Program-made: the position numbers and the translations under genes
Shown: positions 1 through 45,102 of the stretch, piece by piece
How the letters are laid out: each line of letters begins with the position of its first letter
How positions within the stretch are numbered: position 1 is the stretch's first letter
Origin: an uncultured bacterium
GTDB taxonomy: Bacteria; Desulfobacterota; GWC2-55-46; DRQE01
NCBI GenBank assembly: GCA_965371305.1
Contig: CBDUXY010000001.1
Location: 1-45,102 of the forward strand
Direction: 5' to 3'
Length of the DNA: 45,102 nt
Notes under the pieces: generated by a model
What the model was told of the DNA's origin: nothing
The model's input: only the letters and a program-made list of their open reading frames with translations
The model's database searches: none

Positions 1-26
1 TTCTTTCCTACCTTATTTAATATCGC

Positions 27-2303
27 ATGGTTCAGGTTTATAGTTTAAAAACGACGAGAGGGTTTTTCTTGATAATGACTTGCCGCAAAAAGAATTCTTC
101 ATTCTTCCAGCGTTTTATACTCCTTTTGATTCTTCCTGTGTTTTTATTGCTGATCGGCGTTGGCAGCGCCAACGCCGGGTTTACCGACGGGCTTTTCTCT
201 ACCGAGCTTCCAATTGAGGTCAGCGGCGAGTCGGTTGTTTTTGATAGAGACAGCCAGACCTACGTTGCAAAGGGCGACGTGCTGCTTACCCAGGGCACAA
301 CCACGCTAAAGGCCGATGCCATAACCGTTGACATGCAAAAGGGGCGGGCCGTTGCAACAGGCAACGTGACAATTACCGACGACGCAGGTGATATTATCTC
401 AGGCGAATCCATAAGTATAGACATGAACAGGAAAACGGCTATCATCGTAAAAGGCAGGCTTTTTTATAAAGAAGCAAGCCTTACAATGGGTGCAGATGAA
501 ATCAGGAAAACAGGGGCGCAGACCTATGAGCTTAAAAAGTCAATGCTTACGACCTGTGATTGTGGGCCTGGTCCGGATGGAGAAAAAGTGCCTGACTGGA
601 GCATCAAGGCAAGAAGGATAAAGCTCGAAGTAGAAGATACCGTGACGGCCGCACACCCGGTGTTTTATATCAGAGGCGTGCCGGTACTCTATAGCCCATA
701 CATGTCGCTGCCGGCAAACACAAGGCGCAAGAGCGGGCTGCTTACTCCTGAGCTTGGGTATTCGAGCCTTCGCGGCGTTAAGTTCGACAATGAGCTTTTC
801 TGGGCCATATCGGACTCAAGTGACATGACCTTCGAGCTTGACATAGAGACGAAAAGAGGGGTGGGAGAGGGGCTTGAGTACCGTTACGTCAGGTCAAAAT
901 ACAGTTTCGGCGAGTTTAATATATATCACTTCAGTGAGCGCGACATTGACCGGGTGCGCGAGTTCAGGGTGGACGAGGCTAATCTGTTGAGACCGGAAAG
1001 TGCCGGGAGTGAGCGTTACGGCTTTGATTTTTCTCATACCGAGCGCATGGGTACCGGTCTTGTTTTTAAAGCGGACATCCGTCTTGTGAGCGACGACGAG
1101 TATTTTATAGATTTTTCAAACACGGACGCTGCTTACGGTGAAGGTGGTGACAGGTCAAAAGAGAGCCTTGAGAGTACCGCGTCTGTAACCAGGAATTTTG
1201 ATTCTTATAGTTTCACTACGGAACTGCGTTATTTCGATAACCTGCTTGCAAGTGACGACGACATGGTCTTGCAGAGGTTGCCCGTAGTCAAGTTTGGCAA
1301 GACAGGCCGCCGGATTTTCAGAACACCCTTGTTTTATTCAATTGAGACTGAATTCGTAAACTTCGAGCGCGCTGACGGGGACCGGGGGCAGCGTCTTGAC
1401 GTCAGTCCGCGCCTCTCTCTTCCGATGCGCCCGGGGCGTTTGTTTGAGTTTACCCCGTCCATAACTCCTCGCTTTACCGCTTACAGGGTGGAGCGAGAGA
1501 CTGACCCTGCTATAACGGACAGTGGCAGCCAGACCCACGGGCGCGCCCTTTACGAGGTGAAGGCCGACCTGGTCACTACCCTTGTGCGTTATTATAAAGG
1601 AGATAAGACGCAAGGGAGTGCGCCCACGTTTCGCCACACGGTGAGGCCAAGGCTTGTTTATACTTTTGTACCGGCAACCGACCAGTCACGGCTGCCCGTG
1701 TTTGATTCGGCAGACAGGTTTGGCCCTGAAAACTCTATAAGATATTCCCTTAATACAACGCTTGCGGGTAAGCTTTCCGACTCCGGCGTGATCCATGAAT
1801 ACCTTTACTTCGACATAGGGCAGAGCTACGACCTGCGCGAGGCACGGGGGCACAAGAAAGTCGACCCCTCAGGCATGGAAGAGCGGTCTTTCGGCGTGAT
1901 AGATGGTGAAGTCATTGTTCGTCCCACCGTGTGGTCGAGTGCAAGTTTTAAGGGTAAGTACGACGTGTATGAAGACGGTTTCGACGAGTACGACGCAAAG
2001 GTTACGGCAAGGCACCCGGCAAGGCATGAGCTTACCATGACTTACCGCTACTTAAGAGATATGCAGGAGTACTTTGAATCGCGCGCAAGGTTATGGGTTA
2101 GTGAGTCGTTGAATGTTGGGCACGTGTTTCGCCGTTCTTTTGAACGCGATGAGACGCTTGAGCAGGGTTACTTGCTCGGTTACTCTGCAAAGTGTTGGGG
2201 AGCCGAGTTAAGCTACAAACAGAGGCTTGAAGAGGACCTTGTGATGCTTACGTTTAACCTGCTCGGGATTGGCGAGGTGTTGAGTTCCAGGACGGTTTTT
2301 TAG
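27..2303 (+). CDS. lptD: LPS-assembly outer-membrane protein LptD (OstA family)
   Basis: 758-aa ORF. Hydrophobic signal (FILLLILPVFLLLIGVGSANA). OstA-like N-domain (GDVLLTQGTTTLKADAITVDMQKGRAVATGNVTITD), then a long beta-rich C-terminal region of typical LptD size. The true start may be ATG 75 (MTCRKK). Confidence 0.8.
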   Translation: MVQVYSLKTTRGFFLIMTCRKKNSSFFQRFILLLILPVFLLLIGVGSANAGFTDGLFSTELPIEVSGESVVFDRDSQTYVAKGDVLLTQGTTTLKADAITVDMQKGRAVATGNVTITDDAGDIISGESISIDMNRKTAIIVKGRLFYKEASLTMGADEIRKTGAQTYELKKSMLTTCDCGPGPDGEKVPDWSIKARRIKLEVEDTVTAAHPVFYIRGVPVLYSPYMSLPANTRRKSGLLTPELGYSSLRGVKFDNELFWAISDSSDMTFELDIETKRGVGEGLEYRYVRSKYSFGEFNIYHFSERDIDRVREFRVDEANLLRPESAGSERYGFDFSHTERMGTGLVFKADIRLVSDDEYFIDFSNTDAAYGEGGDRSKESLESTASVTRNFDSYSFTTELRYFDNLLASDDDMVLQRLPVVKFGKTGRRIFRTPLFYSIETEFVNFERADGDRGQRLDVSPRLSLPMRPGRLFEFTPSITPRFTAYRVERETDPAITDSGSQTHGRALYEVKADLVTTLVRYYKGDKTQGSAPTFRHTVRPRLVYTFVPATDQSRLPVFDSADRFGPENSIRYSLNTTLAGKLSDSGVIHEYLYFDIGQSYDLREARGHKKVDPSGMEERSFGVIDGEVIVRPTVWSSASFKGKYDVYEDGFDEYDAKVTARHPARHELTMTYRYLRDMQEYFESRARLWVSESLNVGHVFRRSFERDETLEQGYLLGYSAKCWGAELSYKQRLEEDLVMLTFNLLGIGEVLSSRTVF

Positions 2304-2320
2304 TCAAAGCGTCCGTAAGG

Positions 2321-2412
2321 TGGTATAATCCCGCATGGCGGGTTTAATTCCAATGGCCTGCCACGAGGTTTCAATCAACATGCTTCTTTTTGATACCCGG
2401 TTGCTTTCGAGT
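2321..2412 (+). repeat. REP/BIME-like intergenic repeat, copy a (hairpin CCCGCATGGCGGG plus tail ..CGAGGTTTCAA..TTTTGATACC..GCTTTCGAG)
   Basis: Aligns by eye with the copy at 40855-40946 and with the tail of 17110-17216. Lies entirely between convergent-free, same-strand genes. Confidence 0.6.
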
Positions 2413-2497
2413 AGATTTTTTCGCGCATGGCGTTCACGCACCGAAACATCAAAGCCGGTTACGTGTTGACTTAAAATAGTGGAGTGGTATTTCCCCT

Positions 2498-3517
2498 GTG
2501 ACTGAAAAAGATTTATTTTTAAGGATAATTGGCGGTGATAGTCCGGGGCGCGAGAGGCCTGCTTTTCTGCTCCCCGGTTCACTCGTAAGTCCGGTTAGAG
2601 CAGGCGGCGGCGGCGCGTTTTCACCCAGAGTTGCTCCGCCCGGAGCAGAGGAGTTAATTCGCCTCTCTCTTGAAGTGCACGACAGGGGGGGCGTTGAAAA
2701 CACAGGAGTGCCGTTTGTAATGAGGGTGCTTTCCGGCTCTTATGGAGGGGAGACGGACGAGGGTACCGGTACCGCCGCCCGGTGGAAGGAGCGCTACGCG
2801 CTTGAAGAAGTAAGCGGGTTCCGAGGACTACTAAACGCTCTTGACGGTGATACGAACAGGCTTGACGTTGTTATGGATTGCATCAGGGGCTTAAGTGAAG
2901 CGCGCCCTGACGTGCCGGTAATTGCAGACGTTTCAGGACCGGTCGCCCTGGCCTCATCCATAATACATGCCAGGACCTTCCTGACTTCCTTATCTGACGA
3001 GCCGGCGGCAGTTCATGAACTGCTTGCTTTTTTAACGGAAAATATCTCGCAGTACGTAAGCCGTCTTATTGATTGTGGTGCGAGCGCTATTTTTATAATG
3101 GAGCCGTTTGCAACGGCCGAGATCCTCGGCCCTGAGATTTTTGAAGAGTTCTCCCTCCCTTATATTAACGACGTTACAAAGACGGCCCATAAAGCGGGTT
3201 GTCCTGTAATAGTGCATATATGCGGTAAATTAAAGGGCATGGAGGCCGGGCTTAAATCACTTGAAGCCGAGTGCCTGAGCATTGACAGCACGGCGGATAT
3301 AGCCGGATTGAAGCGGTTTTTGACAGGTCACAGGCTTATGGGTAATATAAGTCAATTCGTGCTGGCCTCGGGCAGCAGGCAAAGGATTACCGAAGAGAGC
3401 GAGAGAGTGCTTGGCTGCGGCGTTGATTTCCTCTCCCCGTCGTGCGGGCTTGACGACTCTATTAAGCATGAAAGCCTGCGCGTGGTAAGGGACGTGCTTG
3501 ACGGATCTGTTGGATAA
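2498..3517 (+). CDS. URO-D superfamily methyltransferase, MtaA/CmuA-like (Zn-dependent)
   Basis: 339-aa ORF with a GTG start. The N-terminus MTEKDLFLRIIGG is typical of the family. Putative Zn ligands are H-x-C (VIVHICGKL) and a later Cys (LSPSCGLD). Confidence 0.6.
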   Translation: MTEKDLFLRIIGGDSPGRERPAFLLPGSLVSPVRAGGGGAFSPRVAPPGAEELIRLSLEVHDRGGVENTGVPFVMRVLSGSYGGETDEGTGTAARWKERYALEEVSGFRGLLNALDGDTNRLDVVMDCIRGLSEARPDVPVIADVSGPVALASSIIHARTFLTSLSDEPAAVHELLAFLTENISQYVSRLIDCGASAIFIMEPFATAEILGPEIFEEFSLPYINDVTKTAHKAGCPVIVHICGKLKGMEAGLKSLEAECLSIDSTADIAGLKRFLTGHRLMGNISQFVLASGSRQRITEESERVLGCGVDFLSPSCGLDDSIKHESLRVVRDVLDGSVG

Positions 3518-3584
3518 GGACACGACGGTAAGGGTCGGTTAAACCCGCCCTGCGGAAAAATAATTGAAAAAACAATAAACTTTC

Positions 3585-3614
3585 TTGATTTTCACCTGTC
3601 TTTCTGTTTAATAT
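3585..3614 (+). promoter_or_regulatory. Candidate sigma70 promoter (TTGATT-N18-TAATAT)
   Basis: The hexamers were read directly; only 4/6 match at -10. Lies about 120 nt upstream of the 3737 start. Confidence 0.25.
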
Positions 3615-3633
3615 ATTTAATTGTTTTTAAGTT

Positions 3634-3712
3634 CCGTGGTGGGTTAAACTCCATCATGTGGGATAAACCCCACCAAGTGGGTTTAATTACTCGTTGCCTG
3701 CGGCGGGGTAGT
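3634..3712 (+). repeat. REP/BIME-like intergenic repeat, copy b (three CCCAC/GTGGG-type hairpins)
   Basis: CCGTGGTGGG..CCATCATGTGGG..CCCCACCAAGTGGGTTTAATT..TTGCCTGCGGCGGGGTAG. It shares the GGGTTTAAT junction and the tail with copies a, g and h. Confidence 0.5.
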
Positions 3713-3736
3713 ACATAAGCGAAGGAAGCCATAATT

Positions 3737-5500
3737 ATGATAACAGGATTAAAACATACAGGACATAAAGCTGTAATCTTTTTTGCCGTAGCCTGCGTAC
3801 TTATGTTCGGGGTGTTAATTACAGACGCAAGTGCTGAGGAGAAGTCCGGGACCGTTAAGATTGCCGTATTCCCATGGAAGGTGAACGGCGAGCAGAGTTT
3901 GTCTTACCTTGAAGCCGCGCTCTCCGACATGCTCTCCTCACGCGTTGGCTCTGCTGACGGTGTAGAGATAATGAGGGGAGACCTGTTAAGAGATGTGCTG
4001 GCCGGGCGTGAGGCGTCAACCCTTACCGAGGCGGAGGCGTTTGAAGCAGGCACTAAACTCGGTGCCGACTACGTTTTGTTCGGCAGCCTTTCCGTGATTG
4101 GAGAGGTGGTCAGCCTTGACGCAAAGCTTTTTGATATAGAAAATAAAAAAACAGAACATAGCTTTAGTACTGCCCGCGGGCTTGATAGTGTTGTAGGGCT
4201 TGTCGGTGGGCTGTCGCAAAAGGTGCTTTACGTTACAAAGGGAGTTCCTGTCGGTAGCAATGAGACGCTTACTGCTGGTGTCGGCGGCGCCACCGGGGCT
4301 GTCGGGGCGGCGGCAGGCGCGGCTGCTACCTATACGGGGCGTTTCGCGAAGAGTGCGCCACAAGTCGCGGCAGCGGGTGTCGGGCCTGGTTTTGATGCGG
4401 GCGCGTTTGACGATGATGAAGCAACAGACGACGAAGACGATGACGACGACGGTTTTATAATAAAGAAGAGAAGGAATGGCAAGAAAAAGAAGCGCTTTAC
4501 CTGGACGGCGGCGCTTGGTAAGGAGACGGTCCTCGCTATCGAGACCGCAGACCTTGACGGAGACGGGGCGAAAGAGGTCCTGATACTTACGGAAACAGAA
4601 GTCAGGATTACGCACGCAGGGCCAAAGGGCCTGGAGAAACTCAAGACCATAAAGAACAAACCGGGCGTTATCAACATCTCTCTAAGCGCGTTTGAAGGCA
4701 AGGTATATGTTTCAAGGTTTAACGGGTCGAATCCGGACAGCTGCATACTTGAACACACGGGCGCCGGCTACGCCTTTAGCATGTGCGGATTATCTTATTT
4801 TATGAGGGCCGTTAGTGTTGACGGTCAGACCCCTGTGTTGCTGGGTCAGGAGTTTCGCGGGGAGTGGGGTTTTAAGAAAGATGTTGTAATTTTAAAGTTG
4901 GATAAAAACTCGGGAGTTGTTAGTACAGGAGTGCTTGATCTGCCCAGGCATGTTAACCTTTATGGTTTTGAAATATTTGACCTGGAAGAAGAGGGGCAGG
5001 CGTCCCTGGTCATGATTGATAAGAAGCGGCGCCTCCGGGTATATAAAAAGAAAGGTAACGGCTGGGAAAGGCAGTGGAAGAGTAAAGACTATTACGGCGG
5101 CACTCTTAATACAATCGAGATTGGCAGTAATGAGGAAGACTCGGGAGATTTGAAAAAAAGCGTGTACATTGAAGGTCGTTTCCGTTATGCAGACCTTGAT
5201 AATGACGGCGCCAACGAGATTATAATAAAGTCTAACGTTGCGGGCGGGGTTTTTGGCCAGCGCTCGGAAAGAGTCATGAGTTTTGAGAGCGGCACGATAA
5301 AGGCCATGTACTGGGACGGAATTCTGTTTGAAGATTCCTGGGCGACAAAAGATATCGAGGGTTATCTGTCTGACTTTATTCTGGAAGATATAGACGGTGA
5401 CGGCAGGGATGAGTTGTTGATTGTTGTTGTGAGCTCAGAAGGCATGTTCAGCAGTGACGTGAAGAGCTCGCTTGTGTCTTACACGTTTTCGAAGAATTAG
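3737..5500 (+). CDS. Exported protein: N-terminal CsgG/LpoB/TolB-N-like domain plus FG-GAP/VCBS repeats
   Basis: Signal or TM segment (AVIFFAVACVLMFGVLITDASA). The N-domain motif KIAVFPW..(~60 aa)..GADYVLFGSL resembles the three lipoproteins at 14445-18109. An Asp run is followed by a Lys run (DDEDDDDDGFIIKKRRNGKKKKR). FG-GAP-type Ca-binding loops: DLDGDGAKEVLI, DLDNDGANEIII, DIDGDGRDELLIV. Confidence 0.6.
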   Translation: MITGLKHTGHKAVIFFAVACVLMFGVLITDASAEEKSGTVKIAVFPWKVNGEQSLSYLEAALSDMLSSRVGSADGVEIMRGDLLRDVLAGREASTLTEAEAFEAGTKLGADYVLFGSLSVIGEVVSLDAKLFDIENKKTEHSFSTARGLDSVVGLVGGLSQKVLYVTKGVPVGSNETLTAGVGGATGAVGAAAGAAATYTGRFAKSAPQVAAAGVGPGFDAGAFDDDEATDDEDDDDDGFIIKKRRNGKKKKRFTWTAALGKETVLAIETADLDGDGAKEVLILTETEVRITHAGPKGLEKLKTIKNKPGVINISLSAFEGKVYVSRFNGSNPDSCILEHTGAGYAFSMCGLSYFMRAVSVDGQTPVLLGQEFRGEWGFKKDVVILKLDKNSGVVSTGVLDLPRHVNLYGFEIFDLEEEGQASLVMIDKKRRLRVYKKKGNGWERQWKSKDYYGGTLNTIEIGSNEEDSGDLKKSVYIEGRFRYADLDNDGANEIIIKSNVAGGVFGQRSERVMSFESGTIKAMYWDGILFEDSWATKDIEGYLSDFILEDIDGDGRDELLIVVVSSEGMFSSDVKSSLVSYTFSKN

Positions 5501-5520
5501 ATTTTGGTTGATAAAAAAAT

Positions 5521-5596
5521 GACGGTGTAGCTCAGGTGGTAGAGCAGGGGTCTCATAAGCCCCGTGTCGGTGGTTCAAGTCCACCCATCGTCACCA
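5521..5596 (+). tRNA. tRNA-Met (anticodon CAT; tRNA-Ile2/lysidine not excluded)
   Basis: 76-nt cloverleaf folded by hand. Acceptor GACGGTG/CATCGTC; D-arm GCTC-AGGTGGTA-GAGC; anticodon arm GGGGT-CTCATAA-GCCCC; T-arm GGTGG-TTCAAGT-CCACC; encoded CCA. The G1-C72 pair and T31-G39 argue against an initiator tRNA. Confidence 0.9.
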
Positions 5597-5611
5597 ATTT
5601 TGATAGTCAGG

Positions 5612-5644
5612 CAGGGCCGGTTTGAAAAAACCGGCCCTGTTTTT
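5612..5644 (+). terminator. Rho-independent terminator after the tRNA (also sits 16 nt beyond the convergent zwf stop)
   Basis: Perfect 12-bp stem CAGGGCCGGTTT/AAACCGGCCCTG with a GAAA loop, followed by TTTTT. Confidence 0.8.
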
Positions 5645-5654
5645 ATTTGCTCAT

Positions 5655-7310
5655 CTACGGCTCTCTCCACTCCCGTCCGTCCCTTTGTATGAGTTCGTCT
5701 GCCTCCTTCGGCCCGAAGCTTCCGGGCGAGTAGTTTGGAAAGCAGCCTGGGTCAAGCGTCTCCCAGCCGTTGAGTATACCAGTTATGAACTCCCAGGATG
5801 CCTCTATAGCGTCGCGGTGGGGAAACAACGTTGAGTCCCCGACCATGCAGTCGTAAAGCAGCCGTTCGTATGCCTCGGGAAGCTCCACCGAGTAGTTCTC
5901 TTTATATGAAAAATCCATTTCAACGGTGTCCATTTTATCCACACTTCCAGGCAGCTTGATGTTAAATGAAAATCGTATACCTTCGTCCGGCTGGATTTTG
6001 AGTTCAAGCACGTTGTTTTGCGGGCACCCGGTCTCAGACTCGGTAAAAAGGCAATGGGGAACGGCCTTGAAATGTATGGCAATCTCCGTTGCCCTTGTCT
6101 TGAGTGCCTTGCCGGTCCTGATATAAAACGGCACATCCGACCACCGCCAGTTGTCTATGAATAGTTTTAGTGCGACAAAGGTCTCGACCGTTGAATCAGG
6201 GGAGACGTATTTTTCAGTTCTGTACATCCGGTGCGTCTCTCCGTCCACCACTCCTGCGCCGTATTGTCCCCTGACCGTCATCTCTCTTACTTCGTCTGCA
6301 CTTATCGGCCGAAGCGATTCAATGAGTTCTATTTTTTTTCTTTGTATGGTGTCGGCTTCCATGTTGTTTGGAGGTTCCATGGCAAAGAGGGCGAGTAGTT
6401 GTAATATATGGTTCTGCACCATGTCGCGCAGAGTCCCTGACTCTTCAAAGTATTTGCCGCGCGAGCCGACGCCGTCCTTTTCGGCAACGGTGATCTGAAC
6501 GTGGTCAATGTAGCGACGGTTCCAGATGGGTTCGTATATGCCGTTTGCAAACCGGAAAAAGAGCAGGTTCTGCACGGTCTCTTTGCCAAGGTAGTGGTCT
6601 ATTCGGTAGACCTGTTCTTCACGGAAGTGTTTTGCAAGCAGGGTGTTGAGTTTCCTTGCCGTTGTGATGTCGCGCCCAAAGGGTTTCTCTATGATGATGC
6701 GAGGTAGTGGTGCCAAGCCTGAGTCTGTTTGTGTCTTGCCCTGCGCGTCAGTATGCAGGCCGGTTTGTACGTCCGGCGCGCAGTGCCCTGCGTCGGTCGC
6801 TCTTTGTCCCGGCCCTGGTCCGCCTGCCCTGTCGAGTTGTTCTATTATGGTGCGAAAAAAAGTAGGTGGTGTCGCAAGGTAAAAAATTTTCACCAATGGG
6901 GCGCCGCCGCTTTTGGCCTGCGTGGCGTCTATTTGCGCAAGTTTTTCAAATAAAGCGCTGAAACCTGCCTTGTCGTCAAACGAGGCGGAAACGAACCTTG
7001 CCCCGGAGAGCAGCTCGTCAAGGGCTTCCTCGTCTATTGGCTCGTGTCCGTGTATGTTGTGGTTTGAAAATTCCTCTATTGCCTTACGCGCAAAGTCGGC
7101 AAAACCCTCGTCGGTAAGTTTTCTTGTTGCGTAACCGATAATGTTGAAGTCGGGCGATAACATGCCAAGGGTTTTAAGCCTGTACAGGGCGGGCAGCAGT
7201 TTTTTCCTTGAGAGGTCGCCGGTGGCGCCGAAGATCACCATCGTAGTGGGCGGAGCCTGTTTTTCTTGATTGGATATCTGTGGCGAGGTCTTTATTGTAG
7301 TATCCGGCAT
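5655..7310 (-). CDS. zwf: Glucose-6-phosphate 1-dehydrogenase
   Basis: NADP-binding motif FGATGDLSRKKLLPALY, motif EKPFG and the active-site signature RIDHYLGKE. 551 aa, with an extra low-complexity insert before EKPFG. Confidence 0.9.
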   Translation of the reverse strand: MPDTTIKTSPQISNQEKQAPPTTMVIFGATGDLSRKKLLPALYRLKTLGMLSPDFNIIGYATRKLTDEGFADFARKAIEEFSNHNIHGHEPIDEEALDELLSGARFVSASFDDKAGFSALFEKLAQIDATQAKSGGAPLVKIFYLATPPTFFRTIIEQLDRAGGPGPGQRATDAGHCAPDVQTGLHTDAQGKTQTDSGLAPLPRIIIEKPFGRDITTARKLNTLLAKHFREEQVYRIDHYLGKETVQNLLFFRFANGIYEPIWNRRYIDHVQITVAEKDGVGSRGKYFEESGTLRDMVQNHILQLLALFAMEPPNNMEADTIQRKKIELIESLRPISADEVREMTVRGQYGAGVVDGETHRMYRTEKYVSPDSTVETFVALKLFIDNWRWSDVPFYIRTGKALKTRATEIAIHFKAVPHCLFTESETGCPQNNVLELKIQPDEGIRFSFNIKLPGSVDKMDTVEMDFSYKENYSVELPEAYERLLYDCMVGDSTLFPHRDAIEASWEFITGILNGWETLDPGCFPNYSPGSFGPKEADELIQRDGREWREP

Positions 7311-7489
7311 GGTCTCTTATCCTTTGTTTCAACCCTGTTAAACTCTAACAGAAGTGGCTGAAATGTCAATTGATTTGCATATCCATTTTAAGTCGCTTGG
7401 GCTTGAGGGCAGGGTGTACATGTTTAATGATCGGGCAATGTTTCTATCTCTATACTCCCTCCCTCGCCGGGCAGACGCATGGGACGCGC

Positions 7490-7509
7490 GGGTTGTGGGT
7501 GGGGAGGGG
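7490..7509 (+). other. Canonical G-quadruplex motif GGGTTGTGGGTGGGGAGGGG
   Basis: Four G3-4 tracts with loops of 4, 1 and 1 nt, on the coding strand about 150 nt upstream of the 10-heme cytochrome gene. Confidence 0.4.
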
Positions 7510-7661
7510 ATGTGGAACTTTAGCCTAATGTGTGGTTTATATGCTTTTTTACTGGACACTCAACATGTTTTTTGTTTAAGTTTTCAGCTTGACATGTTAA
7601 AATATAAAAAGTTTTTTTACATTTTTTTTCTTTAAATATGGCATAAAGCGTGGGAGGTTTG

Positions 7662-9908
7662 ATGTATCGCAGCAAGTTTGGTTTAACAGCGTTATGCATA
7701 TTTTTGCTTTGCGTTTGCGTGGTCGTTTTCGAGCTTGCCTCTGACGTCGGCGCAACCGGCGGTGCGTTTTACTGGGTAAAACACGGCGGCGGCACAACCG
7801 ACGGCAACACCCCTCACGACGTCGGCAACGGCCCTGGAGTCGACCGTTCCGCTAATCCTGATTACACCACCTATTATAACGAAGGTGAGCCGCTTGAGGG
7901 TGGACGCTACATAGCTGGCGAATGCACCCATTGTCATGAACCTCACGCAAGTTTTGGCACGACCGAGCCCGACCCTAACACAGGCCAGGATCTTGGCCCT
8001 GACGCCTATCTTGCCTTTAAGTCCTATGGTGATACCGATAATTACGCCGAACTCTGCTGGTACTGCCATGAGAATTTTTCTGACATAAACACCTCCGGAA
8101 GTCCTCTTGGGTACGGCCGTTTTGAGTTCTACAAGGGCAAGGCCGTTTTTCAGACTTCAAGCCATTATCTTAGTTCTGACTTCATATGGCCCGAAATATC
8201 CGGAGCGGATATCCATCCGCGCAAAAACAGAGGAAACATGTCTTCCGGCAATGAAGGCAGTTGTCTTAACTGTCACACTCCGCACGGCATCATGGAACCA
8301 ACCGGCGGCACCGAGTACGATAAAACTGCCGTACCTATTGCTCCTACTAACATGCACCTTGCCGTTAATAACGCCTCGGTCAGCGTTGATAACGTAATCC
8401 CTCGTCAGTTGATTGCCTGGGAAGAGGCGCTTTGCGAGAACTGCCACGACGCAAGCGGGCCTGCCATAGATATTCAGAGCGAGATAAATAAGCGTCCAAC
8501 AAGCGGCGGCGGCGGGGGCGGCACCGGTTCGGGCCATCCTGTAGACGATACCGGCTACGCCGGGTTGCACGTTGTGACCGAGGGCGTGCCAATAGGAACG
8601 AAACATGTTGAGTGTTACGACTGTCATAACCCCCATGCCGTAAGTGGACACGGTAGTAGCGGTACGGTCGGTAACGCCGATTTCAACCGTCTTGCCGGCA
8701 TGAAGTACGTTAAGATAGACGGTGCTGTTACGGAGAACGAGACCGAGGGGCGAGAGCCTTACGTGTATGAGCTTTGCCTGCGTTGCCACGGCAATGGTTA
8801 TACGACTTTTATAGAGCCTGACGTTTTTGCAGGTATATATGACGAAGCCGGGCAGCCAAACGCGGCCAACTTACAGCCGCTTCGTACCACGGCGGGAGAC
8901 CCTGCGTCGGCAAACACATGGGGCAGCAACAAAAGGCTTGAATTCGATCCGACAAGCATAGGCACTCAGGCGCTCTGTAACCCTTATATTGTTGAAGCCT
9001 GGTCCGACTGCAGCCCGACAAATTCTGTCTCTAATAATAACTCGGCCTTTCATCCGGTGGTTGAGCGTGGTAGGAACCAGAGTGATGAGATTGAAAGGCA
9101 ACTCACTCCTGCCGGGCTTTCAAGGACCAACTCGATACAGTGTACGGATTGCCACAATAACGACGCGACAAACGTAGCCCAGGGGCCGGTGACGGAGTCA
9201 AACGTCACAAGGGCGGACGATATTGTGCCCCCAAACTGGGTTGGAACCGACCCGGTCGGCCCTCACGCCTCTGACCCTGCAGCCGTAGGAGGCTATAAAA
9301 CTCGCAGGATACTCAGGGCTAACTACAATACAACGCTTGGGATATGGGTGAATCCATGTCCTATTGCTCCCATGAGTGGGCCTAACAACGGTTGCTGGGA
9401 CAAGCCTTTTGCATCTTATGATCCGGACAATTTTGCCCTTTGTTTCCTGTGTCATGATTCAGACGCCTTTGAATGTCAACCCGCGACTAATACAGACTGC
9501 GACGGATCTTGGGATATCTCGACAAATCCCAAGACCAACTTCGCAAGTATATTTGAAAACTCTAACCTGCACGCAGCCCACATAGCCGGCAATGGCGACG
9601 TTACAGGAGGGACGACCACGACCTGTGCCAATTGTCACTATAACGTGCATTCTAATTTAGAAGCTGCCAATACCATGTATGACGACTCCAGTTTTGCAGA
9701 CTGGACAAGGAACAATGACGGTTCGCGCTTGATCAACTTCTCTCCGATAGTACAGCCGACGACCAACTGGGGCACAATCCTTACCAGACCTTTCTGGGGC
9801 TGCGCCATATGGACAAGTGTTCAGAGGAAGGGCTGTGATTTTAACTGCCACGGGTTTGAACAGCAGATTTATTATACTGCCCCGAACGTCGGCACTACCT
9901 GTCCGTAG
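7662..9908 (+). CDS. Secreted multiheme c-type cytochrome (9 CXXCH + 1 CX3CH)
   Basis: GGGAGG lies 4 nt before ATG 7662; the ORF track starts at GTG 7650. Signal peptide present. Heme motifs: CTHCH, CWYCH, CLNCH, CENCH, CYDCH, CLRCH, CTDCH, CFLCH, CANCH, plus CDFNCH. HPV motifs (GHPVDD, FHPVVE) and a G6 linker are present. Confidence 0.85.
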   Translation: MYRSKFGLTALCIFLLCVCVVVFELASDVGATGGAFYWVKHGGGTTDGNTPHDVGNGPGVDRSANPDYTTYYNEGEPLEGGRYIAGECTHCHEPHASFGTTEPDPNTGQDLGPDAYLAFKSYGDTDNYAELCWYCHENFSDINTSGSPLGYGRFEFYKGKAVFQTSSHYLSSDFIWPEISGADIHPRKNRGNMSSGNEGSCLNCHTPHGIMEPTGGTEYDKTAVPIAPTNMHLAVNNASVSVDNVIPRQLIAWEEALCENCHDASGPAIDIQSEINKRPTSGGGGGGTGSGHPVDDTGYAGLHVVTEGVPIGTKHVECYDCHNPHAVSGHGSSGTVGNADFNRLAGMKYVKIDGAVTENETEGREPYVYELCLRCHGNGYTTFIEPDVFAGIYDEAGQPNAANLQPLRTTAGDPASANTWGSNKRLEFDPTSIGTQALCNPYIVEAWSDCSPTNSVSNNNSAFHPVVERGRNQSDEIERQLTPAGLSRTNSIQCTDCHNNDATNVAQGPVTESNVTRADDIVPPNWVGTDPVGPHASDPAAVGGYKTRRILRANYNTTLGIWVNPCPIAPMSGPNNGCWDKPFASYDPDNFALCFLCHDSDAFECQPATNTDCDGSWDISTNPKTNFASIFENSNLHAAHIAGNGDVTGGTTTTCANCHYNVHSNLEAANTMYDDSSFADWTRNNDGSRLINFSPIVQPTTNWGTILTRPFWGCAIWTSVQRKGCDFNCHGFEQQIYYTAPNVGTTCP

Positions 9909-9992
9909 GGTGTTTGTGCGTCCCTGACGCTTGCAAGCGGCGTAAGGTGTTTTTTTTATATGCATAATGTTTTTCAAGAGGGGGTGTGTGAG

Positions 9993-10259
9993 ATGAGAAA
10001 TTTTTTGATTATATTGTGCGCCGTGTTTTTAATGGGTATGGCTACGGTCGAGGCCAAGACCAGACCGGGCGACTTTGACAGGCCGGGTGACACCCCTGCT
10101 GCCGAGCGTAATAATTGCGGCGAGTGCCATGCCAGAAACCGCGGCGGAGCCGCCGGTGTTACCCCCCCTGCAAACCACCGCCGGGGCGCGCTTAAGGACT
10201 GCCTTGGAAACTATATAACAAGGCCGGGACAGTTCCCCTGCACGTCCAACAAGAAGTAG
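9993..10259 (+). CDS. Small secreted monoheme cytochrome c
   Basis: AGAGGGG Shine-Dalgarno sequence about 8 nt before ATG 9993. Signal MRNFLIILCAVFLMGMATVEA. Single CGECH motif. Confidence 0.6.
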   Translation: MRNFLIILCAVFLMGMATVEAKTRPGDFDRPGDTPAAERNNCGECHARNRGGAAGVTPPANHRRGALKDCLGNYITRPGQFPCTSNKK

Positions 10260-10728
10260 AGAAAGCTGTTTTTAATCTTTTCCTGTTCTTACCGGGCCTT
10301 TCTTTCACCTCACTCCCGCCTTTATGTCAGGCGTGAAGACGCCTCTCTATGACTCTTTTACTTTTGTGCGTAATTCTGCCCTGGTTTTCTCCTGTGTTTT
10401 CTCCTGCGTTTTACTTTGGCACGCAAGTTCCCAATTCTGAAAAACCAACGTTAAACAATCGTTATTGCACGTCCCTACCCCCTTTATCGGATAGAAATGT
10501 ATTGAACTTCAGGTGGCAGATATGATATTTTAATAATATTTGTTTTTGTAGGCAGTTTTATACAAAATCGGCGTAAATTCCTGTATGTAAGCTTTTTTGC
10601 GTGTGTAATGATAGTAAAACACTACCTCAAAGCTTTATTACGGAGTATCAGAAGCAATTATGTTGGAAAAACCTCTGAGCCAGGATATGTGGCAATAGAC
10701 TCGCTATGCGGGTTAATGGAGTGTGTGT

Positions 10729-12162
10729 GTGAAAAAGCAAACCGGATTGCTGTGTTTGTTGTTTGCCGTGCTTGTGTTGGTTGCTTCATGTGCCGAGTTT
10801 ATTGATGAATTGCCATCTCGAATTCAGGTCACAGGCGAACCAAGACTTTTGTTTTACATCCATTCCACCTCCAGCTCTCCGGTGGACATAGATTTTACGG
10901 TTATGGAACTGGCGGTAAAGAACTCATCCGGCGTGTGGATTACCGCGCTTGACGAGCCTGTCACCTTACGTTCCGTCTCCCTGTCAAACTCTCAAAGGCT
11001 TCTTGGTGAGGCCTTCGTTCCTGAAGGCCTATACAGCGAGTTAAGGATGACTGTGTCCGCCGCTTCTATAAGAAGCGGCGTTTCCAGGGCAAGTCTGAGT
11101 GTTGCCGACCAAGGTGTGCTTGAACCGAACTCGATTGAACTTAATTTAACAACCGGTCAGTCCACTGTCGTAACTCTTGCCTGGAACCCCAATGAATCGA
11201 TTGAAAAAAGGGTCTTGTTTAATCCTGACATTAAAGTCGATCCTCAGAGGTCTTCTGCAAGGGAGCTGATAATGTTTGTTTCCAACAGTGGCTCTGATTA
11301 CGTCTCCGTGCTTGATATGAGCCTTGAAAGGGTTACTGCCGCCGTGAGTGTTGGTAGTCGCCCTATGGGCATGACGCTTAATGCTACGGGAGATACGCTC
11401 TATGTGGTTAACAGCGCGTCAAGGACCATATCTGTGGTTGACCCCATACACTTCGAGCAAAGAGATTTGATAGACATTGCCGGAGGCATTGAGCCGACCG
11501 ACGTAGTGTTTGTGCCGGACGGGGAGGACTCTATCGAGGGCAAGCTCTATGTTACAAACCGGATGTCAAACGATATAGCCGTTATAAGCACGTATACGAG
11601 AAGGCTTTTAAAGATGCTTCAGGTCGGTCTCGCCCCGTCTCATATTGTTGCAAACCCTGAGAGAAAAGAAGTCTATGTGACAAATGAGTTCTCAAACACA
11701 GTGAGCATAATAAGCACTGTTGATGATACGGTTACCGCGAATCTGCGGGTGAATGGACCTCCTGTAGGGCTTGCCCTTAACAGCGACGACAACATGCTCT
11801 ACGTTTTTATAGAGGCCTCTAACTCGGTAGCTGTACTGTCTACTATAGACAGGGTGCTTGTTGAAACCATAGCGCTTGAGCAGGGACCGGCCAGGGGTGT
11901 CGTTGGGTTCGATAATAGACTTTTTGTAGGCAGTAGTTCTTCAGATACCATGACGTTTTTGACCCGGGATAACGTTATTATCAGAACGATTGATTCGGGC
12001 GCAGACCCTTCCGGGTTCTCCGTGGATGAGATAAGAAATAGACTATATGTGACTAATACCGGAGACGATACCGTCTCTGTCGTGGACCCGCTTGGGCATA
12101 GAATTGTTAAAGACCTGCAGGTGGGCAAGGGCCCTTACGGCATCGTGCAGATGGAAAGATGA
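10729..12162 (+). CDS. Lipoprotein: DUF4382-like N-domain plus YVTN-family beta-propeller
   Basis: GGAG lies 7 nt before GTG 10729 (GTG 10723 is too close to it). Lipobox LVASC. Repeated ~40-aa units (DTLYVVNSASRTISVVD, KLYVTNRMSNDIAVIS, EVYVTNEFSNTVSIIS, MLYVFIEASNSVAVLS, RLYVTNTGDDTVSVVD). Confidence 0.75.
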   Translation: MKKQTGLLCLLFAVLVLVASCAEFIDELPSRIQVTGEPRLLFYIHSTSSSPVDIDFTVMELAVKNSSGVWITALDEPVTLRSVSLSNSQRLLGEAFVPEGLYSELRMTVSAASIRSGVSRASLSVADQGVLEPNSIELNLTTGQSTVVTLAWNPNESIEKRVLFNPDIKVDPQRSSARELIMFVSNSGSDYVSVLDMSLERVTAAVSVGSRPMGMTLNATGDTLYVVNSASRTISVVDPIHFEQRDLIDIAGGIEPTDVVFVPDGEDSIEGKLYVTNRMSNDIAVISTYTRRLLKMLQVGLAPSHIVANPERKEVYVTNEFSNTVSIISTVDDTVTANLRVNGPPVGLALNSDDNMLYVFIEASNSVAVLSTIDRVLVETIALEQGPARGVVGFDNRLFVGSSSSDTMTFLTRDNVIIRTIDSGADPSGFSVDEIRNRLYVTNTGDDTVSVVDPLGHRIVKDLQVGKGPYGIVQMER

Positions 12163-12163
12163 T

Positions 12164-14272
12164 ATGAGATCAAGGCTTATATATACACATATAGCAGTGG
12201 TAGTTTTGTTGGCCCTGCTTGGCGTTTCGCGGCAGGCCTACGCCGAATTAGGTATTGGGGCTAATTTGTCTTATATTCAGACCAAGACGGATGTCGGCGG
12301 GGTAACGAGAGAGACTTCAGATACCAAGCAGAGTTATCACCTTAACCTCGGCCATGACATACCCCTTACACATACTATACATTTTTCAGGTGATCTTGTA
12401 TGGTCGGAGATAGAGACCTCGGGCGGTGAAAAGAGAAGAAGCATATATCCCGTGTTTACCCTTAACTTCTCTCCGCCCAAGATGTACAATATAGGATTCG
12501 GTTATTCCCGTACTGACGTGAACCCCTCCGGCGGGGACCAGATTACCAGCACCAATATGAACGTATCTTTCCTCCATCCACCGTCGCGCAGGATCCCGCA
12601 GTTTTTGATAAGCTACAATGTGTCGACCACGGAGGATCAGGACGCTCCGAAGAGCATAGACAATGTCAATAGGTCTTTAAGCGGTTCGACCCAGTATTCA
12701 ACGCGTATTGCAGATACGTCGCTTTCAGGTAATTATACGGCCAGTTTTTCGCAGTCCGAGGACAAGTTAAATGATATTTCCGGAGAAAGCATATCACACA
12801 GGATCACGCTCAACGCTGCCAGGAGATTCATGAAAAACAAGATATCTACGAGTGCTAACTTCGGCTATACCTTAAGCGACAGCACAAACGAGAGTACAGG
12901 CGGCAAGTCGAGGTTTGAAAGAAGAGAGGTTGCTAATATGGGGCTTGCAATCAACTCGGCCGTCCCTGCCGCCGTTACTCTTGGTGTTGAGGCCGAACTT
13001 ATAGACAACGGGCGCGCCACTGCGGTCACGCCCCTGATAGATATTAATAATGCCGACTGGAACATAGGTCTGGGTTTCGTATCGCCGGAACAGATCCATG
13101 CTATTGATATCTTCGTGAACACCACTTTGGCAGAGGAGACCAATATAAAAAACGGTCTTTATGACTTCGGGTGGGCCCTTTATACAAGCAACGACAATAT
13201 AACCTGGAGCTTTGCCGGAGCCCCGGTGCCTACTTATAATTCGTTTTATAACAGGTTTGAGTTTGATTTTGCCGACATTTCGGCAAGGTACTTCAAACTT
13301 GTTAATACGGCCGGTAACGGAGCAGAGGATATAAACGTTACAGAAATACAGGCCTACGGGTTTTTCCTGAGTAATCCGAAAAAGAGTTTTACTTCTACCT
13401 TGACGAGACAGTTCGGGTGGGGTAATGTGAGTTATTCTCCTACAAAACGAATGAATCTGGGCGCAGTGTTCGGGTTTGACCGCAGTGTCAGGGAGTCTGT
13501 CGCCGCTTCCGAGGCTGAAGACTTATACACCATGTTTAGTTTGAGTATGTCGTATACGGTTATACCAAAGTATTTGAGGATGTCTTCCTCTTATTCGGCA
13601 AACAGGTGGACGTCGGAAAGTGACAGTGAGACATCAAGCGACGTGTATTCTGTTAGTTTTGCCTCGACACCTATGAATGCTATAAACACGAGTCTTAGTT
13701 TCTCTCACGGGGAAAGTGGAATTAACGGTGTAACGCAGACAAAGAGCGATGGTGCAGCCTTGGGGGCTTTTTTAAGGGTATACCCGGGGGTTGATTTTAA
13801 TTTTAGTTCGAGCATGAATCAATCTGAAAACCTTGTGCTTGATTCGGAGTCAAATAGTAGAAGTTTTGCATGGAACATGAAGCTTGTGCCATGGAAAAAG
13901 GTGACGACCGTCTTGAACGGAGGCGTCACCCATACTACTACCAAGGCAAAAGGCACTACAACGTCTTCGTCGTCGCAAAACTTTAGCGTGACGGCCTCTT
14001 ATGCACCGTCCAGGTTCTTTTTTGTGTCTACTTCGCAAAACATTGATCCTACAAGGACTCAGAGCTACGGAGCAACATGGGTGCCAACTTCTAAAATACA
14101 GTTTGGCGTAAGGATGAGCAAGACGGAGACCACGAATGGATACGGAGGGACTATTAGTTGGCAACCGTTTTCGCGCCTGAATTTGCACGGTGGGTATAAT
14201 GCCACTTTAATTGATAACGCCACTAACGATAAAAACGAGTCCGTGTTTGCCCGTGCCTCGATTTCCTTATAA
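12164..14272 (+). CDS. Predicted outer-membrane beta-barrel protein with inserted F5/8 type C (discoidin) domain
   Basis: ATG lies 1 nt after the upstream stop (TGAtATG). Signal ending QAYA. Long stretches of alternating Ser/Thr/Asn-rich beta-strand pattern on both sides of a discoidin-like core (..ARYFKLVNTAGNGAEDINVTEIQAYGF). Confidence 0.6.
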   Translation: MRSRLIYTHIAVVVLLALLGVSRQAYAELGIGANLSYIQTKTDVGGVTRETSDTKQSYHLNLGHDIPLTHTIHFSGDLVWSEIETSGGEKRRSIYPVFTLNFSPPKMYNIGFGYSRTDVNPSGGDQITSTNMNVSFLHPPSRRIPQFLISYNVSTTEDQDAPKSIDNVNRSLSGSTQYSTRIADTSLSGNYTASFSQSEDKLNDISGESISHRITLNAARRFMKNKISTSANFGYTLSDSTNESTGGKSRFERREVANMGLAINSAVPAAVTLGVEAELIDNGRATAVTPLIDINNADWNIGLGFVSPEQIHAIDIFVNTTLAEETNIKNGLYDFGWALYTSNDNITWSFAGAPVPTYNSFYNRFEFDFADISARYFKLVNTAGNGAEDINVTEIQAYGFFLSNPKKSFTSTLTRQFGWGNVSYSPTKRMNLGAVFGFDRSVRESVAASEAEDLYTMFSLSMSYTVIPKYLRMSSSYSANRWTSESDSETSSDVYSVSFASTPMNAINTSLSFSHGESGINGVTQTKSDGAALGAFLRVYPGVDFNFSSSMNQSENLVLDSESNSRSFAWNMKLVPWKKVTTVLNGGVTHTTTKAKGTTTSSSSQNFSVTASYAPSRFFFVSTSQNIDPTRTQSYGATWVPTSKIQFGVRMSKTETTNGYGGTISWQPFSRLNLHGGYNATLIDNATNDKNESVFARASISL

Positions 14273-14444
14273 AACAAGGGGGCTTAACCTTGCGGGGCGC
14301 GTGCGCGTTACAAATTGTATGATGGCTTTTTATGACTGAATGTTTTGCTTTTTTTACTGAGTCTGCCACAGGGTTTGCTCAACGCAGCACTTGTATTATG
14401 TGCTACTTGATAACAGGAAAAGAATTGAAAAAAGGAGCGTAATA

Positions 14445-15050
14445 TTGTATAATTTTAAGTATATGAAGCGCACTTCAGTTACTTCAGTATTATTCTTGTT
14501 AATTGTAGGGTTATGTCTTTTGTCAGGATGTACCGGGCGGGCGGTCAGGTACGTTAACACCGAGGCCGATTTTTCGTACATCAAAAATGTCGCTATCTTG
14601 CCGTTTAATAATCTTACTTCTGATAAGTTTGCAGGGGAGAAGGTGCGTTCGGCAATGATGGTCGATTTATTATCGAGAAATGTCTTTGAAGTAACAGAGC
14701 AGGGCGAGGTAAGTAAGGCCCTGACACAGGTTTTGAGGGCTACAGGCGCAAGTGAAGGTATGGTTGTGGACTTTGATAGGGAGACCATTAAGCTTCTGGG
14801 CGAGCGTCTGGGCGTTCAGGCAATTATAGTTGGAAGCGTTGAGGAGTTTCACGGCTCAAGGGGAGCGTCTGGAGGTGAGGTGACACTTTCCGTAAGGATG
14901 CTCGATACCAGTTCCGGTGTAGTGCTCTGGCAGGTAAGGATAACCGTCCTGGGAGCAAGCGTGGCCAGAAGGATTATAGGTTTTGAGGCCAGGGACAAGA
15001 GTATCTTAACGCAAAAGATTGTAAAACGCGCGCTTGACACACTCCTGTAG
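14445..15050 (+). CDS. CsgG/LpoB/TolB-N-like periplasmic lipoprotein (paralogue 1)
   Basis: AGGAG lies 7 nt before in-frame TTG 14445; the alternative is ATG 14463. Lipobox LLSGC. Motif VAILPFNNLT..(~70 aa)..GVQAIIVGSVEEF is shared with 15175, 17537 and 3737. Confidence 0.7.
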   Translation: MYNFKYMKRTSVTSVLFLLIVGLCLLSGCTGRAVRYVNTEADFSYIKNVAILPFNNLTSDKFAGEKVRSAMMVDLLSRNVFEVTEQGEVSKALTQVLRATGASEGMVVDFDRETIKLLGERLGVQAIIVGSVEEFHGSRGASGGEVTLSVRMLDTSSGVVLWQVRITVLGASVARRIIGFEARDKSILTQKIVKRALDTLL

Positions 15051-15062
15051 ACGCGAGGTGCC

Positions 15063-15145
15063 GGCCAAGGGGGGGCAAGTGGAGTAAAGGTGGGCCAAGG
15101 GGAGTAAAGGTGGAGCCAAGGGGAGCCAAGGTGGGCCAAGGGGAG
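15063..15145 (+). repeat. Imperfect tandem repeat built on GCCAAGGGGAG / GGAGTAAAGGTGG (G-tract-rich, Shine-Dalgarno-like)
   Basis: Four copies of GCCAAGGGG(A/G)G plus one GCCAAGGTGGG variant, and two ~20-bp units GGAGTAAAGGTGGRGCCAAG. The block ends 30 nt before ATG 15175. Confidence 0.7.
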
Positions 15146-15174
15146 TTTTAGAACTTTATCGGGGAATCTTCAAT

Positions 15175-16887
15175 ATGAGTTATAAAGACATTTCAAATTT
15201 TATTAAACATGCAGCTTGCTGCAAAAAGTTCATAAAGGCTGCGTCACGTTCTGGAGGATATATTTCCACCGTTGGTATCCAGGTGGTTTTATTTGCAGCG
15301 TTCCTGGCGTTTTTAACGCTTATCTATCCCTCCTCAGCAACGGCCTCCGGCATAGCCACCCTTTATACAAACGAGTATACCTACAATAACGGTAATGGTA
15401 ATAGTAACGGCGCCAAGGGATATAACAGCAATGGTAACGGCAACGGTATGTCCGTTCCCTATCCGGTCGTTATTAAGAGCATTGCCATACTTCCTCTGGA
15501 AAACCTGTCTGAAAACAAGTTCGCAGCCGATATAATCAGAGAAGACATAAAAAAAGAATTCAAGAGTAAAGGTCTCGTATACATTGCCGACGACTCGAGT
15601 GTCGAGCGTTTCCTTGCCAAAAGGCGTATTCGCTATACAGGGGCCATGAAAAGGGTCTCGGTAAGGGAGATGGGTAAGGTCATGGGTGTGGACGCCGTAC
15701 TGGTCGGTTCTGCAAATTACTTTAGCGCTATTGGCGAGCGGGTGATAGTCGGGATCAGTTTAAGAATTTTAAGCACGCTTGACGGAAGCATCATGTGGGC
15801 CGATAATCTTACCTATACAGGCCATGACTTCGAGGGTTTGCTCGGCCTTGGTATTATCAGGTCAACCGACATACTTGCGGCCCTTGTTGTAAAGGACCTT
15901 GTCAAGGGCATAGAGGACAGGTTTTTTATAAGGGAGAGTGCCTTCAGCCCCTTTGAGATAGAAAGGGTCATAACCTATCCGACCATAGGGAGTGCAAAGG
16001 ATAAGCGGGAGATCAGGGTGGAGTTCCTCCCTCTTGCCGATGAACCGGAAAAGGTGCTCGTCATAATAGGGGGAGAAGAGGTCGTGCTTGAGCGTGTACG
16101 CGACAACAGTTACAGGGCGGATATATACGCCCCTGAAAAAGAGGGCACGTATATAGTGGACGTTATTGCCATGAATCAGTCTGACACCCCGTTTCCGTTT
16201 TCCGCGGTAGCTAAGATTATAGTTGACAATACACCTCCCAAAGTCTCTCTTAACGTTGACAAGAGGCTTTTTTCGTATGCCAAAAAAGGCGGATACGTCA
16301 TGTTTGAAGCAAAACTCCTGAGTTACGAGGAAATCGATGAATGGAAGGTGCAGATCATTGACTCTGAAGGCAACACGGTTCGCAGCGATAAGGGTTTTGG
16401 CGGCATCCCCCAAAAAATGATATGGAGGGGGGAGACAGACAACAACAATACTTACGTAAAGGATGGGGTCTATACCCTTAAACTCATTGTAATGGATACT
16501 GCCGGCAATGAGACGGAGGTCAGCGACGAGATAGTGGTAAAGAGCCGTCCTCCTGAGATAAGTATAAACGTTGACGTTGTTGACCGGAAAGTCATATTCA
16601 GTTTTGAATATGACAAGAGTGAGCCTATAGATAACTGGCTTGTCGCCATCAAGGACAGGGAAGGTAATACTATTAAGATAGCCAAGGGTGATAACAACCT
16701 TATCCCTGAGGTGTTTGAGTATGAAATAGTAGATGAATTCGATTTAAGGGAGCTGGTCTTCAATATATTGGTGGAAGATAAGGCCGGTAATATTTTTAAG
16801 ATGAGAAAGACCATACCGTCGCTTTTCTCAAGGAAAATACCTCTTGCTGATTTGATGGGAAAAGACCGCGTGTGGCAGGACTTTTAG
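15175..16887 (+). CDS. CsgG/LpoB/TolB-N-like exported protein (paralogue 2) with C-terminal Ig-like (FlgD-Ig-type) repeats
   Basis: TM or signal segment, then a Gly/Asn low-complexity run (NNGNGNSNGAKGYNSNGNGNG). Domain motif IAILPLENLS..GVDAVLVGSANYF. Three Ig-like modules (e.g. GVYTLKLIVMDTAGNETEVSDEIVV). Confidence 0.65.
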   Translation: MSYKDISNFIKHAACCKKFIKAASRSGGYISTVGIQVVLFAAFLAFLTLIYPSSATASGIATLYTNEYTYNNGNGNSNGAKGYNSNGNGNGMSVPYPVVIKSIAILPLENLSENKFAADIIREDIKKEFKSKGLVYIADDSSVERFLAKRRIRYTGAMKRVSVREMGKVMGVDAVLVGSANYFSAIGERVIVGISLRILSTLDGSIMWADNLTYTGHDFEGLLGLGIIRSTDILAALVVKDLVKGIEDRFFIRESAFSPFEIERVITYPTIGSAKDKREIRVEFLPLADEPEKVLVIIGGEEVVLERVRDNSYRADIYAPEKEGTYIVDVIAMNQSDTPFPFSAVAKIIVDNTPPKVSLNVDKRLFSYAKKGGYVMFEAKLLSYEEIDEWKVQIIDSEGNTVRSDKGFGGIPQKMIWRGETDNNNTYVKDGVYTLKLIVMDTAGNETEVSDEIVVKSRPPEISINVDVVDRKVIFSFEYDKSEPIDNWLVAIKDREGNTIKIAKGDNNLIPEVFEYEIVDEFDLRELVFNILVEDKAGNIFKMRKTIPSLFSRKIPLADLMGKDRVWQDF

Positions 16888-16917
16888 TCCACCTGGTGGG
16901 TTTAGCCCACTGGTGGT
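16888..16917 (+). repeat. REP-like hairpin pair, copy c (CCACCTGGTGGG TTTAG CCCACTGGTGG + TTTT)
   Basis: Starts right after the stop codon. It can fold as a ~9-bp stem followed by T4, so it may act as a weak terminator or attenuator. Confidence 0.45.
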
Positions 16918-16954
16918 TTTAAATGTCAGGTAGACTCTGATTTATCGGTATTGA

Positions 16955-17068
16955 GTGAAGAGACCTGGGCCGGGTGAAGAGATCTGGGCCGGATGAAGAG
17001 ATCTGGGCCGGATGAAGAGATCTGGACTGGATGAAGAGTCCTGGACTGGGTGAAGAGTCCTGGGCCGG
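16955..17068 (+). repeat. Tandem array of 6 x 19 bp (RTGAAGAGNNCTGGRCYGG)
   Basis: Units at 16955, 16974, 16993, 17012, 17031 and 17050. Neighbouring units differ by 1-2 nt in a stepwise series. The three central units contain the AGATCT palindrome. The 19-bp period is not a multiple of 3 and there is no ORF. Confidence 0.9.
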
Positions 17069-17109
17069 GTCAAAGGTAGTTCTGTTAATTCCCAAATAAA
17101 TAGTTAGTT

Positions 17110-17216
17110 TCGCATGGCGGGCTACAAGCCCACCATGTGGGTATAATGCCCCGTAGCTGGGCTCAGGTTTTTTTCAACATTTTCCTTTTGATGCCTGGTA
17201 GCTTTCTGCGAGGTAG
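17110..17216 (+). repeat. REP/BIME-like intergenic repeat, copy d (full mosaic: hairpin A, hairpin B, GCCCCGTAGCTGGGCTCAGG, tail)
   Basis: CGCATGGCGGGCTACAAGCCCACCATGTGGGTATAATGCCCCGTAGCTGGGCTCAGG..TTTTGATGCC..GCTTTCTGCGAGGTAG. It matches the modules of copies a, e, f and h. Confidence 0.6.
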
Positions 17217-17476
17217 TTTGCTGGTTCCGGTGGTTATAGATGTTCTGCTGGTTTTTTTTGACTTTTTGCGGAAATTGGTGAAATAAATATGGAGATTATT
17301 TCTGCCGGTGTTATAATGCCGGTATTATAAATATGCACTATGTCTGCTCGCGTGGTGGTTGTGTATGGACGCGTGGCATTGTTTCGGAGTTTGTTCCTTT
17401 TTTAAAGGCTTCGCTTGCAGCAGTTAGCTGGAGATACTCCTGTTTGCATTAGTAAGGGTCCGTCAATTAATTGCAA

Positions 17477-17507
17477 GGGCGGTGCGAGGGGGGAGGGGCG
17501 CAAGGGG
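17477..17507 (+). other. G-tract block GGGCGGTGCGAGGGGGGAGGGGCGCAAGGGG (G4-capable)
   Basis: Four or more G3-6 tracts on the coding strand, 30 nt upstream of ATG 17537. Confidence 0.35.
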
Positions 17508-17536
17508 ACTTTTTAAGTTAAGAGGTTTCATGGGGC

Positions 17537-18109
17537 ATGAAGGCTTCCCGTATTTTTAAAATTGTATTTGTTTGCCTGTGTCTTGCTGCTTTTGTGGGTG
17601 GTTGTTCCGGCAGACAAAGGGCGCGTCGTTCGGAACTCGAGGGCCTGAGGCTTAAGAAGATCGTGGTGCTTCCGTTCCACAACATAAGCGGCAGGAACGA
17701 TGCAGGCAAGATAGTTGCAGACACCTTCGTGTCGGAACTTTTTAAAAACAAGAATTACCGTGTTGAAGAGCCGGGTAACGTGATGCAGTTCATGATTCAT
17801 GAGCGCATTGATACTATCGGGGAGATGGAAGTGCAGATGATAAGGATCCTCGGTATGCGGCTTAACGCAGATGCGGTTATTGTCGGCACTGTCGAGGAGT
17901 TTGATGACGGACTGAGATCAGGAGGGGTTCCGACTGTTTCCGTGACTGCAAGGATGGTGGATTCAAGGACCGGGCGCGTTGTGTGGGCCGGTTATAAGAA
18001 AAGAAGAGGAGATGAATATACTATTATTTTCGGAATTGGTTCTGTAAGGAGCGCTCCGGCGCTTGTGCAGAAAGTTGCTGCCGAATTGATAGATACTATA
18101 ACATGGTAA
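17537..18109 (+). CDS. CsgG/LpoB/TolB-N-like periplasmic lipoprotein (paralogue 3)
   Basis: Lipobox FVGGC. Motif IVVLPFHNISG..(~65 aa)..NADAVIVGTVEEFD. The stop overlaps the next start (ATGGTAA). Confidence 0.7.
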   Translation: MKASRIFKIVFVCLCLAAFVGGCSGRQRARRSELEGLRLKKIVVLPFHNISGRNDAGKIVADTFVSELFKNKNYRVEEPGNVMQFMIHERIDTIGEMEVQMIRILGMRLNADAVIVGTVEEFDDGLRSGGVPTVSVTARMVDSRTGRVVWAGYKKRRGDEYTIIFGIGSVRSAPALVQKVAAELIDTITW

Positions 18110-19686
18110 AAGAGATTCCTTCAAAAATGGCGGTAAAAGAATTATCAACAATAAAGACATTCAATGGCGAGTTGGGAAAAAACGCATGTTTTACGAATTG
18201 TCTGCGACAAGCGGTTTCCGTTAAAAAAATTGCCTCCTGCGCTGTTACGGTGTTTTTTGTCGCAGTGTTTTTTTTATGCATGCAAGGCCAGGCTCACAGC
18301 GCCTGGCCTTTTGGGAAAGCGACCGATGTGGAATCTGCTGATGTAGAAGCTACCGGGCAAGCATACGTCGCCAGGGTTGGTGACAGGGTTATAACGACCG
18401 AATTTTTCTTAGACAAAGTGAACAAGCTCCATATGAGCGAGCGCGTTGGCAGGGTGCTTAAAGAGAGCAAGGGCAAGGGGTTTGTCAGGGAAGATTACAG
18501 GAAGTTCCTGGATGAACTTATCAATGAAAATTTGATGGAAATAGAGGCCTTAAGACTTGGCCTTGAGTCGAATCCAGTGGTGCTGAGCAAGATGCATACT
18601 TACAAGATTAACCTCTTTCTAGGGCGTCTTAGAAGGGAAGAAGTTACGGGCAAGGTTATTGAGGTGTCTGAGAGTGAGCTGATTGAGGAGTATAGACGCA
18701 AACAGATTAAAGAAGGCAAGAAGCCTGCCGCTGATGATGACGAGGCAATGAAGGAGTCCTTGCTTCTCCCTGGCGCGCACCTGAGAAAGGGCTTTAAGCG
18801 CGACATAATTGCTCGTAAAAGGGCTTCACTTGAAAAGAAGTTCTTTAAGAGCCTGCGTAAAAAAGCCAGGGTGAAGATATATAAGGACGCCTTGATGCAG
18901 GTCTCCTCTGATATGGCAGACCCGTTAGGCACAGTTGTTGCAAAAGTAAACGGCGAGTACATAAGCGCATCGGAAGTGCTCAGGCTCATTGTAAATTCAG
19001 GCGGTGATAAGGCAGGTGTTGAAAAAAGGACTAAGATAGCGGAAAAAATTATTCTGCACAAGTTGCTTGACCGCGAGTCCTTAAGGCGCGGTTACGAGAA
19101 AGACCCTGTTTTTAAGACTATGATAGCCCAGTACAAGCGCGAGCGCCTTATTGACGTATTTAAAAGAAAAGTCGTTTTGCCGCTTGTAAAGGTTGAAGAA
19201 AAAGATATTTTGAACTATTATAATGATAATCAGGATGAATTCAAGCTGCCCGAGGTCTTCAGGCTTTTCTTGATCTCTACGAGCAGTGCCGATGATACGA
19301 ACAGTATAGCAAGGGAGCTTGAAAGGGGCGCGGACTTTGAGTACCTGGCAAAGCTTAAGTCAAATGACGGGTCCCGCAATGACGGTGGCGACGTTGGGTG
19401 GATGTCTGGCGGCGCTTTCCCGGCCTCCGTGCGTAAACAGCTCAATGAGGCAAAAAAAGGAGATTTAATCGGCCCCTTTGCCATGAGGAACAGGTATTAT
19501 GTGGTCCGTTATCACGAAACCAGAGATGGTGGATCCAAGCCCCTTAAAAAAGTCAGGAAGGGCATAGATAAAAAGCTTGGTACGCAGATGTACAAGGACA
19601 GATTGTCTGAATATATGGTTCGTTTGAGAGAGATGCAGTTTGTTGAGATTAACGAACAAGAACTTGTCAGGATTTCCGCTAAATAG
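18103..19686 (+). CDS. SurA/PrsA-like peptidyl-prolyl cis-trans isomerase (PpiC/parvulin type), membrane-anchored or secreted
   Basis: Hydrophobic segment VTVFFVAVFFLCMQGQAHSA. Long helical chaperone-like region. C-terminal parvulin domain (FRLFLIS..GGDVGWMSGGAFPASV..GDLIGPFAMRNRYYVVRYHE). The start may be ATG 18127. Confidence 0.8.
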   Translation: MVKEIPSKMAVKELSTIKTFNGELGKNACFTNCLRQAVSVKKIASCAVTVFFVAVFFLCMQGQAHSAWPFGKATDVESADVEATGQAYVARVGDRVITTEFFLDKVNKLHMSERVGRVLKESKGKGFVREDYRKFLDELINENLMEIEALRLGLESNPVVLSKMHTYKINLFLGRLRREEVTGKVIEVSESELIEEYRRKQIKEGKKPAADDDEAMKESLLLPGAHLRKGFKRDIIARKRASLEKKFFKSLRKKARVKIYKDALMQVSSDMADPLGTVVAKVNGEYISASEVLRLIVNSGGDKAGVEKRTKIAEKIILHKLLDRESLRRGYEKDPVFKTMIAQYKRERLIDVFKRKVVLPLVKVEEKDILNYYNDNQDEFKLPEVFRLFLISTSSADDTNSIARELERGADFEYLAKLKSNDGSRNDGGDVGWMSGGAFPASVRKQLNEAKKGDLIGPFAMRNRYYVVRYHETRDGGSKPLKKVRKGIDKKLGTQMYKDRLSEYMVRLREMQFVEINEQELVRISAK

Positions 19687-19702
19687 TCAGGGAGGACTCT
19701 TT

Positions 19703-21655
19703 GTGAGGTTTAGCCGATTCTTATTTATACCTTTACTTCTTCTGGCAGTGTTTGTGCTGACAGGGTGTCCTCCGTCCAAGCCCAGGATTGTCAGGAAGCA
19801 CTGCGTCGATTGCCACTCAACTCAGTACGCCGAGTACCTTAAAGGCAAAGCTCATCAGCCGATTAAGGATAAAGATTGTGAGAGCTGCCACTACTCGCAC
19901 GGCCTTATAGCGACCGTATCTTTAAAGGCCGATGATTCCTCTCTGTGTTACCAGTGCCACGACAAGGACAGGGCGAGAATAGAGAAGGGTACGATGCACT
20001 CCGCCCTTAAAGAGGGCACCTGTCTTGATTGTCATTCTCCTCATACGTCCAATTTTCCGGGGCTTACGCGGCTTGAAGGCAATAGCTTGTGTTACAAGTG
20101 CCACGATAGTACGGTTTTTAACAAAAAAACCACTCATGCAGCCGTTGCAAAAGGTTGTGATACATGTCACGACCCCCATTCCTCGGAGCACGGTTTTAAT
20201 CTGCTTTCAAGCGGTAATGAGCTTTGTCTTTCGTGCCATGATCCGGAAAAATCAAGTATCAGAAAAGCTCACTTCGGATACAGCGTGGGTGGTACGGATT
20301 GTCTCTCCTGCCATACGCCGCACGCATCCGACAGCGATAGCCTTACAAGGACTAATTCACACGCCCCTTACGTTGAGCGTAAATGTACGGATTGCCATAA
20401 CCCGGCAGGCAGTGAAAATGAACTCTCAACCGTGCTTGAAAAATCGGAGTTGTGTTACTCCTGCCATAAAGACAAAAAACAGGCCTATAACAAATCCGTT
20501 ATACACGACCCGCTTTCAAAAGGGGATTGTACGTCGTGCCATAACCCGCACACGTCGGACCAGAAAAATGAACTTCTACTACCCGAACGTCCGCTTTGTT
20601 ACACCTGTCACACGGAAAGCCGCAAGGAGCATGAAAGGAGGTTCCTGCACACGGCCATCAGTGAGTCGTCGTGCACGGGGTGTCATGACCCCCATGCCTC
20701 TGAGAATCAAAATGTGCTGAAGGCGGTTGGGGCTGAACTGTGCTACAGGTGTCATGAAAGAACTGTTTTCCTTTCAAAGTCGCAGGTGCATGACCCTGTT
20801 CAGAAGGACTCGTGCGTGGTGTGTCACGACCCTCATGCCTCAAACGAACCGGCCGTGCTTGCAAAGCCTGAAGGAGAGCTTTGCTACAGTTGTCATACAG
20901 AGCAGAAAATAACTTTTGACCTGCTCTCTCAGCATACGCTTGTGAAAAAAGGCAGTTGCAGCGGATGCCACACGCCGCATTCCGGAGATGAAAATAAACT
21001 GCTCAAGGCAGATACTCTTTCGCTTTGTCTTACGTGTCACGATAACGTGCCAAAGCCGTTTTATTCCATGGGAGTACACCCTATAGTAAATGAGGGCAGG
21101 TGTTACGAGTGTCACGACCCGCATGCAAGCAACAATCCGCTTCAGCTTGTGGCTATGGGGAAAGACTTGTGTTACAGGTGTCACGCAGCAGTTGAAAAAG
21201 AACTGGAAAAAACAAGGCTCACTCATGAACCGGCGAAAAAAGGTAAGTGCGTGACCTGTCACAGACCGCACGGAGCCAACATTGACCACGCCCTTGCCAG
21301 GCCCGAGGATTCGCTTTGTTTCTCATGCCACAAGGACCTTGAAGAAGGTATGAAGAAAGAAGACGTATTTTCTCATGACGTGGTGAAAAAGGGCATGTGT
21401 CTTAACTGTCATTCCGGGCATGCGTCAAAGTACAGGAATCTGCTTACCAGCAGTGGTAGGAAAATTTGCATGGATTGTCACGATGTGAAGGCAGGTACGC
21501 CGGTTGCCAACGCTCACGGTGCGATACCGATTGCCGGATCGGATTGTCTGGGTTGCCACGAGCCGCATTACGGTAAAGACAGGAAGCTTTTGCATGAAAA
21601 CATGCATGAGCCGTTTGAAAAAGGTGATTGTAATAGTTGTCACGCAAAACTATAA
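19703..21655 (+). CDS. Lipoprotein multiheme cytochrome c with 26 CXXCH motifs (about 13 tandem dihaem modules)
   Basis: GGAGG lies 7 nt before GTG 19703. Lipobox LTGC. 26 CXXCH motifs counted, alternating CxxCH(D/K/E) and CxxCHxPH roughly every 24 aa. Confidence 0.9.
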   Translation: MRFSRFLFIPLLLLAVFVLTGCPPSKPRIVRKHCVDCHSTQYAEYLKGKAHQPIKDKDCESCHYSHGLIATVSLKADDSSLCYQCHDKDRARIEKGTMHSALKEGTCLDCHSPHTSNFPGLTRLEGNSLCYKCHDSTVFNKKTTHAAVAKGCDTCHDPHSSEHGFNLLSSGNELCLSCHDPEKSSIRKAHFGYSVGGTDCLSCHTPHASDSDSLTRTNSHAPYVERKCTDCHNPAGSENELSTVLEKSELCYSCHKDKKQAYNKSVIHDPLSKGDCTSCHNPHTSDQKNELLLPERPLCYTCHTESRKEHERRFLHTAISESSCTGCHDPHASENQNVLKAVGAELCYRCHERTVFLSKSQVHDPVQKDSCVVCHDPHASNEPAVLAKPEGELCYSCHTEQKITFDLLSQHTLVKKGSCSGCHTPHSGDENKLLKADTLSLCLTCHDNVPKPFYSMGVHPIVNEGRCYECHDPHASNNPLQLVAMGKDLCYRCHAAVEKELEKTRLTHEPAKKGKCVTCHRPHGANIDHALARPEDSLCFSCHKDLEEGMKKEDVFSHDVVKKGMCLNCHSGHASKYRNLLTSSGRKICMDCHDVKAGTPVANAHGAIPIAGSDCLGCHEPHYGKDRKLLHENMHEPFEKGDCNSCHAKL

Positions 21656-21727
21656 GCGTTAGCACACGGCTGGTGCTGTTATGTTTATATGAGTATCTTT
21701 AACACCGTGAGCCCGGGAGCTGATTGA

Positions 21728-21847
21728 TGAATTTGCCCGCCGCAGGTGCTGCGCACGGCAGATAATAAAATATTCTTTGTTCCGTTTGCAAAGAAGACCG
21801 TTGCTGAATTTGCGCACCGCAGGTGTTCGCGCGCCGCAGGTGCTACG
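21728..21847 (+). repeat. Direct repeats TGAATTTGCSCRCCGCAGGTG (x2, 77 bp apart) plus a third GCCGCAGGTGCT
   Basis: Copies at 21728-21758 and 21805-21847. GCCGCAGGTGCT is exact at 21738 and 21832. Lies in the 233-bp gap upstream of the 16-heme gene. Confidence 0.6.
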
Positions 21848-21888
21848 TTAGTATATGTTAATAATAAAGGGATACTAATACTTAAGAC

Positions 21889-23217
21889 ATGCACGGATTA
21901 ATTGACATAAAAGGCAGGCTTAAAAGGATAGTGGCTGGGGCCTTATCTCCAGTGGTGACGCCGGAGGAGGCGACGCTCAAAGAGACGTACGCGGGCAGGC
22001 GCAAAAAGGGATTGGCCGCTGTTTGCTCTCTGGCGTTTGTTGTGTTTGTTTGTGTTGCTTTTATTCCGAATGTAAGTTTTGGCGCAACGAAGAAAAATAC
22101 CCGCTCGCTTTGCCTTGAATGTCACTCGGGCGCAAGGGCCCTTGTATCGCGCAGGAACGTGCATAAGCCGGTTAAAATGGGGCTTTGTACGGCGTGCCAT
22201 AACCCTCATGCCTCAAGCCATGCAAAACTTATCGGTTATGGCCAGGAGGAACTCTGTTATACCTGTCACGATGCAAACAGGCTTATTAAGGGTAAGGTAG
22301 TGCATAAACCCGTGAGTGATGGTCAATGCGCTGAATGTCACGACCCCCATTCTTCCAACTACCGGGGGCTTATGAAGCAGGGGGGGAGTAGTGCTTGCTT
22401 CTCGTGCCACGACAGGGAGAAGGTTATTAAAGGCAAGATAGTCCACCCGGAGGTTGCAAAGGGCAACTGCCGCACCTGTCACCTGCCGCACGCCTCGGAC
22501 AGGGAAGGGCTGCTTACCAGAGACAGGAACGACCTGTGCACGAAATGTCATAAAAACCCCAAGCAGTCTTCTCACAGCAAGATTAAGACTAAAGGGAGCG
22601 ACTGTATTGGCTGTCACAGCCCCCACGCCTCCGATAACATTGGGCTTCTCCGGTCGTTTAGGCACAAGCCGTTTGCCGACGGGCGCTGTAGTGTGTGTCA
22701 TTCAAGCACTGGCAAGGTGAAGGATAAGAGTACGGCAATGTGTGTTCAGTGTCACGAGTCGACGTTGCCGAGTTTTAACAAGAGATACACACATCTCTTC
22801 CCCGGTCCCGGCGAAAATGCCTGTACCAATTGCCATACGCCGCATGCAGCGGACAAGAAGTCCCTTATTAAAGATAAAGACTCACGTGTTTGTTATTCAT
22901 GTCATATGGATACCAGGCATTTTGTCGAACAAAGCGAGTTTAAGCATAGCAATATAAACGATTGTCAGGACTGTCACGTCTCTCACGGCTCCAATACCCG
23001 CTTTTTTATGCGCGATGAGGACGGGGGATGTTTGAACCAGGGCTGTCACGCCTCTCAGGGCGCTTTTACCCACCCGGTTGGAGAAGGGGTGATAGATCCG
23101 AGATTGAATACCGAGATGAACTGCGTTAGTTGTCACAATCCAATGGGTTCGCCCGAGGATCTGATCTTGAGGGGTGAAAGAGAGATGGGGTTATGTATAC
23201 AATGTCACCAGATGTAG
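21889..23217 (+). CDS. Membrane-anchored multiheme cytochrome c (15 CXXCH + 1 CX3CH)
   Basis: About 40 aa of N-terminal cytoplasmic sequence, then a TM or signal segment (AAVCSLAFVVFVCVAFIPNVSFGA). Has the same CxxCH/CxxCHxPH dihaem periodicity. Atypical CLNQGCH motif and an FTHPVGEG motif. Confidence 0.85.
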   Translation: MHGLIDIKGRLKRIVAGALSPVVTPEEATLKETYAGRRKKGLAAVCSLAFVVFVCVAFIPNVSFGATKKNTRSLCLECHSGARALVSRRNVHKPVKMGLCTACHNPHASSHAKLIGYGQEELCYTCHDANRLIKGKVVHKPVSDGQCAECHDPHSSNYRGLMKQGGSSACFSCHDREKVIKGKIVHPEVAKGNCRTCHLPHASDREGLLTRDRNDLCTKCHKNPKQSSHSKIKTKGSDCIGCHSPHASDNIGLLRSFRHKPFADGRCSVCHSSTGKVKDKSTAMCVQCHESTLPSFNKRYTHLFPGPGENACTNCHTPHAADKKSLIKDKDSRVCYSCHMDTRHFVEQSEFKHSNINDCQDCHVSHGSNTRFFMRDEDGGCLNQGCHASQGAFTHPVGEGVIDPRLNTEMNCVSCHNPMGSPEDLILRGEREMGLCIQCHQM

Positions 23218-23228
23218 AGGCAAAAAAA

Positions 23229-24179
23229 ATGTCTTTCGGGTTATTCAGGACCGCGCTGCGCGCCGTGGTTATGGCTGTCCTTTTCACCATACTCGCTTGC
23301 GCGTTTATGCCGGGTGTCTCCAATTCGGCCGTAAACAAGCGTGCCGTACTCTTGTCCGTTATAATGGGTGATGAACTCATGGGTGGTTTTAACGAGCCTG
23401 CGGCCCTTTTCTTTGACGAGAATAAAAAAAGGATCTACATAGCCGACACCGGGAATGACAGGCTTGTTTCGATTGGTGACGGGTTTATTTTCCTCTCGGA
23501 GTTGACGGATCCCGGTTTCACCATGCCTCTCTCTGTTGTAAAAAACGATGCAGGTGTGTTTTTCGTGCTTGACGGAAACAGGGGGAAGATCGTTGTAATA
23601 GATGCTGCTAACAAGATTGTGAAGGACCTTGAAGTGAAGGGTGTTCCTGATGCAGGAAACAAGTTTGTCCCCGGTCGTATGGCTATAGGGCCTGCTGATG
23701 GGCGACTCTATGTTGCCGACAGGCTTAATAAAAGGCTCCTTATCATCAACGCGGACGATGGGACGGTCACAGGACAGTTAGCCGTTAAAAAAACTGATTT
23801 TAACGGTGTTAGTGATTTAAGGGTAGACCGGCGTGGATACGTATACGTGCTTGACTCTGTTGCTGCCATGGTTCATGTGTTTGATGATAAGGGTAAGCTT
23901 ATATCAAGCTTTGGCGGCAGGAAAGGAGTAGCGGCTCTTACCTTCCCCGTGAGTTTGGCCGTCGATAATAATAGCGGCGAGATCTACGTGCTTGACCGTC
24001 ATTCCGGTAAAATATTTGTCTTTGATCTGAAGGGCAGGCTGCATAATGTTTTCCTGAACAGGGGGTTTAACAATTCAGAGCTCTACACTCCCGACTATTT
24101 GTTTATTGACGCCTCCTCCGTACTTTATGTTATTGATGGCAGAAGGATTCAGATTTTTAGAATTGAAGAAGTCAGATAA
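23229..24179 (+). CDS. Secreted NHL-repeat six-bladed beta-propeller protein (NHL-1)
   Basis: AGAGG lies 8 nt before ATG 23229; the ORF-track start 23193 overlaps the upstream gene. Six blades (YIADTGNDRLV, VLDGNRGKIVVID, LYVADRLNKRLLII, VYVLDSVAAMVHVF, IYVLDRHSGKIFVF, LYVIDGRRIQIF). Confidence 0.8.
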   Translation: MSFGLFRTALRAVVMAVLFTILACAFMPGVSNSAVNKRAVLLSVIMGDELMGGFNEPAALFFDENKKRIYIADTGNDRLVSIGDGFIFLSELTDPGFTMPLSVVKNDAGVFFVLDGNRGKIVVIDAANKIVKDLEVKGVPDAGNKFVPGRMAIGPADGRLYVADRLNKRLLIINADDGTVTGQLAVKKTDFNGVSDLRVDRRGYVYVLDSVAAMVHVFDDKGKLISSFGGRKGVAALTFPVSLAVDNNSGEIYVLDRHSGKIFVFDLKGRLHNVFLNRGFNNSELYTPDYLFIDASSVLYVIDGRRIQIFRIEEVR

Positions 24180-24868
24180 TGCGTATTTTCAGCCTTTCCA
24201 TAATACTTGTCTTTGTTGTTGTCCTTGCAGCAGGGTGTTTAAAGGATGTTGACGCACCCGAGCCAACCCCTGGCCTTGATACCGTACCTTTTTATAAAAT
24301 CGGAACACATGAGTTTAATACCAAAGCGGCCCTTAACAGCCGCGAGAGAAAAGACGTTGAGTCCCAAAGGCAGTTCAGGGCTGCCGTTAAAGCGCGGGTC
24401 AGGCAAACAGGCATTAATATAGAGATACCGGATCCATGGGTGCCTCCGGTAAAGGTCAGGAACGAAGACCTTCCTCCCTCTTTAAGGGCTTTTCCAAAGG
24501 ACTACTTCGGTTACCCGGATTGGACCGCTGCGGTTAAAGAAGAGCTTATAAAGCCAAGGGCCTCGCTTCCTGGTGAGATTGAGGTGAAAGAGCAAATATA
24601 CGATAGAGACATCTTGTTTCAGATAAACGACAGGCTTATGGCCAACGTACTTTTTCCTCATAAGATACATACCTACTGGCTTTCCTGCAAGATATGCCAC
24701 CCCAAGATATTCAAGGCCAAGAAGGGTGAGAATAACTTTACCATGTACGATATCTGGAACGGCAAGTTCTGCGGCAGATGTCACGGTAAGGTCGCCTTTC
24801 AACCCAAGGGATACAATAACTGCAAAAGATGCCACAGCCAGGGCAAGAGTACCATGGGCATACAATAA
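24179..24868 (+). CDS. Lipoprotein with C-terminal cytochrome c7-like trihaem domain
   Basis: TAATG start/stop overlap. Lipobox LAAGC. FPHKIHTYWLSCKICHPKIF..MYDIWNGKFCGRCHGKVAF..NCKRCH gives 3 CXXCH in the c7/c3 pattern. Confidence 0.75.
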   Translation: MRIFSLSIILVFVVVLAAGCLKDVDAPEPTPGLDTVPFYKIGTHEFNTKAALNSRERKDVESQRQFRAAVKARVRQTGINIEIPDPWVPPVKVRNEDLPPSLRAFPKDYFGYPDWTAAVKEELIKPRASLPGEIEVKEQIYDRDILFQINDRLMANVLFPHKIHTYWLSCKICHPKIFKAKKGENNFTMYDIWNGKFCGRCHGKVAFQPKGYNNCKRCHSQGKSTMGIQ

Positions 24869-24875
24869 TTTATAT

Positions 24876-24903
24876 TTGACTTTTTCTCGATTTATGGTAT
24901 CTT
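24876..24903 (+). promoter_or_regulatory. Candidate sigma70 promoter (TTGACT-N16-TATCTT)
   Basis: The hexamers were read directly. About 80 nt upstream of the response-regulator start. Followed by a TTTTGCTAC x2 direct repeat. Confidence 0.3.
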
Positions 24904-24981
24904 GGTAGAAAGTGCTATTTTTGCTACTTTTGCTACTTTCACGCATTTTTATATCTTTTTGAGGGAGTTTTCAACCGGGAT

Positions 24982-26016
24982 ATGGATATTAACGGTAACG
25001 GATCCAATATGATAAGTGGAGCAAGCGACATTAAAGCGGGCATAAAAGTGCTCGTGGTTGATGACAATGTTCAGAATCTTGAACTGTTAGAGGGGTTGCT
25101 TACTGGACGCGGTTATGAGATTGAGAAGGCTTATAACGGCAAGGAGGCCCTTGAAAAGGTTAAGGCTAACCCGCCCGAGATCATACTGCTTGATATTCTT
25201 ATGCCGATTATGAATGGTTACGAGGTCTGCAAGGTGCTTAAGCAGGACAACGAAACCAAGTTTATTCCGGTAATAATGTTAACAGCCCTCGATAGTATAG
25301 AAGACAAGGTCAGGGGTATTGAGGCCGGTGCGGACGATTTCATAACGAAACCATTCCAAAGACCTGAACTGCTTGCCAGGGTAAAGTCGCTTGCCCGCGT
25401 CAAGGGGCTTATAGATGAGTTGGAAAACGCCCAGAACGTGCTCTTCTCTCTTGCCATTGCCCTTGATTATAACGACCCTTATACGCACGGACATTCTCAG
25501 AGGGTGGCGGACTTCTCGGGAAGGCTTGCCGAGTACATAGGTCTTCCTGTTGCCGAGCAGGAGCTTTTAAGGAACGCCGGGATTCTGCATGACATAGGGA
25601 AAATAGCGACTGACAAGAGTATTCTTCATAAACCGGGCGCTCTTAACGGTACTGAGTACAGACACGTTAGAGAGCACCCTGTTGTTGGCGAGAAGATTTG
25701 CGAGCCGCTTAAGTTTGCCAAACTGATGCTTCCTATTATACGCGGTCATCATGAAAAGTATGACGGCACGGGTTACCCGGACGGCCTTGTGGGAGATGAA
25801 ATCCCTATTGGCGCCAGGATAATGGCCATAGCTGACGTCTACGACGCCCTTACCTCGGTGCGGCCTTACAGAAGCGATATACCGAGCGAGGTCGCACTTG
25901 AAGTTATCAAGGCGGAGGCAGTAAAGGGGTACTGGGACAAGGAACTCCTTGCGGCCTTTAGAGGTATGCTGAGCGACAGCGGGAGTGAGCCGCACGATCA
26001 AACGCATATTACTTGA
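24982..26016 (+). CDS. Response regulator with receiver and HD-GYP domains (RpfG-type cyclic-dinucleotide phosphodiesterase)
   Basis: REC motifs (VLVVDD, ILLDILMP, DDFITKPF). HD-GYP motifs (HSQRV, LHDIGKI, HHEKYDGTGYPDGL). Confidence 0.85.
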   Translation: MDINGNGSNMISGASDIKAGIKVLVVDDNVQNLELLEGLLTGRGYEIEKAYNGKEALEKVKANPPEIILLDILMPIMNGYEVCKVLKQDNETKFIPVIMLTALDSIEDKVRGIEAGADDFITKPFQRPELLARVKSLARVKGLIDELENAQNVLFSLAIALDYNDPYTHGHSQRVADFSGRLAEYIGLPVAEQELLRNAGILHDIGKIATDKSILHKPGALNGTEYRHVREHPVVGEKICEPLKFAKLMLPIIRGHHEKYDGTGYPDGLVGDEIPIGARIMAIADVYDALTSVRPYRSDIPSEVALEVIKAEAVKGYWDKELLAAFRGMLSDSGSEPHDQTHIT

Positions 26017-26021
26017 TTCTT

Positions 26022-26052
26022 AACACTATTCTCAATTCTCAGTGTTTTTTTT
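26022..26052 (+). terminator. Probable intrinsic terminator
   Basis: 6-bp stem AACACT/AGTGTT, 13-nt loop, then T8. Confidence 0.5.
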
Positions 26053-26275
26053 AAATTCTTTTTTTCACAGCGCCCTCAAGCTGATTTACAATCCACTAAC
26101 AATAGAAAAACACCCCTTACAGCACGTCAGGTTTTCTCCTACGTAAACGTACTTATTATGTCCTATAAAAACACCAGGTATGTGAATTTAGAAAATACTG
26201 CTTTCGGTTAATTAGTCAATGATTTTAAGGGATTTATACCGAATTGCGTGGGTGGCATTTTTTATCTTTTTTCTG

Positions 26276-26304
26276 TTGACATCATTATTAAAAACTGTTA
26301 ATAT
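26276..26304 (+). promoter_or_regulatory. Candidate strong sigma70 promoter (TTGACA-N17-TAATAT) for OmcS-like gene 1
   Basis: Perfect -35 hexamer with 17-nt spacer in a very AT-rich 530-bp gap. It would give a leader of about 240 nt. Confidence 0.45.
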
Positions 26305-26547
26305 TAAAGTAATGTAAGTATAATAAAGAAGCAATACGTTTGTGTGGTTCATGGAAGTAAGGTCGATTGGTTGGACAGGGGTGAGTTAAGCGCTTGATAT
26401 TATTAAGTAAATATTTTCAAATGTAAGCCAATTGAAAGTTAATAGCGTTCACTCATCAGCATCGGCAATAAATTGCGTTAAAGCACAGACGAACTTAATA
26501 GTTTTTAATAAAATAAAAAAAAGAAAACACAACTAAGGAGGCACTTC

Positions 26548-27915
26548 ATGAAGAGATTATTGCAAATAACCCTGCTTGTCATGGCAGTTGCCGGGTTTAC
26601 CTTTCTGATGGCAACACCGTCGGAAGCGCTTCACAAGAACCCGAACAACACGCTTGTATGTGGCGGTTGTCACACCATGCACAATAGTCAGGCTAATTTA
26701 TCACTTGGAGGAAGCAATGGTACGGCCAGCAATGGTGGTGCCTTGATACTCTTAAGAGGTAATGTCACAAGCAGATCACAGATTCATAACCTGTGTTTGC
26801 AGTGTCACGGAAGTAACGGTCAGCAGTCAGTGGCTCTCTTCCCTGACGAGTTTGCCGGAGGTGACGAGCACCCGGCTCCAAAGGTATATATAGACGGCCA
26901 GGGTGGAGCAGGTAACGGTTTCGACGGCGCAACGTTCGGCAGCATCGGCGCAGGCGGGGACTTCTCCTCTGAGCTTACCGGTGATAGTGACGGATGGGCT
27001 GCTGATGATACTGACGGTACTGACGTCGGTGTTGGACAGGGACACAGTCTCGGTCTGGTCAACCCGCGTCCTCCTGGATTTGATAACGATGAAGACAGTT
27101 CGGGCGCAACAAGCCTTGACTACTTTACCTGTACGTCATGTCACGACCCGCACGGTGCGTTTAATGGCCCAACTGCACTTGCCAACCAGTTCCGTAACCT
27201 CAGGACCGTACCGACAGGTTCTCTGGAACCTGGAGACATAATACTCAACACCGCTGTCAGGAGTTATGTTGGATACGGCAGTTGTCAGGGTAACGGGGAT
27301 GACTTTGAGACCGGTATAACCAACGGTTCGGATGCAACCGCTATCTGGCCTGTATACAAACTCGGTGAGGCTACACACGTCACTGGAAATGGCTCAAGTG
27401 CATGTGACAGTGCAGGCGGAAACGTTAACTCTTACGGTGTTAGCACCGGCGCTGCAACAGACGGTATAGCCAACTGGTGTGCGGCATGTCACGATTACTG
27501 GCATGAAGGTAACGAGGCCACTAACGGCCCTGTTGCAGCAGGTCCTGGCGCTGACTGGAGAAGGCATCCTGTTGACAGGCTTCTCTATGACGGCAGCAGG
27601 CTTTCAGGCGGAGGTGTCACCATTATAGACGCTGCAAACTACTATGACACTAACCTGGTTTTAGGTGGCGGTAGGTTGCCGATTGCTTCGACTATAGCGC
27701 TTGGTTCAGACCCGATCTACTATATGGAGGTTTCTGGCACAGACGAGTTAACCAGTAAGGTTTTCTGTCTGTCCTGTCACTTCGCTCATGGCGGTCCGAA
27801 CTACGACCTTCTGAGGTGGGATTATCTCTCAGACGTCGATACTGCCACTACGCAGATACAGACAGGCAACGCCATAGCATCTAACGTTGGTTGTCAGCTC
27901 TGTCATAACAGGTAA
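26548..27915 (+). CDS. Secreted hexahaem c-type cytochrome, OmcS-like (candidate nanowire subunit), paralogue 1
   Basis: AAGGAGG lies 6 nt before the ATG. Signal ..ATPSEA. Six CXXCH in OmcS-like order with matching local motifs: CGGCHTMHNS, CLQCHGSNG, GGDF, CTSCHDPHG, CAACHDYWH, RRHPVD, CLSCHFAHGG, and C-terminal CQLCHNR. 455 aa (I recall OmcS as about 430 aa). Confidence 0.75.
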   Translation: MKRLLQITLLVMAVAGFTFLMATPSEALHKNPNNTLVCGGCHTMHNSQANLSLGGSNGTASNGGALILLRGNVTSRSQIHNLCLQCHGSNGQQSVALFPDEFAGGDEHPAPKVYIDGQGGAGNGFDGATFGSIGAGGDFSSELTGDSDGWAADDTDGTDVGVGQGHSLGLVNPRPPGFDNDEDSSGATSLDYFTCTSCHDPHGAFNGPTALANQFRNLRTVPTGSLEPGDIILNTAVRSYVGYGSCQGNGDDFETGITNGSDATAIWPVYKLGEATHVTGNGSSACDSAGGNVNSYGVSTGAATDGIANWCAACHDYWHEGNEATNGPVAAGPGADWRRHPVDRLLYDGSRLSGGGVTIIDAANYYDTNLVLGGGRLPIASTIALGSDPIYYMEVSGTDELTSKVFCLSCHFAHGGPNYDLLRWDYLSDVDTATTQIQTGNAIASNVGCQLCHNR

Positions 27916-27956
27916 TACGAGATAGTATATACATAGCATGTAGGCATAGAGAAAAA

Positions 27957-27986
27957 GGGGAAGGCATTAGCCTTCCCCTTTTTTTT
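27957..27986 (+). terminator. Strong rho-independent terminator
   Basis: 9-bp stem GGGGAAGGC/GCCTTCCCC, ATTA loop, T8 tail, with an A5 run upstream. Confidence 0.9.
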
Positions 27987-28011
27987 ATGTTTTCAGTTAC
28001 CTGGTTAATTT

Positions 28012-28020
28012 TGATATAAT
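28012..28020 (+). promoter_or_regulatory. Candidate extended -10 promoter (TGaTATAAT)
   Basis: Read directly. The -35 hexamer is weak (TTCAGT). Lies 83 nt upstream of ATG 28103. Confidence 0.35.
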
Positions 28021-28102
28021 AATAATACAACTCTTTAATTGTGTTATAAAATATGACTGCTTATTTTCTACTACTTTTAAATTCAATATAAAAAAATACG
28101 AT

Positions 28103-29788
28103 ATGAAACGTCAAAGAAAATTAAAATTCTTACAGAAAATCTTCCGATACGGATTTCTTTTCATTTTATTTTATCTTTTCTGTGCCTTTACGCCAACTGA
28201 TGCGCGCGGCGTATCAGAGCGGGCAGAGGCGTTTGTTTTTCCTGTCGGGGCAGAGTCTTTTACCAGGCTTGCCTCACTTGAAGATCAAGCCGGTCCATCT
28301 GCTTTTCAAACACCTTTAGACGCGGCAGAGCAGGAAGAAGGCGTAACGGATAAATCCGTTCCCGGGGAAGTAATCACGGATAAGCCAATTCCGGACGAGT
28401 CAGTCCGGGATGAAACGCCGGAGAAACTACCTGAGCAAGCAGAAGACGACAGTTCGTTAATTAACCAGCCGTCGTCTTCATCAACCGGGCCAGGGCCGGG
28501 CATTGACGAAGCACAGGAAGGTGACTCTGTTGAAATAGACGTAAAGGATCCTATAAGTGACAAGTCAAAAGATCCATCTGTTGAGCCTTTCGAGCTCCCA
28601 CCTCCTCCTGAAACCGAGTCGGAAGACAGTTATTACGAAGAAGGTCTTGATGAGGAGATCGGGACAGAAGAAGACCTGATAATTGACGAAGATATAACAG
28701 AGGAGATAATAGAACCTGAGCCTGACGAAGTCATACCGCAGGAGCCTGAAACTCCCAAACCGGAGTTAGAGCCTGCCAGGCAAGATGAGGGTGCGGGCGA
28801 CCCCTCGCCTCCCGTAGACGCTGAGGTAGTTGGCGACGGGGATGTTAAGGGTGGCGAAGCGGCAGAACCTGACGAAGTTGAGCCAGGCGCCGTCGACAGT
28901 GCTGAAACGGAAGAGGACGAGGAGGAGCGAAAAGGGCCGATTGATATCAGGCTTAAATATGTCTTTGGTATTAATGCAAAATTAAGCGGCAAGCAACTTT
29001 CCTGGGTTGACCAGATAGTAATTGACTCGAACAACAATGAAATCTATTTGCTTGATTCCGGCAATAAAAGGATTGTCATAACCGACAGCGAAGGTGGTTA
29101 CCTGTATCATTTTAACTTTGGAATTGCCGGCATAAAGTACCCTCTTGCCATGGACGTTGACACTGCAACCGGCGATATATATATTGCAGAGGGTAAAAGA
29201 ATAGTAGTGCTTGATTACAGAGGGAAGTTCATTAGAAACCTGGAACTCTCCAGGATTCCGAATGTAGAGAAGATAAAGATACAGTCGATGGCTTTGTTGC
29301 GCACTGAAGATGACGAGCTTAACATTTATATAGGCGACGTCCAGTATAAGCGTATTATCGTTATAAGCAGTGATGGCGAACTTGTGCGTGTTTATGAAGA
29401 CAAGTTAAAGGGTGTTGCAGTTAATATAGGGGACCTCTATGTTGATAATGACCGTATTATGTGGCTTGATGTGGCACGTTTTGCCGTCTTTCATCTAAGC
29501 AGCGATGGAAAGGAGTTCAAAGGGTTTGGCAGGGTTTCAAGCCTGTTAGGTGGCTTCAGTATGCCTTCGGATATTGCCGTAGACCTGCAGCGAGAGCGCG
29601 TGATCGTGGTTGATGGAAATAGGATGATGGTCATTATCTTTGACATGGATGGCAACGCTCTGTTTGAATTCGGAGGACCTCTTATATTTAGTTGGCCAAG
29701 GGCGGTTGCAGTGGACGAGTTTGGGCGAATCTATGTGGCTGATAACAGCGGCATTATACGCGTGTTTGAGGTAGTTATTATGGAGTAA
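28103..29788 (+). CDS. NHL-repeat beta-propeller protein with ~230-aa acidic Pro/Glu/Asp-rich linker (NHL-2)
   Basis: N-terminal TM or signal segment (FRYGFLFILFYLFCAFTPTDA). Low-complexity acidic region (..EPEPDEVIPQEPETPKPELEP..). Six NHL blades (IYLLDSGNKRIVITD .. RIYVADNSGIIRVFE). Confidence 0.8.
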   Translation: MKRQRKLKFLQKIFRYGFLFILFYLFCAFTPTDARGVSERAEAFVFPVGAESFTRLASLEDQAGPSAFQTPLDAAEQEEGVTDKSVPGEVITDKPIPDESVRDETPEKLPEQAEDDSSLINQPSSSSTGPGPGIDEAQEGDSVEIDVKDPISDKSKDPSVEPFELPPPPETESEDSYYEEGLDEEIGTEEDLIIDEDITEEIIEPEPDEVIPQEPETPKPELEPARQDEGAGDPSPPVDAEVVGDGDVKGGEAAEPDEVEPGAVDSAETEEDEEERKGPIDIRLKYVFGINAKLSGKQLSWVDQIVIDSNNNEIYLLDSGNKRIVITDSEGGYLYHFNFGIAGIKYPLAMDVDTATGDIYIAEGKRIVVLDYRGKFIRNLELSRIPNVEKIKIQSMALLRTEDDELNIYIGDVQYKRIIVISSDGELVRVYEDKLKGVAVNIGDLYVDNDRIMWLDVARFAVFHLSSDGKEFKGFGRVSSLLGGFSMPSDIAVDLQRERVIVVDGNRMMVIIFDMDGNALFEFGGPLIFSWPRAVAVDEFGRIYVADNSGIIRVFEVVIME

Positions 29789-29900
29789 CAAGCTTCTTTT
29801 ATCTGCAAAATTTACGTATGGCCGCAACTAAAGGCGCTTGCAGCCGGGTGAGAGAGAGTCCCGGAACAAGCACGGGGGAGGGGGAGAGAAGTCAACTACA

Positions 29901-30008
29901 CCTGAGTCAAGCTACGGGGTATAAAAAGGTGGTATGTTAATAAAGGCATCTGAGCCAGGCTGCGGAGCATCAAACCCACAGGGTGGGCTCTGTAGCCCGC
30001 CATGCGGG
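29901..30008 (-). repeat. REP/BIME-like intergenic repeat, copy e (inverted orientation, full mosaic)
   Basis: The reverse complement reads CCCGCATGGCGGGCTACAGAGCCCACCCTGTGGG..CTTTATTAACATACCAC..CCCCGTAGCTTGACTCAGG, which is collinear with copies d and f. It is flanked on both sides by GA/G-rich runs (GGGGGAGGGGGAGAGAAG and GAGAGAGAGGGGGGAGAAC). Confidence 0.6.
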
Positions 30009-30110
30009 TGAAGGAGAAGAGAGAGAGGGGGGAGAACAGACACCTCCTTTCTGCGCTTTTACGCGGCGCATGCGTAGTCTGTTTTCTGTTCTTACAAACA
30101 CCTCTATCGG

Positions 30111-30635
30111 TTGATTCCTATGCTTCTTGCGACAAGAGATTTTTATTCACGTTTTGAACTGGTATTTTTCCTTGTAATATTGCTTGTACTTGTTTTTGCC
30201 GTACATAGGCGAAACGTAGTATGGGCCGACGAGGTTAGTAGTTGGCGAAATGCCAGGCTTGCTTCACCCGGAAAGGTCAGGCCGATCAATAATTATGCCA
30301 ACGCCCTTAGAGACGACGCAGGGGATCCGCGTTCCGCAATAAAGGAGTACAGAGAGGCGATAAGGGTTGCCCCTCTTCAGGTGCCCCCGAGGTCCAATCT
30401 GGCTGTGGCGTATTTAATGCTTGGTATGTATGATGAGGCCGTAATTGAGCTTGAAGTGGCAGTTAGTATGATGCCGGACCATCATGTGCTTCACGGTAAT
30501 CTGGGCTATGCGTATTTGAAAAAACGGAGGTGGAAGATGGCAAAAACCGAGTTCGAGACAGCGCTCAAGCTTAAGCCCGGTTACAGACTTGCCATAGAGA
30601 ATCTAAAGTGGCTTGAGCTTGGTGGGCTTGTTTGA
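30111..30635 (+). CDS. TM-anchored TPR protein (TPR-1)
   Basis: Start is TTG 30111 or ATG 30120. One N-terminal TM helix, then the conserved RRNVVWADEVSSW..SPGKVRPINN motif and TPR repeats. Confidence 0.7.
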   Translation: MIPMLLATRDFYSRFELVFFLVILLVLVFAVHRRNVVWADEVSSWRNARLASPGKVRPINNYANALRDDAGDPRSAIKEYREAIRVAPLQVPPRSNLAVAYLMLGMYDEAVIELEVAVSMMPDHHVLHGNLGYAYLKKRRWKMAKTEFETALKLKPGYRLAIENLKWLELGGLV

Positions 30636-31405
30636 GCGCCCTTGCCACAGATACCGGTACCGGACGTCTTAACGTTCACGCCGTGGAATTTGTGTTCCTT
30701 ATCCTTGCGTTAATTGCCTGTGTTGTTGTCGGTTATATCAGGAACGGGTACTGGGCCGATGAGTTCAGCATCTGGACCGATACGGCCCTTAAATCCCCTG
30801 AAAAGGTAAGACCTCTTAACGAAGTCGGCAGACGTTATATGGACAGAGGCGAGTTCGACCTTGCGCTTGAATACCTGAGTAAAGCTTCTTCGGCAAATTA
30901 TTATTACGCCCCTGCTCACAGTAATAAGGGGGAGATTTATTATCAGCTTGGTCGTTGGAGCAGGGCGCAGGATGAGTTAGAGCTTGCAATCAAGTTCGGA
31001 CCTCCTTACGAGGACCTGCACAGGAGCCTCGGGTTTGCCTATATGAGAACCGGTCAGGTCGGTGCGGCAATAAAAGAATTTAAAAAGGCAGTTTTACTTA
31101 TGCCACGACACGAAAATTTTATAGATTCTGTAAAGCTTGCATATAATAACGAGGGTTTTTTCTATTTCGATAGGCGGGATTTTAAGAGTGCCCTTGTGCT
31201 TCATGAGCTTGCCGCCTCTCTTGACCCAGGGTACGCCAACGCCCGGTACGGCCTTGCCCTTGCTCATGAGGGGCTTGGTACGAATGAAAGGGCGCTTTAT
31301 TACTGGCGTGAATACCTGAGACTTGCGCCGCAGGAGAGCCGTGAGTGGCGTGCCCTTGCCAGGGCCCATATAGAAGAGTTATCGGCTCGCAAGGAGTCGC
31401 AATGA
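30632..31405 (+). CDS. TM-anchored TPR protein (TPR-2)
   Basis: The TTG start overlaps the upstream stop (TTGA). TM helix, then IRNGYWADEFSIW..SPEKVRPLNE and TPR repeats. Confidence 0.7.
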   Translation: MSALATDTGTGRLNVHAVEFVFLILALIACVVVGYIRNGYWADEFSIWTDTALKSPEKVRPLNEVGRRYMDRGEFDLALEYLSKASSANYYYAPAHSNKGEIYYQLGRWSRAQDELELAIKFGPPYEDLHRSLGFAYMRTGQVGAAIKEFKKAVLLMPRHENFIDSVKLAYNNEGFFYFDRRDFKSALVLHELAASLDPGYANARYGLALAHEGLGTNERALYYWREYLRLAPQESREWRALARAHIEELSARKESQ

Positions 31406-32115
31406 ACGTTTCCCTTGCCGCAAGGATAGAAGGGGTTGTGCTTTGCGCAATATGTGTTTGCGTCCTGATTATGTCGTTTGCACGTAACAGGGTTTGGGAG
31501 GAGGAGTTTACCCTGTGGATGGACGTTTCCGTTAAAAATCCGGCCTCTGTCAGGTCTTACAACAACATAGGTTCGGCTCTGATGGATAAGGCGCGTTTTG
31601 CCGAAGCAGTGCCGTATTTAATAAAGGCGGTTGCAGCCGACCCGAGGCGTCAGGTGCCGCACTTCAACCTTGCCCTCTCTTATATGCGAACTGGCAGGGT
31701 CGGGCTTGCCGAAATAGAGCTTTTAAAGACGCTTGAAGTTAGCGACGTATTAAAGAAGGGGCACTACGGTCAGGGGTCACTTTCGCAGACATATGACTTA
31801 AAGTCACACGGTAACCTCGGCAATATATTTACGTTCAAGGGGGAGTTTGAAAAGGCTCTCTATCACTTTGAAAAGGCAATTGCGCTTGCACCGGATAATG
31901 CCTCTCTTCATTACAACCTGGGGCTTGCTTACAAGAAGATGGGGCGTATGGACGAAGCAGCCGCCCGGTTCAGTACCGTGCTCAAGTTGTCTCCTGATGA
32001 CAAGGGGGCTCGCTGGAATTTGATGCAGATTCAGCGCGGTAGAGATTTGGTGGAACCTCAAAAAGGCGGGCGCAGACAACATGGGGTCCGGCAGGGGACA
32101 AACAGGCCGGAATGA
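31402..32115 (+). CDS. TM-anchored TPR protein (TPR-3)
   Basis: AAGGAG lies 5 nt before ATG 31402, with an ATGA overlap on the upstream stop. TM helix, then ARNRVWEEEFTLW..NPASVRSYNN and TPR repeats. Confidence 0.7.
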   Translation: MNVSLAARIEGVVLCAICVCVLIMSFARNRVWEEEFTLWMDVSVKNPASVRSYNNIGSALMDKARFAEAVPYLIKAVAADPRRQVPHFNLALSYMRTGRVGLAEIELLKTLEVSDVLKKGHYGQGSLSQTYDLKSHGNLGNIFTFKGEFEKALYHFEKAIALAPDNASLHYNLGLAYKKMGRMDEAAARFSTVLKLSPDDKGARWNLMQIQRGRDLVEPQKGGRRQHGVRQGTNRPE

Positions 32116-32122
32116 GCAGGAT

Positions 32123-33025
32123 ATGAAATTTTATACATATATGTTTTTAAATGTTTTTTTGGCGGCTTTTTTAGCCATGCCTTCGTTTGCAGCGCCAGAG
32201 GCGGAGTCTTCCTCTCCGTTACCTTCTCTTAGGCCAAGGTACAAGTTCTCCATAACCAGGTTCTACAAGGACGCGTTAAAGAACCCTATCGGGATTTTTA
32301 TGGATAACGCGAACGAAGAGTTTTACGTTGCGGATAGAGACCGTTCTGAGATATTTGTCTTCAACACGGACGGTTCGCCGGTCTTTAGATTTGGCGACAG
32401 AGAGACCCTCTCAGGCATAAACGACCTGGTGGTTCGTGACGACCTTATTTACATCTCGCGCGAGGGCAGGCCCTTTATAGACGTCTTGAACCTGAGAGGA
32501 GTTTTTCAAAGAAGGCTTGATCCCGGTATAGTCGATTTCAAACCCGGTAAGATGGATATTGACGAGGCCGGCAATATTTACGTAGTGAATAAAAAGCTTG
32601 GTAACTGTGTTGTCATAGACAGCAATGAGGAGTTTGTTCTTACGATTGGAGGCGGTCTGAAGTCTCTTTCAGGTGTGAGCGCCGGTGGTGGGTTTGTCTA
32701 TTTCGTGTCCCCGTTTTATGGTAGGATAATACATGTTTTTAACGATCGTGGCGAACATATAATGAACTTTGAGGGGCTTGAAGGGCAAGGTGGCACGCTT
32801 GGCCTGCCTGTCGGAATAAAAGTTGACGGGGCAGGCAATATCTGGATAGCAGACACTATTAAAGGTATTGTCATTTATGATAAAAACGGTAAGAAAACAG
32901 GCAGTTTCGGCTATTCAGGGCCGTTTTATCAAAGGCTCAAATTGCCTGTTGAGATTGACTTGAGCAACTCTGGTATGATATATTTAATAGATAAGGGTAA
33001 TAAACGTATAAGTGTGTTTAAATGA
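32123..33025 (+). CDS. Secreted NHL-repeat six-bladed beta-propeller protein (NHL-3)
   Basis: Signal MKFYTYMFLNVFLAAFLAMPSFA. Six blades (FYVADRDRSEIFVF .. MIYLIDKGNKRISVF). Confidence 0.8.
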   Translation: MKFYTYMFLNVFLAAFLAMPSFAAPEAESSSPLPSLRPRYKFSITRFYKDALKNPIGIFMDNANEEFYVADRDRSEIFVFNTDGSPVFRFGDRETLSGINDLVVRDDLIYISREGRPFIDVLNLRGVFQRRLDPGIVDFKPGKMDIDEAGNIYVVNKKLGNCVVIDSNEEFVLTIGGGLKSLSGVSAGGGFVYFVSPFYGRIIHVFNDRGEHIMNFEGLEGQGGTLGLPVGIKVDGAGNIWIADTIKGIVIYDKNGKKTGSFGYSGPFYQRLKLPVEIDLSNSGMIYLIDKGNKRISVFK

Positions 33026-33061
33026 AAAAAAAGGGCGTTAGAAGCTCTTTTGAGGTAAAAT

Positions 33062-34402
33062 ATGGGGGAAAATTTTAATGAATTACTCCGTAGCTTGCTA
33101 CAGGGTATCAAAAGGAAATATGATCCTAAAAACCCCGCAACAAGCTACGCGAAATTAACCCCGCCATCTGGGATTAAAAACATGAATTACTGCGTGCGCG
33201 TCCTTGGTGGTTGTTTTTTTCTAATTATTTTTTTATTTTTTTCCTCTTTCATCACCAATGCCGGTGAATACCACGCGACAAGTGAAGAGACCTATTCGGG
33301 CACGGAGACCCTTGCCTGCTCACAGTGCCATACCATGCACGGCTCTCAGGGAGGCACTGACTCTCTTTTTTATGTCGGAGGCGGGCCGAATCTTAAACTC
33401 TTGAGGGCTTCATCCATACTTAACCTGTGTCTTTTCTGTCACGGTGACACCAACCCGGGTCCTGTTGAGTGGGATAGCAGAACTCCGCCTCAGATAGTAG
33501 ATAACAAGCAGGGACCTGCTGCGGCAAGTTACGTGCCTTCCGGTGGGGACTTTATGGATAGAACCGTTGTAAATGAGGCCAACCGCCACAGCTTGGATAA
33601 AGACGTTTCGGCCGCAATCGATGAGCCGCCCGGATACAACGGCACATGGAGCGACGTTGTCACCCGTTACAGTCCTAAATTTAACTGCCTTTACTGTCAT
33701 GACCAGCACGGCAACAGTAATTTCAGGAATCTCAGGTACGACCCCGGAACTCCTGAAAACGATAATCGTAACGACCCTGACCGTGTTGTGATTACTTTTG
33801 CGTACGACCCGGTGTCCGACCCCGACGACAATACCAAGGACGTTAATTACTGGGGCCCTGGGGCGGACACGCCGGTTGGTAACAAATTTACAAGAACGAA
33901 CGTCAGGTTTCGCAGGGCGCCGCTTGATACAGATTTGCCCGTAAGGGGCATATCGGCTTTTTGCGGTAAGTGCCATATGGATTTTTGGGGCGAGAGCGGG
34001 GATGCAAACGTCGGTGGTTCTATTTCGGGTGGACTCGGTGCCGGGGATGACAATTCCGCCTCAGACAGTCCCTGGGTAAGACACCCTGTTGACGATATAA
34101 GTATCGGGCTTGCAAATTCAAACCTCCACGCAGACCTTTCAAACTGGAGCGGTATCGCCGCAACCGCCAAGGCCCGCCACATAGACCCGACAGACACGGG
34201 TGATTTCGGCGAGGACCAGCCTTTTTGCCTCTCCTGTCATTACGCCCACGGCGGCGGCAACCCGAACTTCGCGGGAGTCTCTGAGTACGACCACAGTAAC
34301 CTTGCCATGAAGGACAGCACGGGATTGGTGAATATAGATCCTTCTTATGATACCGCAAGCGGCAGGATTAGAAACGTCTGTCAGCAGTGCCATAACCAGT
34401 AA
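33062..34402 (+). CDS. Hexahaem c-type cytochrome, OmcS-like, paralogue 2
   Basis: GAGGT lies 5 nt before ATG 33062. The alternative ATG 33182 (MNYCVRVLGG..) would remove a 40-aa N-terminal extension. Motifs: CSQCHTMHGS, CLFCHGD, GGDF, CLYCHDQHG, CGKCHMDFW, VRHPVD, CLSCHYAHGG, and C-terminal CQQCHNQ. Confidence 0.75.
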   Translation: MGENFNELLRSLLQGIKRKYDPKNPATSYAKLTPPSGIKNMNYCVRVLGGCFFLIIFLFFSSFITNAGEYHATSEETYSGTETLACSQCHTMHGSQGGTDSLFYVGGGPNLKLLRASSILNLCLFCHGDTNPGPVEWDSRTPPQIVDNKQGPAAASYVPSGGDFMDRTVVNEANRHSLDKDVSAAIDEPPGYNGTWSDVVTRYSPKFNCLYCHDQHGNSNFRNLRYDPGTPENDNRNDPDRVVITFAYDPVSDPDDNTKDVNYWGPGADTPVGNKFTRTNVRFRRAPLDTDLPVRGISAFCGKCHMDFWGESGDANVGGSISGGLGAGDDNSASDSPWVRHPVDDISIGLANSNLHADLSNWSGIAATAKARHIDPTDTGDFGEDQPFCLSCHYAHGGGNPNFAGVSEYDHSNLAMKDSTGLVNIDPSYDTASGRIRNVCQQCHNQ

Positions 34403-34471
34403 CCACCTTCTCTAAAGGCTTGGAATCCCTGCCAGAGCAAAATATTTTTTAGTGAGGTAAGACTATAAATC

Positions 34472-35317
34472 ATGAGAGTTCTTTTATTTATTAAAACAGC
34501 GCTTCAGGGCGTTTTGTTCGTTTTGCTGATTGTTTCGGTATCCACTGCATTTGCCGCAGCCGACCATTTGCACGGCAAGGGGCATGAAGGCTTAGCGGTT
34601 TCACAACACAGGGCACAGGACGGAGCAGGGCAAGCGAGAAGCGTCGCCAGGGCAAAGGCAGAGTTAAAAAGGCTCGAACTTGTCTATAAACAGGGCGGAG
34701 GCACGTGGCAGGACTTAAACAGGCTTGGTGTCCTCTACCTTCATGAGAGAAACTATACCGAGTCGATTAAAATGCTGCGTCAGGCAACGTTAAGAAAGCC
34801 AGGGCATCAGAAAGCACACGAATCGCTCGGCATGGCCTATTTTAGAAACGGTGAGTTTGACATGGCAGCCAAATCCTGGGGCAGGGCAAGTGAGATTGCG
34901 CCGCAAGTAGCTTATTTAAAGATGCTTGTCAAGACTGCTCGGGAAAAATCTGGGCTTTTAAAAGAGGCAGAGAAACTTAAAAATGATCTGAAAAAACCAG
35001 GTGCGCCTTTTGAAAAACGCCGTGATCTTGCAATCCTTTACGCCCGTACCGGTAGGCTTGACCTGGCAACTTTTGAGCTTTTAAAGGCAATAGAAAAGAA
35101 CCCCGAGGTGGCCGGACTGCACGATATCCTTGCACGTATTTATGCAAGGATAGGGGATTACAAGAGGGCCGTCGCCACTGAGAAGATCGCAGTGAAACTT
35201 AGTCCGGATAACGAGACCTTCAGAAAAACCCTTGCCGAGATGGAAAACCTCTCCAGCGCCATTGCAAAGGGTGAGTTTCACGATAGAGGTGGTTCGGAAG
35301 AAAAGCCTTCAGAATAA
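34472..35317 (+). CDS. Secreted TPR protein (TPR-4)
   Basis: Signal ..VSTAFA, followed by TPR repeats (YLHERNYTESIKMLRQA.., ARIYARIGDYKRAV..). Confidence 0.7.
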   Translation: MRVLLFIKTALQGVLFVLLIVSVSTAFAAADHLHGKGHEGLAVSQHRAQDGAGQARSVARAKAELKRLELVYKQGGGTWQDLNRLGVLYLHERNYTESIKMLRQATLRKPGHQKAHESLGMAYFRNGEFDMAAKSWGRASEIAPQVAYLKMLVKTAREKSGLLKEAEKLKNDLKKPGAPFEKRRDLAILYARTGRLDLATFELLKAIEKNPEVAGLHDILARIYARIGDYKRAVATEKIAVKLSPDNETFRKTLAEMENLSSAIAKGEFHDRGGSEEKPSE

Positions 35318-35321
35318 CACA

Positions 35322-35331
35322 GGGGGGGGGG
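35322..35331 (+). repeat. G10 homopolymer
   Basis: Ten consecutive G residues, 5 nt after the TPR-4 stop codon. Confidence 0.9.
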
Positions 35332-35487
35332 TAAAAACCTGCTACAGCACCTTTGTTAAAGAGTGTTTTACACGTTTTTTGGTCGAGATGTATTTTTTTT
35401 CTTGCAACTTTGAATGAAATCTTGTTACAGTACTCAGTATCATAATATATCAACCATTATATATTCTAATCAAAAGGAGAAAAAAAG

Positions 35488-35772
35488 ATGCCGGCAAAAC
35501 CATTAACCAAGTCTCAGGTAATTGATCATCTTTCAAAGAAATCAGGTCTAACAAAAAAAGTCACCACAGAGTTTATTAACGAGTTGTCACTTCTTGCCTA
35601 CAAACAGGCCAAGAATGATTTCACCATTCCAGGCATAGGAAAACTCGTTGTGGTCAAGAGAAAAGCCAGAAAAGGCAGAAATCCTCAGACCGGCGAAGAG
35701 ATAAAGATACCGGCTAAAAAGATTTTGAAGTTCAAAGTATCAAAGGCTTGCAAGGACGCTGTACTTGGCTAA
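35488..35772 (+). CDS. HU/IHF-family DNA-binding protein
   Basis: AAGGAG lies 8 nt before the ATG. 94 aa, with the family arm motif RKGRNPQTGEEIKIPA. Confidence 0.85.
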   Translation: MPAKPLTKSQVIDHLSKKSGLTKKVTTEFINELSLLAYKQAKNDFTIPGIGKLVVVKRKARKGRNPQTGEEIKIPAKKILKFKVSKACKDAVLG

Positions 35773-35790
35773 CGGCTGATTTTTCAAGAG

Positions 35791-35879
35791 GCGGCAAGGG
35801 GCGGCAAGGGGCGGTTAGGACTGTTTAATTGGAATATGAATTCATTTTATAGAATATTATACACTCAGTCTAACCGCCC
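35791..35879 (+). repeat. GCGGCAAGGG x2.5 tandem repeat running into a long inverted repeat (GGGCGGTTAG(G)ACTG ... CAGTCTAACCGCCC)
   Basis: ~14-bp arms with one bulge, and a ~42-nt AT-rich loop containing a GAATTC palindrome. Lies directly downstream of the HU-like gene and may act as a terminator or binding site. Confidence 0.55.
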
Positions 35880-36086
35880 ATTTCTTTTCATTTTATGTTA
35901 GCTTTGTACTGTTTTGTTTAAGAGTTATGGTTTGTTTACCTCCCCCCTTTTCTCCTTTTCCGTTGAATCCCCTTTTTTGTACCGTCTTTGTCCAACAATT
36001 AATCCCGCTCTGTTTTGTTGTGTATTTTAAAGATAATATGCTTGTATTTCCTTGCCCTTTTCCCTATGGTGTGTTAATTTTCATGC

Positions 36087-37052
36087 ATGAACGTACTCGT
36101 TACAGGCGGCGCCGGTTTTATCGGCTCACATCTTGTTCACGCTCTACTTCGCAGGGGGGAGAGGGTTATTGTAATAGACGACTTTAACGACTATTACGAC
36201 CCGGCACTCAAGCGTGAAAACGTAGAGCCTTTTCTTGAAAACCCGAACTTCAAGCTGCACGAAGCGGACATAAGAGACCGTAAAACCCTTGACGGTATAC
36301 TCAGCGAAGACCCCCCGCACGTGGTCTGTCACCTTGCGGCAAGGGCAGGGGTGAGGCCCTCTATTAAAGACCCCATCCTTTATGAAGAGGTCAACACGCT
36401 TGGCACTCTTAATATCCTTGAGGCCGTAAAGGGGTTGAAGCTGAAGAACTTCGTTTTTGCCTCCTCTTCATCCGTATACGGCATAAACTCAAAAATTCCA
36501 TTCTCAGAGGACGACAGGATCGAGAGTACCATAAGCCCTTACGCCGCCACTAAAAGGGCGTGTGAGCTTCTCCTGTACTCTTACGCTCATCTATATTCAA
36601 TTCCTGTAACCTGCCTTCGTTTTTTTACCGTTTACGGCGAGCGGGGAAGGCCGGATATGGCTATTGCCCGCTTTACCGGCTTTATTAACGAGGGCCGCGA
36701 GGTGCCTGTGTACGGCGACGGCACGGCAAGGCGCGACTTTACATTCATAAGCGACATCATAACCGGCCTTGTGGCATCGGTCTATACGCCTTTCCCGTAT
36801 GAGATTATAAACCTTGGCGGCGCCCATACCATAGAGGTAAACGAACTTATCACAATTATTGAGAGCAAGCTTGGGAAGACCGCCAAGATAAGGCATATGG
36901 CCGTTGCCGCGGGAGATCCGCCCGTGACCTCGGCAGACGTTACCAAGGCGCAAAATCTCATTGCCTTTAAGCCTGCCGTCACTATTGAAGAAGGCATCGA
37001 GCGTTACGTAAAGTGGTACCTTAAAAGAGAAGAAGACCACCAGCCGGCCTGA
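36087..37052 (+). CDS. NAD-dependent epimerase/dehydratase (UDP-glucuronate 4-epimerase-like SDR)
   Basis: VLVTGGAGFIGSHL Rossmann motif. DDFNDYYDPALKR is typical of UDP-GlcA 4-epimerases. YAATK catalytic motif. Confidence 0.8.
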   Translation: MNVLVTGGAGFIGSHLVHALLRRGERVIVIDDFNDYYDPALKRENVEPFLENPNFKLHEADIRDRKTLDGILSEDPPHVVCHLAARAGVRPSIKDPILYEEVNTLGTLNILEAVKGLKLKNFVFASSSSVYGINSKIPFSEDDRIESTISPYAATKRACELLLYSYAHLYSIPVTCLRFFTVYGERGRPDMAIARFTGFINEGREVPVYGDGTARRDFTFISDIITGLVASVYTPFPYEIINLGGAHTIEVNELITIIESKLGKTAKIRHMAVAAGDPPVTSADVTKAQNLIAFKPAVTIEEGIERYVKWYLKREEDHQPA

Positions 37053-37056
37053 CCGT

Positions 37057-37144
37057 GCTACAGAGCCCACCCTGTGGAGCCGCTTGCCCCGGAATCTTTA
37101 TTGATATACCACATTTTTAAGCCCCGTAGCTTGGCTCAGGGGTA
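37057..37144 (+). repeat. REP/BIME-like intergenic repeat, copy f
   Basis: GCTACAGAGCCCACCCTGTGG..CTTTATTGATATACCAC..GCCCCGTAGCTTGGCTCAGGGG, collinear with the reverse complement of copy e. Confidence 0.6.
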
Positions 37145-37172
37145 GAAGACGTCTCAGGAGTGATCAATAAAC

Positions 37173-38243
37173 ATGAAAAAAATATTTATTACCGACATAA
37201 AGCAGGGTGAAAGGGTGCGGGACACTTTTCTTGTGTCCAAGAAAGAAACAGGCGTTAGCAAGACCGGTAAGCCCTATCTTTCGCTTCGCTTTTGCGATAA
37301 CACGGGCGAGCTTGAGGCCCGTGTCTGGGACGACGCAGAGGCCATAGGGGCTAACTTCGACCTAAACGACGTGGTAAAAGTCACGGCCCATGCCACAAGT
37401 TATCGCGGCATGGTGCAGCTTAACGTAACGTCGGTCACAAAATCCGCCCCCGGGGAGTATAAAATAGGCGATTACCTGCCTGCCTCGGAGCGAGACGCGG
37501 ATGAGATGATGGCAGAGGTTGACTTGGCTGTATCGCAAATGACGGACACGCATCTGCGCGCCCTGTTAACTGCCATGCTTTCTGATCCGGACCTGCGCCC
37601 TCGCTTTATGCTTGCCCCGGCTGCAAAGGCCATGCACCACCCCTTCATAAGCGGGCTTCTGGAGCACGTAGCGTCTCTTTGCAAGCTTGGAGAACTCGTT
37701 TGCTCTCATTATAAAAAACTGAATAAAGACCTGCTCACAGCCGGTCTTATCCTGCACGACATAGGTAAGATATACGAGCTTAGTTACGACCGGTCGATTG
37801 GTTATACAGATGAAGGTCGGCTTATCGGGCATATAACGATCGGGGTTGAGCTAATAGACGACTGGATAAAAAAGACCCCGGAGTTCCCTGACAAGCTCGC
37901 AATGCTTCTAAAACACATGATACTTTCCCACCACGGCATCCTTGAATACGGCTCGCCAAAGAGGCCAAAGACCCTTGAGGCCCTTGTGCTGCATTTCCTT
38001 GACGACATGGACGCAAAGGTTAATACGTTCGAGACCCTGATTTACGGCGACTCAGGGCAGGGCGACTGGTCCGATTACCAGCGCTTGCTTGAGAGGTATG
38101 TGTATAAGGGCAGGTACGAGCCGCAGGCAGGGTCAGGCGCAGCCCCGGTTGCGCCCTTAAACCCTGACGACGCGCCCGCGCCCGAGTTCGGCCCTGACAC
38201 AGAGAAGTCCGCCAAAACTGGCGAAGACATGAAGCTTTTTTAG
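37173..38243 (+). CDS. OB-fold plus HD-domain phosphohydrolase (YhaM-like 3'-5' exoribonuclease family)
   Basis: N-terminal OB fold (..GKPYLSLRFCDNTGELEARVWD..), an HD domain (LHDIGKI, SHHG) and a Pro/Ala-rich tail. Confidence 0.7.
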   Translation: MKKIFITDIKQGERVRDTFLVSKKETGVSKTGKPYLSLRFCDNTGELEARVWDDAEAIGANFDLNDVVKVTAHATSYRGMVQLNVTSVTKSAPGEYKIGDYLPASERDADEMMAEVDLAVSQMTDTHLRALLTAMLSDPDLRPRFMLAPAAKAMHHPFISGLLEHVASLCKLGELVCSHYKKLNKDLLTAGLILHDIGKIYELSYDRSIGYTDEGRLIGHITIGVELIDDWIKKTPEFPDKLAMLLKHMILSHHGILEYGSPKRPKTLEALVLHFLDDMDAKVNTFETLIYGDSGQGDWSDYQRLLERYVYKGRYEPQAGSGAAPVAPLNPDDAPAPEFGPDTEKSAKTGEDMKLF

Positions 38244-38264
38244 CCCGCATTGTGGGTTTAATTG
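38243..38264 (+). repeat. REP-like hairpin, copy g (GCCCGCATTGTGGGTTTAATT)
   Basis: Single hairpin module with the same GGGTTTAAT junction as copies a, b and h. Confidence 0.45.
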
Positions 38265-38323
38265 TTGTTGTACGTGATAACTGATTTTGGTTGTATTAAC
38301 CGGCAATTCGGGAGGAAACCCTT

Positions 38324-40099
38324 TTGAAGCCAGGTCCCTTACACAGATTTTTTCTAATCCCCTGTTTTATCCTTTTCTTTCTTTTCATAATTTCAAGTTG
38401 CGACAAACCAAGCTATGATTCTCTTGCAAGGGCTTCGAAGGCCGGGAAAATAGAGGCAGTGCGCGATCAGATTAAAATGGGCGTTGACGTAAACGAGATG
38501 ACCTTGGACGGTTATACTGCGTTAATGTTGGCGTCAAGGGAAGGGCATACGGAAGTAGTGAGGTTGCTTATTGAAAGCGGCGCAGATGTTAATCTCCGAA
38601 AAGACAATAATACTTATACGGCACTGTTGCTTGCGAGCAATATGGATATAATACGGATACTGGTAAAGAGTGGGGCTGATTTAAATGTAAGGAGTGAGCA
38701 AGGACATAACGTATTAAGTGATGCTTTAGAAGAAGGCAAGATAGAACTGGTAAGATTTTTTGTTGAAAGCGGTATTAATGTAGATATAAAGGGAATTTAT
38801 GACAGAACTGCATTAATAACAGCGGCAGAGAATGGGCACGTAGAGATTGCAAATTTGATGATTGAGAAAGGCGCAGACGTTAATGAAAAAGACGAGCATG
38901 GTAGAACAGCCCTGGACTCGGCTGAACGTATGGATATCATTAAGATGATCGTTGAAAAGGGTGGTATGTCTGGTAAGGGGGAAGATAATTATAATGATCC
39001 GATGGCTTCTGCGGTTAATCGGGGGGATTTTGAAGCGGTTAAGTTTTTTATAGAGCTTGGCGCAGATGTAAACGAAGAAGAATATACGGAAGGGATCCCA
39101 TACGTTGTAGTAGCTGCAATGAAAGGTCGTCTGGACATTTTAAAACTTTTGCATAAACACGGAGCGAATTTAAACGTCAGTCATGATGAGTTGGCAATGA
39201 GCCCGATTGCCCTTGCTGTTAAAAATAAAAATACAGAGATGTTAACGTTTCTATTAGAGAGTGGGGCCGATATAAACGGTGGGCATGGCGTGCCACCGAT
39301 TGTAGTTGCATCTAAAGACTGGGATGTTGAAACAATAAAGTTTCTGATTGAAAAAGGGGCCGACGTTAACGCTCAATTTGTAAGTGAGTATCATGGAACA
39401 GGAGGAACCGTTTTGATGTCTGCGTTTGCCAGGAAGGACATGGATTTTGCCAACTATCTCCTGAAGCACGGCGCGGATGTGAATGCGAAAGGTATATTTG
39501 ATTATACTGCTCTTATGGGAGCGGCAGCAAAAGGAGATACAGACGTTGCACAGTTTTTAATTAATAATGGCGTTGATATAAATGCAAGTAATTTGTCCGG
39601 TTCTACTGCTCTGGGCATGGCAGCAGGAAGCGAGCAATTTGAGTTAATGAAGTTGCTTATTAAAAACGGCGCTGATATCAATTCAAAGGAAGGTGACGGT
39701 AATCCAGCGCTTTTGACGGCTTCATTTAATGGAAAAATAGAATCTGTAAAGTTTCTTCTTAAGAATGGAGCAGAGGTGGATGCAAGGAATAAACGTGGAG
39801 GGACTGCACTTATGCAAGCCGCTGCATTTGACCATTTAGATATCGCGAAGTTTCTCCTGGAAAATGGTGCAGACGTGAATGCAAAATATAATAGTGGTGA
39901 AAGCGTATTAATGCTTGTAGTTAGAATGAATCGCCCTGCAATTGTGGAGGAACTCATTAAAAACAAAGCTGATATAAACGCAAAAGATAAAGACGGGCAC
40001 ACGGCTCTGTGGCATGCTCAGGATAAAAGCCGGGGTAATATCTTGAAACTCCTTAAGGCCGCCGGAGCAAAATATGAGACAAACCAGGAAAAAAACTAA
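38324..40099 (+). CDS. Ankyrin-repeat lipoprotein (ANK-1, about 17 repeats)
   Basis: GGAGG lies 8 nt before TTG 38324. Lipobox IISSC. Repeated G.TALM.AA..GH...V..L...GADVN units throughout. Confidence 0.85.
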   Translation: MKPGPLHRFFLIPCFILFFLFIISSCDKPSYDSLARASKAGKIEAVRDQIKMGVDVNEMTLDGYTALMLASREGHTEVVRLLIESGADVNLRKDNNTYTALLLASNMDIIRILVKSGADLNVRSEQGHNVLSDALEEGKIELVRFFVESGINVDIKGIYDRTALITAAENGHVEIANLMIEKGADVNEKDEHGRTALDSAERMDIIKMIVEKGGMSGKGEDNYNDPMASAVNRGDFEAVKFFIELGADVNEEEYTEGIPYVVVAAMKGRLDILKLLHKHGANLNVSHDELAMSPIALAVKNKNTEMLTFLLESGADINGGHGVPPIVVASKDWDVETIKFLIEKGADVNAQFVSEYHGTGGTVLMSAFARKDMDFANYLLKHGADVNAKGIFDYTALMGAAAKGDTDVAQFLINNGVDINASNLSGSTALGMAAGSEQFELMKLLIKNGADINSKEGDGNPALLTASFNGKIESVKFLLKNGAEVDARNKRGGTALMQAAAFDHLDIAKFLLENGADVNAKYNSGESVLMLVVRMNRPAIVEELIKNKADINAKDKDGHTALWHAQDKSRGNILKLLKAAGAKYETNQEKN

Positions 40100-40134
40100 A
40101 ACAAGAAAACCGTGCTTGTTTTAGATTCTGGTGC

Positions 40135-40143
40135 TGATATAAT
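40135..40143 (+). promoter_or_regulatory. Candidate extended -10 promoter (TGaTATAAT)
   Basis: The same 9-mer as at 28012. Lies 22 nt before ATG 40165, with GGAG in between. Confidence 0.35.
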
Positions 40144-40164
40144 ACAATGTGGAGTTGTGTAAAC

Positions 40165-40836
40165 ATGTCGAAAAATCTTTTTGATTTTAAGGCGGTTGGG
40201 GCCTTTGCCGTGCTTGTTTTAGTTGCTTCGGGTTGCGCAAGGCCGCCGGTCGTAGAGGAGGCGCCTTTGCTCGCTGCGGCTGCTATGAGCGGCGACGCCG
40301 AGCAGGTGCGCGAGCTTGTAAAAGGCGGCGCCGACCTTGAGGCAAGGAGCGAGGACGGCACAAGTTTTCTTATGGCAGCCGTGTGGAAGGGGCAGGCAGG
40401 CGTTGTGCGAGAGCTTGTGACCTCCGGAGCGGACGTAAATGTTCGCAATGACAGCGGTATGTCTGCAATCTCGGTTGCTTCGGCCATGGGGCACAGCGAG
40501 GTAGTTGTTTTCCTGATTGAAAACAAGGCCGACGTGAACAGTGAAGACCTTGGCGGATGGACGGCGCTTCGGCTTGCCGCGTGGAACGGTCACGGCGATG
40601 TTGTTGGTATCCTGGCAGGCGCCGGGGCTTACGTGAATGCGCGCGACGACGACGGACGCACAGCTTTAATGAACGCCGCGTGGCGCGGGCACGCGGATAT
40701 GGTAAGAGTGCTCATAAAAAACGGGGCGGACGTGAGCTTTAAGGATAAGGGCGGTATGACTGCTCTTTTGCTTGCGCAAATAAAAGGCCACACTAAAGTT
40801 GTTGAAGTGCTAAAGAACGCGGCCGTTAAAGAGTAG
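40165..40836 (+). CDS. Ankyrin-repeat lipoprotein (ANK-2)
   Basis: Lipobox LVASGC. About 6 canonical repeats. Visibly more GC-rich than ANK-1 and ANK-4. Confidence 0.85.
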   Translation: MSKNLFDFKAVGAFAVLVLVASGCARPPVVEEAPLLAAAAMSGDAEQVRELVKGGADLEARSEDGTSFLMAAVWKGQAGVVRELVTSGADVNVRNDSGMSAISVASAMGHSEVVVFLIENKADVNSEDLGGWTALRLAAWNGHGDVVGILAGAGAYVNARDDDGRTALMNAAWRGHADMVRVLIKNGADVSFKDKGGMTALLLAQIKGHTKVVEVLKNAAVKE

Positions 40837-40854
40837 TCAGGATTTGTTGTTCTT

Positions 40855-40946
40855 ATTTAATCCCGCATGGCGGGTTTGATGACCACAGCTTGCTGCGAGG
40901 TTTAACCATTATATTTACTTTTGATACCTTGCCTCTTGCTGCGAGG
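40855..40946 (+). repeat. REP/BIME-like intergenic repeat, copy h
   Basis: TAATCCCGCATGGCGGGTTTGAT..GCTGCGAGGTTTAACC..TTTTGATACC..GCTGCGAGGTG. This is the closest match to copy a. Confidence 0.6.
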
Positions 40947-40966
40947 TGTTGCATTGGAGCCGGGAC

Positions 40967-45102: not shown

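Follow-up and report, generated by a model that had tools for sequence, protein, structure and literature searches.

The closest described system to the locus considered here is OmcS of Geobacter sulfurreducens with its osc cluster (GSU2492–GSU2505; structures 6EF8/6NEF), a system reported to be widespread. OmcZ and OmcE nanowires are likewise extracellular multihaem polymers, built from octahaem and tetrahaem subunits, respectively, and the OmcZ system includes the OzpA protease. OmcZ also requires a dedicated prolyl isomerase (bioRxiv 10.64898/2026.07.18.739370), and OmcE has homologues, for example in Desulfuromonas soudanensis (bioRxiv 10.1101/2025.10.22.684050). For the osc genes, whose names are taken from PMC13194489, the part of the work of Shen et al. 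(2025, Cell Chem Biol 32:239) that is summarised there assigns folding to OscH, secretion to OscEFG and morphology to OscD.

The locus occupies positions 7662–35317 (+ strand) of the window, i.e. the whole stretch of DNA analysed (45,102 nucleotides). It is probably homologous to the Geobacter OmcS/osc system for extracellular cytochrome filaments, in a divergent and rearranged form, a reading to which we give a probability of roughly 0.8.

General features of the locus

The run encodes seven c-type cytochromes, beta-propellers, lipoproteins, a SurA/PpiC chaperone, TPR proteins and a REC-HD-GYP regulator, and every product carries a signal peptide or lipobox as read from the sequence. Summed over the cytochrome ORFs there are 66 CXXCH haem motifs, as originally counted; the two variants, both given before as CX3CH, are one CX3CH and one CX4CH. 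The genes are indeed co-oriented, though their number rises from 20 to 21 ORFs once a 99-aa monohaem ORF is included, and the five coupled junctions read as reported (TGAtATG at 12160, ATGGTAA at 18103, TAATG at 24177, TTGA at 30632 and ATGA at 31402). The original prediction spoke of an island with a complete nanowire production and export system. Completeness holds for the osc set, but not for Ccm haem-attachment genes or an inner-membrane quinol oxidase, none of which is present within the window. As to the island, co-orientation extends past the cluster end to 43196, the GC content (0.46–0.50) is close to that outside (about 0.50), and synteny with a relative, L003, continues into the downstream flank (HU, epimerase, HD/OB protein; L numbers denote the loci compared); this is therefore a stable chromosomal locus rather than a compositionally distinct island.

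The hexahaem cytochromes

Two genes, each with six CXXCH motifs and a profile match to OmcS, encode hexahaem cytochromes: hex1 (26548..27915, +), the candidate filament subunit, and hex2 (33062..34402, +; probable start 33182). Searched against the PDB, a profile of the hex1 family (32 sequences) matches OmcS 6ef8/6nef over residues 8–362 (E=1.7e-19; runner-up E=0.025), and one of six hex2 orthologues has OmcS 6ef8 as its sole match (E=2.8e-6). Single-sequence phmmer searches of the PDB gave no match for the OmcS-like hexahaem, and Foldseek returned none for a low-confidence AlphaFold model of hex1 (pLDDT 54).

In a 145-sequence alignment the haem motifs line up with those of OmcS, motif 6 by way of canonical OmcS homologues, the OmcS fragment used ending before it. 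All six motifs and all six distal His residues are retained: His16, His147, His257, His335 and the N-terminal His are conserved at 0.99–1.00 in both groups, while the sixth lies in a shared GH[SN][LI] motif, shifted by an alignment gap. Included is CHTMH His45 of hex1, the equivalent of His16, through which OmcS ligates haem 5 in the next subunit, a bond that holds the polymer together; CHTMH and GEYH are conserved in hex2. Overall divergence is nevertheless large, with pairwise similarity to OmcS at only 25–29% and a mean identity of hex1 to canonical OmcS of about 25%, and the window subunits form a separate clade.

The predicted similarity to OmcS is thus borne out by profiles and ligand conservation, and on these sequence grounds both proteins can be assigned to the OmcS family. 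They may also form filaments. We know of no demonstration of polymerisation for the Geobacter paralogues OmcT, OscC and OmcJ, so membership of the family is not in itself proof of this. The octahaem and tetrahaem subunit families of OmcZ and OmcE are unrelated, and the window, unlike the OmcZ system, has no subtilisin-like maturation protease.

The osc-like biogenesis block

Window proteins were compared by tblastn with 78 GTDB genome loci around true OmcS genes (50–67% identical to OmcS), from Geomonas, Citrifermentans, Geomobilimonas, Anaeromyxobacter, Nitrospirota, Desulfobulbaceae and others; E-values are relative to this small locus database. The recurring order is NHL, OmcS, (paralogues), YVTN, barrel, lipA, lipIg, lipC, PPIase, c26, c15, (NHL), and the block 10723–24179 is colinear with the genes downstream of OmcS in these 78 genomes. 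The same order fits the GSU2492–GSU2508 layout, in agreement with the accessory-gene match first proposed. Gene count and order in the Geobacteraceae loci agree with the lettering OscD to OscK; because G. sulfurreducens is not among the loci, the letters used here are assigned from where the genes lie, and how many there are, in other Geobacterales.

The block begins with a YVTN/YncE-type beta-propeller lipoprotein with a DUF4382-like N-domain (10723..12162, +; Pfam, NCBIfam, lipobox LVASC), matched directly downstream of OmcS genes in 61 of the 78 canonical loci. Coupled to it through TGAtATG is the gene for a putative outer-membrane barrel of roughly 700 aa (12164..14272, +), with a signal peptide and a central CBM32/discoidin-like insert. 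The protein has no Pfam match, even at E<=1; its profile finds CBM32 2jd9 in the PDB (E=3.5e-4), and the insert is conserved in the canonical homologues. Of 61 homologues, 33 end in F or Y. A barrel fold is predicted. The HMM of this protein detects it in 60 of the 78 loci, and in all 52 of those in which the genes on either side can be seen. Propeller and discoidin-bearing barrel had been listed among parts with no place in the described cluster; given these frequencies they belong instead to the core of osc, at the OscD and OscE positions.

At the OscF position is a small LpoB-like lipoprotein (14391..15050, +; probable start 14463; lipobox LLSGC), present in 53 of 78 canonical loci, whose LpoB match (E=2.6e-4) falls below the Pfam cut-off. 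The OscG position is taken by two genes. One encodes an exported protein with an N-domain and about 320 aa of Ig-like domains (15175..16887, +; Ig-like Pfam matches) and is followed by a terminator-like hairpin (16893–16913); the other encodes a CsgG/GNA1162-like lipoprotein (17537..18109, +; Pfam, lipobox FVGGC). In BLASTP against the two-domain lipoprotein of Geomobilimonas L067 (15640–16824), the N-domain of the former aligns at residues 99–243 (E=5e-16) and the latter at residues 220–369 (E=8e-20). The pair is accordingly a split OscG equivalent, the canonical lipoprotein being divided between two genes and, unlike in osc, supplemented with Ig-like domains. Weak matches of the small lipoproteins to CsgG, GNA1162 and LpoB, all at or below family thresholds, recall curli CsgG and LpoB/TolB-N modules and suggest that an alpha/beta module faces the periplasm at a channel in the outer membrane. 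Unlike curli, the window lacks CsgE and CsgF partners and has a separate 700-aa barrel.

Next comes a SurA-N plus PpiC-type peptidyl-prolyl isomerase chaperone (18103..19686, +; Pfam), the OscH equivalent, which is found at this position in canonical loci too. Its identity is 37% to the proteins of L001 and L003, and 31–37% to those of L085, L086 and L088. The OscI equivalent is a 26-haem lipoprotein cytochrome (19703..21655, +; ORF 19640–21655), with a GTG start at 19703 preceded by an SD sequence; its 26 CXXCH motifs form 13 paired units, and it matches canonical loci over its full length at 36–39% identity (E around 1e-130). Motif count and synteny identify a cytochrome with 15 CXXCH and one CX4CH (21889..23217, +) as the OscJ equivalent, and an NHL beta-propeller (23193..24179, +; probable start 23229; Pfam NHL) has the OscK position, following the 15-haem gene as in canonical loci L062, L072 and L101.

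Unlike in osc, where the subunit genes are upstream, those of the window lie downstream of the biogenesis block. The window-type order PPIase, c26, c15, NHL, c7-like, REC-HD-GYP, hex1, NHL, ..., NHL, hex2, TPR recurs in L003, L085, L086 and L095, and in rearranged form in L001/L082.

Expression signals and partners of the subunit genes

A sigma-70-type promoter (26276..26304, +; TTGACA - 17 nt - TAATAT with a TG extension) lies about 245 nt upstream of hex1, and in 7 other loci TTGACA-N17-TAnnnT precedes the hex1 orthologue at a distance of 205–285 nt. The gene has a strong SD (AAGGAGG) and, directly 3', a strong intrinsic terminator with a 17-bp stem and T run (27949..27986, +). Such a combination of conserved promoter, ribosome-binding site and terminator is what would be expected for an abundant structural subunit.

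Also in contrast to osc, the subunits fall into two distinct families, and each has a separate NHL partner. That of hex1 (28103..29788, +; Pfam NHL) has a long, acidic, Pro-rich N-terminal linker and follows hex1 orthologues in L003, L082, L085, L086, L087 and L095. That of hex2 (32081..33025, +; Pfam NHL) is immediately upstream of the subunit gene; its counterpart occurs in 40 of 78 canonical loci, invariably just upstream of OmcS. Three membrane-anchored TPR proteins precede it (30111–30635, 30632–31405 and 31402–32115, all +; Pfam), their genes overlapping by stop and start codons, and in loci of Geomonas, Citrifermentans and Nitrospirota TPR homologues precede NHL-OmcS. What had been viewed as an extra second hexahaem with its NHL/TPR set is thus the canonical TPR-NHL-OmcS module, directly upstream of a subunit gene as in osc. 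The last gene of the cluster encodes an exported TPR protein (34472..35317, +; Pfam), retained after hex2 in L003, L082, L085, L086 and L095.

Lineage-specific additions

Only the decahaem with its monohaem partner, a c7-like lipoprotein, the REC-HD-GYP protein and the extra hex1-NHL pair are real additions, and these are lineage-specific accessories; the adjacent ankyrin array, also proposed as candidate machinery, is missing from the colinear relative L003. As originally supposed, the decahaem is foreign to the described cluster (0 of 78 canonical loci). This secreted cytochrome (7662..9908, +; ORF 7650/7662–9908; ATG at 7662 preceded by an SD sequence) has nine CXXCH motifs and a CX3CH (CDFNCH) that is invariant in the decahaem family. 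The family comprises 245 metagenomic proteins. Its profile has no significant relative in the PDB; the best match, local only, is 9yuq (E=0.009), a 218-aa chain titled 'Putative multiheme cytochrome c', and this is the only link of the locus to OmcZ/OmcE. The decahaem gene is linked to osc-like genes in L082, L084, L088 and L089. A small exported monohaem protein follows (9960..10259, +; one CXXCH; no Pfam match), and the closest decahaem homologue (L083) is likewise followed by a homologous 87-aa ORF (E=1e-5). The pair is seen as a lineage-specific extracellular or periplasmic partner.

The c7-like trihaem lipoprotein (24179..24868, +; three CXXCH), coupled to the preceding NHL gene by TAATG, occurs in L003, L085, L086, L095, L090 and L092, and in 3 canonical loci of Desulfobulbaceae type. 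The regulator (24982..26016, +; Pfam Response_reg and HD_5) is a receiver fused to a c-di-GMP phosphodiesterase-type HD-GYP domain, with legible HDIGK and HHEKYDGTGYP motifs. Full-length orthologues (66–76% identity) adjoin hex1 in L003, L082, L085, L086 and L095. It too was correctly singled out as extra: the HD-GYP part is found in 0 of 78 canonical loci, and only the receiver is matched there, in unrelated response regulators. Its probable role is to make expression or assembly responsive to c-di-GMP and phosphorelay signals.

Alternative explanations

The barrel might instead enclose the 26-haem lipoprotein together with the 15-haem cytochrome in a porin-cytochrome conduit across the outer membrane, with no polymeric wire and with the hexahaems and decahaem as monomeric surface or periplasmic redox partners. 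The barrel does adjoin periplasmic and lipoprotein multihaem cytochromes, as in MtrCAB and the Geobacter Pcc/Ext clusters, models of DmsE/GSU2203-type decahaem repeats match the 26-haem protein, and for several OmcS paralogues no filaments are known. We consider this unlikely. Barrel, lipoproteins and PPIase are positional orthologues of genes that OmcS reportedly requires for its secretion and folding; the inter-subunit His does not vary in either hexahaem family, which would be difficult to account for if the proteins were obligate monomers; and, its CBM32-like insert aside, a feature not known in Pcc porins, the barrel has no MtrB/OmbB-type homology detectable in Pfam or the PDB. Nor do the PPIase, LpoB-like lipoproteins and propellers have counterparts in such conduits. 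Conduit and nanowire are in any case not mutually exclusive. Chance juxtaposition of common envelope genes (cytochromes, NHL, TPR, PPIase), without functional unity, is extremely improbable and is contradicted by the synteny: NHL, TPR and multihaem genes do occur widely in these lineages and co-orientation runs well past the cluster, but the same nine-gene order is found in dozens of genomes from several phyla, the window-type order recurs on at least 5 independent metagenomic contigs at only 35–55% protein identity, and five junctions have overlapping stop and start codons.

A less remote possibility, to which we give about one chance in four's worth of credence, is that the same hardware takes up electrons (e.g. 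Fe(II)/mineral oxidation or interspecies uptake) and is not an outward, metal-reducing nanowire. One close homologue and one further family member are labelled as from hydrothermal vent metagenomes, and in Desulfovibrio ferrophilus a connection with electron uptake has been drawn for outer-membrane cytochrome clusters associated with NHL proteins (PMC5815863). Domain searches of the window proteins, however, found no Cyc2-type or other iron-oxidation marker, and no feature of the window settles which way the electrons flow. Uptake would alter the physiology and leave the identity of the machinery unchanged.

Proposed function and significance

If the locus is an OmcS/osc-type system, the PPIase chaperone would fold Sec-exported, haem-loaded subunits, and the barrel-lipoprotein assembly would be their route across the outer membrane. 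Polymerisation would proceed through cross-subunit His-haem ligation, and the fibre may be shaped or scaffolded by the propeller and TPR proteins. The giant periplasmic cytochromes and c7-like lipoprotein would feed or drain electrons at its base. Clade-specific are the subunits of ~25% identity, the downstream move of their genes, the split lipoprotein, the c7-like lipoprotein, the REC-HD-GYP protein and the decahaem and monohaem pair. The contig does not present a new kind of machinery, but extends the known OmcS nanowire system to uncultivated bacteria.

Gene content of the cluster

Every sizeable ORF from 7354 to 43196 lies on the + strand in the ORF map of the window, a complete metagenomic contig of 45,102 bp, and 21 of them fall within the cluster under study, 7662-35317. 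Seven of the 21 encode c-type haem motifs, in sum 66 CXXCH, one CX3CH and one CX4CH. These are a decahaem (7662-9908; 9+1 motifs) and its monohaem partner (9960-10259; 1), a 26-haem cytochrome (c26, at 19703), a 15+1-motif cytochrome (c15, at 21889), a c7-like trihaem lipoprotein (24179; 3), and two hexahaems, hex1 (26548-27915) and hex2 (33062-34402), with 6 motifs each. By Pfam and NCBIfam, which supplied the domain calls, the other + strand genes include a YncE/YVTN propeller with a DUF4382-like N-domain (10723), an LpoB-like lipoprotein (lipA, 14391), an exported protein with Ig-like domains (lipIg, 15175), a CsgG/GNA1162-like lipoprotein (lipC, 17537), a SurA-N/PpiC isomerase (PPIase, 18103), three NHL propellers (23193, 28103 and 32081), a REC-HD-GYP regulator (24982) and four TPR proteins. 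A ~700-aa protein encoded at 12164, referred to here as the barrel, has no family match. Sequence reading finds a signal peptide or lipobox on all products of 7662-35317; Sec-export and haem-attachment machinery is not encoded within the window.

Gene content and orientation are thus reproduced as originally described, save for trivial differences in count, and the five overlapping or abutting gene junctions read as had been stated. The label of an 'island' does not hold, as GC content does not distinguish the region from its surroundings. At 14425-14453 there is a near-consensus promoter-like site (TTGAAA, 17 nt, TATAAT; 11 of 12 matches). Only ~10 nt separate its end from the probable start codon (ATG, 14463) of the LpoB-like lipoprotein gene, which points to a promoter inside the cluster or to a transcript with almost no leader.

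Relationship of the hexahaems to OmcS

A single-sequence phmmer search of hex1 and hex2 against all PDB chains found nothing, OmcS included, so that only profiles reached OmcS. The profile of 32 hex1-family sequences matches the OmcS structures 6EF8/6NEF (E=1.7e-19, residues 8-362) and has no other significant match in the PDB, while for the profile of six hex2 orthologues OmcS (6ef8) is the sole match (E=2.8e-6). Pairwise identity to OmcS is 27-29%. The AF2 model of hex1, made from the 32-sequence alignment (pLDDT 54, pTM 0.53), has 0 Foldseek matches in the PDB, haem-free models of multihaem proteins being unreliable.

The haem-binding residues were compared in an alignment of 145 sequences, comprising OmcS, 111 hexahaems from true OmcS loci (the canonical loci, see below) and 34 sequences of the window type. 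CXXCH motifs 1-5 correspond column for column with those of OmcS, and motif 6 aligns with that of 99% of the canonical homologues. Outside the motifs, the canonical proteins conserve the N-terminal His, His16, His110, His147, His257 and His335 at a level of at least 0.99; the counterparts in the window family, all conserved at 0.9 or above, are H29, H45, H166, H202, H340 and H414 (hex1 numbering). H29 (in the N-terminal His column), H45, H202, H340 and H414 of hex1 fall in canonical distal-His columns that are 0.99-1.00 conserved in both groups, and H93, H216, H341 and H396 of hex2 likewise fall in canonical distal-His columns; the columns matched by the two proteins include those of OmcS H16, H147, H257 and H335. 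H166 of hex1 is displaced by an alignment gap, within a GH[SN][LI] motif common to both groups. OmcS His16 lies in an invariant CHTMH and, in the OmcS structure, is the ligand of haem 5 in the next filament subunit; the assignment of each distal histidine to its haem likewise follows the OmcS structure. Both profiles match OmcS, and the six motifs and distal histidines are kept, which places the hexahaems in the OmcS family by sequence.

Neighbour-joining places the window-type proteins in a clade of their own, apart from every hexahaem of the canonical loci; window-type and canonical hexahaems share 25% identity on average, whereas the canonical ones share 56% with each other. A search of 5.8 billion proteins gave 249 relatives of hex1, almost all of them unnamed proteins, with the metagenome labels Deltaproteobacteria, Thermodesulfobacteriota, Nitrospinota or hydrothermal vent. 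With hex1 as the phmmer query against 1.84 billion representatives of 50%-identity clusters, there were 255 matches at E<=1e-3, 81 at E<=1e-10 and 50 at E<=1e-30.

Accessory genes and the osc loci

The omcS-companion (osc) operon, as PMC13194489 summarises it from Shen et al. 2025, includes omcS, omcT and oscC, with GSU2501 as oscC, GSU2495 as oscI and GSU2494 as oscJ, and the roles proposed there are folding for OscH, secretion for OscE/F/G and morphology for OscD. A scan of 185,579 species genomes, with OmcS as read from the PDB alignment for a query, yielded 78 loci whose matching protein has 50-67% identity to OmcS; flanks of at most 10 kb on each side were included. Their hosts are Geomonas, Citrifermentans, Geomobilimonas, Anaeromyxobacter, Nitrospirota, Desulfobulbaceae, Rokubacteria and others; G. 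sulfurreducens is not among them, and other Geobacterales serve as proxies for GSU2492-GSU2505.

When the window proteins are compared with these loci by tblastn, a common order recurs: (TPR)-NHL-OmcS-(paralogues)-YVTN-barrel-lipA-lipIg-lipC-PPIase-c26-c15-(NHL). Among the 78 loci, many of them truncated, the numbers with a match are 61 for the YVTN propeller, 39 by tblastn and 60 by HMM for the barrel, 53 for lipA, 54 each for lipIg and lipC, 28 for the PPIase, and 32 each for c26 and c15. By HMM, the barrel is present in all 52 loci where both of its neighbours are visible. Homologues of the prolyl isomerase (OscH), of OscEFG and of the propeller (OscD) thus stand in the same order beside true OmcS genes, and the 26-haem (OscI-type) and multihaem (OscJ-type) cytochromes follow the PPIase in the window as they do in the osc cluster. 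Against the canonical loci, c26 has 36-39% identity over the full length (E ~1e-130), and E goes down to 1e-61 for c15. The synteny comparison therefore bears out the claim that the accessory genes match the osc set.

In Geobacteraceae and Geomobilimonas the subunit genes are followed by a YVTN lipoprotein, a 745-767-aa barrel, a ~200-aa lipoprotein, a ~400-aa two-domain protein, the PPIase and the 26-haem cytochrome, a series that fits the lettering D to I exactly, the letters being inferred from position. The N-domain of the canonical two-domain protein aligns with 15175-16887 (E=5e-16) and its C-domain with 17537-18109 (E=8e-20); since the two domains match two separate genes, the gene at the OscG position is split in the window, with Ig-like domains added to its first half. 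Between the halves, a gap of 650 bp holds a tandem array (16956-17088) of ~7 copies of the 19-nt unit TGAAGAGATCTGGGCCGGA. At the gap position three related loci (L003, L085 and L088) have a 179-182-aa ORF with TM and HAMP-like segments, of which no trace is kept in the 650-bp gap of the window.

A profile of 21 barrel homologues detects a CBM32 (discoidin-fold) module (E=3.5e-4), and the CBM32-like segment is conserved across the canonical proteins. The C-terminal residue of most homologues is F or Y, as is usual for outer-membrane barrels; a single-sequence AF2 model of the barrel has a pLDDT of 29.5. The YVTN lipoprotein and the discoidin-bearing barrel had been listed as candidates for undescribed machinery, but are found in canonical loci and are therefore core osc components. 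About half of that list is canonical in this way, and the remainder consists of lineage-specific accessories.

Lineage-specific layout

The order in the window, PPIase-c26-c15-NHL-c7-like-REC-HD-GYP-hex1-NHL-(TPRs)-NHL-hex2-TPR, recurs in four other loci (L003, L085, L086 and L095) at 31-76% protein identity and, in rearranged form, in L001/L082. L003 (GCA_024278765.1) also has the HU, epimerase and HD/OB flank of the window. In contrast to canonical osc loci, the window has its subunit genes downstream of the biogenesis block and contains subunits of two families, each paired with an NHL propeller, as well as a c7-like lipoprotein, a split OscG and the decahaem. In three loci of a more distant variant (L090, L092 and L097, at ~8.1-9.9 kb), three tandem c7-like copies come before the homologue of hex1, and the YVTN, barrel and lipoprotein genes come after those of the subunits.

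In the window and in all the loci of the shared or rearranged layout (L003, L085, L086, L095, L001/L082), a full-length REC-HD-GYP adjoins hex1; its HD-GYP part has no match in any of the 78 canonical loci. The window protein (24982) matches the Pfam families Response_reg (E=5e-31) and HD_5 (E=3e-35), and its translation contains the signature motifs HDIGK and HHEKYDGTGYP. By domains and motifs it is a REC-HD-GYP protein, a predicted c-di-GMP phosphodiesterase of the RpfG type.

Expression signals around hex1

An AT-rich spacer of 532 bp precedes hex1. It includes a promoter-like, TG-extended TTGACA-17-TAATAT at 26276-26304; the gene is preceded by a strong AAGGAGG site, and a terminator with a 17-bp stem lies at its 3' side (27949-27986). 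Seven further loci have the promoter pattern too, on the 5' side of the hex1 orthologue at a distance of 205-285 nt. Rfam shows no riboswitch in the window or in the hex1 leader, and no Rfam family matches the leader; a hex1 riboswitch for c-di-GMP or cGAMP was accordingly rejected for the known families.

The leaders of hex1 orthologues in three other loci (L082, ~1790-1960; L086, ~9790-9950; L094, ~9800-9900) have two hairpins with UGAUGR-type loops, the second overlapping a strong U-tailed terminator (z = -3.2 to -4.1), and are antitermination-like. This arrangement is not evident in the window's own hex1 leader (z = -1.07). In another locus, L087, a REC-ANTAR regulator (8752-9372) is encoded beside the hex1 homologue.

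The decahaem and neighbouring genes

The decahaem belongs to a family with 245 matches of ~700 aa each, in which nine CXXCH and one CX3CH are invariant. It has no solved relative in the PDB and no match in the canonical loci. Family members adjoin osc-like or hexahaem genes in four loci (L082, L084, L088 and L089) and an NHL gene in L083, where the monohaem neighbour is also conserved. An hhalign comparison with the OmcS-like profile covers 49 columns (probability 95%), an N-terminal two-haem resemblance only; with this and the lack of a PDB relative, the idea of the decahaem as an elongated OmcS was rejected. In L083 (16098-22061), the closest homologue (53% identity) lies upstream of a giant ORF of >4,700 aa with multihaem, laminin-G and NHL modules, and is adjacent to type II/IV secretion-pilus genes.

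Downstream of the cluster, 38324-43196 encodes four ankyrin-repeat proteins in a row (591, 229, 400 and 345 aa), each exported or a lipoprotein. They had been put forward as a candidate part of the system, but are absent from the otherwise colinear L003 and so are probably unrelated to the cytochrome cluster. Upstream, 3737-5500 encodes an exported protein of 587 aa. Its N-terminal region resembles, by eye, the cluster's LpoB-like lipoprotein domains; after this come a low-complexity acidic/basic linker and then FG-GAP-like repeats, and a tRNA gene (5521-5593) lies immediately 3' of the ORF. On present evidence neither the ankyrin array nor the FG-GAP protein is accepted as part of the system.

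Interpretation

Given the observed homology, gene order, ligand conservation and export signals, 7662-35317 is very probably (we would put it at about 80%) a divergent nanowire system of the OmcS/osc type, in agreement with the central inference first drawn from the sequence. How the subunits are secreted, polymerise and are regulated, and which way electrons flow, is inferred; the proposed scheme is as follows. The subunits would be exported by Sec and receive their haems from machinery encoded outside the window, be folded by the PPIase, and cross via an assembly of the barrel and lipoproteins. The conserved cross-subunit histidine would then drive polymerisation, with the propeller and TPR proteins acting on the form of the fibre. 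The giant periplasmic cytochromes and the c7-like lipoprotein may connect to the fibre, and the HD-GYP protein may couple the system to c-di-GMP signalling.

Much of the data would also be compatible with a porin-cytochrome conduit, in which the hexahaems act as monomers, or with a role in electron uptake. Both explain the invariant inter-subunit histidine, and the presence of orthologues of genes for secretion and folding, less well than does an OmcS/osc-type nanowire system, which is the reading preferred here.

A bolder proposal, against which the odds lie somewhat, is that hex1 and hex2 represent a second, unnamed branch of OmcS-like nanowire subunits, mainly from uncultivated bacteria labelled Deltaproteobacteria, Thermodesulfobacteriota or Nitrospinota, with a few from hydrothermal vent metagenomes. 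Such a branch would possess a conserved layer of control and accessory genes that Geobacter-type loci lack: a c-di-GMP phosphodiesterase (REC-HD-GYP) beside a long-leader subunit gene, a twin-hairpin and terminator leader in some relatives (with REC-ANTAR adjacent in one), a c7-like lipoprotein, and the ~700-aa decahaem with its monohaem as a dedicated filament partner, perhaps a cap, an anchor or a second polymer.

The cluster brings no system of a new kind to light. Through homology and synteny, it widens the known reach of the OmcS/osc nanowire machinery to a large set of unnamed proteins from uncultivated bacteria, which ordinary pairwise searches cannot tie to OmcS. It also clarifies which osc parts are universal (the propeller, the barrel with its CBM32-like insert, the lipoproteins, PPIase, giant cytochromes and NHL) and which are lineage-specific (the HD-GYP regulator, c7-like lipoprotein and decahaem), and provides testable leads on the control of nanowire production by c-di-GMP and on the partners of the fibre.

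Follow-up and report, generated by a model that had tools for sequence, protein, structure and literature searches.

A conserved, diverged second OmcS-type hexaheme cytochrome gene embedded in an NHL-TPR cassette near osc-like genes

The window analyzed here is a 45,102-nucleotide stretch of DNA from an uncultured bacterium, and all the features described below lie on its + strand. The open reading frame at positions 33062..34402, here called OmcS2, is a real gene, which in its longest form runs from ATG 33062 to a TAA stop at 34400-34402 and encodes an OmcS2-type hexaheme cytochrome of 446 aa. Its heme-binding motifs are CSQCH (motif 1; aa 86; 33317..33331), CLFCH (motif 2; aa 123; 33428..33442), CLYCH (motif 3; aa 209; 33686..33700), CGKCH (motif 4; aa 301; 33962..33976), CLSCH (motif 5; aa 389; 34226..34240) and, at the C-terminus, CQQCH (motif 6; aa 440; 34379..34393). 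Motif 1 is followed by TMH, the histidine of which (H93) occupies the alignment position of His16 in mature OmcS, motif 3 by the distal histidine of DQH (H216) and motif 5 by that of YAH (H396). The original prediction of a six-motif skeleton was right as to the number of CXXCH motifs, but its listing gave five, omitting CLFCH at 33428-33442; the GGDF and RHP motifs that it also reported were both found, at aa 161 and aa 340, respectively.

Across 80 homologues, the six CXXCH motifs are invariant together with six extra histidines, namely H71, H93, H176, H216, H341 and H396. Counted together, the six CXXCH histidines and these six distal histidines would supply 12 ligands, enough for six bis-His hemes. 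The OmcS2 motifs at aa 86, 123, 209, 301, 389 and 440 align with C34, C72, C165, C264, C353 and C427 of OmcS, whereas the distal histidines align, in the same order, with H27, H41, H135, H172, H282 and H360 of the OmcS precursor; all 12 ligand columns match one-to-one those of Geobacter OmcS, OmcT and OscC and of the type-1 clade. Alignment with type 1 and Geobacter also revealed two additional conserved histidines in the type-2 family of OmcS2 (H356 and H411), as well as the lack of one histidine that type 1 and Geobacter retain. Owing to these changes, the heme coordination or the partners of OmcS2 may differ.

A profile of the 80 homologues matched Geobacter OmcS in the PDB (6ef8_A; E 1.3e-19), with profile positions 49-396 aligned to residues 8-404 of the chain, and a local type-2 profile of 24 sequences matched OmcS with 47 bits (E 1.6e-11). 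OmcS was reached by profile only: single-sequence phmmer searches against the PDB gave no relevant match for OmcS2 or OmcS1, and Pfam and NCBIfam returned generic multiheme models only (e.g., Paired_CXXCH_1) and no OmcS-specific one. An AF2 model of OmcS2 built without hemes reached a pLDDT of 80 and a pTM of 0.83, and the sole PDB match of this heme-free model in Foldseek was again 6ef8_A (probability 0.97, E 8.8e-4), albeit with a TM-score of only 0.39 and an rmsd of 11.6 Å. Collectively, the full-length profile match, the sole Foldseek match and the alignment of the 12 ligand positions bear out the proposal of an OmcS-like hexaheme paralogue, and show OmcS2 to be a c-type cytochrome that belongs to the OmcS superfamily and has six predicted bis-His hemes.

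The homologue search found 105 relatives of OmcS2, among which 24 orthologues form a monophyletic clade with 35-67% identity. The divergence of OmcS2 across common genome pairs resembles that of OmcS1, the other OmcS-type paralogue in the window (see below), and each of the two has its own monophyletic orthologue set in MAGs labelled Deltaproteobacteria, Thermodesulfobacteriota or Nitrospinota. A rough NJ tree, which carries no support values and is biased in its sampling to type-2 relatives, the loci having been fetched with the type-2 profile, assigns the two paralogues to separate deep branches of the superfamily. These patterns of conservation show OmcS2 to be, as judged from sequence comparison, a functional gene under selection and a member of a deep, conserved "type 2" subfamily.

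Directly upstream of OmcS2 lies NHL2 (32081..33025; 314 aa; Pfam NHL), a beta-propeller gene whose product is homologous to the 315-aa protein encoded directly upstream of Geobacter omcS (BLASTP against Geobacter locus L080, 8809-9756; E 2.8e-14). As originally predicted, OmcS2 begins 36 nt after this NHL gene: the NHL2 stop (TGA, 33023-33025) precedes ATG 33062 by that distance and shares its frame, and a second in-frame stop (TAA, 33056-33058) is found just ahead of the ATG. Among the 23 fetched loci closest to the window (L001-L023), 18 share the NHL2-OmcS2 adjacency. On the other side, TPR4 (34472..35317; Pfam TPR) starts 69 nt after OmcS2 and encodes an exported TPR protein with a signal-peptide-like N-terminus, in agreement with the secreted TPR protein that had been anticipated there; it is kept downstream of OmcS2 in most loci. 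Three further TPR genes (TPR1-3; 30111..32115; Pfam/domain assignment) separate NHL2 from NHL1 (28103..29788; 561 aa; domain assignment and locus comparison), which is the first accessory-operon gene after the OmcS1 terminator. The number of TPR genes at this place varies from 0 to 4 across orthologous loci, and the order OmcS1, NHL1, 0-4 TPR genes, NHL2, OmcS2, TPR4 is found in 14 of 15 informative loci, the cassette OmcS1-NHL-TPR-NHL-OmcS2-TPR occurring in at least 14 MAGs. The placement of OmcS2 inside an NHL/TPR operon is therefore an arrangement conserved in many MAGs. At one locus (L023), NHL2-OmcS2 is present and OmcS1 is absent within 10 kb.

Farther upstream, positions 10723..19686 carry osc-like biogenesis genes, assigned by BLASTP against Geobacter L080 and by Pfam. 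Matches were obtained to the beta-propeller OscD (10723-12162; 3e-36), to OscE (12092-14272, an OscE-like product of 726 aa; 1e-19) and to OscF (14391-15050, an OscF-like lipoprotein; 1.5e-13). The same region encodes an Ig-like protein and a CsgG/GNA1162-like lipoprotein (Pfam), as well as a SurA-like PPIase (18103-19686), and is followed by the gene of a 26-heme cytochrome (19640-21655); a c7 triheme cytochrome is also encoded upstream of the cassette. Counterparts of Geobacter OscG, OscH and OscI were matched by domain type only. In Geobacter nomenclature, GSU2505 is presumably the gene called "oscA". OmcS1 and OmcS2 thus lie in an island that also holds homologues of the osc genes for nanowire assembly in Geobacter. 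PMC13194489, citing Shen et al. 2025, ascribes to the osc operon the folding, secretion and shaping of OmcS nanowires.

OmcS1, the type-1 hexaheme paralogue of 455 aa (26548..27915), has a Shine-Dalgarno (SD) sequence, AAGGAGG (-12 kcal/mol), that is stronger than any other in the window. OmcS1 and OmcS2 are collinear over the six heme motifs with 27% identity, 26% gaps and an E of 4e-19, in line with the claim that their inter-heme loops are strongly diverged. A terminator search placed a strong intrinsic terminator with a 17-bp stem and a T-run directly after OmcS1 (27949..27986), and 13 of 15 orthologous loci retain this terminator. It lies within the 5 kb that separate the two cytochrome genes. 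Embedded in the accessory operon, OmcS2 is the partner of a type-1 gene, OmcS1, that is expressed separately.

The start codon of OmcS2 can be placed at either of two ATGs. An SD-like GAGGT (33052..33056) is located 5 nt before ATG 33062 and has a duplex energy of -6.9 kcal/mol, against an anti-SD duplex energy of -4.0 kcal/mol for the alternative start, ATG 33182. The median of true starts in the window is -5.4, and 6% of the internal in-frame ATGs in the window reach -6.9, whereas 24% reach -4.0. The better SD noted earlier at ATG 33062 is thus real, but the contrast is modest. Initiation there would add a putative 40-codon N-terminal extension, MGENFNELLRSLLQGIKRKYDPKNPATSYAKLTPPSGIKN (33062..33181), which is polar and net basic. 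None of the 105 homologues covers this extension, their query coverage being 85-92% and their upstream peptides being unrelated. The codon log-odds of the extension (+2.6) are the best among all six frames and fall in the range seen at the N-termini of real genes, yet 10.7% of intergenic windows exceed this score, which renders the codon test ambiguous. Orthologue presequences comprise 20-52 codons, with a median of about 36 and basic n-regions that are likewise long; presequence length does not decide the start of OmcS2, since 27 and 67 codons are both atypical. SD strength and the 36-nt gene spacing favor ATG 33062.

Both starts lead into the same signal-peptide core (33182..33262), which consists of MNYCVR and a 21-residue uncharged stretch, VLGGCFFLIIFLFFSSFITNA, and ends in a predicted SPase I site, TNA↓GEYH. 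The cleavage-site logo, together with hydropathy, shows A, S or G at -1 and G at +1 in 76 of 76 homologues, all of which carry the pattern (A/S/G)↓G-x-Y-H after the hydrophobic segment. OmcS2 is accordingly predicted to be exported via a cleavable Sec signal peptide, with cleavage between A67 and G68 of the long form and a mature N-terminus starting with GEYHATSEETYSGTETLA. The predicted mature cytochrome (33263..34399) starts with GEYHATSEE, comprises 379 aa and has a mass of ~41 kDa without hemes and a pI of 4.8. As the predicted signal-peptidase site (A↓GEYH) is invariant, the mature protein would be the same from either ATG, and the choice of start codon carries little functional weight. 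The extension, if translated, would form an unusually long signal-peptide n-region that is cut off, and would not persist in the mature cytochrome as a cytoplasmic domain. As to the 40-aa cytoplasmic extension suggested at the outset, SD and 36-nt spacing argue for its translation, no homologue aligns to it, and the invariant cleavage site argues against its survival in the mature protein. A lipoprotein reading of LGG↓C (aa 48-51) was rejected, as no h-region precedes LGGC from either start and the motif is unconserved in homologues.

No terminator was found after OmcS2 and before TPR4, either in the window or in orthologous loci. Two sigma-70-like matches lie close to the gene: a weak one inside the 3' end of NHL2 (32955..32984; TTGACT, 18-nt spacer, TATATT, extended -10 TG; 10/12) and a weaker one inside the putative extension (33095..33124; 9/12), in an AT-rich stretch where such matches number 34 against 13 expected. 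Given its position inside the extension, a transcript from the latter match could encode only the short form of OmcS2. Of the earlier statement that the gene has neither promoter nor terminator of its own, the part on the terminator stood, whereas the absence of a promoter was not affirmed in view of the 10/12 and 9/12 matches. Geobacter omcS is riboswitch-controlled. At the gathering threshold, Rfam models matched only a tRNA over the whole window, and at E<=1 over 25900-35600 they gave only sub-threshold matches on the OmcS1 terminator hairpin; no riboswitch was found by Rfam upstream of OmcS1 or OmcS2. The SD of OmcS2 (-6.9 or -4.0) and its lack of a terminator, set against the SD of -12 kcal/mol and the conserved strong terminator of OmcS1, suggest that OmcS2 would be the less abundant of the two, a prediction drawn from consensus signals.

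OmcS (Geobacter sulfurreducens GSU2504; PDB 6EF8/6NEF) is the hexaheme protein from which extracellular cytochrome nanowires are built, and the likeness of OmcS2 to it goes beyond the order of the six CXXCH motifs and the matching six distal histidines. OmcS2 also keeps the His16 equivalent (CHTMH), a histidine 2-4 residues past the mature N-terminus, GGDF, RHP, a C-terminus just past heme 6 and a predicted Sec signal peptide, and, like omcS, has an NHL gene directly upstream and osc-type genes nearby. In contrast, it is only about 25% identical to OmcS, to which the type-2 profile gives only 47-74 bits, and its predicted mature N-terminus is GEYH instead of FH. Further differences from OmcS are a W in place of the histidine after heme 4 throughout the type-2 family, an acidic pI (4.8 versus 6.8) and the lack of an own terminator. 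In OmcS, His16 is presumably the residue that specifically ligates heme 5. PMC9473688 describes, for OmcS filaments, the ligation of a heme by a histidine of the adjacent subunit.

On these grounds, there is roughly an even chance that OmcS2 is a second, lower-abundance polymerizing subunit alongside OmcS1, forming either its own filament or a minority, base or initiating component. In such a scheme, the OmcS2 precursor would be targeted by its N-terminal signal peptide and cut by SPase I at TNA↓GEYH (A67↓G68), the six hemes would be attached in the periplasm, and the protein would then be handled by the NHL beta-propeller and TPR proteins encoded next to it and by the products of the osc-like channel/chaperone genes. 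Its hemes could then stack into an OmcS-type chain in which the conserved CHTMH histidine ligates heme 5 of the neighboring subunit. The 12-ligand pattern does not in itself discriminate for polymerization, as it is kept by OmcT and OscC, which are not known to be filament formers. Further points against this reading are the low TM-score, the failure of OmcS2 alone to reach a PDB relative by phmmer, the histidine changes of the type-2 family and the L023 locus. The original suggestions of a minor, tip, nucleator or anchor subunit or of an alternative filament stand as hypotheses that the sequence data neither bear out nor contradict. A more specific proposal, in which the conserved, diverged OmcS1/OmcS2 pair forms a two-component nanowire with OmcS2 as a dedicated nucleator, base, adapter or co-polymer partner, is improbable. 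The OmcS, OmcE and OmcZ filament structures contain one subunit type each, and the initiation, secretion and anchoring of cytochrome nanowires are described as still speculative (PMC12307469).

Among the rival explanations, OmcS2 might be a hexaheme relay that does not polymerize but, as a monomer in solution or associated with the outer membrane, passes electrons between periplasmic carriers (the c7 triheme, 15- and 26-heme proteins) and an OmcS1 filament or a porin conduit. This reading, which is somewhat unlikely, would fit the embedding of OmcS2 among accessory genes, its weaker SD and missing terminator, the histidine changes particular to the type-2 family and the precedent of OscC, an operon-embedded Geobacter paralogue given as "Periplasmic" (Table 2, PMC13194489). 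It is countered by the invariance of the His16 equivalent and the other OmcS ligands over 80 homologues, by the NHL-then-cytochrome module that OmcS2 has for itself, as Geobacter omcS does, and by the adjoining osc-like secretion genes. The complete set of OmcS features, a purifying selection apparently similar to that on OmcS1, the promoter-like sites upstream and the L023 locus, in which NHL2-OmcS2 occurs with no OmcS1 nearby, would also suit an alternative homopolymeric filament strictly independent of OmcS1 and used under other conditions or in another redox window, as had been suggested at first. Yet 14 of the 15 informative loci contain OmcS1 along with OmcS2, which lacks its own terminator and has a weaker SD than OmcS1, and redox windows cannot be revealed by sequence. 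Strict independence is improbable. This reading overlaps with that of a polymerizing subunit, and the judgment just given refers to strict independence from OmcS1.

Very unlikely is an inner-membrane-anchored type II cytochrome that starts at ATG 33062 and retains an uncleaved signal anchor and a 40-aa cytoplasmic tail. The better SD and 36-nt operonic spacing of that ATG, the long hydrophobic stretch (21 residues) and the long basic n-regions of orthologues (presequence median about 36 codons) speak for it, but the SPase I-type site is invariant (76/76; A/S/G at -1 and G at +1), the extension is without counterpart in any homologue, and a conserved histidine 4 residues past the site corresponds in the alignment to His2 of mature OmcS, a protein with a free N-terminus in 6EF8. 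Finally, although the two hexaheme genes are no more than 7 kb apart, that OmcS2 arose as a redundant copy by recent duplication, or is a copy in decay, as in OmcS/OmcT, is hardly credible: it is contradicted by the 27% identity (60% for OmcS/OmcT) and by the monophyletic orthologues that each paralogue has across MAGs, and the OmcS2 reading frame is intact, with 12 of 12 ligands kept.

The same figures bear on the analogy to the OmcS/OmcT pairing that was part of the original prediction. OmcT (GSU2503) is likewise a second OmcS-like hexaheme gene in one locus, but it stands in tandem immediately downstream of OmcS, is 60% identical to it and has one terminator in common with it, whereas OmcS1 and OmcS2 are 27% identical, separated by 5 kb and a terminator, and placed in different deep clades of the NJ tree; the analogy is not supported. 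The layout of OmcS2 resembles that of OscC (GSU2501) more closely than that of OmcT. OscC, a member of the osc operon (PMC13194489, citing Shen et al. 2025), is also an OmcS-like hexaheme gene amid accessory/assembly genes with no own terminator, and the localization column of the cytochrome SNP table (Table 2) of PMC13194489 gives OscC as "Periplasmic". OscC differs from OmcS2 in being 53% identical to OmcS and in its neighbors, which are the spermine-synthase-like OscB and the OscD propeller in place of NHL and TPR genes; Geobacter oscC overlaps both oscB and oscD. Orthology of OmcS2 and OscC was considered and rejected, as the type-2 profile gives OscC 35 bits, OmcT 51 and OmcS 48, whereas the type-1 profile gives OscC 73.

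By its predicted features, OmcS2 is a new, distantly related addition to the known OmcS family. To our knowledge, studies of the osc machinery have been confined to Geobacter. In the uncultured lineage described here (Deltaproteobacteria/Thermodesulfobacteriota label), the locus forms an osc-like island, with relatives in Nitrospinota MAGs. It pairs two anciently diverged OmcS-like subunits in a layout that resembles a "major subunit plus operon-embedded second subunit", and has the NHL-then-cytochrome module in common with Geobacter omcS. It thus offers candidates for asking whether heteromeric nanowires exist, whether there is a dedicated initiator and what the NHL propeller does. Should OmcS2 instead just form another homopolymer or work as a soluble relay, it would be a routine extension of the OmcS family.

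Several putative filament-forming OmcS homologues have also been reported in EET clusters of uncultured Desulfobacterota (syntrophic sulfate reducers), for which nanowires were proposed (PMC10553843). Compared by description, those genes belong to oetABI/omcX cassettes, unlike the NHL, TPR and osc-like genes that accompany OmcS2. Weak profile similarity, limited to the N-terminal part of OmcS2 with its first three CXXCH motifs, was additionally found to OmcE (PDB 7TFS; E 0.0026) and to 9YUQ, a putative multiheme cytochrome of 218 aa (E 4e-5), both smaller than OmcS2 (218-232 aa). This similarity is consistent with the common heme arrangement that PMC9473688 reports for OmcS and OmcE.

The target gene (33062..34402, + strand; residues numbered from ATG 33062) encodes a 446-aa protein with six CXXCH motifs, at residues 86, 123, 209, 301, 389 and 440. 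The original prediction had listed five of these, without CLFCH (nt 33428-33442); both motifs that it claimed, GGDF and RHP, are present. Pfam-type library models gave only generic multiheme matches on this protein, and a phmmer search of the PDB with the target as a single sequence returned no relevant match. Of its 105 database homologues, almost all are unnamed proteins from MAGs, 380-450 aa long. Across an alignment of 80 homologues, all six CXXCH motifs are invariant, as are exactly six other histidines, namely H71 (GEYH), H93 (TMH), H176 (NRH), H216 (CHDQH), H341 (RHP) and H396 (CHYAH), giving 12 ligands, enough for six bis-His hemes. The profile of this alignment matches Geobacter OmcS (PDB 6EF8) over essentially the whole chain (E 1.3e-19), and the 218-aa cytochrome 9YUQ and OmcE (7TFS) weakly, in the N-terminal part. 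An AF2 model built without hemes (pLDDT 80, pTM 0.83) has OmcS as its sole PDB match (probability 0.97, TM-score 0.39), the low TM-score being expected for a loop-rich fold modelled in this way. In a joint alignment, 12/12 ligand positions are common to the target, paralogue 1 of the window (OmcS1; 26548..27915, + strand) and Geobacter OmcS, OmcT and OscC. Thus, the profile match, the invariant ligands and their aligned positions make membership of the OmcS superfamily, as predicted, well supported at the sequence level.

The Geobacter omcS locus runs in the order 315-aa protein, omcS, omcT, oscB, oscC, oscD, oscE, oscF. Matched to it in the window are an OscD-like YncE propeller (10723-12162, +; E 3e-36), an OscE-like 726-aa protein with no Pfam match (12092-14272, +; E 1e-19), an OscF-like LpoB-type lipoprotein (14391-15050, +; E 1.5e-13) and the 314-aa NHL2 (32081-33025, +), which matches the 315-aa protein (8809-9756 of the Geobacter locus; E 2.8e-14). 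Just as NHL2 precedes the target, the 315-aa protein lies directly upstream of omcS, so the NHL-then-OmcS-like order is common to very distant lineages. Further along the osc-like block (10723-24868, +) are a SurA-like PPIase, a 26-heme and a 15-heme cytochrome, an NHL protein and a c7-type triheme protein of 229 aa. Judged from the OscD/E/F and NHL2 matches together with the PPIase and cytochrome neighbours, the target sits in an osc-like extracellular-electron-transfer island. The block also holds a 570-aa Ig-like protein and a CsgG/GNA1162-like lipoprotein. The osc operon is reported to be the omcS companion operon, in which OscH folds, OscE/F/G secrete and OscD shapes OmcS nanowires; OmcT and OscC, both OmcS-like paralogues, belong to the same operon (PMC13194489, citing Shen et al. 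2025). OmcS wires are reportedly charged by PpcA-type triheme cytochromes, which are also described as found alongside OmcS homologues (PMC10954620).

Scanning 185,579 species genomes gave 79 loci for comparison. In the 23 closest, whose MAGs carry the labels Deltaproteobacteria, Thermodesulfobacteriota or Nitrospinota/Nitrospinae, a single cassette recurs: OmcS1-type, NHL1, 0-4 TPR genes, NHL2, OmcS2-type (the target's group) and TPR4. Both cytochrome types occur together in 14 of the 15 loci with enough flanking DNA, the lone exception (L023, MGRL01000010.1) having NHL2-OmcS2 and no OmcS1-type gene within 10 kb upstream. The immediate neighbours in the window are those predicted, i.e., an NHL gene ending at TGA 33023-33025, 36 nt before ATG 33062, and a downstream TPR protein (34472..35317, +) with a signal-peptide-like N-terminus. 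The ORFs as listed in 30632-33025 overlap (TPR2/TPR3 by 61 nt, TPR3/NHL2 by 35 nt); the true NHL2 start is probably internal, at M15 (MKFYTYMF...), yielding a normal signal peptide, and that of TPR3 is probably also internal, at the ATG preceding NVSLAARIEG. Just upstream of OmcS1, 24982-26016 encodes a response regulator with an HD-type (HD_5) domain, kept in that position in loci L001, L004 and L011 at 66-77% identity; in L011 two OmcS1-type copies, 88% identical, flank it. The 530-nt gap before OmcS1 contains no Rfam riboswitch, and the sole Rfam match in the window at the gathering threshold is a tRNA gene (5521-5593, +).

OmcS1 has the strongest Shine-Dalgarno (SD) sequence in the window (AAGGAGG, -12 kcal/mol) and is followed by an intrinsic terminator with a 17-bp stem (27949-27986, +). 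Of 15 orthologous loci, 13 (the window, L001, L004, L007, L010, L011, L015-L018 and L020-L022) have a strong hairpin plus T-tract downstream of the type-1 gene (-16 to -28 kcal/mol outside the window), whereas the type-2 gene almost never has a strong terminator after it; none was found after the target, as anticipated. There are sigma-70-like matches (32955-32984 and 33095-33124), but this AT-rich stretch has an excess of them (34 found, 13 expected). Geobacter follows the same logic, with a 15-bp-stem terminator after omcT, whereas oscC overlaps oscB and oscD. By this layout, OmcS1 and OmcS2 resemble a major subunit and a second one embedded in the accessory operon. The proposed analogy with the OmcS/OmcT pair is not supported: the Geobacter genes are in tandem and 60% identical, whereas OmcS1 and OmcS2 share 27% identity.

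The start codon bears on the predicted 40-aa N-terminal extension. GAGGT is present at 33052-33056, five bases 5' of ATG 33062, and its anti-SD duplex (-6.9 kcal/mol) is better than that of ATG 33182 (-4.0), on a scale where the median for ATG-start genes of the window is -5.4 and internal in-frame ATGs reach -6.9 in 6% and -4.0 in 24% of cases. The upstream ATG is also favored by its 36-nt gap to the NHL2 stop (most orthologues start 10-45 nt past it), by the frame 0 codon score, best among six frames, and by the long, basic n-regions usual in the OmcS2-type family. ATG 33182, however, gives a normal 27-residue signal peptide. No homologue aligns with the first 40 residues (query coverage 85-92%), the upstream peptides of orthologues are unrelated to each other, the 67-residue presequence would be longer than any orthologue's (20-52 codons, median ~36), and the extension's codon score is low for coding, being exceeded by 10.7% of intergenic windows. 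On balance, use of the long form is slightly favored. The conserved features are an uncharged stretch (median 19 residues; 21 in the target) and, after it, an SPase I-type site. In 76 sequences this site has A, S or G at -1, G at +1 and H at +4 without exception, S, A, L, T or V in most cases at -3, and Y at +3 (F in one sequence). In the alignment, the His at +4 corresponds to His2 of mature OmcS, and the 6EF8 chain begins at that mature N-terminus. Accordingly, the mature target is predicted to begin at G68 (GEYHATSEE...) from either ATG, and the 40-aa segment, if made, would belong to the signal-peptide n-region and not to the working cytochrome.

The target is a conserved gene for an exported OmcS-superfamily hexaheme, linked to NHL, TPR and osc-like genes. 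Its aligned ligands include the counterpart of His16 of mature OmcS, reportedly the inter-subunit ligand, binding heme 5, in the 2019 work of Wang et al. We give an even chance to a mechanism in which SPase I would cut the precursor at A67|G68, six hemes would be attached covalently, the neighboring propeller, TPR and osc-like proteins would then handle the product, and the latter, as a second subunit type of lower abundance, would assemble by head-to-tail contact like that of OmcS. In OmcS filaments, a histidine of the adjacent subunit ligates one heme (PMC9473688). A non-polymerising relay cytochrome is a less likely alternative. A fully independent alternative filament, overlapping with the preferred second-subunit reading, is unlikely, and equally so is a two-component nanowire in which OmcS2 would act as nucleator, base subunit or co-polymer partner. 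Set against the conserved cleavage site, an uncleaved inner-membrane anchor with a cytoplasmic tail is very improbable, and a redundant or decaying duplicate, which the data contradict, is hardly credible.

Divergence from paralogue 1 is as strong as proposed (27% identity, 26% gaps, E 4e-19), with the six heme motifs collinear. In a rough NJ tree, the two types form separate, monophyletic orthologue groups, type-1 falling in the branch with Geobacter OmcS and type-2 joining that of Planctomycetota and other sequences; in agreement with this split, OmcS, OmcT and OscC reach 69-75 bits against the type-1 profile and 35-51 bits against the type-2 profile. H356 (NLHAD, 34127-34129) and H411 (YDHSN, 34292-34294) are at least 90% conserved across the OmcS2-type family and missing from OmcS1-type proteins and from Geobacter OmcS, OmcT and OscC, and the target has W (CHMDFW) in place of the His that comes after heme 4 (CHxDxH); these changes may mean that a metal or ligand contact, or the partner, differs.

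Multiple OmcS-like genes per locus are already known to be common. Earlier work describes OmcS-like paralogues inside osc clusters, a widespread occurrence of such machinery and several OmcS-like genes in uncultured Desulfobacterota (PMC13194489, PMC10553843); here, at least two occur in 39/79 loci, within a superfamily of about 2,400 clusters at 50% identity. Specific to this case are a deep type-2 subfamily with two extra conserved His, a two-cytochrome cassette fixed across many MAGs and a conserved terminator asymmetry between OmcS1 and OmcS2. Loci L024-L034, L047 and L078, from Planctomycetota and other MAGs, carry two or three OmcS-like hexaheme genes in tandem, ~50-55% identical among themselves. 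In five giant metagenome proteins, P0286 (2523 aa), P0313 (2555), P0324 (1880), P0307 (1879) and P0261 (1757), 3-14 separate stretches each match the OmcS2-type profile, and these could be several OmcS-like modules fused in one chain.
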